From NCBI GenBank assembly GCA_016839815.1, contig JAEOTM010000133.1, positions 1 to 64,000 on the forward strand: a stretch of DNA of 64,000 bases. The letters run 5' to 3'. A program made the translations under genes and the position numbers. Source of the stretch: Candidatus Hodarchaeota archaeon. GTDB lineage: Archaea; Asgardarchaeota; Heimdallarchaeia; Hodarchaeales; Hodarchaeaceae. The notes below the pieces were generated by a model. That model was not told the DNA's origin, did no database searches, and worked only from the letters and a program-made list of their open reading frames with translations. This document shows positions 1-64,000 of the stretch, in pieces (positions within the stretch are counted from its first letter, which is position 1; each line of letters opens with the position of its first letter).

Positions 1-2098
1 CCTTTGATATCAGATGTTTTCCAGCAGGACTTTCAGTGGCAATCGCTCCTGCAGGACTAATATGATCAGTTGAAACCTTATCATAAAATAATCCCAAGAC
101 ACGGGCATTTTTGATGTTCTTAAAGGATTTTGGTTGAAGTGAGAAGTATTGATCTTCAAAGAAAGGAGGATTACGGATATAGGTAGAATTCTCATCCCAC
201 TCAAACAGGGTAGATGTGGGTGCTTTCAATGCTTTCCAATAAGGATCTCCTTCACTGATTTGTGCATACTCCTTCATGTAGATTTCAGAGGAGAGACCTT
301 TTTGAACAGCATAATTAATCTCATCAGCCGATGGCCAAATATCTTTCAGAAAAATAGGCTTTCCATTCGGTGTGTGACTTATAGGATCTTTTGATAGGTC
401 GATGTTAACGGTACCAGCTAATGCGTAGGCCACAACCAGCATGGGAGAAGCTAAAAAGTTCCCTCGGGTAAGTTGATGAATTCTTCCTCCGTAATTTCGA
501 TTTCCACTAAGCACAGAGGTTACATAAAGATCGTGTTCTTTGATGGCTTCTTCAATTTCTGGTCGAAGAGGTCCGCTATTTCCGATACATGTAGTGCAAC
601 CGTATCCTACAAGATGGAAGCCTAAGGATTCTAAATATGGTGTTAAATGAAGGTCATCAAGATAGTCGGTTACTACTTTTGATCCTGGGGCAAGACTAGT
701 CTTGATGGTGGGTTTAACTCGTAACCCGAGTTTAACAGCGTTTTTAGCTAGTAATCCAGCCCCAATCATTACGTTTGGATTGGAAGTATTAGTACATGAA
801 GTAATGGCCGCAATAACCAAATCACCATCCCTAATCGGCCAAGAAATTCCATCAAGGTCAATATTTACTTTTCGTTTTCTTGATCCTTTATCTTTCAGAT
901 GTTCATCCAAAAATGGTGCGATACGCTCTTTAACACCGGTTAAAGATACTTGTTCTTCTGGATTCAATGGACCTGCAATTGAAGGCTTGACTTTTGAAAG
1001 ATCAACCTCAATAATTTCAGAAAATTCTGGATCAGGAGTTTCGGGGGTTCTAAATAGCTTCTGATCTTGTGCATACTGCTTAACGAATGAAATATGTTCA
1101 GGATCCCGTCCGCTCAGTTCTAGATAGTTGAGAGTCTGTTGGTCGATTGCCCAAAATCCGACCGTAATTCCCATTTCAGGTGACATATTACTAAGTGTTG
1201 CGCGATCTGGAACGGATAAGTTTGCGACGCCTGGACCAAAGTATTCAACAAATTTTCCCACAAGGTTTCGTTTTCTGAGGTTTTCGGTTATAGTCAGGAC
1301 TAAATCGGTTGCTGTAGTTCCCTCTGGGAGCTCTCCAGAAAGTTTCACCCCTACAACTTCTGGAAGAGGTAGATAATAGGGTTGGCCCAACATGACTGCT
1401 TCAGCTTCGATACCCCCAACTCCCCATCCTATAACACTCACTCCATTAACCATGGGAGTATGACTATCTGTACCAACACATGTATCTACTAATGCTATTT
1501 TTTCTCCATTTACTTCTCGTATGTCTACAACTGAAGCAAGATATTCTAAATTAACCTGATGGCAAATTCCTGATCCTGTTGGCACGATTCGAGTGTTTTG
1601 GAACGAATTTTGTGCCCACTTAATTAATTTGTATCTTTCTGAATTCCTTTCATACTCTTTCTCCAAATTTTGCTCATAGGCATCAGTTACTCCAAAGAAA
1701 TCGATTTGTACAGAATGATCAATTACTAAATCTGTTGGGATAAGGGGATTGATTTCAGCAGGATCTCCACCCAAATTATGAACGGCTTCACGAATTGCAG
1801 CCATATCAACGATTAGTGGTACTCCTGTTAAATCTTGTAGTACAACACGTGCAGGCATATAGGGGATTGTTTCTCCTAGCTTCTTTGGCCATGAGGCGAT
1901 TGTCTTTACGTCATCCTTAGTAATGAGTTTCCCATCATAACTCCGTAAGACATTTTCTAACATAACACGGATAGAAAATGGTAAACGATCTAGATTTAAT
2001 CCTAAATCTTCTAATACTCGTAAACTATATACAGAAATATCTCCTTGGCCAAAATTTTTGACCTGTTTAACTTTCTGAATATTATCAATTGAGATCAC
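1..2098 (-). CDS. acnA: Aconitate hydratase AcnA, 3' end beyond window edge (absent from the ORF track)
   Basis: Manual translation of the minus strand from GTG at 2098 gives MISIDNIQ...DRLPFSIRVMLENVLR, RVVLQDLTGVP, GICHQVNLEYL, GTDSHTPMVNG..VIGWGVGGIEAEAVMLGQP, IAAITSCTNTSNP and VGYGCTTCIGNSGPL, all AcnA motifs. Exact start codon uncertain. Confidence 0.95.
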   Translation of the reverse strand, partial: MISIDNIQKVKQVKNFGQGDISVYSLRVLEDLGLNLDRLPFSIRVMLENVLRSYDGKLITKDDVKTIASWPKKLGETIPYMPARVVLQDLTGVPLIVDMAAIREAVHNLGGDPAEINPLIPTDLVIDHSVQIDFFGVTDAYEQNLEKEYERNSERYKLIKWAQNSFQNTRIVPTGSGICHQVNLEYLASVVDIREVNGEKIALVDTCVGTDSHTPMVNGVSVIGWGVGGIEAEAVMLGQPYYLPLPEVVGVKLSGELPEGTTATDLVLTITENLRKRNLVGKFVEYFGPGVANLSVPDRATLSNMSPEMGITVGFWAIDQQTLNYLELSGRDPEHISFVKQYAQDQKLFRTPETPDPEFSEIIEVDLSKVKPSIAGPLNPEEQVSLTGVKERIAPFLDEHLKDKGSRKRKVNIDLDGISWPIRDGDLVIAAITSCTNTSNPNVMIGAGLLAKNAVKLGLRVKPTIKTSLAPGSKVVTDYLDDLHLTPYLESLGFHLVGYGCTTCIGNSGPLRPEIEEAIKEHDLYVTSVLSGNRNYGGRIHQLTRGNFLASPMLVVAYALAGTVNIDLSKDPISHTPNGKPIFLKDIWPSADEINYAVQKGLSSEIYMKEYAQISEGDPYWKALKAPTSTLFEWDENSTYIRNPPFFEDQYFSLQPKSFKNIKNARVLGLFYDKVSTDHISPAGAIATESPAGKHLISK

Positions 2099-2328
2099 CT
2101 AAGTTAGCTCCTTTTTTTTCAACTAGAAATTACTGCGGGGGAGAGTATTTTAAAATTTTCGAGAATAAAAACGGAAATTTGGCGAATACAAAAGGATTCT
2201 TTGATTCTCCTCCACACTGATTTCTGAATATTCTACTTTTGTACCTCAATTCCAGATAAAAGATTTGAGATTTGATCGGTTGGTAAAATGGGAGGAGTAT
2301 ATGAGTTTGTATTCTCACTATCCGAAAT

Positions 2329-3870
2329 CTAACTATTTACTCGATAAATAACATCTAAAAGTGTTCCATCTCGATATTCAACTGTAGTACAAATTTCCTC
2401 GGTAAATTCAGGAGTGATTAAGGGTGCCTCACTATAAGCCATGTCTCGAAGTTCGGTTATATCAAGAATATCTAAATCAGTTTGTTTTAATTGCTTATAC
2501 AGTGGTTTATTCCTAGGATTAACCGCAATACCCGCGTTTGTAATAACAACATCTATCATCTCTCCCGGTGTTGATATAGTTGTCACGTTATCACGGATAA
2601 TCGGAACTTTCCGTGCAATAGGGCATGTAATAATAGTTAATCGTGCAGCTGCAGCATCTGTGTGACCTCCAATTCCATGGAGTAATAAACCATCACTGTG
2701 AGTATTCACATTCACATTAAAATCGACATCGATTTCTGTTGCACCTAAGGCCACAATATCTACATAATTAGCTAGCGGTCCTCCTGGTGCATAGATATTG
2801 TATGAATGGTAAGCCGAACATTCAATATGAAGAGGATTTTCTTTCAAGGATTTTACTGCAGCTAAATCAAAAGATTGTCCATCATAGATTCTCTGAAATA
2901 GATTGGCTTCTAAAAGCTCAACAGCGGCTTCAGTTGTCCCTCCATGAATGAAACTTCCAATTAATTCCTTTTCTGTCATTATTTCTTCTAGGTAGTGCAC
3001 TGTTGCTAATGATACCCCTCCTGCTCCTGCTTGAAATGAAAAACCACTCTTGATAAATCCTGCATTTTGTGCAACATGAATAACTTCTTCTGCGATCGCG
3101 GTATGTCTTCCTGTTACATTTCTTCCAAGACTTCCTGCAACAATTTTATTTGGATCCCCAATTTTATCAACAGTAACAATACAATCCACATTTGATCCGC
3201 GGATACTTACTGGAGTTACCGGTTCCTCGGTTAAATTATCCGTAACGAGTACTACATGATCTGCATATACCGAATCAGTCTCATTCGCAAATCCATTTGC
3301 TCCAAATGCCGAGGGCCCCTGACAGCCATTCATGTTCCCCATCAAGTCAACAGCTGGAGATGCTACAAATGCGACATCAAGATGTAGATCATCACATTCT
3401 ACTGCTCTAGCTCGTCCCCCATGCGAACGCAGGCTAGTTGGAATCTGAACTTCCCCAATGGATACCGCTTTTCCAATAGGTCCGTTCATACTTCCAGAAA
3501 TCTCACTAATGACCCCTGAATGGACGTGTTCAAGTAATGGTTCATGATTGGGAAATAATGCTGTTGAAGCAAGTGTTAAATCTTTTATCCCCATACTTGC
3601 AATTGTATCCATGACCTGACAGATAACTAGATCTCCATAACGTAGATTATGATTAAATCCAAGGCTCATCCCATCTTTTAATCCAACTTCTTGAATCACT
3701 TTCTCAAGATCGTCGTAAATACGTTTCTCAATGGGTGTAATTATCTTTGTACGATATCGTCTTCCGACTCTTCGTCCCTTGGGAGGAGTAGAGTAAGCTC
3801 CTGCGTATGGTAAATACTTCTTTCCAAATATTTGACTGGGAACATTTCTTCCAGCTGTATTTTTTTCCAT
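2329..3870 (-). CDS. citF: Citrate lyase alpha subunit (citrate:acetyl-ACP transferase)
   Basis: N-terminal NTAGRNVP, GLKDGMSLGFNHNLRYGD, LRSHGGRARA, FSFQAGAGG, LGATEIDVDFNVNV, GIGGHTD, EYRDGTLLDVI; 513 aa is typical of CitF. Confidence 0.9.
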   Translation of the reverse strand: MEKNTAGRNVPSQIFGKKYLPYAGAYSTPPKGRRVGRRYRTKIITPIEKRIYDDLEKVIQEVGLKDGMSLGFNHNLRYGDLVICQVMDTIASMGIKDLTLASTALFPNHEPLLEHVHSGVISEISGSMNGPIGKAVSIGEVQIPTSLRSHGGRARAVECDDLHLDVAFVASPAVDLMGNMNGCQGPSAFGANGFANETDSVYADHVVLVTDNLTEEPVTPVSIRGSNVDCIVTVDKIGDPNKIVAGSLGRNVTGRHTAIAEEVIHVAQNAGFIKSGFSFQAGAGGVSLATVHYLEEIMTEKELIGSFIHGGTTEAAVELLEANLFQRIYDGQSFDLAAVKSLKENPLHIECSAYHSYNIYAPGGPLANYVDIVALGATEIDVDFNVNVNTHSDGLLLHGIGGHTDAAAARLTIITCPIARKVPIIRDNVTTISTPGEMIDVVITNAGIAVNPRNKPLYKQLKQTDLDILDITELRDMAYSEAPLITPEFTEEICTTVEYRDGTLLDVIYRVNS

Positions 3871-4199
3871 AATAATCCCGGATCCTAGATTAAAATATTA
3901 AATGAGCGAGTCCTCCATTTGCTTATACTTGTAGAAATAGTTTCTGAGGAAGGCAAGATCAAGAAGAAGAAAAGGAAAAAAAGGAGGAGGGACGAAATTG
4001 AAGAATTATATTCTTTCTCATCTAATGATTGCACCTATTCAGTCCATAAAATCCATCATCATATGAGATTTTCAGATTTAAGTCCTTTTATTAATCCGAT
4101 AAGGTAAGCCTTTTATTTTATGAAACCTGTAAAACTAGATGATTCTTGAGTTAAGGGTTTAACAATGCAAAATTCAAGAATTGAAAGGAGAAAACATAT

Positions 4200-5918
4200 A
4201 TGAAACGATTACGTTTATTGCCGGTTCTAGTAAGCCTCCTGATGATGAGTACTTTCATTTTCTTATCAGCAGATGCCACTACACCCGCAAATATTGACCC
4301 TGGGGATACTTTTATTTATAGCGTTAGCACTTGGGACGTCCCCTGGGAAGAATTGATCCCCCCTGAAGAAGCACCATTTGATTTAGCAGATTTTGTGCTT
4401 GACCTCTCGGGGAGTACGTTAGGAGTTAAAGTAATGGATACCTATGCAAATGGGTATTATATGCTTGATTTCTATGTTGTTCTGGGAAAGACAATTGTTA
4501 TTCCGCTTCCAGACGACACCGATCCACAAGTAATTGATATTTTTGGCACTGAATTCACCTTAGATGAAGGAGTCGGATTAGGATTGGGTTCATATCCAGG
4601 ATCCGACATGACTGAACTTATTGCCGGTACAGAAGAATCTTTTGGTTTACCTTTTTACTTTAATCCAGCTGATTGGAGTATTTATCAAACACAGTTTGAA
4701 GCACTTGAAACCGCAGATCTATCAGTTGATGTTACCAATACTGCTGGTTCTGACTTCGATGTTACTTTTTCAGGAACTGCAGATGGTGTTAGTATTTCCC
4801 TCTCTGCATCATGGTTTAGAGAAGGTGATAATGCTGGCGTTTTCAAAAGCATTAGTGGAACTATAGATGGTGATATTACCGGTGATGGGACATCAAATCA
4901 TCTAGGCATTGAATTATCTTTTGATAGTAAACAAGTTAATCCGCTCCCCACCCAGGTAAGAAACAAAGACGATATGACTCTGAGCTTATCAACAGCTGAT
5001 CTCACTTATGAAGTTGATGGATTATCCACCTCAGTGAATGCAGAAATAAGCTCTCAATTAGCTGCAGCAGAAGCATTTCTTGGAGCTTATGAGGGTGTGG
5101 ATGTCATAACATTCGATGTCGAAGATACCGCGGGTTGTTATTATAATACAAGAATTGAAGTGTATAATTCTGAGACCGATATGATGGAGCAGGTGGTAGA
5201 TGAACTCTGGTGGAACGGGTTCACTGGTTATCCAGTAATGGATCAAACTGATTATTTCTTTTCAGATATGCCATATACCCCATGGAGTTCCTCATTTGGC
5301 CTTGTACCCCTGTTAGCACCCGGTATTACACCAGATTGGGATATGTGGGCTGCTTCCACGGTTTCTATTTCTGAAGTAAATGAAATTGTGGAAAAAAGTA
5401 TTGAAGCCTTCTTTAAAGAAGAAGAAGTCAAAGATTTAGGATTAGATCTAAATACACTGGATTCAGTTTATCAGTTAAGAGAAAGTGGAGATGGCTCTAC
5501 TATGTTCTTTTATTCTGAAACGGGACTAGATCTTGTTTGGAATGCTGGCCAGATGGAAGGAGCGGCTCAAATGGGACTTCCAGCAGACACTCAACTTTCA
5601 ATTGAATTTTCTTCAAACAGTTGGTTGGCATATACGAAAGCAGGATTATTGGCTGGCGCAGGTGTTGAAGTAAGTGTAGTAGTTGAAGCAAAGAATATTC
5701 CAGGGACTGCTGGTGAATTCGAAACTGGATCAATTACTGTTGATGCCAACATAGCAATTCAATCCGATCTTGTCTCAAGTATTCCTGATCCTGAAGATGC
5801 AGATCCTATTGCTGGCGGTAATGCCGGTGGTGGTGATCTTATACCTGGATTTGAATTAGTTACTTCCTTAATGGTTATGACTACAATTGTAGCAATAATT
5901 AATAAGAAACGGAAATAA
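4200..5918 (+). CDS. Secreted acidic cell-surface protein with PGF-CTERM-like sorting signal
   Basis: Signal peptide (MKRLRLLPVLVSLLMM...), acidic beta-rich body, Gly-rich linker, C-terminal IPGFE + hydrophobic helix + KKRK. Confidence 0.8.
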   Translation: MKRLRLLPVLVSLLMMSTFIFLSADATTPANIDPGDTFIYSVSTWDVPWEELIPPEEAPFDLADFVLDLSGSTLGVKVMDTYANGYYMLDFYVVLGKTIVIPLPDDTDPQVIDIFGTEFTLDEGVGLGLGSYPGSDMTELIAGTEESFGLPFYFNPADWSIYQTQFEALETADLSVDVTNTAGSDFDVTFSGTADGVSISLSASWFREGDNAGVFKSISGTIDGDITGDGTSNHLGIELSFDSKQVNPLPTQVRNKDDMTLSLSTADLTYEVDGLSTSVNAEISSQLAAAEAFLGAYEGVDVITFDVEDTAGCYYNTRIEVYNSETDMMEQVVDELWWNGFTGYPVMDQTDYFFSDMPYTPWSSSFGLVPLLAPGITPDWDMWAASTVSISEVNEIVEKSIEAFFKEEEVKDLGLDLNTLDSVYQLRESGDGSTMFFYSETGLDLVWNAGQMEGAAQMGLPADTQLSIEFSSNSWLAYTKAGLLAGAGVEVSVVVEAKNIPGTAGEFETGSITVDANIAIQSDLVSSIPDPEDADPIAGGNAGGGDLIPGFELVTSLMVMTTIVAIINKKRK

Positions 5919-5919
5919 A

Positions 5920-5955
5920 ATTCAATTCCCTTTTTCCCTCTTTTTTTACCTTTTG
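5920..5955 (+). terminator. Pyrimidine/oligo-T tract, probable archaeal intrinsic terminator
   Basis: ttccctttttccctctttttttacctttt directly after the stop at 5918, between convergent genes. Confidence 0.55.
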
Positions 5956-5994
5956 AGAATTGTTCTTGTACTCTTTTCTTCCATTTTTAGGTTC

Positions 5995-7935
5995 TTACTG
6001 CTCAACAGTTGTAAATTGACTATCTTTTCTTCTTTTGAATAATGCTTGCAGTAGAATAACAATAGCTGCTAAAAGAAATAATGATAAACCTAGTGGGAGG
6101 ATAAGAAATTCTTTAATCTGAATATCAAGATTGACAAGAAGTGACATATCTTGAAGGGAAGGCATACCAGATGGTTCACCTTCTTCACTAATTGAACCTA
6201 AACCCATGGCTAATAATATCCAAAAAAAGTTCAGGACGACAAGAATAATTGCACCAATAGCTGCTTTGATGGGATAATCTCTACTTCGTTTGAGTAAAAA
6301 ATAATATAGAAAGATTATACCAAACCAGACACTTACTGTTAAGAGACCATGTATCCAATCAGCACTTGAAGTCATATAAGTATCAGGAAGAAAGTTCCAT
6401 TTACCTGGTGCCTGTTGAAATATAAATAGTTGATTAAATATTTCTGTTTTGCTACCTATGACCACAACATTACTTCGAATTTTTGTCACTACACGCTGAA
6501 ATGTAAAAAATGGATTTTGCGCAATAAACACACTTGTATCAATAAAAACTTTCAAAACAATAATAATATCAACTTTTGTTAATGAAACAATTGAGAGAAT
6601 ATAGAATGGTGAGATAATACCAAGTAACAATATTAGGAATATGAGATGAGATTTTATTTCCTGAAAAATTCTTAAAAAAGAATAAGTTACATATGACATT
6701 ATTCCTCGTAAAATTGATTTTAAGGAAGAATTTTTTCTTGAATATTCTCTCGACCTCTTTAAATTGAGGGAAATCCTCATTGTTTTTATTTTGTTTTCAG
6801 GAATTGTTGATAAGCTCGATCTAACGCTATAATAAAGAAAAAATGAAATAAATCCAAGAAATAGCAGAGTTATACAGTATTCTAGAACCATTGCTAGATG
6901 ATCCGAATATAATATGAAATGATCAACGAAAACAACTCCACCTAGAGGAAAAATTGGAACCAGAATTAATATTGAGCCCCAATATTGTTTTATATTATCG
7001 TTTCTTGGCCAAGATATCGTTTGTAGAAAAATACGTGCATCTTTTATTGTTTTTCTCATTTTTCCATCCAGAACTGTCTGAAAATAAACATAAAAAACTA
7101 GTAAGAATCCAATTAAGATAATAATTTGACTAATGCTTAGAATTAGACTTCGATAGGGAATAAACTCAAAATGGTTTTCTGAGAGAAAAAGAAGGAGTAA
7201 AGACACATTTACGATGCTACTTGTAATTGTTGAGTACCTAATTTGTCCCATCCACACGAAAATTCCACCTAGAATTAATCCACCTGCAAATTTTGTTAGA
7301 ATAAACCAAACGAGATCATTGAGAGTTAATTCGACCAAAATATAGAAGAAGAACGAGACAGAAAAAGCGAGAGTTGAGAGAAAGACAGCATAAACTGGAT
7401 TAAATCCTCTTCTCAATAATCTCCCCAGTAAAATTCGTCGAAAAAGAAGTTCATCAAAGAGAGGTTGAATTAAAACAAAAAATAGCGAATAAAAGATAAG
7501 ATAAGGAATCTCGTATCCCTCAGGTTGAAATAGGGGGAAGGGCCACGGTAACAGATCGTATGTAGTTTCACCGTATAATCCCATCCACCAATATATTATT
7601 TCATAATTTACAAAGATCAAAAATCCAATTAAAATAAGTATTACTGCAAATATTTTCTGTAAAGATCGTTTTGGATACGAATTAGTGATGGAAAAGGTTT
7701 CACCACTCATTTGAAGAAATCTTACTAGAAGAATTATTGAGAAGCTGTAACTCAACAGCACAGTCAGAAGTATTAGTATTTCCGTGAATCTGAAATCTTG
7801 GTGAAAAATGTTAACTTGTACCAATGAAAAAATCAATCTCAAAAACATAAATATAGAGAAATTTAGGCATAAAAATAATGCAACAAGTGCTATAGGTGTT
7901 GGAATATGCTTATTGATGGTTTCTCTAATTTTCAT
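5995..7935 (-). CDS. Polytopic membrane protein with a degenerate CPBP (Abi/CAAX type II) protease domain
   Basis: QPLFDELLFRRILL matches the EExxxR motif as DExxxR. The downstream His motifs look lost (STLAFSVSF; TSSIVN). Many hydrophobic segments. Confidence 0.65.
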   Translation of the reverse strand: MKIRETINKHIPTPIALVALFLCLNFSIFMFLRLIFSLVQVNIFHQDFRFTEILILLTVLLSYSFSIILLVRFLQMSGETFSITNSYPKRSLQKIFAVILILIGFLIFVNYEIIYWWMGLYGETTYDLLPWPFPLFQPEGYEIPYLIFYSLFFVLIQPLFDELLFRRILLGRLLRRGFNPVYAVFLSTLAFSVSFFFYILVELTLNDLVWFILTKFAGGLILGGIFVWMGQIRYSTITSSIVNVSLLLLFLSENHFEFIPYRSLILSISQIIILIGFLLVFYVYFQTVLDGKMRKTIKDARIFLQTISWPRNDNIKQYWGSILILVPIFPLGGVVFVDHFILYSDHLAMVLEYCITLLFLGFISFFLYYSVRSSLSTIPENKIKTMRISLNLKRSREYSRKNSSLKSILRGIMSYVTYSFLRIFQEIKSHLIFLILLLGIISPFYILSIVSLTKVDIIIVLKVFIDTSVFIAQNPFFTFQRVVTKIRSNVVVIGSKTEIFNQLFIFQQAPGKWNFLPDTYMTSSADWIHGLLTVSVWFGIIFLYYFLLKRSRDYPIKAAIGAIILVVLNFFWILLAMGLGSISEEGEPSGMPSLQDMSLLVNLDIQIKEFLILPLGLSLFLLAAIVILLQALFKRRKDSQFTTVEQ

Positions 7936-8178
7936 GCATCTACTACTCTTTTCACACGTGTTTATTAATCTGTATCTATGTTTTCAAGCTTAAAACGATC
8001 AAAATCTACTTAGATAATAGGAACGTTGTTAAAGCTCTAATAAACGTGTGGTTTTTGACTTTAATGATTATGTAGGTAATGATTGATATACTAAAAAAAA
8101 ATAACACAATTTTTTAAAATAAGGAGGAGATTGAAAAAAAAAACTTTACCAAACTAAATTAGAAGTTTTTTTCATCGT

Positions 8179-9450
8179 CTAGATAGTATATCTAGAGGTT
8201 TGAGATCTAGGGGAGGGTCGTTCCTGAGAACGATTTGATCGTCTATTCCGATTTGACCGGTAATTTCCATTTCCTCGAGAGTTTCCGTTGGAACGATTGG
8301 ATTTAGATTTTGGAGTTTGAATTCTTTGTACATACGGAACGTCATTCTTCTGTATTTTCAATCTATGATCTCGAAACATGAAATAGAATTTCTCATTGTC
8401 TCTCTGAGAAACAAGAGTCACGGCTTTTCCTGCCTTTCCAGCCCGAGCGGTCCTTCCAATTCGATGAATGTATTGTTTGTGGCTTTCTGGTAGGTCATAA
8501 TTAAAAACAGTAGTGACCCCCTGTATGTCAAGACCTCTCGCCGCTACATCAGTTGCTACAAGAACTTTACTCTGCTGGTTGTGAAAACTTCGTAAACGTT
8601 TTGATCGCTCATGTTGGGAAAATCCTCCATGTAATGCGGTTGCATTAATACCAGCATGAACTAAATTCCGCTCAAGGACATCTGCATATCTTCGTGTATT
8701 GGTAAAAATCATTGAAAGCCCATCCTTATTTTTATCTTGATTTATCAAATGGACTAGTAAGGAATACTTCAATGAATCTTGAACAGGTCCATAATAGAAT
8801 TGTGCTAATTTGCGTGGATCAACTAATGATTCTGCAGCTACATCAATGGGTTTATGCATATATTGTTGAGCAAGACGACTAACTTCTGACGCTATAGTTG
8901 CAGAGAATAATAGAGTCTGTCTATACTCAGGTAGCTTTCTAATAATCCTTTCAACATCAGGTAAAAAGCCCATATCCAGAAGGCGATCAGCTTCATCTAA
9001 AACAAGGACTTTTATTCGATTAAGCTTTATTGAACCTCGTTGAATATGATCTAAAATCCGTCCTGGTGTTCCTACTACGATATCAGTCTTTCGTAAATCT
9101 CTAATTTGGGGATTTATTGAAACTCCACCATAAATACTAGTAATCCGAAGAGGTTTATATTTTGATAATTGAATAATCATGTCTGAAACTTGTTGGGCTA
9201 GTTCACGGGTTGGAGTAATAACTAATGATTGAACTCCCTGACCTTTTTCAGTTCGTTGTATGATAGCTGAAGCAAACGCTAGTGTCTTTCCACTTCCCGT
9301 TGCTGCTTCTCCAATAACATCTCTGCCAGCGATGACATGAGGTATCGATTTTCGTTGAATTTCTGTAGGAGTAATAAATTCTTGTTCCTCACAGACTTGT
9401 AAAATGGGCTCGATAACACCCAGTTGTTTAAATTTAATAATATTTGACAT
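8179..9450 (-). CDS. DEAD-box ATP-dependent RNA helicase (CshA/DeaD-like)
   Basis: Q motif PTEIQ, AATGSGKT, PTRELA, GTPGR, DEAD, SAT, TDVAARGLD, HRIGRTAR; basic R/N/S-rich tail. Confidence 0.95.
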   Translation of the reverse strand: MSNIIKFKQLGVIEPILQVCEEQEFITPTEIQRKSIPHVIAGRDVIGEAATGSGKTLAFASAIIQRTEKGQGVQSLVITPTRELAQQVSDMIIQLSKYKPLRITSIYGGVSINPQIRDLRKTDIVVGTPGRILDHIQRGSIKLNRIKVLVLDEADRLLDMGFLPDVERIIRKLPEYRQTLLFSATIASEVSRLAQQYMHKPIDVAAESLVDPRKLAQFYYGPVQDSLKYSLLVHLINQDKNKDGLSMIFTNTRRYADVLERNLVHAGINATALHGGFSQHERSKRLRSFHNQQSKVLVATDVAARGLDIQGVTTVFNYDLPESHKQYIHRIGRTARAGKAGKAVTLVSQRDNEKFYFMFRDHRLKIQKNDVPYVQRIQTPKSKSNRSNGNSRGNGNYRSNRNRRSNRSQERPSPRSQTSRYTI

Positions 9451-9715
9451 ATAATCACGTAAAATTGTATTTTGTGCTAATAAGTAAGGATATTCATTAA
9501 AAGAGCACTGTTCTCCGTTTAAGTCCCCACTGCTTTCTAATCTCTATTCTTCACTCTGATTTTACTTTTCCATTTTCACTTTATAAAACTACTTATTCTA
9601 AAACCTTTTGATGCGAATGATTGGGCTATTTTGGCACTCTACTGTCTTTGGAATCACCATTACCCAAATATCAAAGTATTATACGAATGACATCATTAAA
9701 TTCAAAAGACTCGCT

Positions 9716-10561
9716 TCAGTTTTCGTTGATTCTTCTGTATTTTTTCATCGTTTTTCGTAATTTTCTTCCTCCCTGTATCATTTTTAGGAGGGAATATCCT
9801 CTAAACTGCTTACCATTAACTTTACATGACTTTAAAACGTAAGGAATGACTTTCTTACAGCTCTCATTAATATCTGCACCGATGTGCTGCAACACAAGGG
9901 AATTTTCTCGTTGAAAAGTCTCATTATCCTTCCATTCCGTAATTACCTTGGTTTTTCTTCCTAGATTAGTTTCAATCATCCCAGGCATGAATATATTGAG
10001 TTTAATATCTTCATATCTTTCTTGAAGCTCTTCTGCAAGACATTTTGAAAAGGTATCAACTCCCCCTTTCGATGCAGAATACAACGTCATGTTAGGGGTT
10101 GGTCTCCCTACACCTGCACCGGCAAGAGTGATTATTCTACCATATTTTTGGTTAATCATATAAGGTAATACAGCACTAATACTGTTAATTGTGCCAATCA
10201 AATTCACTCCAATTACGAATTGCGCATCGGATTCAACTTGCTCTGGTTGTATGTATTCTAAAGGCCCATATGTAGTATTCAATCCTGCGTTCGCTACAAG
10301 GATCCTGATTGATCCGAAAGCTTCAGCTGTTTTCGTATAAACGTGTTTAATATCAGAAATATTAGTAACATCACATTTTAACCCAAGAACAGAGTCTCCG
10401 TATTTTTCCTTGAACTCTGACACTGTTTCACGAACCTTCTCCTCATCTCTTGAGCAGATAGTAACGTTACACTCTTCTTCGAGGAAAATCTCTGCAATTT
10501 TCTTACCTATACCACTAGTAGCACCAGTTATTACTGCCGTTTCACCATTCATTTGCATCAT
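9716..10561 (-). CDS. Short-chain dehydrogenase/reductase (SDR)
   Basis: TGATSGIG, ANAG, YSASK. Start moved to ATG 10561 (MMQMNGET) behind an AGGAAGGA RBS. Confidence 0.9.
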   Translation of the reverse strand: MMQMNGETAVITGATSGIGKKIAEIFLEEECNVTICSRDEEKVRETVSEFKEKYGDSVLGLKCDVTNISDIKHVYTKTAEAFGSIRILVANAGLNTTYGPLEYIQPEQVESDAQFVIGVNLIGTINSISAVLPYMINQKYGRIITLAGAGVGRPTPNMTLYSASKGGVDTFSKCLAEELQERYEDIKLNIFMPGMIETNLGRKTKVITEWKDNETFQRENSLVLQHIGADINESCKKVIPYVLKSCKVNGKQFRGYSLLKMIQGGRKLRKTMKKYRRINEN

Positions 10562-10694
10562 ACAATCCTTCCTGCGATCGTAGGCATTCAAGATGTTAAT
10601 AAAATACTTAAGCTTTTCATTCTCATAGGTAATGCTCAGCTTGTGGAAATAAAGTATACAAGAATAAAGCAGGTTTTTTCCATTAAACAAGTAT

Positions 10695-11411
10695 CTAAAG
10701 AATTATTTTCTCAACAAGATAATAAAAAAATGCTGCATTACCTAGATAAAGAACCATTACCTGAAAGATACAAAAAATTTTTTGAAAGATCAATGTATCC
10801 TGCAAATGCAAATAAATCCAGTAGGCAGAAAGACCCAAAATAATCTCTGGTATCAGAATATAGACTGCTATGTTTCCGATTCTAGTTACGTCTTGTGCAT
10901 ACCATAAGAAGTCAAGAAATTGTTCAGACAACCCAAAAACTAAAAGAGCGGAGATTCCAACCGTTAAATAGGCATATTTTACATTCAATCGCTTCTGAAC
11001 CCGATTTCCTAGAAGGATCATAAACAGTGGAATAGTCCATAAACCAAACATTTAGATAGATACGGAATCAAAAACATAGATGAATCCACCTTCAGGAAAA
11101 ACTAAAACGTTCAATTGAGCAGCAAGGAATAAATCTGGGAAAAATTGGAAGAAACTTAAAATTACTGAAAAAAACCAGATACTCATTCATTCAGGATAGC
11201 CACGAATCCTACTTATAAACGGAATCATAATTATGTATAGTAAGACCAGTAAACTAATTTTTAATCCCCGAGACAGTCCTAATGGGATTCCTAATACCAC
11301 TAGACACAAAAGGCTAAATAATAAATGGATAGCTACTGCATCTAGTTCATCTTGTGTCAGAAACGACAAGAATTTTTTGTGTTCTGATGTGTGATTATTC
11401 ACTTTCTTCAT
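10695..11411 (-). pseudogene. Membrane protein gene interrupted by two in-frame stops (recalled as DUF6989-like, unverified)
   Basis: ORFs 11187..11495 and 10695..11051 are in one frame. The read-through is ...RGYPE*(TGA 11187-11189)MSIWFFSVILSFFQFFPDLFLAAQLNVLVFPEGG...DSVSI*(TAA 11052-11054)MFGLWTIPLF, a continuous hydrophobic protein. Confidence 0.75.
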
Positions 11412-11624
11412 ACCCACAATTATTATGTATGCAAAGGACGTTAACCTTGGTTTACGAGTCAGATTAACATCAATATTCTGCATATCTTCCCACAAATTCG
11501 TAATTTGTTAAATTTCATTTCTAAATGATTTTTTAATTTTCTAATATCATAGAAGATAAGAATTCAAATAATCTGGTAAAATTGGATAGTATTGTCGTGT
11601 CCACAAGATTGAAGATGAGTACGA

Positions 11625-12164
11625 ATGTTGAATGGGAAAAAAGTCTCCTTAAGAGGATTAGAAGTGTCTGATGCACCATCTCTCCTTCCATATTGGAATA
11701 ACAAAGAATTTATGGATTATACGGGAAGAAACCATCCAGAGACACTAGATACATTAGTAGAATGGATACAGAAAATATGGGAGGAACGTAAAAATAATCA
11801 AAATCATACATTCGGGATTGTTTACAATAAGAGTGAGCATTTAATTGGTTATATTAGTATTAAGATTAAAAATTCCTTTAGTAGAAGAGCTGGCCTAAGT
11901 GTAGGAATTTTCATTCCTGAATTCCGAGATCAGGGATTAGGGACAGAAGCACTCACCCTTTCGTTGGATTATTGTTTTAATTCCTTGAATCTTCTAAGCT
12001 TAGAGCTCAATGTTTTTACAAATAATCCAAGAGCTATTGCATGTTACTCCAAACTGGGTTTTCAATCGATTGGAATCCGTCGTAAAGCTGATTACGTAAA
12101 TAATGAATTTTTAGATGATCTAATGATGGATTTATTAGCAAAAGAATGGAATAGTACAAAATAA
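11625..12164 (+). CDS. GNAT acetyltransferase, RimJ/RimL family
   Basis: KVSLRGLE, FRDQGLGTEAL, NPRAIACYSKLGF, DDLMMDLLAKEW. Confidence 0.9.
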   Translation: MLNGKKVSLRGLEVSDAPSLLPYWNNKEFMDYTGRNHPETLDTLVEWIQKIWEERKNNQNHTFGIVYNKSEHLIGYISIKIKNSFSRRAGLSVGIFIPEFRDQGLGTEALTLSLDYCFNSLNLLSLELNVFTNNPRAIACYSKLGFQSIGIRRKADYVNNEFLDDLMMDLLAKEWNSTK

Positions 12165-12226
12165 TGTGCTTTCCACGATCAAATTCTGATGTGACACCAT
12201 TACACTGAAAAGAGGTTGAATCAGAG

Positions 12227-12263
12227 CTTCGGTGCAAAGAACTTCGGTGCAAAGGTTTATTAA
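12227..12263 (+). promoter_or_regulatory. Perfect 13-bp direct repeat (CTTCGGTGCAAAG x2) abutting a TATA-like box upstream of the peptide ABC operon
   Basis: Copies at 12227-12239 and 12242-12254, followed by TTTATTAA at 12256-12263. Confidence 0.6.
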
Positions 12264-12332
12264 ACTAAATAAAGGTTGGGGTTCTTTGTGTGTCGCAAAA
12301 AAATGAGACATATCAAAAAGGTGAAAAAAAAT

Positions 12333-13970
12333 ATGAAATCTAGAAAAGTTTTATCTAGTCTCGTGCTTTTAATTTTCTCCGTTGGAATGCTTGCTGCTTC
12401 GCAAACACTTACAGTTCAAGCAGCAGGTGGACAAATCGTCATTGGTACAACCGATTCTATTGACGATTTAGACCCCGCAGATGCTTATGACTATTTTTCG
12501 TCAAACATCCTCGTCCAACTTACGCACGGACTAATGCAAATGCCTGTTGAATCAACAGATGCCGAGAAAGGCCCTATAGTTGAATCGTATACCGTCAGTC
12601 CTGATGCTATGACATTCACTTTTACGTTGAAAACTGGAGTAAAATTCAGTGACGGAACTGCATTTAATGCTACAGCAATGAAATGGAATATCGATCGTGT
12701 TCTTGCTAATCCTACTGGTGAACCTGCTTTCCTTCTGACTGATGTCATTGACAGTACTGAAGTTGTTGATGAAGAGACCTTCAAAATCACTTTACTATTC
12801 GCTGATGCAACCTTCTTGCAAAGATTAACCTATACGGTCGCCTGGCCTGTAAGTACAGTTTCTTTACCATTCGATGAATTATCAGGAACTCCTGATATGA
12901 TACCAGCTGGTTTAGGCCCCTATAAAGTAGACACCTGGACAAAAGGAACAGAAATCATCTTAGTACCCAATGAACACTACTTTGGTGATGCACCTGATAA
13001 CGATAAAGTGGTTGTGAAATTCTATACAGATGCCAGTGCTATGCTTACTGCTTTAGAAAGTGGAGAAATTGATGTTGCCCATCGTGTATTCGGCCCTGAT
13101 GAAATGGATTCAATCATGGCTAATGAAGATCTTGAATATGGCTCAAAATCATCCGCAGGAATTCGGTACATCCTTATCAATGTAGATATGTACGATGATG
13201 TGAATGTACGCCGAGGTCTTGCCGCAGCAATCAACAGAACTGAAATTGTAGATACTGTATTTGATAACTTCAATGAAGAATTATACAGTATGGTTCCAAA
13301 AATTTTCACAAGCCATGTTGATGCATTTGATGCTGGACCTGATCAAGCTGTTGTAGCAAGTAATATGGAAACCGCTGGTTATACAAAAGATACCGACAAA
13401 TTCGATATTGAACTCTGGTATACTCCGACTCACTATGGAGATACAGAAGATGATGTCGCTCTTCTTCTTGAAGCCCAATTTGAAGCAACTGGTTTCTTTG
13501 ATGTAACAGTTAGTCAAACAGAATGGTCTCAATATCTTGATCAACGTCAAACAATGGGATTCTATCTTCTAGGCTGGTGGTTTGATTATCCAGATCCAAG
13601 TAATTATGTAGATCCCTTCGTTGGCTCAGGAGCCGTCAGCTTTGGTACAAATTATTCTACCACAGCAATGGATGGCTATATTGACACTATGCTAACTGAT
13701 CCAGACGCAGAGGACAGAAAAGCAGCTACAGAGAATGCTCAAGAATTAATGGCTACCGACGTACCTTTAATTCCCCTATTCACCATGCTTTCTCAATTCT
13801 CCGCATGGCAACCAGGTGTTGAAGGTGTAGTCTTGGAACCCTCCGAAAACCTCCATTATAACTCAATTTATGTTGGAAGTAAAGGAGCTCCAGGGTTTGA
13901 TTTCCTTCCCGCAGTAATAGCCATCTTCTCAGCAGGCTTTGTTGTATCAATTCTGAAAAGAAGAAAATAG
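12333..13970 (+). CDS. dppA: Peptide/nickel ABC transporter substrate-binding protein (family 5) with PGF-CTERM-like tail
   Basis: LDPADAYD, FTLKTGVKFSDGTAFNA, GLGPYKV, GWWFDYPDP; C-terminal APGFD-TM-KRRK. Start at ATG 12333 behind AGGTGA. Confidence 0.9.
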   Translation: MKSRKVLSSLVLLIFSVGMLAASQTLTVQAAGGQIVIGTTDSIDDLDPADAYDYFSSNILVQLTHGLMQMPVESTDAEKGPIVESYTVSPDAMTFTFTLKTGVKFSDGTAFNATAMKWNIDRVLANPTGEPAFLLTDVIDSTEVVDEETFKITLLFADATFLQRLTYTVAWPVSTVSLPFDELSGTPDMIPAGLGPYKVDTWTKGTEIILVPNEHYFGDAPDNDKVVVKFYTDASAMLTALESGEIDVAHRVFGPDEMDSIMANEDLEYGSKSSAGIRYILINVDMYDDVNVRRGLAAAINRTEIVDTVFDNFNEELYSMVPKIFTSHVDAFDAGPDQAVVASNMETAGYTKDTDKFDIELWYTPTHYGDTEDDVALLLEAQFEATGFFDVTVSQTEWSQYLDQRQTMGFYLLGWWFDYPDPSNYVDPFVGSGAVSFGTNYSTTAMDGYIDTMLTDPDAEDRKAATENAQELMATDVPLIPLFTMLSQFSAWQPGVEGVVLEPSENLHYNSIYVGSKGAPGFDFLPAVIAIFSAGFVVSILKRRK

Positions 13971-14287
13971 ATTAGTTTAACTAACTATTAACTTCATTTT
14001 CTCTCTTTTTTTTTATCTCACAAGTATTTAAATATCCCTGTAGTTAAACTACTTGTTTAGACTAGGTTTTTCTCTGTTAAACTAGTTAATACATACTGAA
14101 AATGTTCAACTGGAAGTTTACTGAAGTATTGTTAAGAGAACTTTGCAGACATCCGAGTTTTTTATATATGAATTCTTGAAAGATGGTAATGGTTCAATTT
14201 CTCGAAATTATTCACTGTTTCCTATATTAATTTCAGGGAAGATTTTTCAAATTTGAATAAAAGCCATTCAAGAGAAGGAAATACAAT

Positions 14288-15349
14288 ATGGGCTCACTAA
14301 CAAGATTTGTAGCAACACGAATAGTCCTTTTAGTTCCAATGATTTGGTTATTAGTAACGATTGTATTCTTTCTGTTACGGGTTCTCCCGGGAGCTAATCC
14401 CGCTCTAGTCATGAACCCCAAATTAACTGCAGACCAAGTTCAAGCAATTTCTGCAAGTCTTGGATTGGAACGACCACTATTTGATCAGTATCTTGATTTT
14501 TTGTGGGATTCAATAACATTTGACCTTGGGGTATCGTATAGGACAAACATTCCCATCACTGATGAATTACTTCTTGCTTTTGGACCAACACTCATGTTAG
14601 CGACTTTTGGTATTTTGATCGGAGTTCCTCTAGGAATTTATATGGGTGGAGTAGCTGGAGCAAATCGTGAAGGATATAAGGATCACGCAATCAGACTTTT
14701 TACAATAGGGATTTATTCTATACCAATCTTTTTAGTTGGTATATTCCTACAAATGTTTTTTTCATTTTTCATTCCAGATCTTTTTAGAGGGAATGATACA
14801 ATCTACTATAGCTTAAAAGAAATATTCCCTCCAGTTTCTTTAATGGATGCAGGAAATACGGGAGAGTTCGACCATGTTACTCAAATATGGTTAATTGACA
14901 CAATACTAGCTTTAAGATTTGATTTAACTCTAGACTTGTTAACACACTTAATGATGCCTAGTCTTGCTCTTGGAATGTTAATCGCAGGGGTAATAGCCCG
15001 TCAAGTCCGAACAAATATGATTTTTCATTTAGAACAGGATTATGTCCACTTTGCACGATCGCGTGGAATCCCAGAAAATACTGTAAAATACAGATATGCC
15101 TTAAAAAATTCTGTTGTGCCTGTTATCGGATTGATCAGCTTACAATTTGCTCTGTTACTGGCAGGAGCTATTTTAACTGAAACAGTTTTTAATATCCCAG
15201 GATTAGGAAGATTTTTATTCCAATCTTTACAGGAAAAAGATTTTCCAGCTGTTCAAGGAATAATGGTGATGTTTGTCATTATTGTTAGCATTGTTAGCGT
15301 GATTGGTGATGTTTTGTATGCAGTACTAGATCCTAGAATAACATATTGA
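14288..15349 (+). CDS. dppB: Peptide ABC transporter permease
   Basis: LGLERPLFDQY, DLGVSY, EAA-loop QDYVHFARSRG, ILTETVFNIPGLGR, VLDPRI. Confidence 0.92.
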   Translation: MGSLTRFVATRIVLLVPMIWLLVTIVFFLLRVLPGANPALVMNPKLTADQVQAISASLGLERPLFDQYLDFLWDSITFDLGVSYRTNIPITDELLLAFGPTLMLATFGILIGVPLGIYMGGVAGANREGYKDHAIRLFTIGIYSIPIFLVGIFLQMFFSFFIPDLFRGNDTIYYSLKEIFPPVSLMDAGNTGEFDHVTQIWLIDTILALRFDLTLDLLTHLMMPSLALGMLIAGVIARQVRTNMIFHLEQDYVHFARSRGIPENTVKYRYALKNSVVPVIGLISLQFALLLAGAILTETVFNIPGLGRFLFQSLQEKDFPAVQGIMVMFVIIVSIVSVIGDVLYAVLDPRITY

Positions 15350-16281
15350 TTTTTAGGATGAGGAATATTATGGATCTGAGGACACCGGAAAAAATTAGCT
15401 CATTTGACTTAAAACGAAGGATTTTACATCTTTTCTCAGTTTTTAGAGAGAATAAATCCTTATCAGTTGGCATATTCATTCTAACAGTAATTATCTTTAT
15501 GGCCCTATTTGCTGATTGGATAGCCCCATACGGGTACGCTGAAAGGGCAGGTGGTCGATACGACCCCCCAGGTGGAGATCATCTATTTGGTACCTCTTTA
15601 CTCGGATATGATGTTTTTTCACGTGTAATATATGGTTCTCAAGTAGCACTTATTATCGCTTTTTCAGGCACAATCTTAGCCTTGAGTGTTGGTGTTCCCC
15701 TTGGGATTATTTCAGGTTACTTTGGAGGAAAAATTGACCGATTATTAACTCTCATTGCTGATTCGATTTATTCATTTCCCTCACTCCTACTTGCCATAAC
15801 TTTATCAATATACTTATCTGTGTTTGGTATTTTGAAAGTTGTTGCTGCTGTCGCCGTTGCTGTATCAGTAGTTTATATTCCTACGTATTTCCGTGTTGTT
15901 CGCGGACAAGTTTTGCAAATTAAAGAAGAAGGATACGTAAGAGCAGCAAGATCTATGGGGGCTGGCAGGTTTACCATCTTAATCCGTTATGTAGCGCCAA
16001 ATGTCTTAGCTTCTACTATCGCAATCATCCCTTTCAATATGACTGATGCGATTCTCACCAATGCTGCACTAGCATTCTTAGGATTGGGAATCACTCCACC
16101 TACAGCTGATTGGGGGTATGATGTCTACGATGCTAAGACTCTTGTTAAAATACGAGCTTATCCATGGTTAATCCTATTTCCGGGACTTATGATTTTTCTT
16201 CTGTCTTTTTCACTTTCACTTATTGGAGATGCCCTAAATGACAAATTCAATCCCATTATCAGTCAAAAAAATGGAAAATAG
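15346..16281 (+). CDS. dppC: Peptide ABC transporter permease
   Basis: HLFGTSLLGYDVFSRVIYG, YVRAARSMGA, LAFLGLGITPPTADWG, LIGDALND. Confidence 0.92.
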   Translation: MIFRMRNIMDLRTPEKISSFDLKRRILHLFSVFRENKSLSVGIFILTVIIFMALFADWIAPYGYAERAGGRYDPPGGDHLFGTSLLGYDVFSRVIYGSQVALIIAFSGTILALSVGVPLGIISGYFGGKIDRLLTLIADSIYSFPSLLLAITLSIYLSVFGILKVVAAVAVAVSVVYIPTYFRVVRGQVLQIKEEGYVRAARSMGAGRFTILIRYVAPNVLASTIAIIPFNMTDAILTNAALAFLGLGITPPTADWGYDVYDAKTLVKIRAYPWLILFPGLMIFLLSFSLSLIGDALNDKFNPIISQKNGK

Positions 16282-17287
16282 AAACAACCAACCCTTATTG
16301 GAAATTAATAACTTAATTGTTGAATATCCAATAAAGGAAGGGAATGTTAGAGCAGTAGATGAAGTCTCACTTTCACTTAATCGAGGTGAAGTCATGGGAC
16401 TGGTAGGAGAATCAGGGTGCGGTAAAAGTACATTAGGGTTTACGATCTTAAAGTTGCTTAAAGGAGGAACAGTAAGAGCTGGAGAAATTAATTTTACGGG
16501 TACAAATTTAGTTTCTATGACTGAAGAAGAGATACAAAAATTGAGAGGCCCAGAAATATCGATGATTTTCCAAGCTTCACAAAATGCACTCAATCCGTTG
16601 CAAAAAGTCTCAAATCATTTTATTGACACGCTAAAAACTCATAATCGCTGGGATGACAACGCATGGCAGTCAGTGTTAGCCTTACTCAACCGTTTGGAAA
16701 TTCCGGAATCACGGTTGAAGGATTATCCCTTTCAGTTCTCTGGAGGAATGCAACAACGAATAGTTATCGCGTTAACTCTTATTTTAAATCCCAAACTAAT
16801 CATTGCAGACGAACCTACCACTGCCCTAGATGTTCTGGTTCAAGCACGTTTATTAGAAATTCTTAAAGAGATTATAAAAGAATATAACTTAACTGTTATT
16901 TATATAACCCATGATTTGGGTGTGGTTGCAGAAATCACAAATCGAGTGGCCATTATGTATGCTGGTCAAATTCTAGAGATTGGTGATACGCAAACAATTT
17001 TTGGAAATGCTTCTCATCCGTATACCAAGGCTTTAATTGATGCAATCCCGAATGTGAAGGATGAAGAAAAAAAGAAAATGAGTTTTATTCCTGGACACCC
17101 TCCTGATCTAAGAAATCCTCCAATTGCATGCTGTTTTGTAGATAGATGTCCTTACAATAAAGATATTTGCCATTCTGAAAAACCTCTGTTATTAGATCTG
17201 GAATTCAAGAATGGAACTCAACATAGTGTCAAGTGCTTTATCTATGATGATAGATATCAGCATTTATTCAGTAAAAAAGCGGACTAG
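16271..17287 (+). CDS. dppD: Peptide ABC transporter ATPase
   Basis: GESGCGKS, FSGGMQQR, IIADEPTTALD, ITHD, HPYT and a C-terminal Cys cluster. Start set at ATG 16271. Confidence 0.93.
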   Translation: MENRNNQPLLEINNLIVEYPIKEGNVRAVDEVSLSLNRGEVMGLVGESGCGKSTLGFTILKLLKGGTVRAGEINFTGTNLVSMTEEEIQKLRGPEISMIFQASQNALNPLQKVSNHFIDTLKTHNRWDDNAWQSVLALLNRLEIPESRLKDYPFQFSGGMQQRIVIALTLILNPKLIIADEPTTALDVLVQARLLEILKEIIKEYNLTVIYITHDLGVVAEITNRVAIMYAGQILEIGDTQTIFGNASHPYTKALIDAIPNVKDEEKKKMSFIPGHPPDLRNPPIACCFVDRCPYNKDICHSEKPLLLDLEFKNGTQHSVKCFIYDDRYQHLFSKKAD

Positions 17288-17295
17288 GGATAAAT

Positions 17296-18510
17296 ATGCA
17301 CGCAGAATCAGATTCAAAATTAAAAGAACCTCTCCTTGAAGTAATTAACCTAAAAAAGTATTTTCCAGTTGAAGGAGGAATTCTTCAGCGAATCCTACCC
17401 ACACAAAAAGATTATGTACACGCTGTGGATGATATTAATTTTACAATCAATAAGGGGGAGATTTTTTGTCTTGTAGGGGAAAGTGGATGTGGAAAAACAA
17501 CTGCTGCAAATGTATTAGTTGGTTTGGAGGATGCAACCTCTGGTTCTTTTAGGTGGAAAGGAGAATCAATTTCATATGATGAACTCAAACCAAAAATCAA
17601 AGATATCAAATCCCAAATTGTTTTTCAAAATCCTTACTCTGCATTAAGCCCAAGAATGAGACTGGGAGATTCTGTTCTTCATTCATTAGTAATTCACAAG
17701 CGTGTACAGGATAAAAATACACTTAGACGAATAAGAAATTCAAATCTTGCAGAAATATTCCTTTTTACCAGTTCCATGATATCAATGTTCCTTTTCATAC
17801 TTTCATTTATGTTAGGATCGTTAAACGGCATTATAAGTGTAGTTTCAGGTGTTGTATTATTTTCAATTGCCTTGGCTGCTTATCTTAACTTTTCATGGTT
17901 TCAAAAACGAAAAATTGTTAATCCACGTGTTCTCGATCTATTTCAAGAAGTAGGCCTCACTCCAGCTCTTCAATACTATCATAAATTCCCCCATGAAGTA
18001 AGTGGGGGTGAAAGGCAAAGGGCGAATATCGCCCGAGCTATTATCTTAAATCCTGAATTACTTATTGCTGACGAACCTACAAGTATGCTTGATGTAAGTT
18101 TACGTGCAGGCATTCTTGATTCTTTGAAATCCTTACAAGAAACACATAATATCTCAATCTTATTCATTACTCATGATTTAGCGACAGCTCGTCATTTTGG
18201 AGATAGAATAAGTGTAATGTATGTAGGGAAAGTTGTAGAAATGGGTGAAGTCGATGCTATTTTTAAAAATCCGTTGCATCCTTATACTAAAGCTCTTATT
18301 GATGCTATACCTACCCCAGTTCCGGGAGATAAAGCGTATAACCTTCCTAAAGGAGAGGTTCCTGACTCAATTAATCCACCTCAAGGATGTCGATATCATC
18401 CACGGTGTCCATATGCACAGTTTCCAAAATGTGACACTGAAGAGCCAAAACTAAGAGAGCTAGCACCTAATCATTTTGTTGCTTGTCATTTTCCATTGAC
18501 ATCCAAGTAA
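17296..18510 (+). CDS. dppF: Peptide ABC transporter ATPase with an inserted hydrophobic hairpin
   Basis: GESGCGKT, VFQNPY, VSGGERQR, IADEPTSMLD, HPYT, GCRYHPRCP; ~50-aa hydrophobic insert at aa 151-201. Confidence 0.9.
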   Translation: MHAESDSKLKEPLLEVINLKKYFPVEGGILQRILPTQKDYVHAVDDINFTINKGEIFCLVGESGCGKTTAANVLVGLEDATSGSFRWKGESISYDELKPKIKDIKSQIVFQNPYSALSPRMRLGDSVLHSLVIHKRVQDKNTLRRIRNSNLAEIFLFTSSMISMFLFILSFMLGSLNGIISVVSGVVLFSIALAAYLNFSWFQKRKIVNPRVLDLFQEVGLTPALQYYHKFPHEVSGGERQRANIARAIILNPELLIADEPTSMLDVSLRAGILDSLKSLQETHNISILFITHDLATARHFGDRISVMYVGKVVEMGEVDAIFKNPLHPYTKALIDAIPTPVPGDKAYNLPKGEVPDSINPPQGCRYHPRCPYAQFPKCDTEEPKLRELAPNHFVACHFPLTSK

Positions 18511-18515
18511 GTAAC

Positions 18516-20228
18516 CTATTGATTTTCTGCTCTTAACTCCTTTTTGTCTACCTTTCCCACAAGTGTTAAGGGTAATTCCTCACGAATTTCAATAAATTTA
18601 GGCACTTCATAAGGAGCTACTTTCTCTTTTGCCCAATTTGCAATCTCTGATTTTAGCTGAGACTTATCAACACTGGAATACTTAGGAGTAACAGTAAGGT
18701 AGGCTTTCACATATTCTGAACCAGGTCGCTCTGGATTAGGAACCCCAATAGTAGCTACCATTTCAATAGCTGGATGTTCGGTAAGTGTATTTTCTAATTT
18801 ATTCGAGAAGACCTTGAAACCTCCAACGATAATCATATCTTTGGTTCTATCAACAATACGCAAATATCCATCTTCATCAAATATCGCCACATCACCTGTG
18901 TGAAGGTACCCATCCTTATCGATTGTATTGGCAGTTTCTTCGGGTTTTTTCCAATAACCTTTCATTACTTGAGGCCCTTTGACACATATCTCTCCTGCTT
19001 GACCGATTTCCACCTTTTCACCGGTTATTGGATCTACAAGTTTGATATCCGTGTTCATCAGAGGCAAGCCTATTGAACCTAACTTTTTCTTACCCCTATA
19101 AGGATTCATTGTTGACAGAGGACTACATTCAGTCATTCCATAAACTTCTAAGAGCTTATTTTCCCCAACAAGACTTTCTAATTCTTTTTGAGATTCAACG
19201 GGAAACGGTGAAGCCGAGCTAATGCATGTATCCAAGGAGGAATGATCTAACCGCTGGAATTTTGGATTTTTAAAAAGCATCTGAAAAAGAGAGGGGACGT
19301 TAACCAGCGCCGTAACTTCATATTTTTCATAAAGTGAGCACATATGATCAGTATCTCTGGGATTAACAACCAGAAGTTGCGGCCAACCCAAATACAAACA
19401 ATTTTCACAGAAGAATATCCCAGCTACATGAAAGAAGGGGAACCCTGATAATGCAACACCAGCTCCTCTTTCCCACGAAAGCCATGTTTGTACCATAACC
19501 AAATCTGCGACAATACTTCTATGAGTTAGCATTGCTCCTTTGGGAGGTCCTGTAGCCCCACCTGTATAAAGAATATAAGCTAAATCATCAGGTGTTAGAT
19601 CATTGCCAGGTAATAACGAGTCATATCGTTTATCCTTTATAATCTTCATGAAATCCTTTACATCTTTTCCTTCTATCGGTTTGATTTTCCCTGTAGGAAT
19701 TTTTTTGATGAGTTTCCCTAATATTTGCTTGAACTTTGGTAAAAAATCTCCAACATTTGTCGTAATGATCATTTTTAGTAAAGGAACACGATCAATAATA
19801 GCGATCAGTCGTTTTTCAAAGACAGCATCTAATGTGACAAGAACTTTGGTTTCAGAATCAGTGAGTTGATACACTAGCTGGTCTTCAGAAAGAAGGGGAC
19901 TGACTCCAGTAACCACTAAACCAATTTTCATCGCACCCAGAAGTGCAATAATATATTGCGGTGTATTCACTAAATTTAATCCAATAGTATCTCCTTTTCT
20001 AAATCCCGATTCAAGAAGCATATGAGCAAATTTATTTGAATAATAATCCAATTCTCCAAAAGTGAGTTCTACACCTAAAAATTCAAGAGCTAGATTATCT
20101 GGTATTGTGTCAAAAGTTTGTCTAAGCGCGTGGGTAAACGTAGTATCCCACAAACTAGGATCAAGGTCATGTACATGTTCATCATATGATTTGGTCCAGA
20201 AGCGTTCTTGATTGATCATTATAAGCAC
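18516..20228 (-). CDS. Long-chain fatty acid--CoA ligase (FadD-like AMP-binding enzyme)
   Basis: YTGGATGPPKG, VYGMTE, GPQVMKGYW, LHTGD, DRTKDMII, LPLTLVGKVDK. Confidence 0.9.
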   Translation of the reverse strand: MLIMINQERFWTKSYDEHVHDLDPSLWDTTFTHALRQTFDTIPDNLALEFLGVELTFGELDYYSNKFAHMLLESGFRKGDTIGLNLVNTPQYIIALLGAMKIGLVVTGVSPLLSEDQLVYQLTDSETKVLVTLDAVFEKRLIAIIDRVPLLKMIITTNVGDFLPKFKQILGKLIKKIPTGKIKPIEGKDVKDFMKIIKDKRYDSLLPGNDLTPDDLAYILYTGGATGPPKGAMLTHRSIVADLVMVQTWLSWERGAGVALSGFPFFHVAGIFFCENCLYLGWPQLLVVNPRDTDHMCSLYEKYEVTALVNVPSLFQMLFKNPKFQRLDHSSLDTCISSASPFPVESQKELESLVGENKLLEVYGMTECSPLSTMNPYRGKKKLGSIGLPLMNTDIKLVDPITGEKVEIGQAGEICVKGPQVMKGYWKKPEETANTIDKDGYLHTGDVAIFDEDGYLRIVDRTKDMIIVGGFKVFSNKLENTLTEHPAIEMVATIGVPNPERPGSEYVKAYLTVTPKYSSVDKSQLKSEIANWAKEKVAPYEVPKFIEIREELPLTLVGKVDKKELRAENQ

Positions 20229-20416
20229 CTTTACTTGAATATTTACAGGTAAACTACGAATCCTTCGAAAATGATATCTGGTTTATATTAACTTAGCATT
20301 ACTGTTCATCTAGGTTCTTGCTAGTCATAAGTACTTTATAACCGCAAATATAAATAAGAATTGGATATTTGATACCAAAAAGTGTACTTTATCCTAGAAC
20401 ACGCGGTTTGAAGATC

Positions 20417-21973
20417 ATGACAATTATGAATGATGAGGACCTCCTTTATACTCAAGAAGAACTCGCTTTTAGAGAGAAGGCGAGGGAATTCGTCAAAAAA
20501 ACGATTACTCCAGTAGCAAAGGATGTTGAAACCCGAGCACCATGGCCAGAAGATGAATGGAGAAAGCTGATGGGTAAAATGGGAGAAGAGGGGTATACTG
20601 GATTAATGATACCTAAGAAATATGGTGGTGGAGGAAAATCTTTACTTTATCAATTAATAGCAGGTGAGGAAATATCTGCTGTAAGTCCTGCTCTTACAAT
20701 GGGATTTGGAGCAAGTTGTACATTATCAGCAATACCAATTCTCCGTTTCGGTACAGAAGAACAGAAGGAAAAATACCTGAAACCAATAGCTGAGGGAACA
20801 GCTCTTGGAGCATTAGGAATAACTGAACCCAATGTAGGTAGCGATACTGCAGGTATGCAGACTACTGCTACCTGGGATGAAAATAAACAAGTATGGATAC
20901 TTACGGGAGAAAAACGCTTCATCACCAATGCCTCCATTGCAGACCAAATTATCATTTTTGCGTTAACAGATTCCAATGTGGATAGTAAATCTGGGATGAC
21001 TGCCTTTATTATTGAACCGAGTTGGCCTGGGTTCTCAGTAATTCAAGATTTCGATCTAATGGGAAGAAGAGGAGTTCATAATACGCTTTTCAAGATGGAA
21101 GCGATGGAAGTTCCTCCTGAAAATGTTTTAGGCAAAAAAAACCAAGGATTTCTCATTTTAATGGATGAACTAGATACTGAAAGAGTGGGAATTGCAGCTG
21201 AAGCATTGGGGTGTATGCGACAACCATTTGAGGTAGCTGTAGAACACTCAATGAAGAGAGTACAATTTGGAAGGCCTATCTCACGGTTTGAAGGGATTTC
21301 ATTTAAAATCGCTGATATGGCAACTCAAATGCGTGCGGCCAGATTAATGACTGTATCAGCCGCGCGTATGATTGAAAAAGGATTAATAGCTACTAAAGAG
21401 GCGACCATGGCTAAATTATTTGCAACTGAAACATCTGTAAAACTTACTGATTTAGCAATTCAAATACTTGGAGGAGAGGGGTATGTTAAAGATTTTTCCG
21501 GTATTGAAAAGTTTTATCGGGATGCCAGGTTGGGAACTATAGGTGGAGGAACATCGGAAATTATGCGATTCTTAATTCAAAGAGAAGTATACATAGAGGC
21601 TAAGAGGGGAAAAATCCAAAGACGCGAAGATGTTACGGTCGATTTTGATACCATGATGTCAATGATTCCTAAAGGATTTCGGTCTGATCGTGCAGAGGGA
21701 GTTTCTGCATTAATCCAATTTGAATTCTCTGACAACAAAAATTGGTTGTTATCAATTAATGAGCAAGCTTGCTCTGTAGAACAGGGAAACTCCGATTCGG
21801 CCTTAATGACAGTAAAAACGACTTCAGAGGTGTGGAAAAATATCATGCTGGGAAAAACAGATGCTATGAATGCAATGATGGCTGGCAAAATTGAAATCAC
21901 AACAGATGATATGGATCTACTGATGAAATTTGCTCGTATGTTTAAATTCTCTTCAGATCTATTCGTGATCTAA
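20417..21973 (+). CDS. Acyl-CoA dehydrogenase fused to a C-terminal SCP2 (sterol carrier protein-2-like) domain
   Basis: GITEPNVGSD, GEKRFITNA, RVQFGRPI, YRDARLGTIGGGTSEIMR; then GFRSDRAEGVSALIQFEF...AMNAMMAGKIEI..DMDLLMKFARMF (SCP2 pattern). Confidence 0.88.
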   Translation: MTIMNDEDLLYTQEELAFREKAREFVKKTITPVAKDVETRAPWPEDEWRKLMGKMGEEGYTGLMIPKKYGGGGKSLLYQLIAGEEISAVSPALTMGFGASCTLSAIPILRFGTEEQKEKYLKPIAEGTALGALGITEPNVGSDTAGMQTTATWDENKQVWILTGEKRFITNASIADQIIIFALTDSNVDSKSGMTAFIIEPSWPGFSVIQDFDLMGRRGVHNTLFKMEAMEVPPENVLGKKNQGFLILMDELDTERVGIAAEALGCMRQPFEVAVEHSMKRVQFGRPISRFEGISFKIADMATQMRAARLMTVSAARMIEKGLIATKEATMAKLFATETSVKLTDLAIQILGGEGYVKDFSGIEKFYRDARLGTIGGGTSEIMRFLIQREVYIEAKRGKIQRREDVTVDFDTMMSMIPKGFRSDRAEGVSALIQFEFSDNKNWLLSINEQACSVEQGNSDSALMTVKTTSEVWKNIMLGKTDAMNAMMAGKIEITTDDMDLLMKFARMFKFSSDLFVI

Positions 21974-21987
21974 CTATTTCAAAACTA

Positions 21988-23655
21988 ATGAGGTTGAGTT
22001 TAATGAAATTTTTTGGTCATTTAATTAAAGGAGAAATATCTTCAGAATCTAAGAAAGTAGGAACTTTTCCTAATGTTGAAAAAACTATCCAAGATCCTCG
22101 AATTCTTTACGCTTCAGCATTAAATCAACAAAGTCCCCTAAATAAAACTCTAGCAAAGCGTTTTCCTTCATTATTACCTAATAGATCCCCTGAAATTCGG
22201 TTACTCAAGGATTACATCAAAGTCCATGGATGGCCTGAAGCATCACCCTCTGAAATATCCGAGATAAATTTTGCACAATTTGCTATTGGAGGGGTAAAGG
22301 AGACAGCTGAGGCTGTGGATGAGGCTATAAAAATTAAGAAACTTATGCATAGGGAATTAAGGGAAGGAAAAGGGTTATCTCTTGAGGATCGCGGAGAAAG
22401 TGTCACCGTGATGAATAAATTCATGTGGGATCATTATGATGTTTTTAAGGAGATAGCGATCGCAGAAGGTACTCCCGTAAAATTGTTTGATTGGCAAGCA
22501 AGAAATGTGTTTAAGGCTTTAAATGATAATTTGGTGAAATTTGCATCTGAAAGAATCTCTCCTAAAGAAATCCCCTGTAGTCTAGAAGGGGAAAAAACAT
22601 ACGTACATCGTTATCCATTTGGGGCAGTAGGAATCTTTCCTCCCTATAATGCCGCTCTGGGTCTCGGTTTCTTAGCAATTTTTTCATCCTATTTTGCTGG
22701 GAACGCTACAGTCACCCGTACTCCAACTCGAGTCCCCTTGACTAATATGGAGCTCGCCTATGTGCTTCGTAATGTTATGGAAGAAATGGATTTTCCCATT
22801 AGTGCTTTTCAAGCTATAATTGGCCCTGGAAGGCCAATTGCTAATTATATGGTTAATGACTCACCATTGAATGCTATGGTCTATTATGGAGACTCTGATG
22901 TCGGTCTTCAACTCATGAGCAAGGCTATCAGACGTGGTATGCATTTTGTTCCTGAATTAGCAGGAAGTGGAGCAAGCTTAGTGTGGAAGGATGTTGACAT
23001 AGATAAAGTTACAGATTACATTGTTCACGCACGCTTTTTTGGTTCAGGCCAGATCTGTCTAGCTGCAAAACGCTTATTTTTGCACGAGAGTATCTATGAT
23101 GATTTCATTTCAGTTTTAGTAGAAAAAGCAGAAAAACTAGTACCTGGTTTACCTTCTGATCCAAAAACGGATTTACCTCTAATCGGGACTCGTGCCCTCT
23201 ATCAAATCGTAGACATGACAGCCGAAGCTGTTCAGAAAGGAGCAAAAATCGAAACAGGAGGATTTAGAACTAATTATGCGGGTGAAAAGGATGCCGCGGG
23301 GTTATTTTACAAACCAACCATTTTATCAGATGTTAATTTGAGTTGCAAAATGTGGTATCATGAAACATTCGGCCCTGTACTTCCTGTGATGAAAATTAAA
23401 GATTTTGAACAGGCAATCAATCAGGCAAACAATTCCCCATATGGATTACGAACATCAGTCTACACAGCTGACTCTAAAATCGCTAATCGGTTTTTTGATG
23501 AAATAGAGGCACCAGGAATCTCAATAAACACCGATCATCTTCATTTCGACGACTTTTATCCTCACCTAGGAGGACTCAAAACATCAGGAGTATTTGGTGG
23601 TAAATACTTTTATGAAATATTATCCTACATGAAGTATAGGCATTTTCCCTCATAA
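21988..23655 (+). CDS. Aldehyde dehydrogenase superfamily protein with an N-terminal extension
   Basis: PFGAVGIFPPYN, catalytic Glu in PELAGS, catalytic Cys in GQICLAAKR, ETFGPV, ANNSPYGL, GGLKTSG. Confidence 0.88.
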   Translation: MRLSLMKFFGHLIKGEISSESKKVGTFPNVEKTIQDPRILYASALNQQSPLNKTLAKRFPSLLPNRSPEIRLLKDYIKVHGWPEASPSEISEINFAQFAIGGVKETAEAVDEAIKIKKLMHRELREGKGLSLEDRGESVTVMNKFMWDHYDVFKEIAIAEGTPVKLFDWQARNVFKALNDNLVKFASERISPKEIPCSLEGEKTYVHRYPFGAVGIFPPYNAALGLGFLAIFSSYFAGNATVTRTPTRVPLTNMELAYVLRNVMEEMDFPISAFQAIIGPGRPIANYMVNDSPLNAMVYYGDSDVGLQLMSKAIRRGMHFVPELAGSGASLVWKDVDIDKVTDYIVHARFFGSGQICLAAKRLFLHESIYDDFISVLVEKAEKLVPGLPSDPKTDLPLIGTRALYQIVDMTAEAVQKGAKIETGGFRTNYAGEKDAAGLFYKPTILSDVNLSCKMWYHETFGPVLPVMKIKDFEQAINQANNSPYGLRTSVYTADSKIANRFFDEIEAPGISINTDHLHFDDFYPHLGGLKTSGVFGGKYFYEILSYMKYRHFPS

Positions 23656-23685
23656 AGTGCACATATTCAAAGTTGTGAAGTAATC

Positions 23686-24306
23686 TTGGTGATCAAAGGG
23701 GTATTGTTTGATTTAGGTGGAGTATTAATCGATAATCCTGCAGAAGAAATGAAATCATATATTATGAATCTGCTTGACGTTAGTCCTGATAAATTGCAAT
23801 CACTCACCTCCCCTTTAATGCCCCTGTTCCAGAAAGGAATGATTGAGGAAGGGGAGTTCTGGAAACGAGTATTTAGTGAGATTCCCATGATTGACAATCT
23901 ACCTCCTTCAATTTGGACTGAAGCAATAAAAAGATCTTATTCTCCACGAGACTACATGTTCACACTAGCTTCGGACCTTAAAGCACATGGATTGAAAATT
24001 GGAATCTTGTCCAATACTGAAGTTCCAGTTGTAAACTTTCTTTCTAAAATAGACTTTTCTATTTTTGATGTACTATTATATTCTTGTTTAGAAGGAACGA
24101 GAAAACCTGAAAAAGAGATATATCTACTTGCCACTAAACGTATGGGAGTTAAAGCCGAAGAATTAATTTTTATTGATGATTTTGAAGAAAATGTTCAAGC
24201 AGGAATCGAAAATGGAATGCACAGTATTTTATATACCTCTTATTCGCACTTCTATAAAGAGCTTGAAAAACTGACGAGAAATTTTCCTCTAAACAATAAA
24301 TATTAA
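23686..24306 (+). CDS. HAD-family phosphatase (YihX-like)
   Basis: FDLGGVL, LSNT, RKPEKEIY, FIDD. Confidence 0.88.
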   Translation: MVIKGVLFDLGGVLIDNPAEEMKSYIMNLLDVSPDKLQSLTSPLMPLFQKGMIEEGEFWKRVFSEIPMIDNLPPSIWTEAIKRSYSPRDYMFTLASDLKAHGLKIGILSNTEVPVVNFLSKIDFSIFDVLLYSCLEGTRKPEKEIYLLATKRMGVKAEELIFIDDFEENVQAGIENGMHSILYTSYSHFYKELEKLTRNFPLNNKY

Positions 24307-24367
24307 ACTATATACAAGGTTACAGGAGTATAGGAAAAATTTTTACTTCTCTTTCTATGGTGTTATA

Positions 24368-25114
24368 TTGAACTCAATCAAAACAATTTCACTGGATCTT
24401 TTCGAAACATTAGTTCATTTTAACGCTAAGGAATTTAATTCTCGTGTAACACTTGAAAAAGCTCTTCAATCTCATCCCAATGTTCCCGAAATCCCATTTG
24501 AAGATCTCTACTCTCAATATTACACGATTGTACGCAAGAAAATGCGTGATTACACTACCGAAATTGAATTTCGCAATGATGAAATCTTATTACAGATTTG
24601 GGAAAATTATCAGTTTCCAGTAACTGCTAACCTAGAAAAAACTGCTTTCAAAGTGATGACATCTTATTTCTCTGATGTGACACACTTAGTTTCTCCCTTC
24701 AAGGGTGTGTATAACACACTTGATTATTTGATTGACAAGGAGATTCAACTAATTCTTTTGTCAAATCATAGTTGGGCACCAAATGGTTGGGAATTAATTG
24801 AGTATTACAATTTAACAGATTATTTTACAAAAATAATCTTCTCTGCAGATGTTGGTTACAAAAAACCCTCTCCTAAGATATTCCACTTCATTAATGAATC
24901 ATTTCCAGATTCAAATTCCTCGGAGATTCTCCATATCGGAGATGATATCTTAGCAGATGTTGGCGGAGCACTTAGATACGGAATAAAAGCATTGTGGATT
25001 GAAAATTCACGATTTAACACTCTTACAGATAATTACTCAAACCATCCCAACTATTTAGGTAAAATTTCGAATATTCGAGACCTTCCCACCTTTCTTGAAC
25101 AGAATTTTGTATAA
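24368..25114 (+). CDS. HAD-family hydrolase
   Basis: LDLFETL, LSNH, KKPSPKIF, HIGDDILADVGGA. Confidence 0.85.
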   Translation: MNSIKTISLDLFETLVHFNAKEFNSRVTLEKALQSHPNVPEIPFEDLYSQYYTIVRKKMRDYTTEIEFRNDEILLQIWENYQFPVTANLEKTAFKVMTSYFSDVTHLVSPFKGVYNTLDYLIDKEIQLILLSNHSWAPNGWELIEYYNLTDYFTKIIFSADVGYKKPSPKIFHFINESFPDSNSSEILHIGDDILADVGGALRYGIKALWIENSRFNTLTDNYSNHPNYLGKISNIRDLPTFLEQNFV

Positions 25115-25193
25115 ACATAACTCTTTTACAGGTGGAGAGAATCGCTTCCTAACTTCAGATAGAAGGTTTAATGATAATTCTTGGGTGATAGAT

Positions 25194-25748
25194 ATGCAGA
25201 CTTATGTTAAGCAATCATTTAAGGATCAATTAGAACAAATATCAGATGAAGAGTTAAGAAAAAAAGTTATAGACGTCTGTGTCGAAGCTTTACGACTTGG
25301 TAATGATGAAAAAGGGTGGACTGATATGGATTTTCCATTCACACTCTTGATTCCAAACTTAAAGGTAAGTTATGCGGATCATGTCCGCATTGTAACAAAT
25401 TTAGCAATTCAATCGGCAAAAATTCTTATCGAAAGTGGAGTTCCCATCAATCTTGATGTTTTAATAGCGAGTGCTATATTACATGATGTGGGCAAACCAA
25501 TTGAATATGCCAAAAATCCAGATGGCACTGTTGGAAAATCAGATACTGGAAATCGCTTAAGACATCCAGTCACTGGAGCTGGATTAGCACTTAAACACGA
25601 AATGGCATATGAAATCGTTCAGAATATTTATCAACATTCGTGGGAAGGAGAACGAGGTCCAGGACGGACAGCAGAAGGGGAGATCCTTCATCGCTGTGAT
25701 TTCCTCCACTACGGACCTTTAAAAATATCAATGAGTAAAGGGAATTAA
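25194..25748 (+). CDS. HD-domain metal-dependent phosphohydrolase
   Basis: DHVR, ILHDVGK, RHPVTG, QHS, HRCD. Start moved to ATG 25194 behind GGTGA. Confidence 0.85.
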   Translation: MQTYVKQSFKDQLEQISDEELRKKVIDVCVEALRLGNDEKGWTDMDFPFTLLIPNLKVSYADHVRIVTNLAIQSAKILIESGVPINLDVLIASAILHDVGKPIEYAKNPDGTVGKSDTGNRLRHPVTGAGLALKHEMAYEIVQNIYQHSWEGERGPGRTAEGEILHRCDFLHYGPLKISMSKGN

Positions 25749-25760
25749 GGAGAGGAAAAA

Positions 25761-26897
25761 ATGAGTAAACAATACAAAATTGGATTTCTTCCAGGTGATG
25801 GAATCGGAGTAGACGTCTTAGAGGCTTCTAAAGCGATCTTGGATATAGCTGATTTTAATGCGGAATATATCCCATTAGATATTGGTTTTAAGATTTTTGA
25901 AAAGGAAGGGGATGCATTACCTTCTCGTACCATCGACGCATTGAAAAAATGTGACGCGGCATTATTTGGAGCAATTACAAGTAAACCACGAACTGATCCA
26001 AGTGTTCAAAAGGTAGAAAAAGAGTTTAGTGTAACTTATCGTTCACCTATTGTACGATTGCGGCAGGTTTTTGATCTATACAGCAATATGCGACCCTCCA
26101 AAAGTTATGAGGGTAACCCGTTAAATTTTAGAAAAATCGATGGATCTATTCCGCACATTGACATTGTAACGTTCCGAGAAAATACCCAAGGTCTGTACAG
26201 TGGGGTCGAATTTGAAAGTTTAATTCCTGAATTAAAAACAATTGATAAGTTTGAAGCATTCCAAGCGAGAACAGGTGCCTCTGATGACGACATTCGAGTC
26301 AGTTGTCGTGTTTTTACGAAAGCTGGATGTGATAGAATTATTCGTAAAGCTTTTGAGTATGCTAAGACGACGGGTCGCAATAAAGTAACTGTTGTTCACA
26401 AAGCTAATGTGATTCGAGCTACTGATGGTTTATTCCTGGAAACTGCTAAAGCAATTGCTTCTGAATATCCAGAAGTAGAATGGTGGGATGAGAATATAGA
26501 TGCGACAGCCATGTGGTTAATGAAACGGCCTGATGAATATTCTGTGATTGTTTCATCGAATATGTTTGGCGATATCATCACTGACCAAGCTGCAATGCTC
26601 AGTGGTGGTCTTGGATTTGCAGCTTCGGCCTCAACATCAAAAGAATTTGGTGTATTCGAACCAAATCATGGTAGTGCTCCCAAATATGCTGGACAAAATA
26701 AAGTAAATCCTATAGCCGCCATAAAATCAATTGCATTGATGTGGGAATGGTTAGGAGAAATTAAACTATCAAATAATCTTGAAGCTGCAATTACTGAAAA
26801 TGTAAAAAATGGTAAAGTTCGTACTTACGATATGGGTGGAACAAGTACTACAACTGGCGTCGCCAATGACATTGCTCGAATTTTCGGAGAGAAATAG
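25761..26897 (+). CDS. Isocitrate/isopropylmalate (homoisocitrate-like) dehydrogenase
   Basis: PGDGIG, LFGAITSKP, YRSPIVRLRQVFDLYSNMRP, FRENTQGLYSG, HKANV, NMFGDIITD, FEPNHGSAP. Substrate not determinable from motifs alone. Confidence 0.9.
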   Translation: MSKQYKIGFLPGDGIGVDVLEASKAILDIADFNAEYIPLDIGFKIFEKEGDALPSRTIDALKKCDAALFGAITSKPRTDPSVQKVEKEFSVTYRSPIVRLRQVFDLYSNMRPSKSYEGNPLNFRKIDGSIPHIDIVTFRENTQGLYSGVEFESLIPELKTIDKFEAFQARTGASDDDIRVSCRVFTKAGCDRIIRKAFEYAKTTGRNKVTVVHKANVIRATDGLFLETAKAIASEYPEVEWWDENIDATAMWLMKRPDEYSVIVSSNMFGDIITDQAAMLSGGLGFAASASTSKEFGVFEPNHGSAPKYAGQNKVNPIAAIKSIALMWEWLGEIKLSNNLEAAITENVKNGKVRTYDMGGTSTTTGVANDIARIFGEK

Positions 26898-27066
26898 CTC
26901 TCCTCATATTTCTTTTTTCATTTTAGGATTAGATAAGTTCGAAATTCTGAATTAAATTCTTTTTAATTCGGTTCTAATATCTTCCTCTTAATCAGAGAGA
27001 GGTTAATGAACAACCTGAAGATTACTCTCCATGAGAAGGATTTAAGAATTACTTGAGGATGTATAA

Positions 27067-27648
27067 ATGAACTTAAACTCGAAAAAAGAATTAGAAGAAA
27101 GGATAAGCGAACTAGAAAAAGAGATGTGGGAGAAAGAAAAAGAGGTAGTTGGATTAAAAAAGACTCTTTCAGAAAAGGATGTTCACGATTATAAATTTGA
27201 CACCCTAAACGGTAAGGTGTCTCTTTCCGAACTATTTGGAGATAATCAAGATTTAATCGTAATACATAATATGGGAAAGAAATGCCCTTATTGTACGATG
27301 TGGGCTGATGGATTTAATGGATTACTCCATCATTTAACGGATCGGGCGGCATTTATTGTGGTTTCACCTGATGATCCTGCAGTCCAACAAGAATTTGCTA
27401 AAAGGCGAAATTGGAAATTTACACTTGTATCAGCTAAATCAAATTCCTTCACCAAAGACATGGGTTATGAATTTGAAAACAAGAAATATATGCCTGGGGT
27501 ATCTGTATTTTACAAAAATGATACAGGAGAGATTATACGAACTGGAATGGACGTATTTGGCCCAGGTGATAATTATAACAGTCCATGGCATCTATTCCAA
27601 TTACTCAAAGATGGAGTAAATGAATGGAGCCCCAAATTTGAATATTAA
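27067..27648 (+). CDS. DUF899-family thioredoxin-like protein
   Basis: VSLSELFG..QDLIVIHNMGKKCPYCTMWADG, MPGVSVF; N-terminal coiled coil. Confidence 0.8.
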   Translation: MNLNSKKELEERISELEKEMWEKEKEVVGLKKTLSEKDVHDYKFDTLNGKVSLSELFGDNQDLIVIHNMGKKCPYCTMWADGFNGLLHHLTDRAAFIVVSPDDPAVQQEFAKRRNWKFTLVSAKSNSFTKDMGYEFENKKYMPGVSVFYKNDTGEIIRTGMDVFGPGDNYNSPWHLFQLLKDGVNEWSPKFEY

Positions 27649-27736
27649 CTTTTTTTAATGAGTAGTGGGAAAATAATACAACTAAGAAAGTGTATCTAAA
27701 CCAAGAGATGTTTCTTCAAATTAGAGGCAGATAATC

Positions 27737-28783
27737 ATGTCTTTCGGTATAAATTTGATACAATCTGGGTTGAGATTTCTTCAGGTTGACCCTAACCATT
27801 ATTTTTGGTTTTTTTCAAATTTATTAATGCTCATTGTAGTTTGTTGTGGAATAGCGTTAGTTATCTATGGAATGAAGAGAACAGTTACCTTGAAAACAGG
27901 TTCTGGTCCATGGATAATATTTGGACTCAGTCTAACCCTTCCTTCCATATTAAATGAAATTTTTGATGAATTTGAAATCATCATCAGCGGAAATTTCTAT
28001 CCTGATATTCTTTATGATTTCATCTTTACATTTTCTCCATTATTCACACTTTTGGGTTCCTTAGCTCTCATTGTGGGGATATATCGTCAGTTTTTGGTCG
28101 GAGAAAATCTAAGTCAGGAAATGATGAGGAAAAATGTGGAACTCGAATTTCAAAGGCAGGAATTAAGTAAATTTGCTCATACTCTGAAACATGATTTAAG
28201 GAACGAACTCGCTTTAATCTTAACCACAACCGAACTTATTGAAAGGAAGGGATCATTTGATACTGATGAAATTGAACTTATAAAGCGAAGAACACGTCAA
28301 ATTACCTCCTTAATTAATCGTTCTATAGAATTAGCGGATGCTGGACTAATTGTAGGTGAAAAAATCAAAATAAACCTCAATAAACTTTTACAAGAAGTAG
28401 CCGAGGCAACAGTACCCCCATCCATTATATTTACCACAGCTGATCTCCCCCCTTTATATGCTGACAGGGATAAATTATATCAGGTTTTTAAAAATTTACT
28501 TGAAAACGCAGTCATACATGCAAAACCAAAAACAATTGAAATTGCTTCTAAACATACCGATGAGGAAGTACATATCCTTCTTACTCATGATGGAAAGCCA
28601 GTACGAGTAGATATTCGGTCTAAAATGTTCCAAGAGGAAGTTATGGTTCACGAAGGTGATGCAGGGATGGGATTAAGAATCATCACTCGCATAGTGGAAG
28701 CTCATGGATGGGAAATTATGTTAGACAATACGGGAAGAACGGTCGTAATTATTATACCACAAGAAACATTAGTACGAGACTAG
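27737..28783 (+). CDS. Membrane sensor histidine kinase
   Basis: Three N-terminal hydrophobic helices, H-box KHDLRNEL, N-box NLLENAVIH, GMGLRII..IVEAHGWEI. Confidence 0.88.
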   Translation: MSFGINLIQSGLRFLQVDPNHYFWFFSNLLMLIVVCCGIALVIYGMKRTVTLKTGSGPWIIFGLSLTLPSILNEIFDEFEIIISGNFYPDILYDFIFTFSPLFTLLGSLALIVGIYRQFLVGENLSQEMMRKNVELEFQRQELSKFAHTLKHDLRNELALILTTTELIERKGSFDTDEIELIKRRTRQITSLINRSIELADAGLIVGEKIKINLNKLLQEVAEATVPPSIIFTTADLPPLYADRDKLYQVFKNLLENAVIHAKPKTIEIASKHTDEEVHILLTHDGKPVRVDIRSKMFQEEVMVHEGDAGMGLRIITRIVEAHGWEIMLDNTGRTVVIIIPQETLVRD

Positions 28784-28787
28784 GAGA

Positions 28788-29066
28788 ATGGGAATCAAAG
28801 TCATTTTTTTTGGTCCATTGGAACGATGGGCTGGGAAACGCGAGTTTATTGCTGAAGGAAATTCAATTATGGAAATTTTTGAATATCTTGAAGAAGCAAT
28901 TGGTAAGTCTCTGATCAATCACATTGCTAAACCCGACACAGGCGAAATAAAAAGTCATTTTCATGTACTCTTAAATGGTATCGACACAGATTCAAAAGAA
29001 TGTCTGACCATTTCTGTAAAGAAGGGAGATATTGTAACTATCGTCCCACCCATTGGTGGAGGATAA
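28788..29066 (+). CDS. MoaD/ThiS/SAMP ubiquitin-like sulfur carrier
   Basis: IKVIFFG, VLLNG, GDIVTIVPPIGGG C-terminus. Confidence 0.9.
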   Translation: MGIKVIFFGPLERWAGKREFIAEGNSIMEIFEYLEEAIGKSLINHIAKPDTGEIKSHFHVLLNGIDTDSKECLTISVKKGDIVTIVPPIGGG

Positions 29067-29185
29067 TTTAAAGCCTTAATTATTTAATCTCTGTATATTA
29101 AATCTAAATCTGTCATGAGAAAAATTTAAATGAAAAAGTTCATTTAACAGACTCAAATCATTTATAATCAACTTCCTCACAAAAG

Positions 29186-31717
29186 ATGGCTGATTGTGTG
29201 GCATCACGTAAATTCCTTCAGAATCGAAGTTACTACTTAGAAGCTCTCCAGCAACACAAACGAGCTGTAGCATTAATCATTGCTGTAATGGTCACAGCAC
29301 CACTTTTTGCTTTTACCTCATTACCCCCTGTGGAAGTTGTTAATGAGGTTCCCCAGGAAAAGGAAATTGACATTCCCGTTCTAGTGAACAGGACGATTGA
29401 AGTGGAAGTTAATGTGACGGAAGAAGTGGTACTAAATAGAACTGTTGTAGTAGGGAATTTTACAACAGGAGGAAACATATTTTTAGAACCACAACCTGCA
29501 CCTCCATTAATTGATTCCGATATCGTATTGTGCATTGATATCTCTGGAAGTATGGATGCTACAAGAATGCCTATTGCGCAATCAGCAATTAGAGAATTTG
29601 TGGAAATTTTAAATCAATCTAATTCCTTAGGATTATCGAATGATCGTATTGCCTTGGTCTCGTTTGCAGGTGATCGAGATGGGAATTGGACAAATGATGC
29701 TACTGTTCATGCAGATTTGGATTATTTTTCAAATCAAACCCACATTTCAGAATTACTAAACGAATCTAATAACTTAGTAGGGAACGGATGGACTGATGCC
29801 TGGGCTGGACTGAATTTTTCTCTTGAGCTTCTTCTAAATAATGAAAGAAATAGTTCATCGCTAAAGAGTATACTGTTTCTTACTGACGGAGCACATAACA
29901 CTGGCCCTTGGGGTACCGATGTTTCTACCAACCTAAATTACACTGGATTTTTAAGTGAGCCAGGTAATTTTTCCTTTTCTGATAATACACAAGGAGGGCC
30001 TTACTCAGAAAGCCCTGTGAAGATGGCTAGAATGAACGATATTAAGATTCATTCAATCGGCCTTTTCCAAGGATCAGCGTTTGAATTTGATGAAAATTTC
30101 TTACGTAATATATCAGTAAATGCCACATATGGAACATTTGGAGAATTCTTTGCTGGAAATGATACACTAACTCTTTCAGAAGGATTCTTACAAGCTAGAG
30201 ATAGAGCTTCAGGATGGTCTTTAATTAATTCTTCTGATATGATTCTAACCAGTAATGTATCTCAAAATTTGTTCTCATATAACGTTACACAGAATGTGCG
30301 TCGTTTAAAGTGGGATTTAAATTGGAATAATTCAGGTTCAGACTTTGAATTAACTGCTATTCATCCAAATGGGAGTAGCTTTCAGATTACAAATTATACT
30401 GAGAAAAATATTATTCCTGTTACACTTAGTCATCCAAAATCGGTGATCTTTGATTATCCATCCCTTGGCATCTGGAAGTTTAACATATCGATAATGAATG
30501 AATCTAACCCCAATGAACCAATTAAGAGTCGATTGTCCTCCTATGAACCGCCAATATTCATAGAGTCTATTCGTCAGTATGAACCTACAGTAGGAAATCA
30601 AACAATACTTTCAGATATTGAAAAATCAGTAACCAATAATTTGGAAGTACCAGGTTATGAGAACTCCATCCCATATAAAATTTTAGGAACAACGGCAAAC
30701 GGTACGTCCAATAATCAATCAGTACTATTTTTAGTCAATGTAACAAATAAAAATCCATTGTTCACATACCATAACATAACTGTCTACGTTTTAGGGAATT
30801 TTACAGATTACAATGTGTCAATGAATTGGTCTCCTACCTCAATAGATTCGCTTGATACAGGTAAGTTTTCAGAGTTTCTCCTCAATTTAACTTTCAATGA
30901 ACCAGTATTTCTACAGGGTACAATATTTTTCAAGGTAAATTGCTCAGAAGGGTTTCACGATGCTGTAGCTCAAGAAGTTTCATTAGATTATCGGATAACA
31001 ACACAGAATATTACTGTCGAAACATATACCCAAGAAATTACAACCATTGTTGTTGAAACCCAATCTACCCAGATTACCATTGTATCACAAGGATTAACCA
31101 CGATATATAATTACAATCGTCAAGCTTTTGATACACTCAAATGGGGAGGATTTTTTGTAACATTTGGATTGTTATTATCATTTCTTGCTGTATATGTATC
31201 TGCACATGCATATCAATTACGAAGTCTAGCAAAGAGTTTTCGAACCCGTCTGTTCCCTGACCAAACAATATTGGAGCTAGCATTACAACAGGAGGGGATT
31301 TCTGTGGCCCCAGAAGAACTTAGTGCCGCAATTGAGGCCACCGATGACCTAGACCAATTTGGCGAAAATATTTTCTCACTGACGGGGAAAAAATTAACAC
31401 CAAAGGATTTAATACGGTTAACTTCGGGAGTATCGACAGATCAGGTTATAACTCGTTTAAGTTTTGTCACAGGCCGGTCACCTGATGAAATCGCATCACT
31501 ATTAAATCAAGCTCCTTCCGTTGAACAACTCATCTCCCAATTAAGTCTAGATGAAGAGCGTTTTCTGGATATTATCACTCGTGATGAACAGGTTTTAAGT
31601 TTTCAATCTAAAATTGCCGCTCTTATTACTCCTACACAGAGAGAAATATCACAGATTATTCTCAATGACGATTTAGACATCTCAAAATTTCGATCCCAAC
31701 TAAGAAGAAAGCTATAA
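29186..31717 (+). CDS. Membrane-anchored vWA-domain surface glycoprotein with a cytoplasmic helical tail
   Basis: N-terminal TM (aa ~27-44), MIDAS DISGS...T...LTDG, beta-rich domains with many N-x-S/T sequons, second TM (WGGFFVTFGLLLSFLAVYV), ~170-aa helical C-terminus. Confidence 0.8.
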   Translation: MADCVASRKFLQNRSYYLEALQQHKRAVALIIAVMVTAPLFAFTSLPPVEVVNEVPQEKEIDIPVLVNRTIEVEVNVTEEVVLNRTVVVGNFTTGGNIFLEPQPAPPLIDSDIVLCIDISGSMDATRMPIAQSAIREFVEILNQSNSLGLSNDRIALVSFAGDRDGNWTNDATVHADLDYFSNQTHISELLNESNNLVGNGWTDAWAGLNFSLELLLNNERNSSSLKSILFLTDGAHNTGPWGTDVSTNLNYTGFLSEPGNFSFSDNTQGGPYSESPVKMARMNDIKIHSIGLFQGSAFEFDENFLRNISVNATYGTFGEFFAGNDTLTLSEGFLQARDRASGWSLINSSDMILTSNVSQNLFSYNVTQNVRRLKWDLNWNNSGSDFELTAIHPNGSSFQITNYTEKNIIPVTLSHPKSVIFDYPSLGIWKFNISIMNESNPNEPIKSRLSSYEPPIFIESIRQYEPTVGNQTILSDIEKSVTNNLEVPGYENSIPYKILGTTANGTSNNQSVLFLVNVTNKNPLFTYHNITVYVLGNFTDYNVSMNWSPTSIDSLDTGKFSEFLLNLTFNEPVFLQGTIFFKVNCSEGFHDAVAQEVSLDYRITTQNITVETYTQEITTIVVETQSTQITIVSQGLTTIYNYNRQAFDTLKWGGFFVTFGLLLSFLAVYVSAHAYQLRSLAKSFRTRLFPDQTILELALQQEGISVAPEELSAAIEATDDLDQFGENIFSLTGKKLTPKDLIRLTSGVSTDQVITRLSFVTGRSPDEIASLLNQAPSVEQLISQLSLDEERFLDIITRDEQVLSFQSKIAALITPTQREISQIILNDDLDISKFRSQLRRKL

Positions 31718-31728
31718 GATCGGGATTG

Positions 31729-32661
31729 TCAGGTACTAAAAATTTTGTTTTCTAAGCTTTGATATTGGTTTGCTGAAACCGTACGTAATGAAGTAGAATC
31801 GCTTATTATCTGTAATATCATTTCAGTAGTGGATTGAAAGTCTTTGGCACATTTCATTTTATGAAATTGTGAATCAACCGTAGGGAGTTCATATTGAGGA
31901 ATTATTTTATTAAATTCGGGATCTTCCCTTACCATTCCTAAGACTGGATATGAAAAAGATTCCATTACCTGTTCTATCCATTTCTCGCTCAGAACTTTCT
32001 CAGATACTTTATTAAATACTAACCCGTTTAAACTTAATCCAGGTTCTGCAAACATGCTATAATCTTTGAGAAATCTTTCTAGTGTTTGAATTTCAGAAAT
32101 GACTTTATTTACGCTTACTTTATTTAGATCAACAATACCTAAAATCATATTTGAATTCAATAAGGCAGCGATCTCAAAAAATCTTTGCTGCCTCGCTTCA
32201 ATCAGTGGCAAATCAAAAAACATGTACTTTGCACCTGCTTTTTCTATAGCATCAGCAATCTCACAAATATGTCGTGTGAGCTCAAGAGTATCAGATTTAG
32301 ATACGGTACTAGTCATCCCACGTTCAAATACGGGAATCATAAAGAATAGTGGGTCATTTGTATCTTTATGTGCAAATTTTGATGGGAAACTGCATTTAGA
32401 CCAGTCTAGAGTCTGAGAAGACTCCTTCATTTCCTCTGTGATAGAGGTTAGTTCCCCCATCCGCATTAAGATCTTATCAGAGGCAAAAAACTGTATGGTT
32501 GTATACATATTCGAAAAATCGAAAATACACGCAAGAGGGAAGTTTGGAACACTCTGGGGTTGATCTTTCATCCATCTTTTTACTAGTTCATACCCTAATG
32601 TGGCCATAACTGGTGTTTGGGAACTGGTAGTACCAGCCGAGACAAATGATATCTTTAACAT
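31729..32661 (-). CDS. Divergent MinD/ParA-like protein with a degenerate Walker A
   Basis: ISFVSAGTTSSQTPVMATLG aligns by eye to SGKGGVGKTT.TANLG; also YMFFDLP, GLVFNKV and VLGMVREDPEF. Confidence 0.55.
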   Translation of the reverse strand: MLKISFVSAGTTSSQTPVMATLGYELVKRWMKDQPQSVPNFPLACIFDFSNMYTTIQFFASDKILMRMGELTSITEEMKESSQTLDWSKCSFPSKFAHKDTNDPLFFMIPVFERGMTSTVSKSDTLELTRHICEIADAIEKAGAKYMFFDLPLIEARQQRFFEIAALLNSNMILGIVDLNKVSVNKVISEIQTLERFLKDYSMFAEPGLSLNGLVFNKVSEKVLSEKWIEQVMESFSYPVLGMVREDPEFNKIIPQYELPTVDSQFHKMKCAKDFQSTTEMILQIISDSTSLRTVSANQYQSLENKIFST

Positions 32662-32744
32662 GATAATCCTCTATATTCAGGAGAATTTGTGATCGTTCCT
32701 CATTGACCTTCAGAGATATGTAAGTATCTGAATTTTTAAGTCAT

Positions 32745-33641
32745 TTAACTATACGTTCGAAATAACCGTTGCGCATTTTGATAAAATAATTTTTGGTAAA
32801 ATGAAGTACTCATCCCTCGATCTAACCAACTACTAATTGCATTCTGATATGGATAGGGAATATTCGGATAATCACTACCAAACATAAGCCGATCTGATAA
32901 CTCCTCCAATTCATGATTTTCTATAGTGGCCAAAGGGTCATCAAAGGCTGGATTATTCTTCACACCTACCATGGCTGTATCAAAATATAAATTCGGATAT
33001 TCTTCGATTAATGTCCACATTTCATGAAATTCATTGGCTCCTAAATGGGGAACAATTACTTTTAACTCCGGAAATCTTTCTAAAAATGGACGAAGGTATT
33101 GAACACCGACATAAGGGCATTCTAATGTTTTAGAAGGATGAAAATTAGAGTGATCGGGCCCTGTTCCAATATGTACTAGCAAAATCCGATCATAATCAGC
33201 GATTTGTTGGTACAATGGAAGCAACCGCTCATCTGATAAATAAAAGGAGGTTACCATCAATTGTAATTTCATTCCTGCAAAATTCAATTCACGAAAAATA
33301 CGTTCTGTTTCTAATTCACAATTTACGTCATCTGGATGAATAGTTCCAAAGGGTATTGCCTGAGTACCATCACCAACAGAAGAACAGAAAGAATGAGTCC
33401 AATTATTCAGGGAATTAGCTATCCCCCCCTTATGGGCATAATTCAAGACAATAAAATTACAAACATCATGAATAGAAACCAATTCATTCACAAGAGAGTC
33501 TATAGGACCTTTTTGATGAATTGGCCAGTAATTTGCTTCGAAGTATTGCCAGATCCTTCCAAACATCCTAGGAGGAAAAAAATGTGTGTGGGTATCAAAA
33601 ATCGGAAATTTCATGAGGAGGTCATTTATATTCAATATCAT
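32745..33641 (-). CDS. Amidohydrolase_2-family metal-dependent hydrolase
   Basis: DTHTHF, FGTIHP, VHIG, PHLG, YFDTA, FGSDYPNIP. Confidence 0.88.
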   Translation of the reverse strand: MILNINDLLMKFPIFDTHTHFFPPRMFGRIWQYFEANYWPIHQKGPIDSLVNELVSIHDVCNFIVLNYAHKGGIANSLNNWTHSFCSSVGDGTQAIPFGTIHPDDVNCELETERIFRELNFAGMKLQLMVTSFYLSDERLLPLYQQIADYDRILLVHIGTGPDHSNFHPSKTLECPYVGVQYLRPFLERFPELKVIVPHLGANEFHEMWTLIEEYPNLYFDTAMVGVKNNPAFDDPLATIENHELEELSDRLMFGSDYPNIPYPYQNAISSWLDRGMSTSFYQKLFYQNAQRLFRTYS

Positions 33642-33643
33642 TG

Positions 33644-34258
33644 TTAGTAGATATCAGGAAATTCATCCGTAATGGAAGAATATCCAAGATAGTACATAAA
33701 CCAAGCTAAAGCAAAACCTACAACAAGAAACAGATTTATAGAAGGTGTTTCTGCTAGGCTATATGCACCAAAATCTAATTCCCAATTCTCAAAGATGAGC
33801 ACGATTATATAAAGCAAATATTCGATACCAGTTCCTACTAAGCCGATCTTAAGTCCTATCTTTGTTAATTCAATTTTACGGCTTTTTTCGATGTTAACCT
33901 TGTCTATAATTGGTAAAATCAAGAGTGCAGCGGCAACAATTTGCGTGACTATCCAGATAAGTCCCCATACTTGGATAAAAATCCAGATCAATCCCACATT
34001 TGAATCTAATGCGACTTCAATTAAGTTTTTGGATCCACTACCAGACTGTGAACTATATTCCATAATATTCCAATAAAAATCCACTCGTTGATTAACAGTG
34101 GAGCCACCCTGGTAGCGAGAAAAATTGATAAAACCACCAAAATATTGAAGAATAGGAAGAATTATTCCCAGAATTACAAAGACTCCAGTGGTAAAAATCA
34201 TCCATGCAACATTCGACTCCCCATCAAGTTCATTACTACTCAGTTTACCAGCTTCCAT
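33644..34258 (-). CDS. Hypothetical four-TM membrane protein
   Basis: 204-aa ORF with four hydrophobic segments, abutting the amidohydrolase gene. Confidence 0.65.
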   Translation of the reverse strand: MEAGKLSSNELDGESNVAWMIFTTGVFVILGIILPILQYFGGFINFSRYQGGSTVNQRVDFYWNIMEYSSQSGSGSKNLIEVALDSNVGLIWIFIQVWGLIWIVTQIVAAALLILPIIDKVNIEKSRKIELTKIGLKIGLVGTGIEYLLYIIVLIFENWELDFGAYSLAETPSINLFLVVGFALAWFMYYLGYSSITDEFPDIY

Positions 34259-34500
34259 TTCTAACCCACCATAGTATACGATTTTAAATTATTATCAAGA
34301 GCTAAATTTTCATCTTAATCTACATATAATTAAGAATACTGGTTAATGCACAATTTTGGCCCTCTTAACAGTCGAAAATAATAAACTATTGTGTGTACAG
34401 AAAAAAGATAAAGCGAGGAGAAAAATAATCATTCAAATCCGATTTCGTTTTCAGATTCAATGAGTAAAATAAATACGCATTTACAAGGAGAATTTAAGAA

Positions 34501-36681
34501 ATGACACTCCTCACAGAGTTAAAATATGAATTACGTCCTGTTGAAAAAGGTTACGCAAATAGAACATTGTATGTTAACCTCTCGACGAATGAAATTAGTA
34601 TCAAACCAGTCACCGAAGAGATGAAGCAGAAATTCATCGGTGGAAAAGGTTTTGATTTGTATCGCATGTGGCATGGATTACCCAAGGATCGGCCAGTAAA
34701 GTGGGATGATCCAGAAAATGAAATATGCATAAGTTCAGGGCCATTAGGAGGAAGTACATATTACCCAGGTTCTGGAAAGTCAATCGTAACCACAATCTCC
34801 CCCTTAACTGGTATAGTCATAGATTCTAATGTGGGAGGATATTTCGGCCCATATATTAAATTCAGTGGTTTTGACGGATTAGAAATTCAAGGTAAAGCGG
34901 AAAAAGAAGTCGTTCTATTTATCAATGGAGATGAGGGAAGAGTAACTCTTGAAGAAGCTCAAAATCTGCCCAAAGAAAGTCATATCTTGACACAACAGTT
35001 AACTGAAAAATATGCAGTAGATTCAACAGAGAGGGAAAAAATCCGGGTTTCAGTGGTATCTACAGGTGAAGCTGCAAAACATACCAAGATGAGTTGTCTA
35101 AATTTTTCGTGGTACAATAAAAAACGTGAATGGGCATCCTCAAAACAAGCGGGAAGAGGGGGTATTGGAACTGTTTTCGCTGATAAGAAATTAAAAGCAC
35201 TAGTTTGCAGATCTCCAAGAGTAAATGCAAAAATTAACAACCCAGCGGGACCAGAAGGGAAAAATGCTGGAAAACAGCATAATCTTGAAATCATTGAAAA
35301 TGACCCCAAACAAAATGAAATGCGTATAGTAGGAACTGGCCATCTTCCGGAAATTATGCATGAATTTGATTTATTACCGACGGAAAATTTCAGATTTGGT
35401 GGCCATCAAACTTTAAGTGGAGAAGATTTTCCGTATACTCGTGAGGTTTGGCGTAAGATTTACACAAATACAGGAACAGGGGCAGATGGTTGTTGGATTG
35501 GATGTACAATCGCCTGTAGTCATATCTCAAAAGGACATGTTGTCCTCACAGGCCCCTTTAAAGGACAAGAGGTTTATGTGGATGGACCTGAATATGAGAC
35601 CATTGCTGGATGTGGATCGAATTGGGGAGTATGGGATCCAAAAATTGTCCTTGAAGCGAATTTTTACTGTGATACTTATGGTCTAGATACGATTTCGATT
35701 GGTACAGGAATAGCATTTGTAATGGAATGCTTTGAAGCTGGAATTCTTAACACAGACATCACAGGTGGGTTAGAACTAAACTTTGGAAGCGGATTAGCTG
35801 CCATGGAACTGATCCATCAGATGGCTCGTGGAGAAGGTTTCGGAGTTATTGTTGGACAGGGGATTCGTTCTATGAAGGAACATTTTACTAAAGAGTATGG
35901 AGCCGATCCTCAATTTCTACAGGACATAGGAATGGAACACAAGGGCTTAGAGTTCTCTGAATACGTCACAAAAGAATCTGTGGCCCAACAAGGAGGATAT
36001 GGATTTGCATTGAAAGGACCACAACACGACGAGGCCTGGCTTATCTTTGAAGACCAAGTACGAAAGAATTTACCGACTTTTGAAGACAAAGCTGAGGCCT
36101 TGGCATGGTTCCCCTATTGGAGAACTTGGTTCGGGTTAAACGGACTCTGTAAACTGCCGTGGAACGATGTAATTCCTCCAGACAATAATGAGAATCCACA
36201 AAAGCCATTAAAACTAGCTGATGCGCGTGCTAAAGTTCCCAAGCATGTTCAATGGTATGCAGAATATTTTAGCGGTGTAACCGGTATTCAATCTACTCCA
36301 GATGATCTCATCAAAATGTCTGAACGTGTTTATAATTTTCAGAGGATTTTCAACGTACGTCAAGGCAAAGGTTTAAAGGAACACGACTCTAATTTCCCAT
36401 ACCGAGCTATGGGCCCAGTTTCAGTATTAGAATATGAGAGTAGAACAGCGAGGTATGACACTCAAATAAAAGAGGAAGTTGGTTTAGATCCTTCGCAGTG
36501 GAGTACAGAAGAGAAAATCAAAGTTCTGCGTGAGTATCGAGAAAAACAATATTCAGAACTTCAAAAGAAAGTGTATGAACGAAGAGGATGGACTGCAAAA
36601 GGTTGTCCCAGCATTGAGAAGGTGAAAGAACTTGGAATTGACTTTGATGATGTGCTACAGGTTATCACACCTTATCAATGA
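34501..36681 (+). CDS. aor: Aldehyde:ferredoxin oxidoreductase family (tungstopterin) enzyme
   Basis: GYANRTLYVNLS, FIGGKG, SPLTG..DSNVGG, AGRGGIGTV, CWIGCTIAC, DGPEYET, CDTYGLDTISIG, YERRGW...GCP. Confidence 0.92.
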   Translation: MTLLTELKYELRPVEKGYANRTLYVNLSTNEISIKPVTEEMKQKFIGGKGFDLYRMWHGLPKDRPVKWDDPENEICISSGPLGGSTYYPGSGKSIVTTISPLTGIVIDSNVGGYFGPYIKFSGFDGLEIQGKAEKEVVLFINGDEGRVTLEEAQNLPKESHILTQQLTEKYAVDSTEREKIRVSVVSTGEAAKHTKMSCLNFSWYNKKREWASSKQAGRGGIGTVFADKKLKALVCRSPRVNAKINNPAGPEGKNAGKQHNLEIIENDPKQNEMRIVGTGHLPEIMHEFDLLPTENFRFGGHQTLSGEDFPYTREVWRKIYTNTGTGADGCWIGCTIACSHISKGHVVLTGPFKGQEVYVDGPEYETIAGCGSNWGVWDPKIVLEANFYCDTYGLDTISIGTGIAFVMECFEAGILNTDITGGLELNFGSGLAAMELIHQMARGEGFGVIVGQGIRSMKEHFTKEYGADPQFLQDIGMEHKGLEFSEYVTKESVAQQGGYGFALKGPQHDEAWLIFEDQVRKNLPTFEDKAEALAWFPYWRTWFGLNGLCKLPWNDVIPPDNNENPQKPLKLADARAKVPKHVQWYAEYFSGVTGIQSTPDDLIKMSERVYNFQRIFNVRQGKGLKEHDSNFPYRAMGPVSVLEYESRTARYDTQIKEEVGLDPSQWSTEEKIKVLREYREKQYSELQKKVYERRGWTAKGCPSIEKVKELGIDFDDVLQVITPYQ

Positions 36682-36728
36682 TACATTACTCCATTTTAAA
36701 AAGATAAAACCAAGAAGGCATTAGAAGA

Positions 36729-37793
36729 ATGACTTACAAAGCAAATGAAGAATTTTTAGAAAAATTGATCACGACTCCTCGCGCAACGGGATATGAATTC
36801 TCAGCTCAAGGAGTAATAAAAGAGTATCTTGAAGACAAAGTAGATAAAGTCTATGGCGACCGTGTTGGGAACCTATATGCAGTTGTTAATCCTGATAAAC
36901 CGTTTAAAGTAATGTTAGCGGGTCATATTGACCAAATTGGCTTTCAAATCAGTCATATTGATAAGAAGGGGTTTCTTTGGTTTCTCCCTCTTGGGGGTTT
37001 TGACACATCTACATTACCAGGCAAACGAGTAAAAATGTTTTCGAAAGGGAAATTCATTCCTGGAGTAATTGGCAAAAAACCTATTCACTTAACAAAACCA
37101 GAAGAACGAAAAAAAGCACCTGAAATGGAGAAGCTATTCATCGATTGTGGCTTTCAATCGAAGGAAGAAGCCCAAGAAAAAGTCGATATAGGTGATTTTG
37201 CTGTTTTTGATTATGGTTATCAACGTCTTGGAGAGCATAGATATGCTGTTGCAAGTGGTTTTGACGATGCCATTGGGTCGTTCATAGTTGCAGAAATTAT
37301 GAAAGAACTCTCAAAAGACAAAGATTTCTATGCTAGTGTTCACGGAGTAAGTACTGTACAAGAAGAAATCGGTCTTCGTGGTGCAGTAGTTGCCTCCAGA
37401 AACCTTAAACCTGATGTCGGTATTGCTTTTGATGTTGGATTTGCATCCGATAATCCTGAAATCAAGAAGAAACAAGTAGGTGATACGAAACTAGGTGGAG
37501 GTCCTATTGTCTGTGTGGGCCCAAATTTTAATCCTGTCCTTTTTCAACGAATTCTCAAGGTTGCAGAAGAAAATGAAATATCTGTTCAACGAATCGCACT
37601 TAACAGAGGAACGGGTACTGATGCAAACGCCATTCAACTCTCAGGTGCTGCAACAGCATTAATTTCAATTCCAAATAGATATATGCATACTGCCAGTGAA
37701 ATCATCAGTCTTGATGATGTTGAGAACATTGTGAAACTTGTGGTTCAGCTTATAAAGTCAATAACCGCAGAAGATACATTCATTCCCTTCTAG
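36729..37793 (+). CDS. M42-family metallo-aminopeptidase (TET-like)
   Basis: AGHIDQIG, FDDAIG, TVQEEIGLRGA, GTDA, RYMHT. Confidence 0.92.
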   Translation: MTYKANEEFLEKLITTPRATGYEFSAQGVIKEYLEDKVDKVYGDRVGNLYAVVNPDKPFKVMLAGHIDQIGFQISHIDKKGFLWFLPLGGFDTSTLPGKRVKMFSKGKFIPGVIGKKPIHLTKPEERKKAPEMEKLFIDCGFQSKEEAQEKVDIGDFAVFDYGYQRLGEHRYAVASGFDDAIGSFIVAEIMKELSKDKDFYASVHGVSTVQEEIGLRGAVVASRNLKPDVGIAFDVGFASDNPEIKKKQVGDTKLGGGPIVCVGPNFNPVLFQRILKVAEENEISVQRIALNRGTGTDANAIQLSGAATALISIPNRYMHTASEIISLDDVENIVKLVVQLIKSITAEDTFIPF

Positions 37794-37894
37794 TATCTTC
37801 CTATTTCTTTTTCACCTTCCGTGAAGAGAGATTAAATTTTGCAATTATTGGATGGATCTTTGTCAAGGAAGGGATTTCTAACTGAAGTCTCAAA

Positions 37895-38308
37895 TTATAA
37901 ATTTCCTAGTTTGGTTGGAGCTTCCGATTTTTCAATATTCCCAAATCCTTTCCCATCAGAGCAGTATTCTGGACGTGGAGGACTGAAAACGTCTAGAATC
38001 ACTGCTGACATTTCAGAAGTCCGTAAACTATGTTGAACATTACTTGGGGTGATCCAAAAGTCACCCATTTGCATTTCAAACTCCTGTCCATCTTGAGTTC
38101 GAGTACATTTACCTTCTAATAATATTCCCCATTGTTCCTCTGGATGCTGGTGGCTTTCTCCTTCGGAAAATGGATCAAGCTGGACAAATGAAAGCATAGA
38201 ATTGGTACCAACAAAAATTTTGGCTGTGATACCTTCTCGTAACTGTCTAACGATTGCTCTTTCGTCTTTATACCGATTAAATATCCAGTTCACTATCGTT
38301 TTATCCAT
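37895..38308 (-). CDS. Cupin-domain protein
   Basis: HQHPEEQWGILLEG, PSNVQH, LDVFSPPRPEY. Confidence 0.88.
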   Translation of the reverse strand: MDKTIVNWIFNRYKDERAIVRQLREGITAKIFVGTNSMLSFVQLDPFSEGESHQHPEEQWGILLEGKCTRTQDGQEFEMQMGDFWITPSNVQHSLRTSEMSAVILDVFSPPRPEYCSDGKGFGNIEKSEAPTKLGNL

Positions 38309-38395
38309 AGGGCCAAGAATTCATAACAAGTTTATTCCTTTTTAGTATCTTCAATCATTTCCTTTTTTAACCTAATATGAAAAAGTACATTTCTT

Positions 38396-39292
38396 ATGAG
38401 TACAACGCGAAAATTTGGAATCATCACCCTTCAACAACTTCCTTGGAATGAGACAATCAAAGTATGGAAGAAAATTGAATCATTAGGATTTGATAGTGTC
38501 TGGATTGCGGATCACTTTGTAAATTATAATGATCCTACTGGTGATTGGTTTGATTGCTGGTCACTTCTGGCAGGATTGAGTGGATTCACAAAAACCATTA
38601 GAATCGGCTCATTGGTAAGTCCATTACCATTGCATCATCCAGCTCAATTAGTACGAAAAGCTACTACAGTTGATCATATTTCAAATGGTCGGTTGGAAAT
38701 TGGTATCGGAACTGGTATTCCAGGTGATAAAGGGGAGCTTGTTTATGATATGATAAATATGGAAGATTGGTCTCCTCCAGAACGAGTAGCTAGGTTTGAA
38801 GAAGCCATACAGATCATAGACAGATGCCTAAGACAACCAATAACATCCTTTGACGGGAAATACTACAAAATTCAAAACAATCCTACCTCTCCTCTTCCAA
38901 TTCAAAAACCTCGACCCCCAATTACGGTTGGAGCGATGGGAAAATCAATGATGAGACTTGCGATCCGTTACGCGGACACATGGAGCTCCTATGGCGGCCC
39001 ATGGGGCCTAGGTCCTGATGAAATGTTTGAAGCAACAAAAAACAGGGTTGAATTTGTTGAATCATATTGTAAGCAGATTAATCGGGATCCAACCACTCTT
39101 AAAAAGTCAATATTAGTCTATGGAAGTGATGCACAGAGAATATTTGCATCTGAAGAGAATTTCAAGGAGATCATCACGAAGTATAGCTCTATCGGCTTTG
39201 ATGAATTTATATGTTACTATCCCTCTCTCGATCCCTCCCAACTCAAGTCTTTTGAGACAATTGCTACCGAGATTATTCCCGAATACCGATAA
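38396..39292 (+). CDS. LLM-class (F420/flavin-dependent) oxidoreductase
   Basis: GFDSVWIADHF, TVDHISNGRLEIGIGTG, PIQKPRPPITVG. Confidence 0.9.
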   Translation: MSTTRKFGIITLQQLPWNETIKVWKKIESLGFDSVWIADHFVNYNDPTGDWFDCWSLLAGLSGFTKTIRIGSLVSPLPLHHPAQLVRKATTVDHISNGRLEIGIGTGIPGDKGELVYDMINMEDWSPPERVARFEEAIQIIDRCLRQPITSFDGKYYKIQNNPTSPLPIQKPRPPITVGAMGKSMMRLAIRYADTWSSYGGPWGLGPDEMFEATKNRVEFVESYCKQINRDPTTLKKSILVYGSDAQRIFASEENFKEIITKYSSIGFDEFICYYPSLDPSQLKSFETIATEIIPEYR

Positions 39293-39488
39293 TAGCTTTT
39301 AAGCACCTTATTGGTAATAAAGAAAAACTTCTGAGAAGAAACGAAAATCATAGTTCTTCATCTCAGCAATCTACAATTGTTAAACCTAACTTCTTACCTT
39401 TAACCATAGAAAGATATTTTTGTAGATTATTTCTATTTTAAGATTAAATTTAGTGTATTTTCGTAAATTAAGAACGGACGTATTAGTA

Positions 39489-40763
39489 ATGACGAAATCA
39501 AAAGTATTTTATGTCAATACAGATGAAATAACTATGGGAGACTCTCTTATTGATCGCTTTGAACACTTGTGGGGAGAGGTAGGATTATCTGATTGGATTA
39601 AAAATGGAGAAATTGTTGCCATAAAAACCCATTTCGGTGCACGCAACCAAACTCGACATCTAAGGCCAATGTACATCAGAAAAGCTGTAGATCTGGTCAG
39701 AAAAGCAGGTGGAACTCCTTGGGTATGCGAAGGTGTCGGAATTGGTTGGGAATGGAACAATCCAGAAATGGCTATGAGTATAGGTCCAGGTTTTGTATAC
39801 CTAGCAAATCGTCATGGAATTAGTACGGGGACTATGAATGCTCCTGTAGTCATGGATGACGGGATTGCGGGAACAGAAGTAATCCATGTACATAATGAGA
39901 AAGGAAAACATATCCAAAAAGTTGCGCTAGCACTCGGACTTCGTGTTGTGGATAAAGTAATTATTTTATCTCGTTTTAAAGGTCACGATGGGGCGGGTTT
40001 TGGAGGTGCATTGAAACAGCTAGGTATCGGGTGTGTAGGCAAAGAAGGAAAAGGAGGCGCTCATTTTGGTGGAGGAAAGAATATCTATGCAAAAAATCCT
40101 GAGAATTGCACAGGATGTGGGGATTGTCTTCGTGTATGTCCTTACAACTGCTTATCACTGGATGAAAACAATAAAATTGTCCATGAAGACGAAAAATGCA
40201 TTGCATGTTTAGCCTGTTTTGATAAATGCCATCACGGAAAAGATTTGGAGAAAGAACGAGTTTTCGCCTTACGGCGTCGGGTTCCTAGCGTTGAACAAGT
40301 CGAGCGAATGATGGATAATGCCGGTGGAACTGTGAAAGGTATTGGTAAAGAGCATCTAAGGTATTTCAATATCGCTATAGATATCACGAGTCATTGTGAC
40401 TGTATGTCAGCTGGAGGACATCTCCTAGTCCCAGATCAAGGAATCTTATTCTCTGATGATCCAATTGCAATTGATCAAGCAAGTGTAGATCTTGTCACAC
40501 AAGCAAAAGGAGTTCCTATGTCACCAGCTGAAACTGGTATGAATTCTCCCAGTGGTCGTATCGAACCTGATGAAAAAGTATTGAATGCTGATGAACAAAA
40601 ATTGGGCTTATATAGTCGATTTGTAGATCCAGAATCACGGCCTATCATTGCAGAAACACAGCTAGCTGCTGCTCATTCTCAAGGAATTGGCTCACGTGAA
40701 TATGAACTTGTCTTAGTTTCTTCTCCCCAACAAAAAAAGAGTAAAGAGAAGAAAAAAGTATAA
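39489..40763 (+). CDS. DUF362-domain Fe-S protein with a ferredoxin insert
   Basis: AIKTHFG, FKGH..AGFGGALKQLG.GC, CTGCGDCLRVCP, CIACLACFDKC, CDC, DPIAIDQAS. Start set at ATG 39489. Confidence 0.85.
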   Translation: MTKSKVFYVNTDEITMGDSLIDRFEHLWGEVGLSDWIKNGEIVAIKTHFGARNQTRHLRPMYIRKAVDLVRKAGGTPWVCEGVGIGWEWNNPEMAMSIGPGFVYLANRHGISTGTMNAPVVMDDGIAGTEVIHVHNEKGKHIQKVALALGLRVVDKVIILSRFKGHDGAGFGGALKQLGIGCVGKEGKGGAHFGGGKNIYAKNPENCTGCGDCLRVCPYNCLSLDENNKIVHEDEKCIACLACFDKCHHGKDLEKERVFALRRRVPSVEQVERMMDNAGGTVKGIGKEHLRYFNIAIDITSHCDCMSAGGHLLVPDQGILFSDDPIAIDQASVDLVTQAKGVPMSPAETGMNSPSGRIEPDEKVLNADEQKLGLYSRFVDPESRPIIAETQLAAAHSQGIGSREYELVLVSSPQQKKSKEKKKV

Positions 40764-40779
40764 GTAGGTTAATCAGGTC

Positions 40780-41250
40780 TTATTCAGAGCGAGAAAGATA
40801 TTCTTTTTTCTTCTTCCCTTCGTGAATCAATGTAAGCACTTCCTCCTCAATTTTCCCCTTTTCAACAACTTCACGGAAGAATGTAATCCAATCTTCATCG
40901 AGTTCTTGTTGAGTCTGAGAATCCCCATCTCCAATCTCACATAGGCGTTCCCACTCCTCATTTTCAAGATTAAAGAGTTTCAATAGGTGAGGAAGCACTC
41001 CCTTAATCCAGATTTCTAGAGCGACCTCAGTATGTTCAATAGAGAGCATAGTCAGTTTGAAGTAGTGACAGAATTGAAAATAAAGCATTTTTTCAGTTTC
41101 AAGTAATTCTGGTTGTTTTAGAGGAGATAAGCTATGGGGAGTTGTTGTTAAACGCGGTTTTTGCTTGATTCGGTTTCGTGAATCAATTTTTTTGTCTAGT
41201 AGCGCAATCTCATCTAATAATGCATCTAATTTCTGTTTATCTATGGGCAT
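40780..41250 (-). CDS. Hypothetical protein
   Basis: 156-aa ATG-started helical ORF, last in a minus-strand run; no family recognised. Confidence 0.6.
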   Translation of the reverse strand: MPIDKQKLDALLDEIALLDKKIDSRNRIKQKPRLTTTPHSLSPLKQPELLETEKMLYFQFCHYFKLTMLSIEHTEVALEIWIKGVLPHLLKLFNLENEEWERLCEIGDGDSQTQQELDEDWITFFREVVEKGKIEEEVLTLIHEGKKKKEYLSRSE

Positions 41251-41301
41251 CGATTATATTTTGAGATTAGATTTGATAAGGTTATTCCTTACGGATGGTT
41301 C

Positions 41302-42129
41302 TTAAGGAAGCAAAAAGAGAATTAGCAGGTAATAGTACTGTTGAAGAAGTGAAATGATTAGTATTCCACTCATTTCTCGTATTTGAGATTTGTTAAAGAC
41401 ATGTAAATAATACGATATGCTGATTATTTGATAGATTATCGTAAATATAACAATTATCTCTGGTGGAATGGAATCGTAAAACTTTGATGCAGGTAATAAG
41501 CTAATTAGAAGTAAGAGTCCAATGAAAGTCGTTCCTGGGAAGAGTAAATGAGACGCTAGGTTGATTTGGGGAATTACGCGGTTAGAAATCGTTAAAAAAT
41601 ACGAGTACACGCCCATCAATCCTATGAAAGTATGGACTAAACTAATAAGACCAGGTGTAGAAGGTTCATCGGTCAAAAGAATGAAAAAACCAAGGAAACT
41701 TAGCTGATGTTGAGCTGCAAGCCAAATTCCTCCAACAATATAGATCAGGATCATTATTGGAAGGAAAAATTTCGGAAAAGAATTAATCATAGAGGAAAGT
41801 GGAGAATACAGATTCAATAAACGAAAATAACGATCTTCTTCTAGTGGAGAAAAACTTCCTTTCATGAATTCTGCTGCTTGTGCCCCTAGAGGGGTTATTT
41901 CATATAATTTATCTTCTAATTGCTTTATTAATTCCGATTGCTCTAAAATACGCATATGATGATAAAAACTTCCAGCTTTGATGTTCAAAACCTTTGAAAG
42001 CTCCGAATATCCACCCCATCCATGTTTATATAACTCTAAAAGTAGTTTCCTTCTAATTGTATGATTAAGAGCTTTTATAACGGACTCATTGATAGTCGAT
42101 TCTTCTTCAGAGAGGTTGTTGGTATTCAC
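41302..42129 (-). CDS. ArsR-type wHTH regulator fused to a multi-TM domain
   Basis: KALNHTIRRKLL...YSELSKVL.IKAGSFYHHMRIL...YEITPLG followed by about five hydrophobic helices. Confidence 0.85.
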   Translation of the reverse strand: MNTNNLSEEESTINESVIKALNHTIRRKLLLELYKHGWGGYSELSKVLNIKAGSFYHHMRILEQSELIKQLEDKLYEITPLGAQAAEFMKGSFSPLEEDRYFRLLNLYSPLSSMINSFPKFFLPIMILIYIVGGIWLAAQHQLSFLGFFILLTDEPSTPGLISLVHTFIGLMGVYSYFLTISNRVIPQINLASHLLFPGTTFIGLLLLISLLPASKFYDSIPPEIIVIFTIIYQIISISYYLHVFNKSQIREMSGILIISLLQQYYYLLILFLLP

Positions 42130-42192
42130 TTTGAATCACGTTAAAGATACTCAATCTTTCAGAATGAAGCAAATGTTGGCGTATGTTTACTC

Positions 42193-43284
42193 TTACATCT
42201 GATTCTTTCTGGAAAGTAACCATGCTGTTGGAACCACAATCGTCGTCAGGATTACTACTGGAAGAAGATAAGATTCCTTGGGAAGCGTGAAAATGGACAG
42301 AATTTCAGGTATTACATCATCTGGAATGAAAGGAATTACTGATTTAGTAATATTTTCAATTCCTATCTTTGGATCGTGAATTATTATTTCACCATGTTCA
42401 TAAATAAGATAGATCTTTTCATCATCCTCATCATCACTCTCTACATCACTGCTATACACTGTACGGTTGATCTGATCAATATATGCATATTCTTTCCACG
42501 AGAAAAAAGCTGTAAGATTACCTACAGTCATATCTACCTCGCGTTCTTCAGTAGTACGATTGTGTTCCTCATCTTCTGTTTCGTGGTCGAGTTCAAACTC
42601 ATTTTCTGCCTCTAATTTCGTGTAAAGAGCAAGTTTCGAATTTGATTCACTAAATGGGAAATTTTTTATTGCAATATCCAGTTTTAATTCGCTTGGTACA
42701 ATAGATTCTCCATATACATCGGAAATTTCTTCTACTATGTAGAATTGAAGAGAGAAAACACCATCTTGAGATGTGGTGTTAAAGGTGTGAATTATCTCAT
42801 CAAGGTGATTTTTCCAAGAAGTATTAGTGATTGGTGAGAAATCTTCATCAAAGTCATACTCAAGGAGTTCTTGGTCGATATCCTCATCATAGATATTATT
42901 ACTGTTAGTATCTATAAATTCTATCAAAGATTGAAACCTTATTTCTATGGAAATTTCACTTTCATCAGAATCAGAGTTGGACCTATACTCTACACGGAAT
43001 TCAGGTTCATCTGATGCCTTGAAGGATATTTCAATTTTATCTTCCAGTGTCTCATTTTTACGTTTTGATTGAATCTCGACTTGATATTCATCAACCTCGA
43101 TCTGCAGCTCTCGTTTATTGAACTCCTCGTAGTCGTCGTCATCCTCATCTTCATCAAGTGTCCAGGCTGAAATATCTGAAGAAGTCATACTAGCTGTAAA
43201 CAAGAGTATGAACAGGGAAGAGACCATTAAGACAGAAAGAAGTGTTGGTCTAGCAACTTTACAAGGTTTGAGATTTGTCAACAT
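42193..43284 (-). CDS. Acidic secreted/surface protein with C-terminal TM anchor (paralog 2)
   Basis: Signal peptide, D/E runs, FIDTNSNNIYD, KLDIAIKNFPF...LAL, IIHDPKIG, C-terminal TM + RK. Confidence 0.8.
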   Translation of the reverse strand: MLTNLKPCKVARPTLLSVLMVSSLFILLFTASMTSSDISAWTLDEDEDDDDYEEFNKRELQIEVDEYQVEIQSKRKNETLEDKIEISFKASDEPEFRVEYRSNSDSDESEISIEIRFQSLIEFIDTNSNNIYDEDIDQELLEYDFDEDFSPITNTSWKNHLDEIIHTFNTTSQDGVFSLQFYIVEEISDVYGESIVPSELKLDIAIKNFPFSESNSKLALYTKLEAENEFELDHETEDEEHNRTTEEREVDMTVGNLTAFFSWKEYAYIDQINRTVYSSDVESDDEDDEKIYLIYEHGEIIIHDPKIGIENITKSVIPFIPDDVIPEILSIFTLPKESYLLPVVILTTIVVPTAWLLSRKNQM

Positions 43285-43392
43285 ATTCTTTCTCTCTCAA
43301 TATTACTAGTTCTAAAAGCCATTATCATCCTGATACTCTAAGACGCTTAGGAAACATAGTTATCTCACGGTAAAAAAAAGAGTAAAAAAAGA

Positions 43393-44526
43393 TTACCGTC
43401 GACGACGGTAACCAATTAATGCAGTGGTAATTAAGAATGCGAAAACTACAATAAGGGATTCAAATCCAGGAACATCAATTGAAGCAATGTCCATTGAGAG
43501 TATTCCAGCAACTCCAACCTTCGGATCATGGATAATTTCGCTTCCATGAGGATAATTTAGGTAAATTTTCTGTTCATTAGAATCAAGATCGTCATTTTCA
43601 ACAGGACTTGATAAAACATTAAGCGATTGGCCATCTACGACCACCACTTCACTCCATGAGAAGAATCCAACAAAACCACTCATCTCAACTTCTACTTCTT
43701 CTTCATCAGAAGCCAGACCTTCAGTTTCATCCTCTGTATCGGCATCATATTCATATTCAGCTTCACTCTCAAGTTTAGTATAGAGAGCAAGAAGAGAACT
43801 TTCATTCATGTAGGGGAAGTCGTGGATCCCAATATCGATCTTTACCTCTGTTGGTGCAACCAACGAGCCATTAACTGGAGTAAACTCTCCTGCAACATAG
43901 AATTGGAGTGTAAATAGTCCATCATCAGTTGAAGACTTGAATAGATGAACGGTTGTATTAGATACTGATGAAGTTGAATATTCGATTAGCAGGAAGTTCA
44001 TATCTTCAAAATTAAGTGTTTGAAGTTTTTCGTCGATCGACTTATTATAAACTCCATTTGAATCGACATCAATATATTCTGTGATACTCTTGAATTTGAT
44101 AGTAAATTCTAATTCGGTTTCAGTATCACCCGCTTCAGATTCATACTCTAATTTAAATTTTGGATTATCATCAACCGTGAACTTCACTTTGATTTCATCC
44201 TTATTCTCCCCAGATTTTAATCGAGTTTTTATCTGAACTGAATAATCTTCAACTTCGATCTCAACATCGCGTTCGTTTTTCTCTTCAATCTCATCTTCAA
44301 CCTCATCATCATCAGAGTCTTCATCTTTCTCTTCATCCTCTTCATCTTCATGTTCAGTTTCAGAGGTTTCAGCTTCACTGAGATCATCAGTATCATCATC
44401 TTCGGCAGCTATCATCCCTGAAAATCCTGTAGTGGGAAGAATGGCTGCGAATGCAATCCCTACTAAAAGGGATATTGCTAATAAGGCAAAAATATGCCTT
44501 TTCAAATAACTTAGATTTGTTATCAT
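43393..44526 (-). CDS. Acidic secreted/surface protein with PGF-CTERM-like tail (paralog 1)
   Basis: Signal peptide, long D/E tract, YIDVDSNGVYN, KIDIGIHDFPY...LAL, IIHDPKVG, VPGFE-TM-RRRR. Confidence 0.82.
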   Translation of the reverse strand: MITNLSYLKRHIFALLAISLLVGIAFAAILPTTGFSGMIAAEDDDTDDLSEAETSETEHEDEEDEEKDEDSDDDEVEDEIEEKNERDVEIEVEDYSVQIKTRLKSGENKDEIKVKFTVDDNPKFKLEYESEAGDTETELEFTIKFKSITEYIDVDSNGVYNKSIDEKLQTLNFEDMNFLLIEYSTSSVSNTTVHLFKSSTDDGLFTLQFYVAGEFTPVNGSLVAPTEVKIDIGIHDFPYMNESSLLALYTKLESEAEYEYDADTEDETEGLASDEEEVEVEMSGFVGFFSWSEVVVVDGQSLNVLSSPVENDDLDSNEQKIYLNYPHGSEIIHDPKVGVAGILSMDIASIDVPGFESLIVVFAFLITTALIGYRRRR

Positions 44527-44801
44527 ATTGTATCACCATTTGAGTTGATATCTAAGTTGTCGTAGAATGAAGGGTGGTATATAGATTGGTTTAAAATTCT
44601 CTGTAAAAACCGAGGAAATCCGCTTTTCAAACACATGCAAATTAAAAATACGTTATTCGTAGTGGGAGAGGATATATCAAAAGCATTGCGATGTTTTCCG
44701 CAAACAAATCACTACCAATTGATGTTTTTTCTCGTTGATATCGACTACAACTGATCAACGACATGAAAATGGGAAGTATTAGCGAGTAATGAACTAAAAT
44801 C

Positions 44802-45329
44802 CTATTTCCGGTTTTTGAGTCTAGTTTTAGTGTACTCTACTAGTCCTCCAGCTTTAAAGATTTGGAGGGCCTGATCATCAAGTTTAGGAAATGAAAATGT
44901 CTTTTCCATAACTTTGATTATCCCATTATCAAAATCTACATCTATTTTTTGCATTTCTGAGAGTAGTTTGTCTTTATTATTTATCACAAACTCTGAACAT
45001 TCGGGTGAAATCACAAGAGGGAGGGCTTGATTAATAGCATTACGAAAATAAATACGAGCAAATGATTTAGCAATGATACAACTAATTCCTGAAGCCTGTA
45101 GACAGGAAACAGCCTGTTCACGTGAACTACCTGCCCCAAAGTTATTTCCAGCAATAATTATATCCCCATTCTCTACAGTTTTAACAAATTCAGGGTCATA
45201 ATCCTCCATGGCATATTGAGCCATTTCCTCAGGGGTGAGGGGTTCATACGTATAGCGTCCAGGAAAGATTACATCTGTGTTGATATCGTCTTCAGAAAAA
45301 ATCCATAATTTTTTACTTGTAAAACGCAT
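44802..45329 (-). CDS. Homoaconitase/3-isopropylmalate dehydratase small subunit (LeuD/HacB family)
   Basis: DINTDVIFPGRYTYE, NFGAGSSREQA, SFARIYFRNAINQAL, AGGLV. Confidence 0.9.
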   Translation of the reverse strand: MRFTSKKLWIFSEDDINTDVIFPGRYTYEPLTPEEMAQYAMEDYDPEFVKTVENGDIIIAGNNFGAGSSREQAVSCLQASGISCIIAKSFARIYFRNAINQALPLVISPECSEFVINNKDKLLSEMQKIDVDFDNGIIKVMEKTFSFPKLDDQALQIFKAGGLVEYTKTRLKNRK

Positions 45330-45332
45330 TAA

Positions 45333-46598
45333 TTATACCTCCTCGTCTGTTATATAGCCTGCTAATGCAGATTTTGCTACAATAGCTGGACTACCCAAGT
45401 AGATACCAGTATCCTCTTTGCTACCCATACGACCTTTAAAATTCCTGTTTGCAGAGGATATTGCTTTTTCTCCAGCCGCGATACACCCCCCATATGCTCC
45501 TAAACAGGGACCACAGGCGGGAACTCCAATTTGACCTCCTGCCGCAATAAGTACCTCAATTATACCTTGACGAGTGGCTTGAAGCAGAACATCCTGAGAT
45601 GCAGGATAGACTAATAATCGTACGCCAGGATTAATTGTTTTATCCTTTAATATTTTAGCTGCAATCTCTAGATCATCCAACCGTCCATTTGTACAAGTAC
45701 CAATTAATGCCACATCTATGGGAGTTTTTTCTAAATCTTCGATCGGCACAACATTATCAACTTTATGAGGTTTCGCAATACGAGGTGTTAGATTTGAAAC
45801 ATCCAGCTCAATTGTGTTGACATATCTTGCATCTTCATCTGCTATTAAACGGTTGTATTTGAACCCAAACTGTTTATTCCACTCATCAGTGACTGTATCC
45901 ACTGGAAATATTCCTGCTTTAGCTCCCATCTCTGCAGTAAGATTACTAAGAGTCATTCTTTCGCTCATAGAAAGCTCTTTCACCGTCGAACCATAAAACT
46001 CTACAGAATTATAGGTAGCTCCTGCTGCTGTAATTTGTCTAATAAGTTCTAAGATAATATCTTTGGCATATACACTTTTAGGTAAAGAACCATTTAGAAT
46101 TATCTTAATTGACTCTGGTACCTTTAACCAGGTTTCTCCAATAGCCCATACTGAAGCAGTTTCGGTCCTTCCAATTGGAATTCCTGCAGCTCCAAATGCC
46201 CCATGAGTTGTCGTATGGCTATCACTTCCAAGGATCACAACATTAGGAGGAACATGCCCTTTTTCAGGTAAAACTTCGTGACAAATGCCTGTACCACCTT
46301 CATAGAAGTATTTTATTTTTTGATCCTTTACAAATTGCCTGATAACCTTGTGATTGTCAGCTTTCACTGCGTCAGGAGGAGGAACAGCATGATCTAAAGC
46401 AATAAAGATTCTCTCTGGATCCCATACTTTACCATTGGATCCAACAATCTTGTAAAATGTTTTAGAAATTGCTGCCGAATTATCGTGCGACAAAATTCTA
46501 TGAGGGGATACAAAAACTATCTGGTTTTCAGCTACTCCAGTAGCTTCGTTACCTGAAGCCTTAGAAAATATTTTTTGGATAAGAGTTTGTCCTACCAT
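45333..46598 (-). CDS. Homoaconitase/3-isopropylmalate dehydratase large subunit (LeuC/HacA family)
   Basis: SHDNS, LDH, GICHEV, GSDSHTTTHGAFG, IGTCTNGR, CGPCLG, NRNFKGRMG. Confidence 0.92.
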   Translation of the reverse strand: MVGQTLIQKIFSKASGNEATGVAENQIVFVSPHRILSHDNSAAISKTFYKIVGSNGKVWDPERIFIALDHAVPPPDAVKADNHKVIRQFVKDQKIKYFYEGGTGICHEVLPEKGHVPPNVVILGSDSHTTTHGAFGAAGIPIGRTETASVWAIGETWLKVPESIKIILNGSLPKSVYAKDIILELIRQITAAGATYNSVEFYGSTVKELSMSERMTLSNLTAEMGAKAGIFPVDTVTDEWNKQFGFKYNRLIADEDARYVNTIELDVSNLTPRIAKPHKVDNVVPIEDLEKTPIDVALIGTCTNGRLDDLEIAAKILKDKTINPGVRLLVYPASQDVLLQATRQGIIEVLIAAGGQIGVPACGPCLGAYGGCIAAGEKAISSANRNFKGRMGSKEDTGIYLGSPAIVAKSALAGYITDEEV

Positions 46599-46635
46599 AT
46601 TCTTACCTCAAAAAAAATAAGAATATCGTAGAGGT

Positions 46636-47110
46636 TTAAGTATTTAGGTTGAACCTTGAAACAGTTTCAGAGAGATTATCTGCTAATTCGGTTAAGCTTT
46701 CGGCTGAGGAAGCCATCTGATTCATTGCCGCTGTTTGCTCTTCTGTAGCAGCAGCTACTTGTTCACTAGAGGCACTAAATTCTTCAGATTGTGCTGAAAA
46801 TCCCTGTATAGTTTCATGTAAGGTAGAAATGTTCCCAGCTATATTTGTAACCATCCGATCTGTGAGATTCGAGATATCAGAAGCATTCGTTTTGGTTTCT
46901 TCAGCTAATCTTCTTACATTATCTGCAACAACTGCAAATCCGCGTCCGAATTCTCCAGCTCGTGCCGCCTCAATTGCTGCATTGAGAGCTAGGATATTAG
47001 TTTGACTAGCAATGTCCTCTATTACCTGTAAAGTTGTTTCTACATCTGCTAATGAGTGATCAACCACTTCTGAGATTCTTTTAATTTCCTCTATTGTTTT
47101 TACTGACTGA
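46636..47110 (-). pseudogene. N-terminally truncated methyl-accepting chemotaxis protein (signalling hairpin only)
   Basis: [31 protein letters not shown]. Similarity to the full MCPs extends upstream of the GTG ([18 protein letters not shown] vs [18 protein letters not shown]), then stops at an (ACTG)3 tract. An in-frame TAA lies shortly upstream. Confidence 0.7.
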
Positions 47111-47226
47111 CTGACTTTCAGGGAGTTTAGTAATTCCCAATTTTTGAAATATTACCTTTAATAACGTAATTTCTGCAATATCCACAAAATATGCCTCTTT
47201 GGACCAATTAAATATTTGAGACTACT

Positions 47227-47928
47227 TCAACTAAATCTAGGAATTGTAAATTCAACGGTTGTGCCTTTATTGATTCCAGCACTGTTTATCGACATTGTTC
47301 CGCCGTGATTTCTTATTATTATATTGGAAATGAATAAACCAATACCCGTACCCCCAATTGAGTATTTCGTGGGTATTGAAACAAAGGGATCTGAGACTTT
47401 CTTCAAGTCTTGAATGGAAATCCCAGCACCATTATCTGAAATTGAGATTTTGATGATATCAGTCAGAGTCAGATTGCATAATACGCTTATATGTCTACGA
47501 GTTATAGAAGTGTGGTCAATTGAATTTTGAATTATATTGTCAATCGCTTGAGCAATGCGTTCTGAATCTACCACAACTATCGAATTCTTTTTACCATTAT
47601 GAATTAATTTGTATTCAAAACGTTTTTCAAATCTTATTCTATATGGTTCGAATATAGTTTCTAGTAAATCAGAAATATTAACAGAATCCAGAACTAAATT
47701 TAGGTTACCTTGCGTTATATTATCAAGCTCATCGATACTGCCAACAAAACGTTCTAAGCGAAGAATATTCTTATCTAGAAGCTGAAAACACCTATCTCGT
47801 TCCTTAGAAGTCAGTTTTTCATTTTTTGAATTTAAAATTTCACAATATCCTTTAACTATATGTAGAACCTGTCTTAGTTCTCGTGAAGTCAATGATAAGA
47901 ATTCTGATTTAAATTGGTCTGTTTCCAA
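47227..47928 (-). CDS. Sensor-less HisKA-HATPase protein lacking the phospho-accepting His (pseudokinase candidate)
   Basis: H-box reads TSRELRQVL versus ASHELRTPL in the neighbouring kinase. N box NIIQNSIDH, DNGAGI and GTGIGL are intact. TTG start behind GGAGTGA. Confidence 0.8.
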   Translation of the reverse strand: METDQFKSEFLSLTSRELRQVLHIVKGYCEILNSKNEKLTSKERDRCFQLLDKNILRLERFVGSIDELDNITQGNLNLVLDSVNISDLLETIFEPYRIRFEKRFEYKLIHNGKKNSIVVVDSERIAQAIDNIIQNSIDHTSITRRHISVLCNLTLTDIIKISISDNGAGISIQDLKKVSDPFVSIPTKYSIGGTGIGLFISNIIIRNHGGTMSINSAGINKGTTVEFTIPRFS

Positions 47929-48080
47929 TTTTGTTCACTCCAAATCATTTTTAGGATATTTTGATTACGTTTTTCACCTTATTTCTTTAAATTGTGTCAT
48001 TAGATCAGCTTGAAAATAATTATTTTTTCAATCTAAATCCTAATTACCTATTAAACAATATGCTTAACTATATGATAAAA

Positions 48081-48112
48081 ATAAGGAAAACAATAAGGAA
48101 AAAAAGGGAAAC
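48081..48112 (-). promoter_or_regulatory. Triple TTTCC motif, site A (upstream of the pseudokinase; may double as terminator of the large kinase)
   Basis: GGAAA cores on + at 48085, 48097 and 48107; ATAAGGAAAA repeated exactly 12 bp apart; AT-rich TATA-like tract on the gene side. Confidence 0.5.
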
Positions 48113-48117
48113 TGAGA

Positions 48118-51100
48118 TTAAGGAGTTCCAAATACACGAGGGAGAGTTAGAGTAAAAGTAGAACCCTTGTCAATCCCATCACTCCTGACAGTGAGAGAGC
48201 CTCCATGAGCAATCATAGTTTGTTTCGCAATAAACAAACCGATTCCAGTTCCAATAACCGAATACTTAGAGGGAAGAGATACAAATTGCTCAAAAATTCT
48301 TTCATAATTCTCAGGAAGAATACCAGTACCATTATCCTCTACTGAAATGGTAATTACATTTGGAAATATTTCTGTTCGCACGTTTATTTTACGAAAATCA
48401 TTTGAGGTGTGTTTGACTGCATTTTCAATTAAGTTATCTATAACAAATCGAATTCGATCTTTATCCATATTTGCATATGCATTAAAGGATCCTGGAGGTA
48501 AAGAAAACATTATTTGATTTTTTAAATGCTTTCTATAGACCTTTTCTTGCTCTTTCATAAATTTACATATCTCTACATCTTTTAAATCAAAACTAAAGTT
48601 GTTATTCTCAATTTTTGAAATATCAAGAACTCCTGTTACTAATCGTTCAAGTCTTCTTATATTTCGCATTACCGTTCCTAGACATTTCTTACGTTGATAC
48701 TCATTTATTTTATCGAAGTGATTTTCTAGGAACTCAGTAGATCCCCTAATTATGGTTAATGGAGTCCGTAATTCATGAGAAGCCATTGTTACAAAATTAG
48801 ATCGATCTTCTTCAGCCTGTTTCAGAATGGAGATATCAGTTACAACGGAAAGATAACCATTCAAAGCTCCATGATCTGAATAAATTGGTGTAGTATTTAC
48901 AATTACTGGTAACAGCGCACCCTCTTTTGTTAGTAAAGTCGATTCAAATGTTCGCTTTGGATTTAATGAAAGTTTTTCAAATTCTAATTTAATTCTAGCA
49001 AATTCTTCAACTGGAATAATGAGATTCCAATATTTCCCGATCAATTCATTTTCGGTATATTCAAGGAGCTCACAAATTTTTGAATTTACAAAGGAGAATT
49101 GATGATCTAAACTTTCCAGTATAACTCCCTCCTGGAGATTCTCTATAAGTAGCTGATACTTATTTTTAGCTTGTCGCAATTCTTCCTCGACCTTTTTCCT
49201 ATCTGTAATATCGCGAGAAATGGAAAGTCCGACTTGTCTATTACTTAATGAAAAAAGGTGTGAATTTATTTCGACTGGAATTTTTCTTCCATTTTTAGTT
49301 ACATGTGCCGTTTCAAATGGTTTATTGACTAGATCAAATATCTTTTTTCCCATTTTCTTAAGTTTTTTATTCTCCTCATCTGTTTTTACATCCAGAGGAG
49401 TCATATTCAATAATTCCTCTTTGGTATATTCTAATCTCTGACAGGCTATATCATTTACCTCAATGAAGAGACCAATTTCTCCATTTGGTAAGATTTCAAA
49501 TAGATAGATTGCATCATTGGCATTATTAAACAGATTCCGATATTTCTCCTCAGAATTTTCTACTAGTAATTCTGAATGTTTTTGGGTTGTTATATCAAAG
49601 AACACTCCGTAAGCGCACTTTTCTCCTTCTTCTTCATAAACCATCAAACCGCGATCATGTAACCAGATATATTCCCCATCTTTTCTTCTAATACGATATT
49701 CAATGTCAAAGGAGGCGTTTTTTTCTAAAAGATTGTTAAATTTTACCTTTACTCTTTCTAAATCTTCAGGATGAATTCTGTTAAACCATAACTCCCTCCC
49801 CGCTTGATATATTTCTTCAGGAGAGTATCCGTATATATCAGAGATATTTTTACTCACAAAGTTCGTATGACCCGTTGAAGTAGATATCCATGTGACCCCT
49901 GGAATATTTGCAATTAAGGATTGGTATCTTTCTTCACTCTCTTTGAGTTGTCTTTTAGCGAGTTCAGAACTGGTTTTATCTCGAAATGATGCCACCATCT
50001 TCATGGGTTCAGTTTGAAAAGCAACTACCTCATAGATTCCTTTGATTTGTGTATCCTCATATGTAATTTGCTCTAGTTTCCACACCTGGCCTGTTCGGGC
50101 TACTCTCCGATAATTTTCTGGAATTTCAGTTTTGCTAAGAGGAGGAAACGCTTCCTCTATTGTTTTACCAATGAATTGATTCGTTTTGACCTTTAAAATA
50201 TCCCCTGCTGCGGGATTTGCTCCTAAAAACACTAATCGTCCGTCCTCCATCAGTTGATATTCTATCATCCCAAAAGGACTTGAATTGAAAATATTACGGT
50301 ATTTTTGTTCTGATAGTTTCAAGTCGCTTTCTGTTTGTTTATAGCCTGTAATATCAACATCTATCTTTAAGAACCCGCACGGAAAGCTATTCTGGTCCTT
50401 TACAAGAGATATTCGCGATCCAGCCCAAAAAATTGTTCCATTTTTTCGCTTTTGCTTAATTTGACCTTTCCAAGTTTCCTTCTCAACAGTTTTTATTATT
50501 TTTTGAAACTCTTTGGACTTTTTTTCTTCAGGAAAGGTTATTGATATGTTTGATCCTAATATTTCCTCTGCTTGATATCCATAAAGATCTCTAGCACCCT
50601 TTCCCCAATAAATTATTTTTTTATTCAAATTGATAGCAACAATTGATTCTTGAACACTATCAAGCAAACGTGCCTGAAAAAGAAGGCGCTCTTCCTTCCT
50701 TTTTCTGACTGTAATATCAATTCCTTGAAGTATTATGAGATTTGTAGGGGAATCTCTTCGATATATCTCATGAGCTGAAAATTCTATCCATCTCTTCTCA
50801 TCATCTCTTCTCTGGATTTCGATTTCAGTAATTTTTTGTAAAAGAGGCCTCGGTTCCTCCACTATAGTTAAAATAGCTTCGCGTTTCTTCATATCTGGTA
50901 CTAAAATTGATAGCCAGGAATCAAGATCATTAATCTCACCTAACTGATAACCAGTAAGACTTTCCATTGCCGCATTGTAATTCAAAATAGTTTTAGTCTC
51001 ATCCAATACAAGTGCAGGTTTCTCACTTTGACTAAATGCATTCCAAATATGTAGATCTTCAATCTTTCTAAACTCAAGTACTTCTAATACATTTCTCAAA

Positions 51101-51729
51101 TCCAAATTCGATTCAAAACCATGTCTTAATTTATTTACCGTATTCTCCTGATTAGAATTCTCCATAGTTTTATTAAAAAATTCTGTACCAATGATAGCAA
51201 TGGGATGTAGCAGGAATATGTCAGTTAGAAGTTTTAAATCAATCTGATTTTTATCGAATTGGTCGAGAAATAAACAATTGTCCTCTACACAAAATTCTGT
51301 AATATATCTTTCAAAATTTAGAAAATCTTGAGTAATATGGTCATTATTTGCCCCCAACCATGACATTTCACTGGCAACGCGTAACTTAGTCTGTCCTTCT
51401 GATATCAGACTACTCGTAAATTCCTTTAATTTTAATATTACACGATAAGGGGAGAAACAACCCGCATCCAGAAAAAACTCTTCTAGTGAAATTATCTCTA
51501 CTTGTTGTGATTGCAGATATTCATCCATTTCAATATACTGTGAAAGTTCTTTAAATATATAATCCCGTTGATCATAAGGGACGATCAATAAAATCTTTTC
51601 TTTATTTTCAATCCCCGAAATAACAAATGATGATAATATATTCAATCTTTCTTTATCATCAGTGTATATATTGCAAATATGTGAATTGATCAGTCCTTTG
51701 TTTGACCCCTGTTTCACATAATCGAACAT
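48118..51729 (-). CDS. Cytoplasmic MEDS-6xPAS histidine kinase
   Basis: MEDS pattern (HICNIY...LRVASEMSW...FLLHP), six PAS/PAC repeats ending in DIT/DIS/DKT, SHELRTPL, NLIENAVKH, DNGTGI, GTGIGL. Confidence 0.9.
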   Translation of the reverse strand: MFDYVKQGSNKGLINSHICNIYTDDKERLNILSSFVISGIENKEKILLIVPYDQRDYIFKELSQYIEMDEYLQSQQVEIISLEEFFLDAGCFSPYRVILKLKEFTSSLISEGQTKLRVASEMSWLGANNDHITQDFLNFERYITEFCVEDNCLFLDQFDKNQIDLKLLTDIFLLHPIAIIGTEFFNKTMENSNQENTVNKLRHGFESNLDLRNVLEVLEFRKIEDLHIWNAFSQSEKPALVLDETKTILNYNAAMESLTGYQLGEINDLDSWLSILVPDMKKREAILTIVEEPRPLLQKITEIEIQRRDDEKRWIEFSAHEIYRRDSPTNLIILQGIDITVRKRKEERLLFQARLLDSVQESIVAINLNKKIIYWGKGARDLYGYQAEEILGSNISITFPEEKKSKEFQKIIKTVEKETWKGQIKQKRKNGTIFWAGSRISLVKDQNSFPCGFLKIDVDITGYKQTESDLKLSEQKYRNIFNSSPFGMIEYQLMEDGRLVFLGANPAAGDILKVKTNQFIGKTIEEAFPPLSKTEIPENYRRVARTGQVWKLEQITYEDTQIKGIYEVVAFQTEPMKMVASFRDKTSSELAKRQLKESEERYQSLIANIPGVTWISTSTGHTNFVSKNISDIYGYSPEEIYQAGRELWFNRIHPEDLERVKVKFNNLLEKNASFDIEYRIRRKDGEYIWLHDRGLMVYEEEGEKCAYGVFFDITTQKHSELLVENSEEKYRNLFNNANDAIYLFEILPNGEIGLFIEVNDIACQRLEYTKEELLNMTPLDVKTDEENKKLKKMGKKIFDLVNKPFETAHVTKNGRKIPVEINSHLFSLSNRQVGLSISRDITDRKKVEEELRQAKNKYQLLIENLQEGVILESLDHQFSFVNSKICELLEYTENELIGKYWNLIIPVEEFARIKLEFEKLSLNPKRTFESTLLTKEGALLPVIVNTTPIYSDHGALNGYLSVVTDISILKQAEEDRSNFVTMASHELRTPLTIIRGSTEFLENHFDKINEYQRKKCLGTVMRNIRRLERLVTGVLDISKIENNNFSFDLKDVEICKFMKEQEKVYRKHLKNQIMFSLPPGSFNAYANMDKDRIRFVIDNLIENAVKHTSNDFRKINVRTEIFPNVITISVEDNGTGILPENYERIFEQFVSLPSKYSVIGTGIGLFIAKQTMIAHGGSLTVRSDGIDKGSTFTLTLPRVFGTP

Positions 51730-51796
51730 GTCTTGTCTATCCTAAAATCCTCTGACACACCTTCTATTGAAATTAAACATTCAATTAAAATAAAAA

Positions 51797-51827
51797 TTTG
51801 GAAAGTTCCAAGGAAAGATAAGGAAAA
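51797..51827 (-). promoter_or_regulatory. Triple TTTCC motif, site B (upstream of the MEDS-PAS kinase)
   Basis: GGAAA cores at 51800, 51812 and 51822 in a divergent intergenic region, so not a terminator; TTTTATTTTAA follows on the minus strand. Confidence 0.6.
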
Positions 51828-52022
51828 AAGTAAAACTTCTAATTTCAAGTAAGCAATTTTTCTCTTATTTCCTTGACTATTTCAACTTTAATCAAGCTAT
51901 AAAGGGGGAATCCGAACTATACTGATTCAAGAACAGATGAATTTACGTCTAACGTATCAGTGAACACTGTAAACCCTTTTTTTCACATTCAATTTAGTTT
52001 TCACAGGAGAAAAGAAATTTTC

Positions 52023-52062
52023 TTTCACTAGTTTTTCCATATTCCTTTCCGAATATATATAT
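52023..52062 (+). promoter_or_regulatory. Triple TTTCC motif, site C, plus TATA box (upstream of the + strand PAS-DUF835-wHTH gene)
   Basis: TTTCA 52023, TTTCC 52034, TTTCC 52046, then TATATATAT at 52054-52062. Orientation flips with the gene. Confidence 0.6.
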
Positions 52063-52114
52063 CAAAACATGGGAATTATCATTTACTTGAAAAATCACTT
52101 AGGGAGAGTACATT

Positions 52115-54721
52115 ATGGCAATTCAGGATGAGACACAAAAAAAATCCAGTTCAAAGGTTACAGAAATTTATAATACCATTTTTGACAATTCACATATTGG
52201 TCTTGCGATCTGTGATTCAGAAGGATTCTTTATTGATGCAAATCCACAGTGCTTAAAGATTTTTGGGATTCCAAGAATCGGAAAAGTAAAGGGATACAGT
52301 TTATTCGAAGAACCTAATCTTTCGGAGATGTTCAAAGAGAAATTAAAATCAGGGAAAGCAGTAATGTATAAATCTGTTTTTAATTTTGAAAAGATTAAAC
52401 AATTAAACCTTTTTGAAACAGAAAAATCTGGAACAATAGATGTTGCTTACCAAATCTCTCCAATCGTTCTTCAAGGACAATCGAATCTTGAGGGTTATAT
52501 TATATATGTCCAAGATATCTCAGACAAGATTCAAGAGCAAAAGGAATGTTTAAGCCATGAAATAAAATTCCAGGAAATTTTTAACAATGTAAATGATGGG
52601 ATAGTGATTACAGATCCAAGTACTCGACCGGGGAGGTTCTTAGAAGTTAACAGAGTTTTTTGTGAAAGACTTGGATACACTAAGTCTGAACTTTTAGAAA
52701 TGAGTACAATGGATACGAATACAGGAGAATTTAATCCTCCGCTCCAAGAAATATATGAAACCTTGGAGAAATATAATTCGGCTACATTCAAAAACGTAGA
52801 CTTAACTAAGGATGGTACTCGCATTCCTGTGGAGGTTAATACGTATCTATTTAGCCTTAATGGTAGACACGTCTTATTATCAGTTTCTAGAGATATCAGA
52901 GATCGGATACAGTTCATAAAACAAGTTGAGGAAAATGATTCTTTGCTTAATACACTTTTAACAAATTTACCATTGGTTCTATATCAGATAAATTCAGAGG
53001 GATTTTTTACTAAATCAGAAGGTGCTGGATTAGTACACCGAGGCCTAAAAGAGCATATAAGAATCGGAGTGAATGTCTTTGAAGCTTGGCCTGAATTCAC
53101 TGATAAATTTCAGCGCGCACTAAGGGGAGAAAATGTACGTTTTGAAGCACATAGGGAAATCAATGGCAAGATGATGTCTTATCTTACTTTTTTAATGCCT
53201 GATAATAACGCTGAAAGAGGGATTATAGGGATTGTTATCAATTTATCCGAGCAGGAGGATTTAAAGAGAAAATTGATCCAAAGTGAGGAGAAATATCGTT
53301 CCTTAATTGATCAGGCGAATGATGGGATTATAATCATTCAAGATGACAAAATGGTGTTAATTAACCATAAATTTGCTAGAATGCTTGGGTACACAATTGA
53401 TGAACTGCAAGACAGATCAAATTTCGATCTTGTTCATCCAGATGTCTCTTCGGAATTAAATGAGCGAAGAAAAAGAAGGTTAAGAGGTGAACAAGTCGAA
53501 TCAATCTACGAAACTATACTAGTGAAAAAAGATGGTGACTCCTTAGATGTCGAATTAAACGTAGATCTTATTGATTACGAAGGAAAACAGGCTTTTCTCT
53601 CCTTCGTTAGAGATATTACTGATAGAAAAAGAGCAGAAAGGCGGATTAAGGAATCAGAAAGAAAATATCGGATGATAATCGAAACTGCACAAGAAGGTGT
53701 CTTTCTACTGGATTCTGAACAGAGAATTACTTATGCAAATCAGCAGTTTTCCGAAATGATAGGGTATTCACTTGAAAATCTGATTGGTCATTCAATATAT
53801 GAATATATCAGAACAGAAACACACAAGAAAATTAAACTCCTCATTAATAGAATCACAAAAGGAACCAAAGAAAGTTTCGATTTTCCCTTTCATCGCAGAG
53901 ATGGATCAATTTTTTGGGGATTACTGCAAACTAATCCAATATTTGACGAAAAGGGAAGAATAAAAGGTATTTTAGGTATGATTCTTGATATCTCTGATCG
54001 AAAAAAGATGGAAGAACAGACTAGAAAACAGCTTTTGAAATTTAACGTTGAGGGGGGTTATGTTTACCTGGTGAAAGAAAGTTCGTCAACATTATCCCTC
54101 AGTGTCTTTAAAGATCTTTGTCAATTAGGATATCAATGCCTAGCTTTTTCTAGAACTCTTGAACGAGATTTCCAAAAGAATATCGATACAGAATGTAGAT
54201 TTTATTGGCTTGCACAAAAAGGAAACTTAAATTCTATTCAACCAGATTTAAATAGTATACTATCAGAAATAGAGAAACAGAACCAAAGATCAGTTGTATT
54301 AATTGACAGATTGGATTTTCTGATTCAGAAAAATGGATTTAAAGATGTTTTGAACTTCATCTATGAATTAAAGGAAATTGCTTACACTGTTGACTTGATA
54401 ATCCTACTCTCTATTGATCCACAAACATTAACAAACCAGGAACTCCATCTACTAGAAAAAGAAACAAGTGAAATCGAGACTAGATCACTGGATAAAATTC
54501 CAGAAGATATGCTTTCGATTCTAAGATTTGTTTATCACAAGAATAATTCGGGAGTTAAGCCTGCTTACTCAGATCTTGGAACAGAATTTCAAATTAGCAG
54601 GCCAACTACAAGAAAACGAATAAAAACTTTAGTTGCTACTGGATATCTTTCAGAATACCGTTTTGGTATTCGCAAGATTTTAGAGGTTACCGAAAAGGGA
54701 AGAGCTTTCTTTTTAGATTAG
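52115..54721 (+). CDS. 5xPAS-DUF835-wHTH putative one-component transcription regulator
   Basis: Five PAS/PAC repeats; DUF835-like VYLVKE...FYWLA...VVLIDRLDFLIQKNGFKDVLNFIYELKE; C-terminal wHTH PAYSDLGTEFQISRPTTRKRIKTL...LEVTEKGR. Confidence 0.85.
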   Translation: MAIQDETQKKSSSKVTEIYNTIFDNSHIGLAICDSEGFFIDANPQCLKIFGIPRIGKVKGYSLFEEPNLSEMFKEKLKSGKAVMYKSVFNFEKIKQLNLFETEKSGTIDVAYQISPIVLQGQSNLEGYIIYVQDISDKIQEQKECLSHEIKFQEIFNNVNDGIVITDPSTRPGRFLEVNRVFCERLGYTKSELLEMSTMDTNTGEFNPPLQEIYETLEKYNSATFKNVDLTKDGTRIPVEVNTYLFSLNGRHVLLSVSRDIRDRIQFIKQVEENDSLLNTLLTNLPLVLYQINSEGFFTKSEGAGLVHRGLKEHIRIGVNVFEAWPEFTDKFQRALRGENVRFEAHREINGKMMSYLTFLMPDNNAERGIIGIVINLSEQEDLKRKLIQSEEKYRSLIDQANDGIIIIQDDKMVLINHKFARMLGYTIDELQDRSNFDLVHPDVSSELNERRKRRLRGEQVESIYETILVKKDGDSLDVELNVDLIDYEGKQAFLSFVRDITDRKRAERRIKESERKYRMIIETAQEGVFLLDSEQRITYANQQFSEMIGYSLENLIGHSIYEYIRTETHKKIKLLINRITKGTKESFDFPFHRRDGSIFWGLLQTNPIFDEKGRIKGILGMILDISDRKKMEEQTRKQLLKFNVEGGYVYLVKESSSTLSLSVFKDLCQLGYQCLAFSRTLERDFQKNIDTECRFYWLAQKGNLNSIQPDLNSILSEIEKQNQRSVVLIDRLDFLIQKNGFKDVLNFIYELKEIAYTVDLIILLSIDPQTLTNQELHLLEKETSEIETRSLDKIPEDMLSILRFVYHKNNSGVKPAYSDLGTEFQISRPTTRKRIKTLVATGYLSEYRFGIRKILEVTEKGRAFFLD

Positions 54722-55143
54722 AGAATATTCACAAATATTATCGAACGAAAAGAAAAATGAAGTAACAATCAAAATTTTCCCTCTAGTCTAATTATCCTGG
54801 TATAAATATACAAATCTTATTCCCTTTTCAACAAAATTCTCAAACAAGAATCTTTTCATAATTCAAGTAGTTCTCTGTTTCAGTTATTTCTTTCGTCTTT
54901 AAAAAACTAAGATAGCATTTTTCGCTGGAACATAATAAAGCGACTTCGTTTTCATCAAATTTCAGTACGGATTTAGTTAAATTCATAATTTTAAACCAAT
55001 TCTACTTTCTGAGTTGATTGGACCTCTCTTATAGGTCTGATATTCAATTGATCTGAATATGGGAAAATAAAATATCTTAAATATTAATTAAGCAACGAAA
55101 ATGGTAAAATTCGGAAAAAAAAGGGAAAAAATATCCTAAATAG

Positions 55144-57048
55144 CTAATTTAGGACTTTTTTTACAGTTTGAGGTTTTACACTTTTTTGAGATTCTAAAAG
55201 TTTGTATTGAGCAGCTAAAACGGTCATCTCATCTCCAAGTATAGTAAGCTCTTGAGCAGAGGATGTTAGCTGATTCATAGCTGCCGTTTGTTCTTCGGTG
55301 GCCGCAGCGACTTGTTCACTTGAAGCACTGAACTCTTCGGATTGTGCAGCAAAACTTTGTAAAGTTTCCTGAAGATTAACAACACTAGAACCAATATTAT
55401 TGACAATATCGTTAGTAACTTTACTTATATCAGCGGAATTTGTTTTAGTTTCTTCTGCCAATCGTCTTACATTATCTGCAACTACTGCAAATCCTCTACC
55501 ATATTCACCAGCTCTAGCTGCCTCAATGGCTGCATTTAGCGCAAGGATATTTGTTTGGCTTGCAATGTCTTCGATTACTTGTAAAGTTCCTTCAATATCT
55601 TTTAAGGACTGATCGACAACATCTGACATCTTTTTAACTTCATCTATGGCCTTAACTGATAAATCGGATTGGGTTGACGCCCCACGACTAATTTGTTGGA
55701 TTGTTGCTGCAATTTCTTCAGATAATGCATTTACTTCTTCAGAAGTCGAGGCTAATTCCTGGGCTGATGAGGCTAATTGGACTGCGGAATCCTGAGAACT
55801 TGAAATAAAATTCTTTAGATTGCTGATCATTGTAAGGAATGTGCGTCCAAGTGTACCAACCTCATCCACTCGATCTGTATCTAATTTTGAGACATCAGCT
55901 GTCAAATCGCCAGCTGAGACTTCTTCACTGAGCGCTGACATATTTGTTAGAGGCTTGGAAAAGCTAGTGGAGAAGTAAAATGCAATTATACCACAGACTA
56001 CTGCACTTACCATTGCTAAAACAACAGTATTAAACATATTGTTGAATACAAGGGCCTGCACTGATGAGACATTTTCAATAACCACAAGAACATACTCCCA
56101 ATCATCAGAACTTTCAAAACTTGCCAAATAAACTACTGATTCAATTTTAACTTTTTGATGACCATGATGAGTATCTTCAGTAACAATAGCATCTCGCATA
56201 TTTCTATTAGCTGAACTTGTGTTTTTTAGTAATGTAGATATATCGGTTCCAATATATGAAACATCAGAATGAGTGAATATCATCCCACTCCTTAATACTG
56301 TGAAGGCACTGGCTGAGGCTCCTTCCTCTGGATCAAAATTATCTTCTAAAAGTTGTGAAACAGCTCCAACGTCGTATCCTGCTTTTATCATTCCGATGAA
56401 TGTACCATTTGCTGATTCAACTTCAACTACAATGTCCATAAGAAATTGCCCTGTACTATCGTCATAACCGAATTCATGGAACACACCATTTGAGGATTGC
56501 CTGCAGGCAGTCCACCATCCTTCATCTACTTGTAGAAAATCACCTGGAACAGATTCAGTGGAAGCGTAAACATAACCTCTTTGATCTGTAACAAAAATTT
56601 CTGCATAATTATATTCTAGTGCAAAGTTGTTCAAATATTCCGAATAGAAGGGATCAATATCATTAGTGGGATCCCAAGCTACTGAAGTTTTATTTCCCTT
56701 TTTATTGAGATCATTATCCCAATTTGCTCCTTCGTAACTATCCCATAACAGCATTTCATTTGAGGAAGTCGCATTTAATGCCGTAATAACGGTTGCAGGA
56801 TTTTCTCCTAAGTTCTCTACATTTAAGCTCTGAGAAGAAAGTAAATTTTCTACAGTCGAGGTACTCTGGAACGCTAAAGTCGCCAAATTATCGTATTTGG
56901 TATTATATAAGTTAGTTTCCACATTATTGATGTTAAAAAAGCTTATTCCTAATATTGGCACCAAAGCAATAATCAATGTAAAAAACATGATTTTATAGGA
57001 AATTTTTTTACCAATTAATGGAAATTCTTTTGGAAAACTAAAAGCCAT
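55144..57048 (-). CDS. Methyl-accepting chemotaxis protein (TM, Cache-like extracellular domain, TM, HAMP, short MCP signal domain)
   Basis: Two TMs flanking a ~300-aa domain ([20 protein letters not shown]), HAMP KPL...[10 protein letters not shown], tip [24 protein letters not shown]. Start at ATG 57048 behind AGGTGA (track start 57060). Confidence 0.93.
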
Positions 57049-57136
57049 ATGTCTTTTCACCTAATTAATTTCTTCACCTTTATTTTTAATTCTAATAATA
57101 CTGAGTAAGATTTTTCCAATTATCTAATCCCTTTAC

Positions 57137-57180
57137 TATATTATATTCATAGGGAAAAAAACCATGAAACATAGGAAAAC
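57137..57180 (-). promoter_or_regulatory. Triple TTTCC motif, site D, plus TATA-like box (upstream of the Cache MCP)
   Basis: GGAAA 57153, TGAAA 57165 and GGAAA 57174 on +; the minus strand continues TATAATATA. Confidence 0.6.
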
Positions 57181-57364
57181 TGTGCAATTTCTTTGGGAGT
57201 TTCTCGTTTTATCTAAAAAATACTCTCTCCTAATACTTGTACAATCCTACTTTAAGTAAAGAAATTTGTGGGGGGTAGTTACGATAAAGGTTCACGTTTT
57301 TTTATGGTTTTCTCAAGAATAAGACTAGGAGTAGTAATTTTATATGAGGAGAGGGATAAAATAG

Positions 57365-58525
57365 TTAGGTGAGTTGGAATTTCCGAACTTGAGTTGAGAG
57401 CTTTGTACTCATTTCAGCCAAATCTTGTGCAGCTTGAGTCATTTGATGCATTGAGGCTGATTGTTCTTCGGTGGCTGCAGCTACCTGTTCACTCGAAGCA
57501 CTAAACTCTTCTGATTGGGCAGCAAATCCTTGTAATGTCTCTTGAAGAGCTGATACACTTCCACCAATATTATTCACTATTTCTTCTGTTAAATTCTTAA
57601 TGTCGGCTGCATTTTCTTTGGTTTCTTCGGCGAGACGTCGAACATTGTCAGCTACCACAGCAAAACCCCTCCCAAATTCTCCAGCCCTTGCAGCTTCAAT
57701 TGCAGCATTTAGCGCTAAGATATTTGTTTGACTGGCTATATCTTCTATTACTTGCATTGAAGTTTCGATATTTTCCAGTGTTCGATCGACAGCACTAGAC
57801 ATTTCCTTTACATCTCCAATACCTTGAATAGCGAAATTGGATTGATTTGATGCACTTCGACTGATTTGTTGGATTGTCGCAGTTATTTCCTCTGAAAGCG
57901 CATTCACTTCCTCTGCTGTTGAAGCCAATTCCTCGGAAGAGGTAAATAAATTATCTGAAGCTTTCTGAGATTCCAGTATTATTTGAGCTATGTTTCCTGC
58001 CATATTATTTAGAGAATCCTCAACATACCCAAACTCTGTTCCGAACTTCACCAATCCTTCCTCCTTAATATTTAGGTGTCCCAATGAGATTTGATCTAAC
58101 TGAGCTTGTAGAGAGGATAATGGAGTTTGTACAGTTTTAATGGTATAAATGACTAAAAATACACAGAAAGTACCAATAAAACCATAGATAATAAGCGTTG
58201 TTGAAAGTGTTTCCCCCATCATCCTAGTCAGCGATGAAGACAATCCAATGATTGTTGAACATAATGAAAAGCACAAAGAGATTCGAAAATAGATACTTTG
58301 CTTAAAAATGATCCTTAGTCCTATAGAAAAAGCGATCCCAATCCCAATATTCATGATTAAACTCGCTTCTACAGGTGTTGTCGATCCCATCATTTCTGAT
58401 GGGAGGAATTGAGTGACAATAAAAGTAGTAGATCCTATAACAAAGGATATTAAACTAAATAGACCAATCGCTTTTATATAATTTGGATCATTTAGGAAAT
58501 TCTGTTTTATTTTGTAAGCACACAT
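57365..58525 (-). CDS. Methyl-accepting chemotaxis protein with a 4-TM integral-membrane sensor, HAMP-like linker and short signal domain
   Basis: Four hydrophobic helices and no large extracellular domain; TPLSSL...[12 protein letters not shown]; tip [24 protein letters not shown]. Confidence 0.92.
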
Positions 58526-58587
58526 ATGTCTTCCTCATAATATGATAATGGATTTTTTAATCACTTTCTGAGAATAATATTCAATAT

Positions 58588-58630
58588 TTATATATAAACA
58601 ATAGGAAAACATAAGGGAAAATTGTGAAAA
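58588..58630 (-). promoter_or_regulatory. Triple TTTCC motif, site E, plus TATA box (upstream of the 4-TM MCP)
   Basis: GGAAA 58604, GGAAA 58616, TGAAA 58625; the minus strand reads TTTTCCCTTATGTTTTCCTATTG-TTTATATATAAA. Confidence 0.65.
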
Positions 58631-58689
58631 CTGAGTTTTAAAGAAGGAGTCGAAGAAATTAGTCAGGTCAATACGTGAAAAATTTGTAT

Positions 58690-61302
58690 TCATTGATCAG
58701 ACATATGCGAAAATGAATTTAAACCTCTGAGTGTTAGCTCTAATACTTTGGTCCTTCCTTTTTGATTTTCTCTCAGATATCCGATTGAGGTTAGATGTTT
58801 AATACGTTTTCTTACGGTGGGTCTACTAACTCCCAATTCATTAGCGACTTGTGTATAACTTGGTTGAATCCCATTATTATTGCTAGCATAAATGAATCTC
58901 AATATTTCTAAGAGGTGCAAGGGAATTTCTGCTAGAACTCTTGTTTCTACCTCATTGGTCTCTTTTTCCAGTAATTTTATCTGTTCATCCGAAATTGTTT
59001 GACTATCGATTGATAGAATAATTACCAGATTCAAGAATATGGCTGTTTCCCTTAATTTGTAGATGAGCAAGAGAGTCTCTTTGAATCCATGTTTCGAGAT
59101 TAAATAATCTAATCTCTCAATCAGAATTACAGTTTTCGGTGGTAAACCTTCAATAGTGTGCTCTATTTTTTCGAATAGGGATGAAAATTTACTTTCTAAT
59201 ACTATTTCTGCAAGCCATAAATGCTTGAACTCTACATCTAATCTTTCCATACATTCGATTTCTGGAGTTCTTGACAAAATTGTACCTGAGTATCCAATCC
59301 GAATCATGTCACAGAATACTTCTCTCGAAAGGATCGGATCAACCTCTTTCACAAGATATAGTTGCTGATCTTCGATATTGAATTTAAGTAATTCCTGTCT
59401 CATTTTAGTTTCTATTTCTTTCTGTTTTGTTACATTTCGCCAAATACTCCCAATCATGAATCCAGACTGAGTTTTAATCGGAAATACATTTATTTGTACG
59501 TAATTATGTCCTCCATCTCGTTTCGTGATCTCTGTCTCAATTGGTCTTGAAAGCCATTCAGCTTTCCCTGTGTCAAGTACTCTAGTGAGTCTCTCAATAA
59601 TCAGGTTTGTAGATTCCGATTGAAGAACGTGAGTTGGCATTAAGGGTTTGTATATTTCCCAAAAAGGTTTACCAATGGCTATCTCCTTACTAATTCCTGT
59701 TAATTTCTCTATACCCCGATTCCATTGTACAACTTGTCCTTCTTCAGAAATAAGAATAATTCCATCACGAGAATTATCAATTAGATTTCTAATTTTAGTT
59801 TCACTTTCTCTTATGTTTTCTTCGATTTCTTTTAAGTATGTGATATCAACAAGAGAAGCATAAACCTTGGAAAGTGATTTCTCAAATCCAGGGACCACTG
59901 AAACTTTAATAATTACGTTTATCTTTTTTCCGTTAACGGAATAAATAATCCCCTCCCTTTCAAGGTTCATTTTGCCATTATATAGAGCGAGAAAATCATT
60001 CCTAAAATGTCTTAGTTGGTCCCCAAGAACAATGCTTGATTCTCCATATAAGTCTTCTATACTATCTGCTTCAAATAACTCTAGCGTAGATGAATTCGCT
60101 TTTACCGTTTTTGATAATTTTGCAATTGTATATGGATTTCTCTCTAGATATTCTTCCAAATCAACAATACCATTTTCTTTTAATTGATCCAAGAATTCCT
60201 TAGCCTTAGAGAAATCCAATTCGCGAATTGATACAGGAGAATCTTCAAATAATTGTCTGAAACTAATTTCACTTTCCCTAAGTGCGATTTCAGATTCCTT
60301 AAGAGCAGAAATATCAGTTACTGTTATAAAAACCTTAGAAAGACAGTCTTCAAATCCTGGAACAACAGCTGCTCTAATAAGTACATGAACACATTCACCT
60401 TTAAAGGTGTAAGCAGTTGTTTCTGTTTCAAATTGTGTTTCATTCTTAATGAGAGAAAAAATTAGGTCTGTAAAAGCAAATCGCTGTTCTTCACGAAGAT
60501 TCTTAAAGTTAGATCTTTGAAACTCTTCAATACTATTGGCGCTATAAAAGTTCAATGCAGCCTTATTTATACTATTAAATTTTGCATGATTGAGAATAGA
60601 ATTTAATTTCTCAGGCTCTCTTTTAAAATATTCATGAAAATTTTTAACCCCCGCTTTGCTTAGCTTGTCAAACCTCCTTTTTATTTCGGAGAAATCAACT
60701 TCCAATAAACTAATGGGTGAATCTTCGAATAGCCGCCGAAATTTCGCTTCACTCGTAATTAAACTATCTTCGATATTCTTTCGATCTGTTATATCGGTTA
60801 ATATACCATAACAATACTTGGTTCCGTCCTCCTCATAAGTAGTTAAACCTCGATCATGAAGCCAAATCCAAGAATTATCTTTTCTTTGAATTCGATATAC
60901 AACATCAAATATTTTATCGTCTGAAAATAGCTCTTTAAATGCCTTTTTCACATTATTTAGATCATCTTTATGAATCCTACCAAACCAGAGGTTTTGTTCA
61001 GCTTCATAAATTTCTTGGGGGGAGTATCCATACACTTTTTCAATATTAGGACTAATATATGTTGTCAATCCATCTTCATTCGTAATCCAACTCACAGCTG
61101 GAATATTCTCCACTATAGATTTGTATATTTCATCGCTTTTCAGTATCTTCTTTGATTTGAATTCTTCTCGGTCGATGAGATCTTCCATTACGTTCCTAGA
61201 GCTTAATTTGTCCTTTTTTTGTTCAGAGAGAGCTGTATGAATTATTTTCTTAACATCTTCAGATATATCTACTCTACTGAGAAGAGATTCAAGCTTTTTC
61301 AT
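58690..61302 (-). CDS. 4xPAS-DUF835-wHTH putative one-component transcription regulator
   Basis: Four PAS domains (two are tandem FEDSP..DFS paralogs); DUF835-like LYLVKE...VILIERLDYLISKHGFKETL; wHTH PSYTQVANELGVSRPTVRKRIKHL...LELTLRG. Confidence 0.85.
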   Translation of the reverse strand: MKKLESLLSRVDISEDVKKIIHTALSEQKKDKLSSRNVMEDLIDREEFKSKKILKSDEIYKSIVENIPAVSWITNEDGLTTYISPNIEKVYGYSPQEIYEAEQNLWFGRIHKDDLNNVKKAFKELFSDDKIFDVVYRIQRKDNSWIWLHDRGLTTYEEDGTKYCYGILTDITDRKNIEDSLITSEAKFRRLFEDSPISLLEVDFSEIKRRFDKLSKAGVKNFHEYFKREPEKLNSILNHAKFNSINKAALNFYSANSIEEFQRSNFKNLREEQRFAFTDLIFSLIKNETQFETETTAYTFKGECVHVLIRAAVVPGFEDCLSKVFITVTDISALKESEIALRESEISFRQLFEDSPVSIRELDFSKAKEFLDQLKENGIVDLEEYLERNPYTIAKLSKTVKANSSTLELFEADSIEDLYGESSIVLGDQLRHFRNDFLALYNGKMNLEREGIIYSVNGKKINVIIKVSVVPGFEKSLSKVYASLVDITYLKEIEENIRESETKIRNLIDNSRDGIILISEEGQVVQWNRGIEKLTGISKEIAIGKPFWEIYKPLMPTHVLQSESTNLIIERLTRVLDTGKAEWLSRPIETEITKRDGGHNYVQINVFPIKTQSGFMIGSIWRNVTKQKEIETKMRQELLKFNIEDQQLYLVKEVDPILSREVFCDMIRIGYSGTILSRTPEIECMERLDVEFKHLWLAEIVLESKFSSLFEKIEHTIEGLPPKTVILIERLDYLISKHGFKETLLLIYKLRETAIFLNLVIILSIDSQTISDEQIKLLEKETNEVETRVLAEIPLHLLEILRFIYASNNNGIQPSYTQVANELGVSRPTVRKRIKHLTSIGYLRENQKGRTKVLELTLRGLNSFSHMSDQ

Positions 61303-61425
61303 AGGGTATTCTAGTTACACATTTCTCAATAATAAAGCATTACAAATAAATTAGAAAGTATTTCAATTTCCCCCTCAAAAATGCTTGTAGAAATAATACT
61401 TTGACTGTTAAATTAAGGTTATAAC

Positions 61426-61995
61426 TTAATAAGCTTTTAACTTATTATTTTCAATTTTAAAAGAGTTTAAATCAATTAATTTCGTTTCTTTTTCCAATAG
61501 ACGTAGATTACGTGAATCTACTCCGTGAATTTTAAAGGAAATAATTACGATTAATGATTTTAAAATCACTAATTCTTTTAATTTATATATAAAGTGTAAA
61601 ATCTGTTTAAAACAAGTATGAGAAGTTAAATCATCCAATTCTTTTATAAATAGGATCTCCTTCCCTGTAGTTTTACTCACTGTATTTTTAATGGAATCAA
61701 ACAAAAATTCAGAGAGAGAACTTTCCATCACTTGTTCCATGTATTTTAAGGAAGTATGAATAGGTAAACCATCCTTTAAATCCTTTTCTGGACTTTTGGA
61801 TATGAGAATGACTTTATAACCTGCAGAAGATACGAAATTCAAATTTTCTTGAGAAAATAATGAAAAACCCTTCGTTAAGAGGTATATGCTTCCGGGTTGG
61901 AGTTCTAAACCTACTGGTAAATTCTCTAAAGTTTCATTTGGAATATTAGAATGATCTAATTTGTCTATTATTACGAGATAATAAGTATTGTTCAT
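61426..61995 (-). CDS. Stand-alone DUF835-like protein
   Basis: GSIYLL, VILISKSPE, ILFIKELDDL...FKQILHFIYKLKE..ILKSLIVIIS, LRLLEKETK, matching the DUF835 segments of the two regulators. Confidence 0.75.
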   Translation of the reverse strand: MNNTYYLVIIDKLDHSNIPNETLENLPVGLELQPGSIYLLTKGFSLFSQENLNFVSSAGYKVILISKSPEKDLKDGLPIHTSLKYMEQVMESSLSEFLFDSIKNTVSKTTGKEILFIKELDDLTSHTCFKQILHFIYKLKELVILKSLIVIISFKIHGVDSRNLRLLEKETKLIDLNSFKIENNKLKAY

Positions 61996-62083
61996 TTCAT
62001 CACGATTTGTTCTTTTTCTTTGAGTTTAGAGTCACCCTGAGTGTTGAACTCTATATTATCTCTAACTTTTTATTAAAATAAAG

Positions 62084-62104
62084 ATAAGGAAAATTTCATG
62101 TAAA
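62084..62104 (-). promoter_or_regulatory. TTTCC motif, site F (upstream of stand-alone DUF835), partial
   Basis: ATAAGGAAAA at 62084-62093 (core 62088), with a degenerate GTAAA 12 bp further out; AT-rich TATA-like tract on the gene side. Confidence 0.45.
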
Positions 62105-62145
62105 AATAAAATAAAAATTATTATTGTTCTAGCAAGAAAGGATAA

Positions 62146-63204
62146 TTATTCTGCGTGTACTAGATATGTCAATAGATACTCGACGAACGGACTACTTCTT
62201 TCTATAGTTTCAATATCATCTTGGATAATATACGAAATTGGCTTTTTATGGTTCAATCTTCCCCTAGGAGATCGAGGAATCCTATTGACAACAGCTATTA
62301 TCTTAGTATCCCCATTTATCTTGAGATTATGCAACTTTCGTATTTCTTTAGAAGTTAGGTTTGTGTGAATCACCAAAATATCATATGTTGTTGTTTCATT
62401 ATATTGTTCGATCAAATTAGTTAGTACTTGGAAATTATTACAGTAAAATGGATGTATATCATTACTTTGAAGTATTATGCTTAGCTTTTCAAACAAGATT
62501 TCGTTATTGCTGAAAATTAAGAGTTTCTTATCTTCTTGTTTTAAGATATTAGCTTTTAAATCTCTTATCAATCGATAAAGCACATCTTGGAGTTTTGCCT
62601 CTAATATATCATCCTGAATTACCGTAGAAATGACATCTTTTAAGCTAGCTATTTTTTTTATCGAATCTTTTAATGAGTCAAAGCCTAAATCGGAAAATAG
62701 TTGAATACCCCTCCAATATATGAATTCTATAGGAATATTTCCTACAATCGCTTCCATAAATAAATTCTGGAACTGTTCTCTTTTAATATCTTCTAAGAGT
62801 TCTTGATCGGTCAAGAAACTCTTTATTTCACTTGTAAATGTATCTGTTTCTAGACTCCAATCAAAAAGGAGATTTTCCATTGTGCTAAGGTATTTTTCAA
62901 CAAATTTTGTGCCTATGAATTGTAGCATAATTTTTACTGAGAAGGGTTGAACTTTTTCTGTACTCCCTGACACGATTGCTGCGACAATTATCTCCCCGAT
63001 CGATTCAAAATATAATTCATCCTCTCCCAATTTTAAATATTCGACTGACTTATGGTCAGTAGTAAGGGATTCAGCAAAATTTGCAAGTCCTGATACAAGC
63101 CCTGAAAACAATTGGTCTTCGATCTGATAATCTGAAAATTCAGCCTCAAAATGATAGTGACATAAGCCGATTTTTGAAATAATCCATAGATTTTTGATTA
63201 TCAT
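62146..63204 (-). CDS. Longin-like N-terminal domain fused to a degenerate receiver-like C-terminal domain
   Basis: N-term IKNLWIISKIGLCHY...DQLFSGLVSGLANFAESL...FVEKY is the pattern of Asgard longin-type proteins. C-term KKLLIFSNN...YDILVIHTNL...TKIIAVV...SYII follows the REC beta/alpha pattern without the acidic pocket. Confidence 0.65.
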   Translation of the reverse strand: MIIKNLWIISKIGLCHYHFEAEFSDYQIEDQLFSGLVSGLANFAESLTTDHKSVEYLKLGEDELYFESIGEIIVAAIVSGSTEKVQPFSVKIMLQFIGTKFVEKYLSTMENLLFDWSLETDTFTSEIKSFLTDQELLEDIKREQFQNLFMEAIVGNIPIEFIYWRGIQLFSDLGFDSLKDSIKKIASLKDVISTVIQDDILEAKLQDVLYRLIRDLKANILKQEDKKLLIFSNNEILFEKLSIILQSNDIHPFYCNNFQVLTNLIEQYNETTTYDILVIHTNLTSKEIRKLHNLKINGDTKIIAVVNRIPRSPRGRLNHKKPISYIIQDDIETIERSSPFVEYLLTYLVHAE

Positions 63205-63237
63205 TTTTGACTTCCTTCATTACAATGAGGCAAATAC

Positions 63238-64000
63238 TTAGTTTTTTCGTCTATAAATTCGATTTTTCGTATCAATTATCTCAAATTTATCTTTAATAAA
63301 CTGTGGGAGAACTTCACATCTACCTAATACTAAATAACCACGAGATTTAAGAGAGGAATAGAATTGCTCAAAAAAAACTTTACTCTGCGATCTTGAGAAG
63401 TAGATCAACACGTTCCGACACATAATTAGGTCAAAATCCTTACCTGGGGGTGTAGTTCTAAGATCATGCTGTTGAAAACTTACCAAATTCCTAATTTGTC
63501 TAGAAAGTTGAAACTGTTCTGAATCTAGAGGTGTGAAGTATTTAAGTCGTCTAGGATGATCTGTTTCCTCTAATGATTGTTTTGCATAAATTCCCTTTCT
63601 TGCTTGTTCTAACAGCGCCTGGTTAATATCAGTAGCTAGGAGATATATTTTATTAGGAGGATATTTCTCTTGCAAATCTTTTAAGATCATGGCCAAGCTA
63701 TAGGGTTCAGGACCTATTGCACATCCAGCACTCCAAATTCTAATATTTTTAGAGGTATCCTTCATAATAGTAGGAAAAATTTTCTTTTCTAATGCTATAA
63801 ATAATTCCTTATCTCGAAAAAAACGAGTTACATTGATAGAAAAAGTCTCCATAAGAAGATTGAATTCTCTAGGGTTCCTTTTCAATACATTATGATATTC
63901 TCTATATGTTTCTGTTTCGATTCTTTTCATCCGTGCATGCAAACGTCGAAGAAAATGATTAATTTTGTAAGCTTGATAATTTATACCCCTATTCAAGAGG
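63238..64000 (-). CDS. cheR: Chemotaxis protein-glutamate O-methyltransferase, 5' end beyond window edge
   Basis: YK...LRRL..RM, INVTRFFRD, IRIWSAGCAIGPEPYSLAM, ATDIN, FDLIMCRNVLIYF, GYLVLGRCE. Confidence 0.95.
   Translation of the reverse strand, partial: LLNRGINYQAYKINHFLRRLHARMKRIETETYREYHNVLKRNPREFNLLMETFSINVTRFFRDKELFIALEKKIFPTIMKDTSKNIRIWSAGCAIGPEPYSLAMILKDLQEKYPPNKIYLLATDINQALLEQARKGIYAKQSLEETDHPRRLKYFTPLDSEQFQLSRQIRNLVSFQQHDLRTTPPGKDFDLIMCRNVLIYFSRSQSKVFFEQFYSSLKSRGYLVLGRCEVLPQFIKDKFEIIDTKNRIYRRKN

Follow-up and report, generated by a model that had tools for sequence, protein, structure and literature searches.

In euryarchaeal chemotaxis (Halobacterium, Haloferax), phosphorylated CheY signals via CheF to the ArlCDE switch of the archaellum. 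In Myxococcus, the Frz chemosensory pathway acts on a polarity module of the MglA GTPase and MglB, the latter belonging to the Roadblock rather than the longin proteins and being encoded outside the frz operon. DUF835 and MEDS are described as inactivated KaiC-like (iKaiC) domains (PMC5847659, citing Makarova et al., 2017, PMC5717392). The response-regulator table of PMC5847659 already catalogues REC-DUF835 and REC-PAS-PAS-DUF835; PAS(n)-DUF835-wHTH is absent from this table, which covers response regulators only.

The stretch of DNA analysed here (the window; 64,000 nucleotides) ends within a che locus of a Hodarchaeales archaeon (genome G000). We read this locus as a familiar type of che system that has novel longin-type components, probably on its output side, and is accompanied by variable, putatively co-regulated neighbours, and consider this reading, its output-side part included, to lie slightly on the probable side. 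The novelty is the pair of lineage-specific longin-fold proteins, Lng241 and Lng352, on an ordinary bacterial-type che operon. As this operon, in an Asgard archaeon near the eukaryote lineage, has these two proteins in place of the usual archaeal output adaptor, it offers a tangible starting point for testing which processes chemotaxis governs in such cells.

The che operon and its longin-fold proteins

Pfam annotation of the same contig (C98) past the window edge shows a complete che operon, cheB / Lng241-cheW-cheW2-cheY-cheA-cheC-cheD-cheR-Lng352. The 3' part of cheR is in the window (63238–64000, minus strand), the gene running to 64440 in window numbering; beyond lie cheD (64472–65035), cheC (65073–65717), cheA (65710–67611), cheY (67657–68025), cheW2, a multi-CheW gene of 748 aa (68022–70268), cheW (70343–70927), Lng241 (70933–71658), and cheB (71985–73082). 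The lack of cheA, cheW, cheY, and cheB in the window, reported in the initial annotation, is hence an artefact of the window edge, as cheD, cheC, cheA, cheY, two cheW genes, and cheB follow directly. The che core is a standard, bacterial-type one, in which MCPs would signal via CheW and CheA to CheY, with CheR, CheB, CheC, and CheD performing adaptation.

Neither Lng241 nor Lng352 matches any Pfam or NCBIfam family, and both families are tiny and limited to Hodarchaeales/Heimdall MAGs. Structure comparison assigns the longin fold to Lng241, with Z-scores of 12.4, 12.0, 10.9, and 10.6 to synbindin, sedlin, SRX, and VAMP7, respectively; nearly all of its top 50 structural matches are longin proteins, and Foldseek agrees. 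Lng241 is an integral component of che, encoded within the operon, and its phyletic distribution matches that of CheA almost perfectly. Its gene opens the che transcription unit here and is found between cheB and cheW in nine che operons (G000, G020, G009, G007, G001, G012, G014, and both operons of G018, which has two Lng241 copies). Orthologues are present in 11 of 12 CheA-positive and in none of 10 CheA-negative genomes of the genus (Fisher test, 3e-5, overstated as the genomes are related). The sole CheA-positive genome without Lng241 is G017, whose che contig stops inside cheW2. In G019, the che operon has no Lng241, and the Lng241 gene directly adjoins Lng352 instead; the two genes are also adjacent in G004, where the che contig does not extend far enough for the operon to be checked.

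Lng352 (62146–63204, minus strand) starts 33 bp past cheR and closes the che transcription unit in this species. Structure and profile comparisons divide it into a longin-like N-domain (residues 1 to ~130), a helical middle part, and a pseudo-receiver (224–352). The N-domain aligns to the longin domain of Lng241 (hhalign E 4e-5, probability 70%), and its profile matches Bet5 from PDB (E 0.017) and, weakly, Bet5, TRAPPC1, and Mon1 sequences; its predicted model has pLDDT below 50. Residues 224–352 have a receiver fold (Z 10–11 in structure comparison) with the pocket S-N-N / H280 / N / Q; among orthologues, the residue at the Asp57 position differs (H, K, Q, D, N, or E), and none of them retains Thr87 or Lys109. 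The family has only 40 representatives among 1.84e9 proteins; within the genus, there are 12 orthologues. Its distant relatives, the REC-longin fusions P0018, P0020, and P0029, combine a genuine N-terminal receiver with the longin and helical module; one member of this fusion family adjoins two PAS kinases.

Gene order connects Lng352 with Lng241 as well as with cheR. Lng352 adjoins cheR in three species (G000, G018, and G020); in seven species, orthologues have housekeeping surroundings (GNAT, NAD synthase, Lhr helicase) at least 200 kb from che, or CheA is undetected. Lng352 is present with CheA not detected in G005, G008, and G010, the CheA-positive genomes G001 and G012 lack it, and its co-occurrence with CheA is weak (10/12 CheA-positive vs. 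3/10 CheA-negative genomes); hence, its tie to che is facultative. The suggestion of the initial annotation that the island joins che to a longin-type protein is thereby upheld, by the phyletic match and in-operon position of Lng241 and by the gene order of Lng352.

Neighbouring genes and the promoter box

The left end of the island is a 143-aa MCP gene (46636–47067, minus strand) with the MCPsignal domain only (Pfam) and no promoter box upstream. It matches residues 238–393 of the 393-aa MCP occupying the same position in G018 (90% identity) and none of residues 1–237 (tblastn). Three MCP signal domains had been noted in the window and are all present; the ‘short MCP’ as a receptor class is rejected, since only the 3' end of the G018-type gene is matched, and the 143-aa gene is the 3' remnant of a truncated HAMP-MCP gene.

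A block of ~10 kb follows, comprising four genes. HKnoHis (47227–47928, minus strand) is a stand-alone DHp and HATPase kinase core (Pfam HisKA/HATPase) without the phospho-acceptor His, SRELR replacing SHELR; no orthologue is found in G001–G014, where the best matches are 36–39% identical kinase cores of larger kinases. The sensor kinase at 48118–51729 (minus strand) has the architecture MEDS(iKaiC)-PAS(5–6)-HisKA-HATPase (five PAS domains detected by Pfam), with an intact H-box, MASHELRTPL, and no Walker A motif in the protein. The one-component regulator PAS-DUF835-A (52115–54721, plus strand; four PAS domains, DUF835, and wHTH; Pfam) also has no Walker A, and the dCache-HAMP-MCP chemoreceptor (55144–57060, minus strand; Pfam) completes the block. 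The che loci of the closest relatives, G018 and G020, do not have this block, whose arrival truncated the MCP gene.

The genes between the block and Lng352 are better conserved. The HAMP-MCP chemoreceptor (57365–58525, minus strand; Pfam) has orthologues in the same position, adjoining che, in G018 (71% identity) and G020 (45%). Regulator B (58690–61302, minus strand; PAS-PAS-DUF835(iKaiC)-wHTH by Pfam and alignment) has a same-position orthologue in G018 (58% identity), and a related 608-aa gene adjoins cheR in G001; regulators A and B have in common the C-terminal wHTH (ISRPTTRKRIK..GYL, alignment A4). The stand-alone DUF835 (iKaiC) gene paired with regulator B (61426–61995, minus strand) is borderline in Pfam (33.0 bits vs. 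the cut-off of 33.1), its same-position G018 orthologue of 181 aa scoring 49 bits. DUF835 is found in 19 of 21 genus genomes and is not che-specific, because eight of these have no detected CheA. In G009, G007, G014, and G012, the che operon is accompanied by none of these kinases and DUF835 regulators, nor by the Cache-MCP. Conservation of the neighbourhood across relatives, proposed as a check in the initial annotation, is therefore divided: Lng241 recurs in the nine che operons, whereas the block is missing from G018 and G020.

The motif TTTCC(Y)TAT, in many cases doubled and immediately next to a TATA box, precedes six window genes and Lng241 beyond (71870–71884). It is seen, on the minus strand unless noted, upstream of HKnoHis (48081–48101, doubled, TTTCCTTAT-TG-TTTTCCTTAT, abutting TATA), the MEDS kinase (51783–51826, boxes and TATA), PAS-DUF835-A (52046–52062, plus strand, variant box TTTCCGAA and TATA), Cache-MCP (57137–57178, doubled, with TATA), HAMP-MCP (58583–58608, with TATA), and the free DUF835 gene (62067–62092, with TATA; kept in G018). 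The box is island-specific, being found at 6–7 island promoters: on the coding strand it occurs in 5–6 of ~13 island upstream regions vs. 50 of 2,623 genome-wide (hypergeometric P from 2e-6 to 6e-8; 2.4e-6 for five regions), and outside the island, the box is present in 45 upstream regions, of which none belongs to a signalling-type gene. Simply counted over the window as a whole, the box does not exceed the chance level (6 vs. 3.4 expected); the placement is the non-random part. The box is retained at the Lng241, MCP, and DUF835 promoters of G018 and at the MCP promoter of G001; the che promoters of G009, G007, G014, G012, and G019 have no box, and no DUF835 regulator flanks che there. The link of the wHTH regulators to the box is one of proximity and this rough co-distribution; these proteins of the island are its probable binders, and through the box the variable neighbours would, in this species, share their regulation with the receptors and che. 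The ten signalling genes, their domains (Pfam), and the motif common to six promoter regions (motif placement) agree with the initial annotation, as do the catalytically dead parts (the His-less kinase, the pseudo-receiver, and DUF835/MEDS without Walker A); the transcriptional regulon proposed there fits the island-specific box.

The output side and alternative readings

Looking for che and archaellum genes past position 64000, as had been proposed, yields cheA, cheW, cheY, cheB, cheC, and cheD, but not the canonical output: CheF (PF04283) is found in none of 41 genomes of the class, archaellin (PF01917) in none of 22 genus genomes, and ArlD/E (Arch_fla_DE) not in G000, although the Pfam archaellin and CheF models may overlook divergent Asgard versions. 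Scattered archaellum parts are reported in some Asgard genomes (PMC13705601). As CheF, ArlD/E, and archaellin are undetectable, the longin proteins probably act on the output side. Lng241 and Lng352 would then be an adaptor or platform taking the signal of CheY/CheA and handing it to a downstream effector; the type-IV filament encoded on contig C150 and a GTPase/cytoskeleton module are candidates for the latter, and any binding of the longin proteins to each other or to CheY is putative. The filament encoded on C150 of this genome is of an unclassified type. The type-IV filament locus is near-universal, its FlaI-like ATPase (424 bits) being present in 40 of 41 genomes whether or not they have che, and the filament could be the che target via a route needing no longin proteins. 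This genome has ~35 ORFs with the longin-type domain, so that the occurrence of one of them near che is not as improbable as it appears.

The position in the operon is compatible with an output, array, adaptation, or phosphatase role, and by itself does not separate input from output. The longin proteins might thus belong to the input/adaptation side, as a scaffold of the cytoplasmic receptor array together with the unusual multi-CheW protein, a CheA regulator, or a CheY-P sink or phosphatase partner: Lng241 is 5 bp from cheW and translationally adjacent also to the 748-aa multi-CheW gene, and the CheY-like pseudo-receiver of Lng352 could dock, decoy-like, on CheA P2 or CheC/CheD. We consider this unlikely, as CheW, multi-CheW, CheC, CheD, CheR, and CheB already fill the array and adaptation roles, leaving the slot of the output adaptor empty, and longin domains in structures are typically platforms for GTPases and coat or tether complexes, not receptor arrays. 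A still more doubtful reading takes Lng352 for an unrelated neighbour, with only Lng241 in che and the output directed to the type-IV filament via Lng241 or an unrecognised adaptor. The location of Lng352 next to che in only three closely related species, its housekeeping contexts elsewhere, its weak co-occurrence with CheA, and the FlaI-like ATPase agree with it; however, that ATPase is present whatever the che status, the adjacency of Lng241 and Lng352 in G019 and G004 is unlikely by chance for two tiny families, the two have a homologous longin domain, and the existence of REC-longin fusions links the family of Lng352 with phosphorelay signalling.

The initial annotation considered all ten genes as one integrated, undescribed sensory system acting as a single unit. 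The contiguity of the genes, their common island-specific box, and several catalytically dead components are in line with this, but synteny largely contradicts it, making it very improbable: the kinase/pseudokinase pair, PAS-DUF835-A, and Cache-MCP are not at the G018 and G020 che loci, the arrival of their block cut an MCP gene short, HKnoHis has no orthologue in the 14 genus genomes, DUF835 persists in the eight genomes without detected CheA, and four further che operons have no such neighbours. Of what was named beforehand as speaking against such a system, the partly missing synteny and the standard che operon are observed, while CheF and archaellin are not found in the genomes given above.

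Comparison with known systems

The preferred reading, longin proteins on the output side of an ordinary che system, has partial counterparts. The euryarchaeal Che/CheF system has the same core of MCP, CheW, CheA, CheY, CheR, CheB, CheC, and CheD in one operon and, as here, a gene for a non-Che, archaea-specific protein among its che genes; here, however, this protein has a longin fold, and CheF, archaellin, and Arch_fla_DE are not found in the class, the genus, and G000, respectively. Myxococcus Frz likewise couples Che-like signalling to the longin/roadblock structural class of proteins, and a degenerate receiver is present in both, the FrzS receiver being the rank 49 structural match of Lng352; in contrast, no small-GTPase gene is in or beside the island, and a GTPase link of its longin proteins is speculative. 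The atypical, phosphorylation-independent receivers HP1043 (PDB 2hqr) and FrzS (2gkg) superpose on residues 224–352 of Lng352 (Z 9.8–10.8), which likewise have no phospho-acceptor chemistry; the Lng352 receiver differs in its position C-terminal to a longin and helical module, with the Asp57 position variable and Thr87 and Lys109 replaced.

As in archaeal iKaiC proteins, DUF835/MEDS without Walker A are combined here with PAS and two-component modules, but in the one-component DNA-binding form PAS(n)-DUF835-wHTH, with a free DUF835, beside che, and with a specific box. Finally, residues 24–180 of Lng241 are alike in fold (Z 8–12.4) to the eukaryotic and Asgard longin platforms (TRAPP Bet5/synbindin/sedlin, SRX, Mon1-Ccz1, and the N-domains of AP sigma/mu), whereas Lng241 and Lng352 are encoded with che genes, and Lng352 is fused to a pseudo-receiver, its relatives to a real one.

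The che operon and its sensor genes

Contig C98, of which the window covers bases 1–64,000, is 77,338 bases long and belongs to a genome (G000) of 4.24 Mb that is 89.5% complete. The same strand continues past base 64,000 with the rest of cheR, cheD, cheC, cheA, cheY, a gene for a 748-aa multi-CheW protein (68022–70268), cheW, the gene of the longin-fold protein Lng241 (70933–71658), and cheB. The initial annotation lacked cheA, cheW, cheY, and cheB and supposed that they might lie beyond the right edge; all are indeed there, the absence being an edge artefact. Intergenic distances from Lng241 down to Lng352 (62146–63204, minus strand), the gene that follows cheR, range from −8 to 74 bp, hence Lng241-cheW-cheW2-cheY-cheA-cheC-cheD-cheR-Lng352 form one unit, while cheB is upstream of it, separated by a 326-bp promoter region. 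The bacterial-type Che core is complete in this one locus (MCP, CheW, CheA, CheY, CheR, and CheB, with Pfam matches for all); its CheA has the architecture Hpt-P2-dimerisation-HATPase-CheW, and the operon order is kept in eight genomes of the genus (G001–G021 denote those other than the source).

Some che proteins show individual features. CheR (C98 63238–64440) has 400 aa, including an extension of about 147 aa N-terminal to CheR_N without a Pfam match; lengths of 394–400 aa are also seen in G009, G007, G018, and G021. The multi-CheW protein is longer, 1,142–1,150 aa, in G009 (locus L027:12226–15678), G007 (L028:12102–15539), and G014 (L031:5850–9278), the surplus being some 400 residues at the N-terminus. 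A second cheB, besides the one upstream of Lng241, is convergent with cheR in G009 (L027:6801–7904), G007 (L028:6712–7812), and G021 (L038:5609–6709), and with cheC in G014 (L031:12327–13427). Divergent from cheB is the gene of a 349-aa coiled-coil protein (C98 73260–74309, plus strand), with homologues 31–35% identical at the same position in G020 and G001; neither this protein nor the 377-aa left neighbour matches any family in Pfam and NCBIfam at permissive E-values. The che island, about 28 kb, is flanked by two paralogous pairs of aconitase-family large and small subunit genes (44802–46598 in the window and C98 74480–76287). The operon's neighbours differ in G009 and G007 (an Eco57I-type methylase, a PALP enzyme, and a CCA/polyA polymerase), so that the operon must have changed its place within the genus.

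For the genes of the island inside the window, Pfam agrees almost item by item with the ten genes originally listed; the 352-aa protein has no Pfam match, and cheR, present with its 3′ part, comes last. MCPsignal is found in proteins of 143, 638, and 386 aa, of which the 638-aa one (Cache-MCP, 55144–57060, minus strand) also has dCache and HAMP domains. The 1,203-aa kinase has the architecture MEDS-PAS-HisKA-HATPase (five PAS domains detected) with the H-box MASHELRTPL. The 233-aa protein retains a DHp and HATPase core with an intact HATPase_c, and has no phospho-acceptor His (LTSRELRQVL; SRELR vs. SHELR). No orthologue of this His-less kinase is found in G001–G014, the genomes that the search covered, or at the che loci of G018 and G020.

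The two PAS-DUF835 proteins of about 870 aa, PAS-DUF835-A (52115–54721, plus strand) and PAS-DUF835-B (58690–61302, minus strand), share a C-terminal winged helix (alignment A4). The PF05763 (DUF835) scores in the island are 80.4, 48.5, and 33.0 bits, the free 189-aa DUF835 protein (61426–61995, minus strand) being borderline in Pfam. The Walker A pattern [GA]xxxxGK[ST] is absent from all three DUF835 proteins and from the MEDS kinase, which fits the description of DUF835 and MEDS as inactivated KaiC-like domains (iKaiC; PMC5847659). Of 21 genus genomes, 19 have DUF835 genes, among them eight with no detected CheA; G000 has four such genes, three of them in the che island. PAS-DUF835-wHTH genes flank che only in G000, G018, and G001.

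The order of genes is acn-MCP393-MCP385-PAS-DUF835-wHTH-DUF835-Lng352-cheR in G018, and acn-MCP fragment-MCP-Lng352-cheR in G020. In G000, a block of about 10 kb (about 47.1–57.4 kb), comprising the His-less kinase, the MEDS kinase, PAS-DUF835-A, and Cache-MCP, lies between an MCP remnant and the conserved HAMP-MCP (57365–58525, minus strand). The remnant is the 143-aa protein, initially taken for a short MCP: it matches only residues 238–393 of the orthologous G018 receptor MCP393, at 90% identity, and without the rest of the receptor it is a gene remnant rather than an intact receptor. Of the integrated sensory system proposed initially, the tie of a Che core to longin-type proteins stands, whereas a single ten-gene system does not, given the synteny in G018 and G020. 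The island consists of a Che core of standard type and two new components of longin type; around them lie locally co-regulated sensor genes that vary between species.

Two longin-type proteins of the che unit

The che unit has a longin-type gene at each of its two ends. The AF2 model of Lng241, based on 22 homologues, has the longin order of strands and helices, with pLDDT 62–81 over residues 21–133. Its best structural matches (VIA-align) are synbindin (Z 12.4), sedlin (12.0), SRX (10.9), and the VAMP7 longin domain (10.6), with 110–125 residues aligned at rmsd 2.5–3.3; Sec22, AP sigma/mu, and Mon1-Ccz1 are also matched, longin proteins make up almost all of the top 50, and the best matches in Foldseek are TRAPP, AP sigma, and Sec22. 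Lng241 therefore has the longin fold, a beta-beta-alpha-beta-beta-beta-alpha(-alpha) sandwich that superposes on longin domains of known structure. Among the 50 listed matches there is no CheF-like or PH-like structure, which is an absence from the list and not an exclusion. Neither Lng241 nor Lng352 has a match to any family of Pfam and NCBIfam at E up to 5, the curated longin and Robl_LC7 models included.

Lng241 is called as 183 aa from the first ATG; the frame is open and conserved over 241 codons. Its tail has the conserved motif D-S-T-Y-L-x-S-E-Y-S-G-T, at about residues 198–209. The 58 N-terminal conserved codons contain no ATG, GTG, or TTG start (C98 71640–71670, i.e., L001:9640–9670, minus strand). 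The start region reads GAGGTG-TAA-TAT-ATC in G000 and GAGGTG-TTA-TAA-ATT-ATC in G020, so that both have an in-frame TAA two to three codons past the GTG that serves as the Lng241 start in G018. The common stop followed by conserved coding sequence suggests that translation begins at ATC or ATT, 6–9 nt past the SD-like GAGGTG. Several public calls of 185 aa in close relatives are explained by the same missing standard start codon.

In eight genomes, and nine operons in all, the place between cheB and cheW is taken by Lng241 (two operons in G018, one each in G000, G020, G009, G007, G001, G012, and G014); G018, with its two che operons, has two Lng241 copies. Profile search (E ≤ 1e-95) finds orthologues in 11 of 12 CheA-positive genomes of the genus and in none of the ten where CheA was not found; the only exception is G017, whose che contig stops inside cheW2. 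The family comprises 44 clusters, all of them hypothetical proteins of Hodarchaeales/Heimdall MAGs. Lng241 is very probably a true che component.

The C-terminal domain of Lng352 (residues 224–352) has a (beta-alpha)5 CheY-like fold with Z 10–11 to about 45 receiver structures (104–118 residues aligned, rmsd 2.5–3.3). At the pocket positions of the DD pair, Asp57, Thr87, and Lys109, alignment A7 with genuine receivers shows S-N-N, His280, Asn, and Gln in the G000 protein; among orthologues the residue at the Asp position varies, and none of them keeps Thr or Lys. Lacking the acidic pair, the phospho-acceptor Asp, Thr/Ser87, and Lys109, the domain is a pseudo-receiver. In the AF2 model of Lng352 (13 orthologues), the N-terminal domain has the expected order of strands and helices but pLDDT below 50, hence the fold search probed the receiver domain alone. 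A profile of 26 N-domain sequences aligns with the Lng241 longin profile with hhalign E 4e-5 and probability 70% over 72 columns (b1–b5); the first comparison, of alignments A3 and A2, was weak (E 1e-3, probability 21%), the gain coming only with the N-domain-only, more diverse profile. Against PDB sequences, the N-domain profile matches Bet5 of TRAPP (E 0.017) and, weakly, TRAPPC1 and Mon1, while A3 and A2, the alignments of full length, yield designed proteins and noise only. These matches are suggestive of a longin fold in the N-domain, not decisive; they favour the earlier reading of Lng352 as a longin/pseudo-receiver protein.

Full-length Lng352 orthologues are found in 12 of 21 other genus genomes, three of the genomes with Lng352 having no detected CheA. 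Lng352 adjoins cheR only in G000, G018, and G020; outside che loci, its neighbours (GNAT, NAD synthase, Lhr helicase) give no functional hint. G019 has a che operon without Lng241, and elsewhere in that genome Lng241 directly adjoins Lng352; the two are also adjacent in G004, where the che contig is too short to read the operon. In a set of 1.84 billion proteins, the Lng352 family accounts for 40 cluster representatives. In three distant relatives, a genuine N-terminal receiver is fused to a longin and helical module, and one of these adjoins two PAS kinases. From operon position, phyletic pattern, adjacencies, and receiver fusions, both longin proteins belong to phosphorelay/che signalling, a firm assignment for Lng241 and a conditional one for Lng352. 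Complex prediction for Lng352 with Lng241 (full length, own alignments, without controls) scores 0.15 against a mark of 0.32 and is evidence neither way; that the two proteins work together seems an even bet or slightly better.

Longin-like domains of the Lng352 type occur in about 35 ORFs of G000 (e.g., C50:22517–25303, C151:13049–15262, and C198:776–3854). The C50 gene encodes a 928-aa beta-helix/Ig surface protein with the longin-like domain at its end. It shares 4 bp with a histidine-kinase gene, and a HAMP-MCP of opposite orientation is about 2.7 kb away; the C151 gene, for a TPR-longin protein, is 3.7 kb from an MCP. These MCP–longin proximities are loose and post hoc, and were set aside as evidence of a che link. 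A 368-aa protein on contig C83 (L046:1685–2791, plus strand) has an N-terminal histone fold (CBFD_NFYB_HMF, E 7.5e-8) and, at residues 99–218, a longin-like domain. In G034, which belongs to a different family within the class, a che cluster has its cheA 2.4 kb from an ORF of 236 aa (L036:14093–14803, plus strand) that carries a longin-like domain of this type (E 6e-14); this hints that che–longin proximity may reach beyond the genus.

A shared promoter box

The element TTTCC(Y)TAT, often doubled, abuts a TATA-like box upstream of the His-less kinase, the MEDS kinase, PAS-DUF835-A (in a variant form), Cache-MCP, HAMP-MCP, the free DUF835 gene, and Lng241, i.e., the che unit. The boxes of the His-less kinase, Cache-MCP, and Lng241 are at 48081–48101, 57137–57178, and C98 71870–71884, respectively. 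On the coding strand it is found in 50 of 2,623 upstream regions genome-wide, compared to 5 of about 13 in the island (P 2.4e-6) or, counting Lng241, 6 of about 13 (P 6e-8); the test is post hoc, and the enrichment is robust. The count over the whole window is not above chance, significance residing only in the placement and in the box-plus-TATA arrangement. Outside the island, none of the 45 box-bearing regions precedes a signalling-type gene, and the strict doubled box is mostly within ORFs.

The box is kept in G018 at the promoters of both Lng241 copies, both MCPs, and DUF835, and at one MCP promoter of G001; it is absent at the che promoters of G009, G007, G014, G012, and G019. The common cis-element is thus fixed relative to TATA, enriched, and conserved, as in a local regulon. 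The obvious candidate binders are the wHTH proteins of the island, and the PAS-DUF835-wHTH proteins could tentatively be assigned this role, with the odds somewhat against it. In this compact island, PAS-iKaiC-wHTH one-component regulators can be tested together with a defined candidate for their operator. A scan of the convergent gap 54722–55143 for bacterial promoters and terminators gives nothing useful.

Candidate output of the che system

Complete che pathways in Heimdallarchaeia have been noted before (bioRxiv 10.1101/385732), and archaellum parts are scattered in some Asgard genomes (PMC13705601). In the present system there is no recognisable canonical che output. CheF (PF04283) is found in none of the 41 class genomes, G007 (99% complete) and the single-contig G009 among them, with positive controls, although a divergent CheF could escape the search; archaellin (PF01917) is found in none of 22 genus genomes, one of them a 99%-complete MAG and another a single contig, with control genomes as expected; and Arch_fla_DE (PF04659) is not found in G000. 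A type-IV-filament locus does exist on contig C150 (C150:4000–20000, locus L043; genes at 1837–9712 of L043, minus strand). It has the pilin-like genes DUF7289, DUF7266, and DUF7261, an ATPase that is closest to FlaI (424 bits vs. a cut-off of 550) and has a C-terminus of PilB3 type, and, for the platform protein, two separate genes that correspond to the N- and C-halves of ArlJ/UpsF; the FlaI-like ATPase and the split platform indicate a divergent filament. Within the genus the ATPase is 89–98% identical, and 40 of 41 class genomes have it irrespective of che, so that co-occurrence gives no signal for the filament as the che output and was rejected as such evidence; this near-universality neither supports nor excludes the filament as a che target.

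Lng241 tracks che gene-for-gene across the genus and is linked to a longin/pseudo-receiver protein, which makes the two proteins named candidates for the missing output step. Eukaryotes use the longin fold class as platforms for GTPase regulators. Our literature search found no paper tying longin proteins to a che system. We regard an action of Lng241 and Lng352 at the che output as a serious possibility, a little short of even; with these candidates, the question of the function and target of Asgard chemotaxis is reduced to experiments on two small proteins. A more specific scheme, in which MCP-CheA-CheY signals via a longin platform of Lng241 and Lng352 to a small GTPase and/or actin protrusions, and not to a rotary filament, is improbable as it stands. 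A cultured Hodarchaeales strain was recently filmed crawling by actin-driven protrusions (PMC13716822), and, if the scheme were true, a bacterial-type chemosensory array would steer the eukaryote-like crawling of Asgard archaea. Such a system would parallel Frz-MglA/MglB in archaea, and polarity signalling from receptor to GTPase could then have had its forerunner here.

Follow-up and report, generated by a model that had tools for sequence, protein, structure and literature searches.

A predicted longin and pseudo-receiver protein encoded behind cheR in a Hodarchaeales archaeon: a candidate accessory component of Asgard chemosensory pathways

The locus described here raises the question of what a protein with a longin-like N terminus and a receiver-like C terminus does directly behind the methyltransferase gene cheR, in a member of the archaeal group closest to eukaryotes (Candidatus Hodarchaeota, assembly GCA_016839815.1). 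Complete chemotaxis gene sets of the bacterial type are present in Asgard archaea (PMC9834061), and Asgard cells have been filmed crawling on actin-driven protrusions (PMC13716822); nothing so far connects Asgard sensing to protrusion-driven movement. The known archaeal adaptor between CheY-P and the ArlCDE archaellum switch is CheF (PMC7534055, PMC9126983). When the present genome, which is 89.5% complete, was searched with profiles for CheF, ArlD/E and archaellin, no match was found, while the same profiles found their targets in control genomes; type-IV-filament ATPases are encoded. Longin and roadblock proteins of Asgard archaea are already in print (PMC10933270), and in literature searches on Asgard longin proteins and chemotaxis, and on chemotaxis in Hodarchaeales, we found no description of the protein studied here, which we call X, of its architecture or of its linkage to che genes.

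Results

X closes a chemotaxis transcription unit

Gene X lies at 62146..63204 on the minus strand of the window, the 64,000-nt stretch of contig JAEOTM010000133.1 analyzed in this work, and its ORF translates into a 352-aa protein made of a longin, a helical and a pseudo-receiver part. Its ATG (63204-63202) follows the cheR stop codon (63238-63240) on the same strand after 33 nt, so that the placement of the gene by the sequence-only reading, a set of remarks made earlier from the letters of this DNA, agrees with the ORF coordinates. The 33-nt spacer contains a ribosome-binding-like motif, GAAGGAAG (63211..63218, minus strand), 6 nt 5′ of the ATG. On the other side, a T-rich tract within 30 nt of the X stop (62101..62116, minus strand) is a likely archaeal terminator, and an AT-rich spacer of 150 nt separates X from the next gene downstream. 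Given the short spacer with its motif, the T-rich tract and the 150-nt gap, X reads as the final gene of a che transcription unit.

The 3′ part of cheR occupies 63238..64000 (minus strand) of the window, and the whole gene, 400 aa long, extends to contig position 64440 (Pfam CheR, E = 1.9e-53 for the part in the window and 6.9e-53 for the full gene); CheR of Hodarchaeales has an unusual additional N-terminal region of ~145 aa. Further upstream on the contig come cheD, cheC, cheA, cheY, a gene for a 748-aa multi-CheW protein, cheW, an unannotated gene that we name longinA, and cheB, which gives the order cheB-longinA-cheW-multiCheW-cheY-cheA-cheC-cheD-cheR-X. Downstream of X lie a stand-alone DUF835 gene (61426..61995, minus strand; Pfam DUF835, E = 5.9e-8, marginally under the cut-off), a PAS-DUF835-HTH regulator gene and two MCP genes. 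The stand-alone DUF835 gene is a kept downstream neighbor in the che-linked subclade, including the three relatives L009-L011 described below, with what looks like an upstream region of its own; we report it as a neighbor of X and claim no functional tie.

X defines an Asgard family of three-part proteins

We found 41 orthologs of X, at 47-81% identity and conserved over the whole length, which form a Hodarchaeales clade; the names carried by homologs likewise put the organism in Hodarchaeales, among the Heimdall-type Asgard archaea. Such conservation is far beyond chance. HMMER, run exhaustively over 1.84 billion representative proteins, returned 40 representatives of the family, all of them Asgard. 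A second set of relatives, at 25-35% identity, has the same three-part architecture without the IPRxPRGR loop described below. Full-length matches occurred in 13 of the 22 genomes of the window's GTDB genus and in no other genus among the 301 genomes sampled from the phylum, where the longin domain alone was found; the subfamily at 31-33% identity is therefore known from metagenome contigs only. Three relatives of ~520 aa (P0061, P0063 and P0072) are built differently, with a genuine Pfam REC domain at the N terminus followed by a linker, a longin domain and a helical region, and without the pseudo-receiver.

Family databases were silent on X. Searches of Pfam and NCBIfam with the whole protein and with three pieces of it, at E up to 10, gave chance-level matches only; scans of 21 diverse family members turned up no family in common; and profile searches of PDB sequences with the three domains separately returned designed proteins and noise only. 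A structural model was built with AlphaFold2 on the 41 orthologs (mean pLDDT 76, pTM 0.48); its overall quality is moderate, which leaves the way the domains pack against each other uncertain.

The N terminus is predicted to adopt a longin fold

The N-terminal domain spans aa 1 to ~135 (62800..63204, minus strand) and is modeled with pLDDT of ~60-80. DSSP assignment of the model (E3-10, E15-20, H30-46, E57-59, E62-69, E72-79, H87-109, H120-132) gives the longin topology beta-beta-alpha-beta-beta-beta-alpha with a following helix, and lacks the N-terminal helix of roadblock proteins. Compared with solved structures by VIA, run all-against-all, the domain superposed on TRAPP Bet5 (3cue_A, Z 12.3), Fuzzy (11.7), Sec22b (11.7), VAMP7 (11.4) and AP2 sigma (11.0), over 113-129 residues. 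Foldseek, of which VIA is independent, likewise placed eukaryotic longin domains at the top of its PDB matches for the X model (AP sigma, TRAPP Bet5/Trs23, zeta-COP, Sec22b, Mon1-Ccz1 and SR-alpha), with E of 2e-4 to 1e-2 (lowest 1.9e-4) and a probability of 1.00. MglB (3t1r_A) superposed on residues 1-111 with Z 10.2, the roadblock and longin folds having a common core. The longin-type pattern that had been seen in residues 1 to ~130 is thus borne out by both structural searches, and at the level of a predicted model the longin fold of residues 1 to ~135 is confirmed.

Pfam gave no match to a longin family (Longin, Sybindin, Sedlin_N, Clat_adaptor_s or Fuz_longin_1) with X whole or with aa 1-140 at E up to 10, and the best longin-family score anywhere in the X family was Fuz_longin_1 with E = 0.096, in one distant member. 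Since this sequence relation is missing here, and the sequence relation and active site of a receiver are missing from the C terminus, we do not file X under the Pfam longin families or REC; what X shares with them is the folds.

The domain is followed by a helical middle region, aa 136-224 (62533..62799, minus strand), defined by predicted helices and ortholog conservation and carrying a near-invariant EDIKREQFQNLF stretch and W164. A profile search with this region against the sequences of solved structures gave no match.

The C terminus resembles a receiver that has lost its phospho-acceptor pocket

The C-terminal domain, aa 225-352 (62149..62532, minus strand), has in the model a CheY-like alpha/beta fold: five strands, parallel and in REC order, alternate with helices in residues 227-349, and the segments KKLLIF, YDILVI, KIIAVV and SYII correspond to predicted beta1, beta3, beta4 and beta5. 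VIA superposed it on dozens of receivers, including 2qxy, FixJ (1d5w), KdpE (4kfc) and CheY (3gwg), with Z of 10-10.9 and an rmsd of 2.4-2.9 Å over 100-111 residues, in agreement with the receiver fold proposed earlier for aa ~226-352. Profile methods gave a different picture. Response_reg was not matched in Pfam by the whole protein or by three pieces of it at E up to 10, the C-terminal profile of the family found no receiver among PDB sequences, and hhalign of the C terminus against genuine REC domains of the same loci returned the expected register with a probability of 1.1% and E = 0.047. We accordingly rejected the assignment of this domain to REC by sequence homology, which no profile method supports. 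The term pseudo-receiver describes the fold and not descent from REC, since sequence methods give no tie to that family, and the receiver likeness of the C terminus holds at the level of the predicted structure.

With the register taken from the predicted strands and from the hhalign alignment to genuine REC domains, we located the positions that make up a receiver active site. Residues S232-N233-N234 follow beta1, H280 follows beta3 and Q328 follows beta5. The acidic metal-binding pair is absent, with S232-N233 in its place; in the alignment of the 41 orthologs, position 232 is Cys (26) or Ser (15), and position 233 is Lys or Arg in 29. The equivalent of the phospho-accepting Asp57 at the end of beta3 is H280 (codon at 62365..62367, minus strand), and this position varies among the orthologs (D in 25, E in 5, H in 3, Q in 3, S in 2, and K, G and N in one each). 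The Thr/Ser position is V306/N307, and the Lys position is Q328, with Gln in 39 of the 41 orthologs. Register and alignment columns thus uphold the pocket as it had been read from the letters (S-N-N, H280 at the phospho-Asp position, no Lys), and the receiver domain of X is, on this model, non-phosphorylatable, its metal and phosphate pocket being lost.

The model departs from a receiver in one further place. No helix is predicted between the strands at 302-306 and 323-327, which are joined by a loop (307-322, pLDDT 81-88), and according to the model and the column counts, the sequence IPRSPRGR (aa 309-316; 62257..62280, minus strand) stands where receiver helix alpha4 would. Across the Hodarchaeales clade I309, P313, G315 and R316 of this IPRxPRGR loop are invariant, and the loop is missing from the subfamily at ~30% identity. 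Genuine receivers usually have their output surface on the alpha4-beta5-alpha5 face. As a conserved, remodeled loop on that face, the IPRxPRGR segment is a plausible contact site.

Relatives of X recur in che operons of differing gene order

The sequence-only reading had proposed a link between X and chemosensory signaling, and a survey of homologs supports it. Three orthologs (79, 68 and 62% identity; L009-L011) show the same layout as the window, with cheR-X spacers of 36-40 nt. Among distant relatives, P0050 (33% identity to X) lies in the order cheA-cheC-cheR-X′-cheW-cheD-cheB; the P0056 gene (31% identity) stands first, overlapping cheW by 4 bp, in the order X″-cheW-cheY-cheB-cheC-cheD-cheR; and at P0145 (in the cluster of P0058, 33% identical) a cheR-X‴ pair converges on MCP-unknown-cheW-cheY-cheB-cheA-cheC-cheD. 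Che genes account for less than 1% of such genomes, and four che-operon arrangements in distant lineages are therefore very unlikely to arise by chance. The spacer between cheR and X measures 33-48 nt in the window's clade and at one P0050 locus (L016), 131 nt at L015 and 240 nt at L025. At the level of the order, CheR was detected in 11 of 13 X-positive genomes compared with 4 of 11 X-negative ones, a pattern that is supportive only, since related genomes are not independent samples.

The linkage is not universal. Roughly half of the close orthologs that we sampled have no che genes next to them. The neighbors of X are unrelated genes (peptidase M28, Lhr helicase) in the orthologs with 55% and 49% identity, and a closed 4.9-Mb genome carries X 200 kb away from its che operon. 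In two X-positive genomes with incomplete assemblies (G001 and G003), we detected neither CheR nor longinA, and G003 has four MCP genes. Clearly, X need not be encoded beside che genes.

A second longin gene is fixed in the operon

The formerly unannotated gene between cheB and cheW, longinA, belongs to a family of ~240-aa proteins with 53 homologs. Its model (pLDDT 64) shows a beta-beta-alpha-beta-beta-beta-alpha core with additional helices, and its best 50 structural matches are all longin or roadblock proteins, led by sedlin (Z 13.5), Fuzzy (13.2), VAMP7 (12.9) and Bet5 (12.8). hhalign aligned longinA with the N-terminal domain of X over 63 columns (E = 7.7e-5, probability 62%), and the HMMs of the two families each match members of the other, while BLASTP of X against longinA gave no significant match, so that only profile methods connect them. 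By these profiles, longinA is distantly related to the N-terminal domain of X.

The longinA gene is fixed in the che operon (cheB-longinA-cheW…), even in genomes that carry X elsewhere, and in two genomes (G012 and G016) X forms a two-gene cassette with a longinA′ gene, 60-80 nt apart and flanked by unrelated genes, so that X and longinA stay together in two separate arrangements. Given that longin/roadblock domains are usually dimeric (PMC10933270), an X-longinA heterodimer is a reasonable hypothesis by analogy. A complex prediction for X 1-225 with longinA 1-118, run without controls, gave an ipSAE of 0.09 in both runs, which we count neither for nor against binding.

The small GTPase genes of the genome lie on other contigs

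The genome has ~60 small GTPase genes, and none of them is on the 77-kb contig of X (C98). The earlier idea that X bridges chemosensory signaling to a small GTPase or membrane-remodeling system is, with none of these genes on the contig, speculation. The description of longin domains as a eukaryotic signature, made in the same reading, is true only loosely: ~20 further ORFs of this archaeal genome match the HMM of the X longin domain with E < 1e-3. Two of these longin-like ORFs, on contig C198, are fused to GTPase domains, and others adjoin a GTPase gene (C45 and C139). Among the distant relatives of X, P0056 is the sole one with a GTPase gene nearby: a longin-like gene of 161 aa and a RagA-type GTPase gene follow cheR at that locus. 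The proximity of this RagA-like GTPase to X″ could be chance, as such genes are common in Asgard genomes. A GTPase partner for X is conceivable by analogy.

Discussion

What X does is best approached through its two folds and its neighbors. We consider it an even call that X is a non-phosphorylatable accessory protein, adaptor or scaffold, of an Asgard chemosensory pathway. In such a role, the pseudo-receiver would dock on a surface that recognizes CheY-like domains (for example CheA-P2, CheC/CheD or another target), or a partner would read the pseudo-receiver itself, and the contact would be made via the remodeled alpha4-beta5-alpha5 face with its invariant IPRxPRGR loop. The longin domain would pair with another longin or roadblock protein, the best candidate being the longinA of the operon, and X and its partner would pass the che signal on to an effector other than CheF or ArlCDE. 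A more specific version, in which the X-longinA heterodimer is the missing output adaptor, its dead receiver connecting to the CheY/CheA circuit and its two longin domains acting on a small GTPase or on actin-based protrusion machinery, is a long shot. If this were true, the eukaryotic longin GEF platforms would have a prokaryotic forerunner in such a heterodimer adaptor, coupled to a chemotactic signal. Should the che link hold, a eukaryotic-signature fold would be at work inside a prokaryotic two-component circuit. X and longinA are concrete, cloneable candidates for the missing part of the Asgard chemotaxis pathway.

The scattered positions of X invite a different explanation, namely that X is a general longin regulator (a GTPase platform, a GEF or GAP subunit, or a trafficking or scaffold protein) that came to lie beside cheR by genome rearrangement. 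That about half of the close orthologs sampled are away from che genes, that X is present in two genomes where CheR was not detected, that the genome holds ~20 related longin-like ORFs with some of them fused or adjacent to GTPases (twice on C198, and on C45 and C139), and that eukaryotic longin domains mostly function in GTPase regulation (PMC10933270) all fit this explanation. It has difficulty, however, with the four che-operon arrangements, which at 31-33% identity are hard to obtain by chance, with the relatives that are fused to genuine REC domains, with the pairing of X and the che-operon longinA in two arrangements, and with the lack of any GTPase gene on the X contig; on balance we hold it unlikely. 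Still within chemotaxis, X could instead work on the adaptation side as a partner of CheR, tethering or regulating the methyltransferase at the receptor array rather than carrying the output. The succession of cheR and X recurs in three divergent lineages (the window's clade, P0050 and P0145), the spacer is short in the window's clade and at L016 (33-48 nt, compared with 131 nt at L015 and 240 nt at L025), and the additional ~145-aa N-terminal region of Hodarchaeales CheR would suit a partner of its own. At P0056, however, the gene comes first in the operon, overlaps cheW and is well removed from cheR, and the cassettes of G012 and G016 place X beside longinA′ with no cheR near; moreover, we know of no CheR partner with the architecture of X. 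We regard a role of this kind as quite unlikely.

A further alternative concerns the C-terminal domain alone, which might be a working, atypical receiver that is phosphorylated by CheA in most family members. The close match of its fold to receivers and the acidic residue at the Asp57-equivalent position in many orthologs (D in 25 and E in 5 of 41) speak in this direction. X itself, however, has His at this position, the column varies freely, the acidic pair is replaced by Cys or Ser plus Lys or Arg family-wide, Gln replaces the Lys in 39 of 41 orthologs, Val/Asn take the Thr/Ser position, and no REC profile signal is found, all of which makes phosphorylation of this domain highly improbable.

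The accessory role that we favor has its nearest functional parallel in the Frz pathway of Myxococcus xanthus, which acts on the MglA GTPase and the MglB roadblock protein via the receiver-domain proteins RomR, FrzX and FrzZ (PMC4316618, PMC9481161). There, a che-type pathway without a rotary-motor target works with a roadblock/longin protein and receiver adaptors, two modules that X unites in one chain. Unlike the Frz-MglB system, X has the longin permutation, with a C-terminal rather than an N-terminal helix, its receiver is predicted to be dead, and no MglA-like or other GTPase is linked at the locus. With respect to CheF, X would by analogy hold the same logical place, as an archaea-specific, che-linked protein of a non-enzymatic class, without similarity to CheF; a relationship to CheF by homology was rejected, as X has no Pfam CheF-arch (PF04283) match.

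The structures nearest to aa 1 to ~135 are those of eukaryotic longin platforms (TRAPP Bet5/Trs23, Mon1-Ccz1, Fuzzy-Inturned, AP sigma/mu, SR-alpha SRX and Sec22b/VAMP7), which have the same topology. These platforms usually work as homo- or heterodimers, in keeping with a second longin gene being present in the X operon. In contrast to them, X has no detectable sequence relation to a longin family, carries a fused receiver-like domain and has its gene in a che operon.

PATAN-REC proteins (PatA, PixG and PixE) belong to chemotaxis-like systems in control of non-flagellar motility (PMC11181946). They resemble X in logic only, with an N-terminal interaction domain, a C-terminal receiver and a chemotaxis-like pathway, and their receivers are phosphorylated, whereas that of X is predicted to be dead. 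Pfam found no PATAN match in X at E up to 10, and no PATAN-REC protein was among the top structural matches. Phosphorylation-independent counterparts of the pseudo-receiver are the atypical orphan regulator HP1043 (2hqr) and, in CpaE (4dn6), a receiver-like domain, both structural matches of X (Z 10.0-10.4); in all three, the receiver fold appears to be kept and the phospho-acceptor chemistry lost. Compared with these proteins, X also loses helix alpha4 to a Pro/Arg-rich loop in its model, and in place of a DNA-binding or ATPase output it carries the N-terminal longin domain.

Proteins of the che operon

The cheR gene, which precedes the longin/pseudo-receiver gene (X), occupies positions 63238-64000 of the window and continues to contig position 64440. 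Its product is 400 aa long in this clade, as against 245-273 aa in the loci of distant relatives, and the clade's CheR carries an N-terminal extension of ~145 additional aa. This extension appears to consist of another CheR_N-like helical segment and, C-terminal to it, a lysine-rich linker. Beyond the window, a 748-aa protein with several CheW domains is encoded on the minus strand (positions 6023-8269 of L005, the locus of this contig) and adjoins the single-domain CheW; its counterpart elsewhere in the genus (L012 and L013) is larger, at ~1150 aa.

The second longin-fold gene of the operon, longinA, likewise lies on the contig beyond the window (minus strand, L005 8934-9659, equivalent to G000:C98 70933-71658). 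As listed, the ORF encodes 183 aa and its first ATG falls within the longin helix, while the orthologs are ~240 aa long and start with GTG or ATG. Upstream of this ATG, the same frame stays open in this genome for a further 58 codons, none of which is ATG, GTG or TTG. LonginA here either relies on an unusual start codon or has a damaged N-terminus.

Genes neighboring X and longin-related genes elsewhere

Downstream of X, the window contains two PAS-array/DUF835/HTH proteins (52115-54721, plus strand, and 58690-61302, minus strand) and a stand-alone DUF835 gene (61426-61995, minus strand), a set that the che-linked subclade (L009-L011) retains 3′ of X. The window also encodes a 1203-aa MEDS/PAS/HisKA/HATPase kinase (48118-51729, minus strand), adjoined by a 233-aa ORF (47227-47928, minus strand).

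In G015, another genome of the genus, neither a full-length copy of X nor CheR was found. At G015:C13:90594-90779, 62 residues match the C-terminal end of X, with a TAA in frame, and are possibly a decayed remnant.

At L024, the locus of a distant relative, the genes after the che operon (8096-11337, plus strand) encode a longin-like protein of 161 aa, a GTPase of the RagA/Arf type that matches Gtr1_RagA at 1.9e-17, and a protein of 509 aa whose C-terminal domain is a REC domain. In the source genome itself, ~20 more ORFs have a domain related to the longin domain of X, for example at C198 779-2191 (minus), C198 2388-3851 (plus), C45 16234-17238 (minus) and C83 1676-2788 (plus). They include two longin-GTPase fusions, one GTPase with a longinA-like C-terminus, one histone-fold fusion and one TPR fusion.
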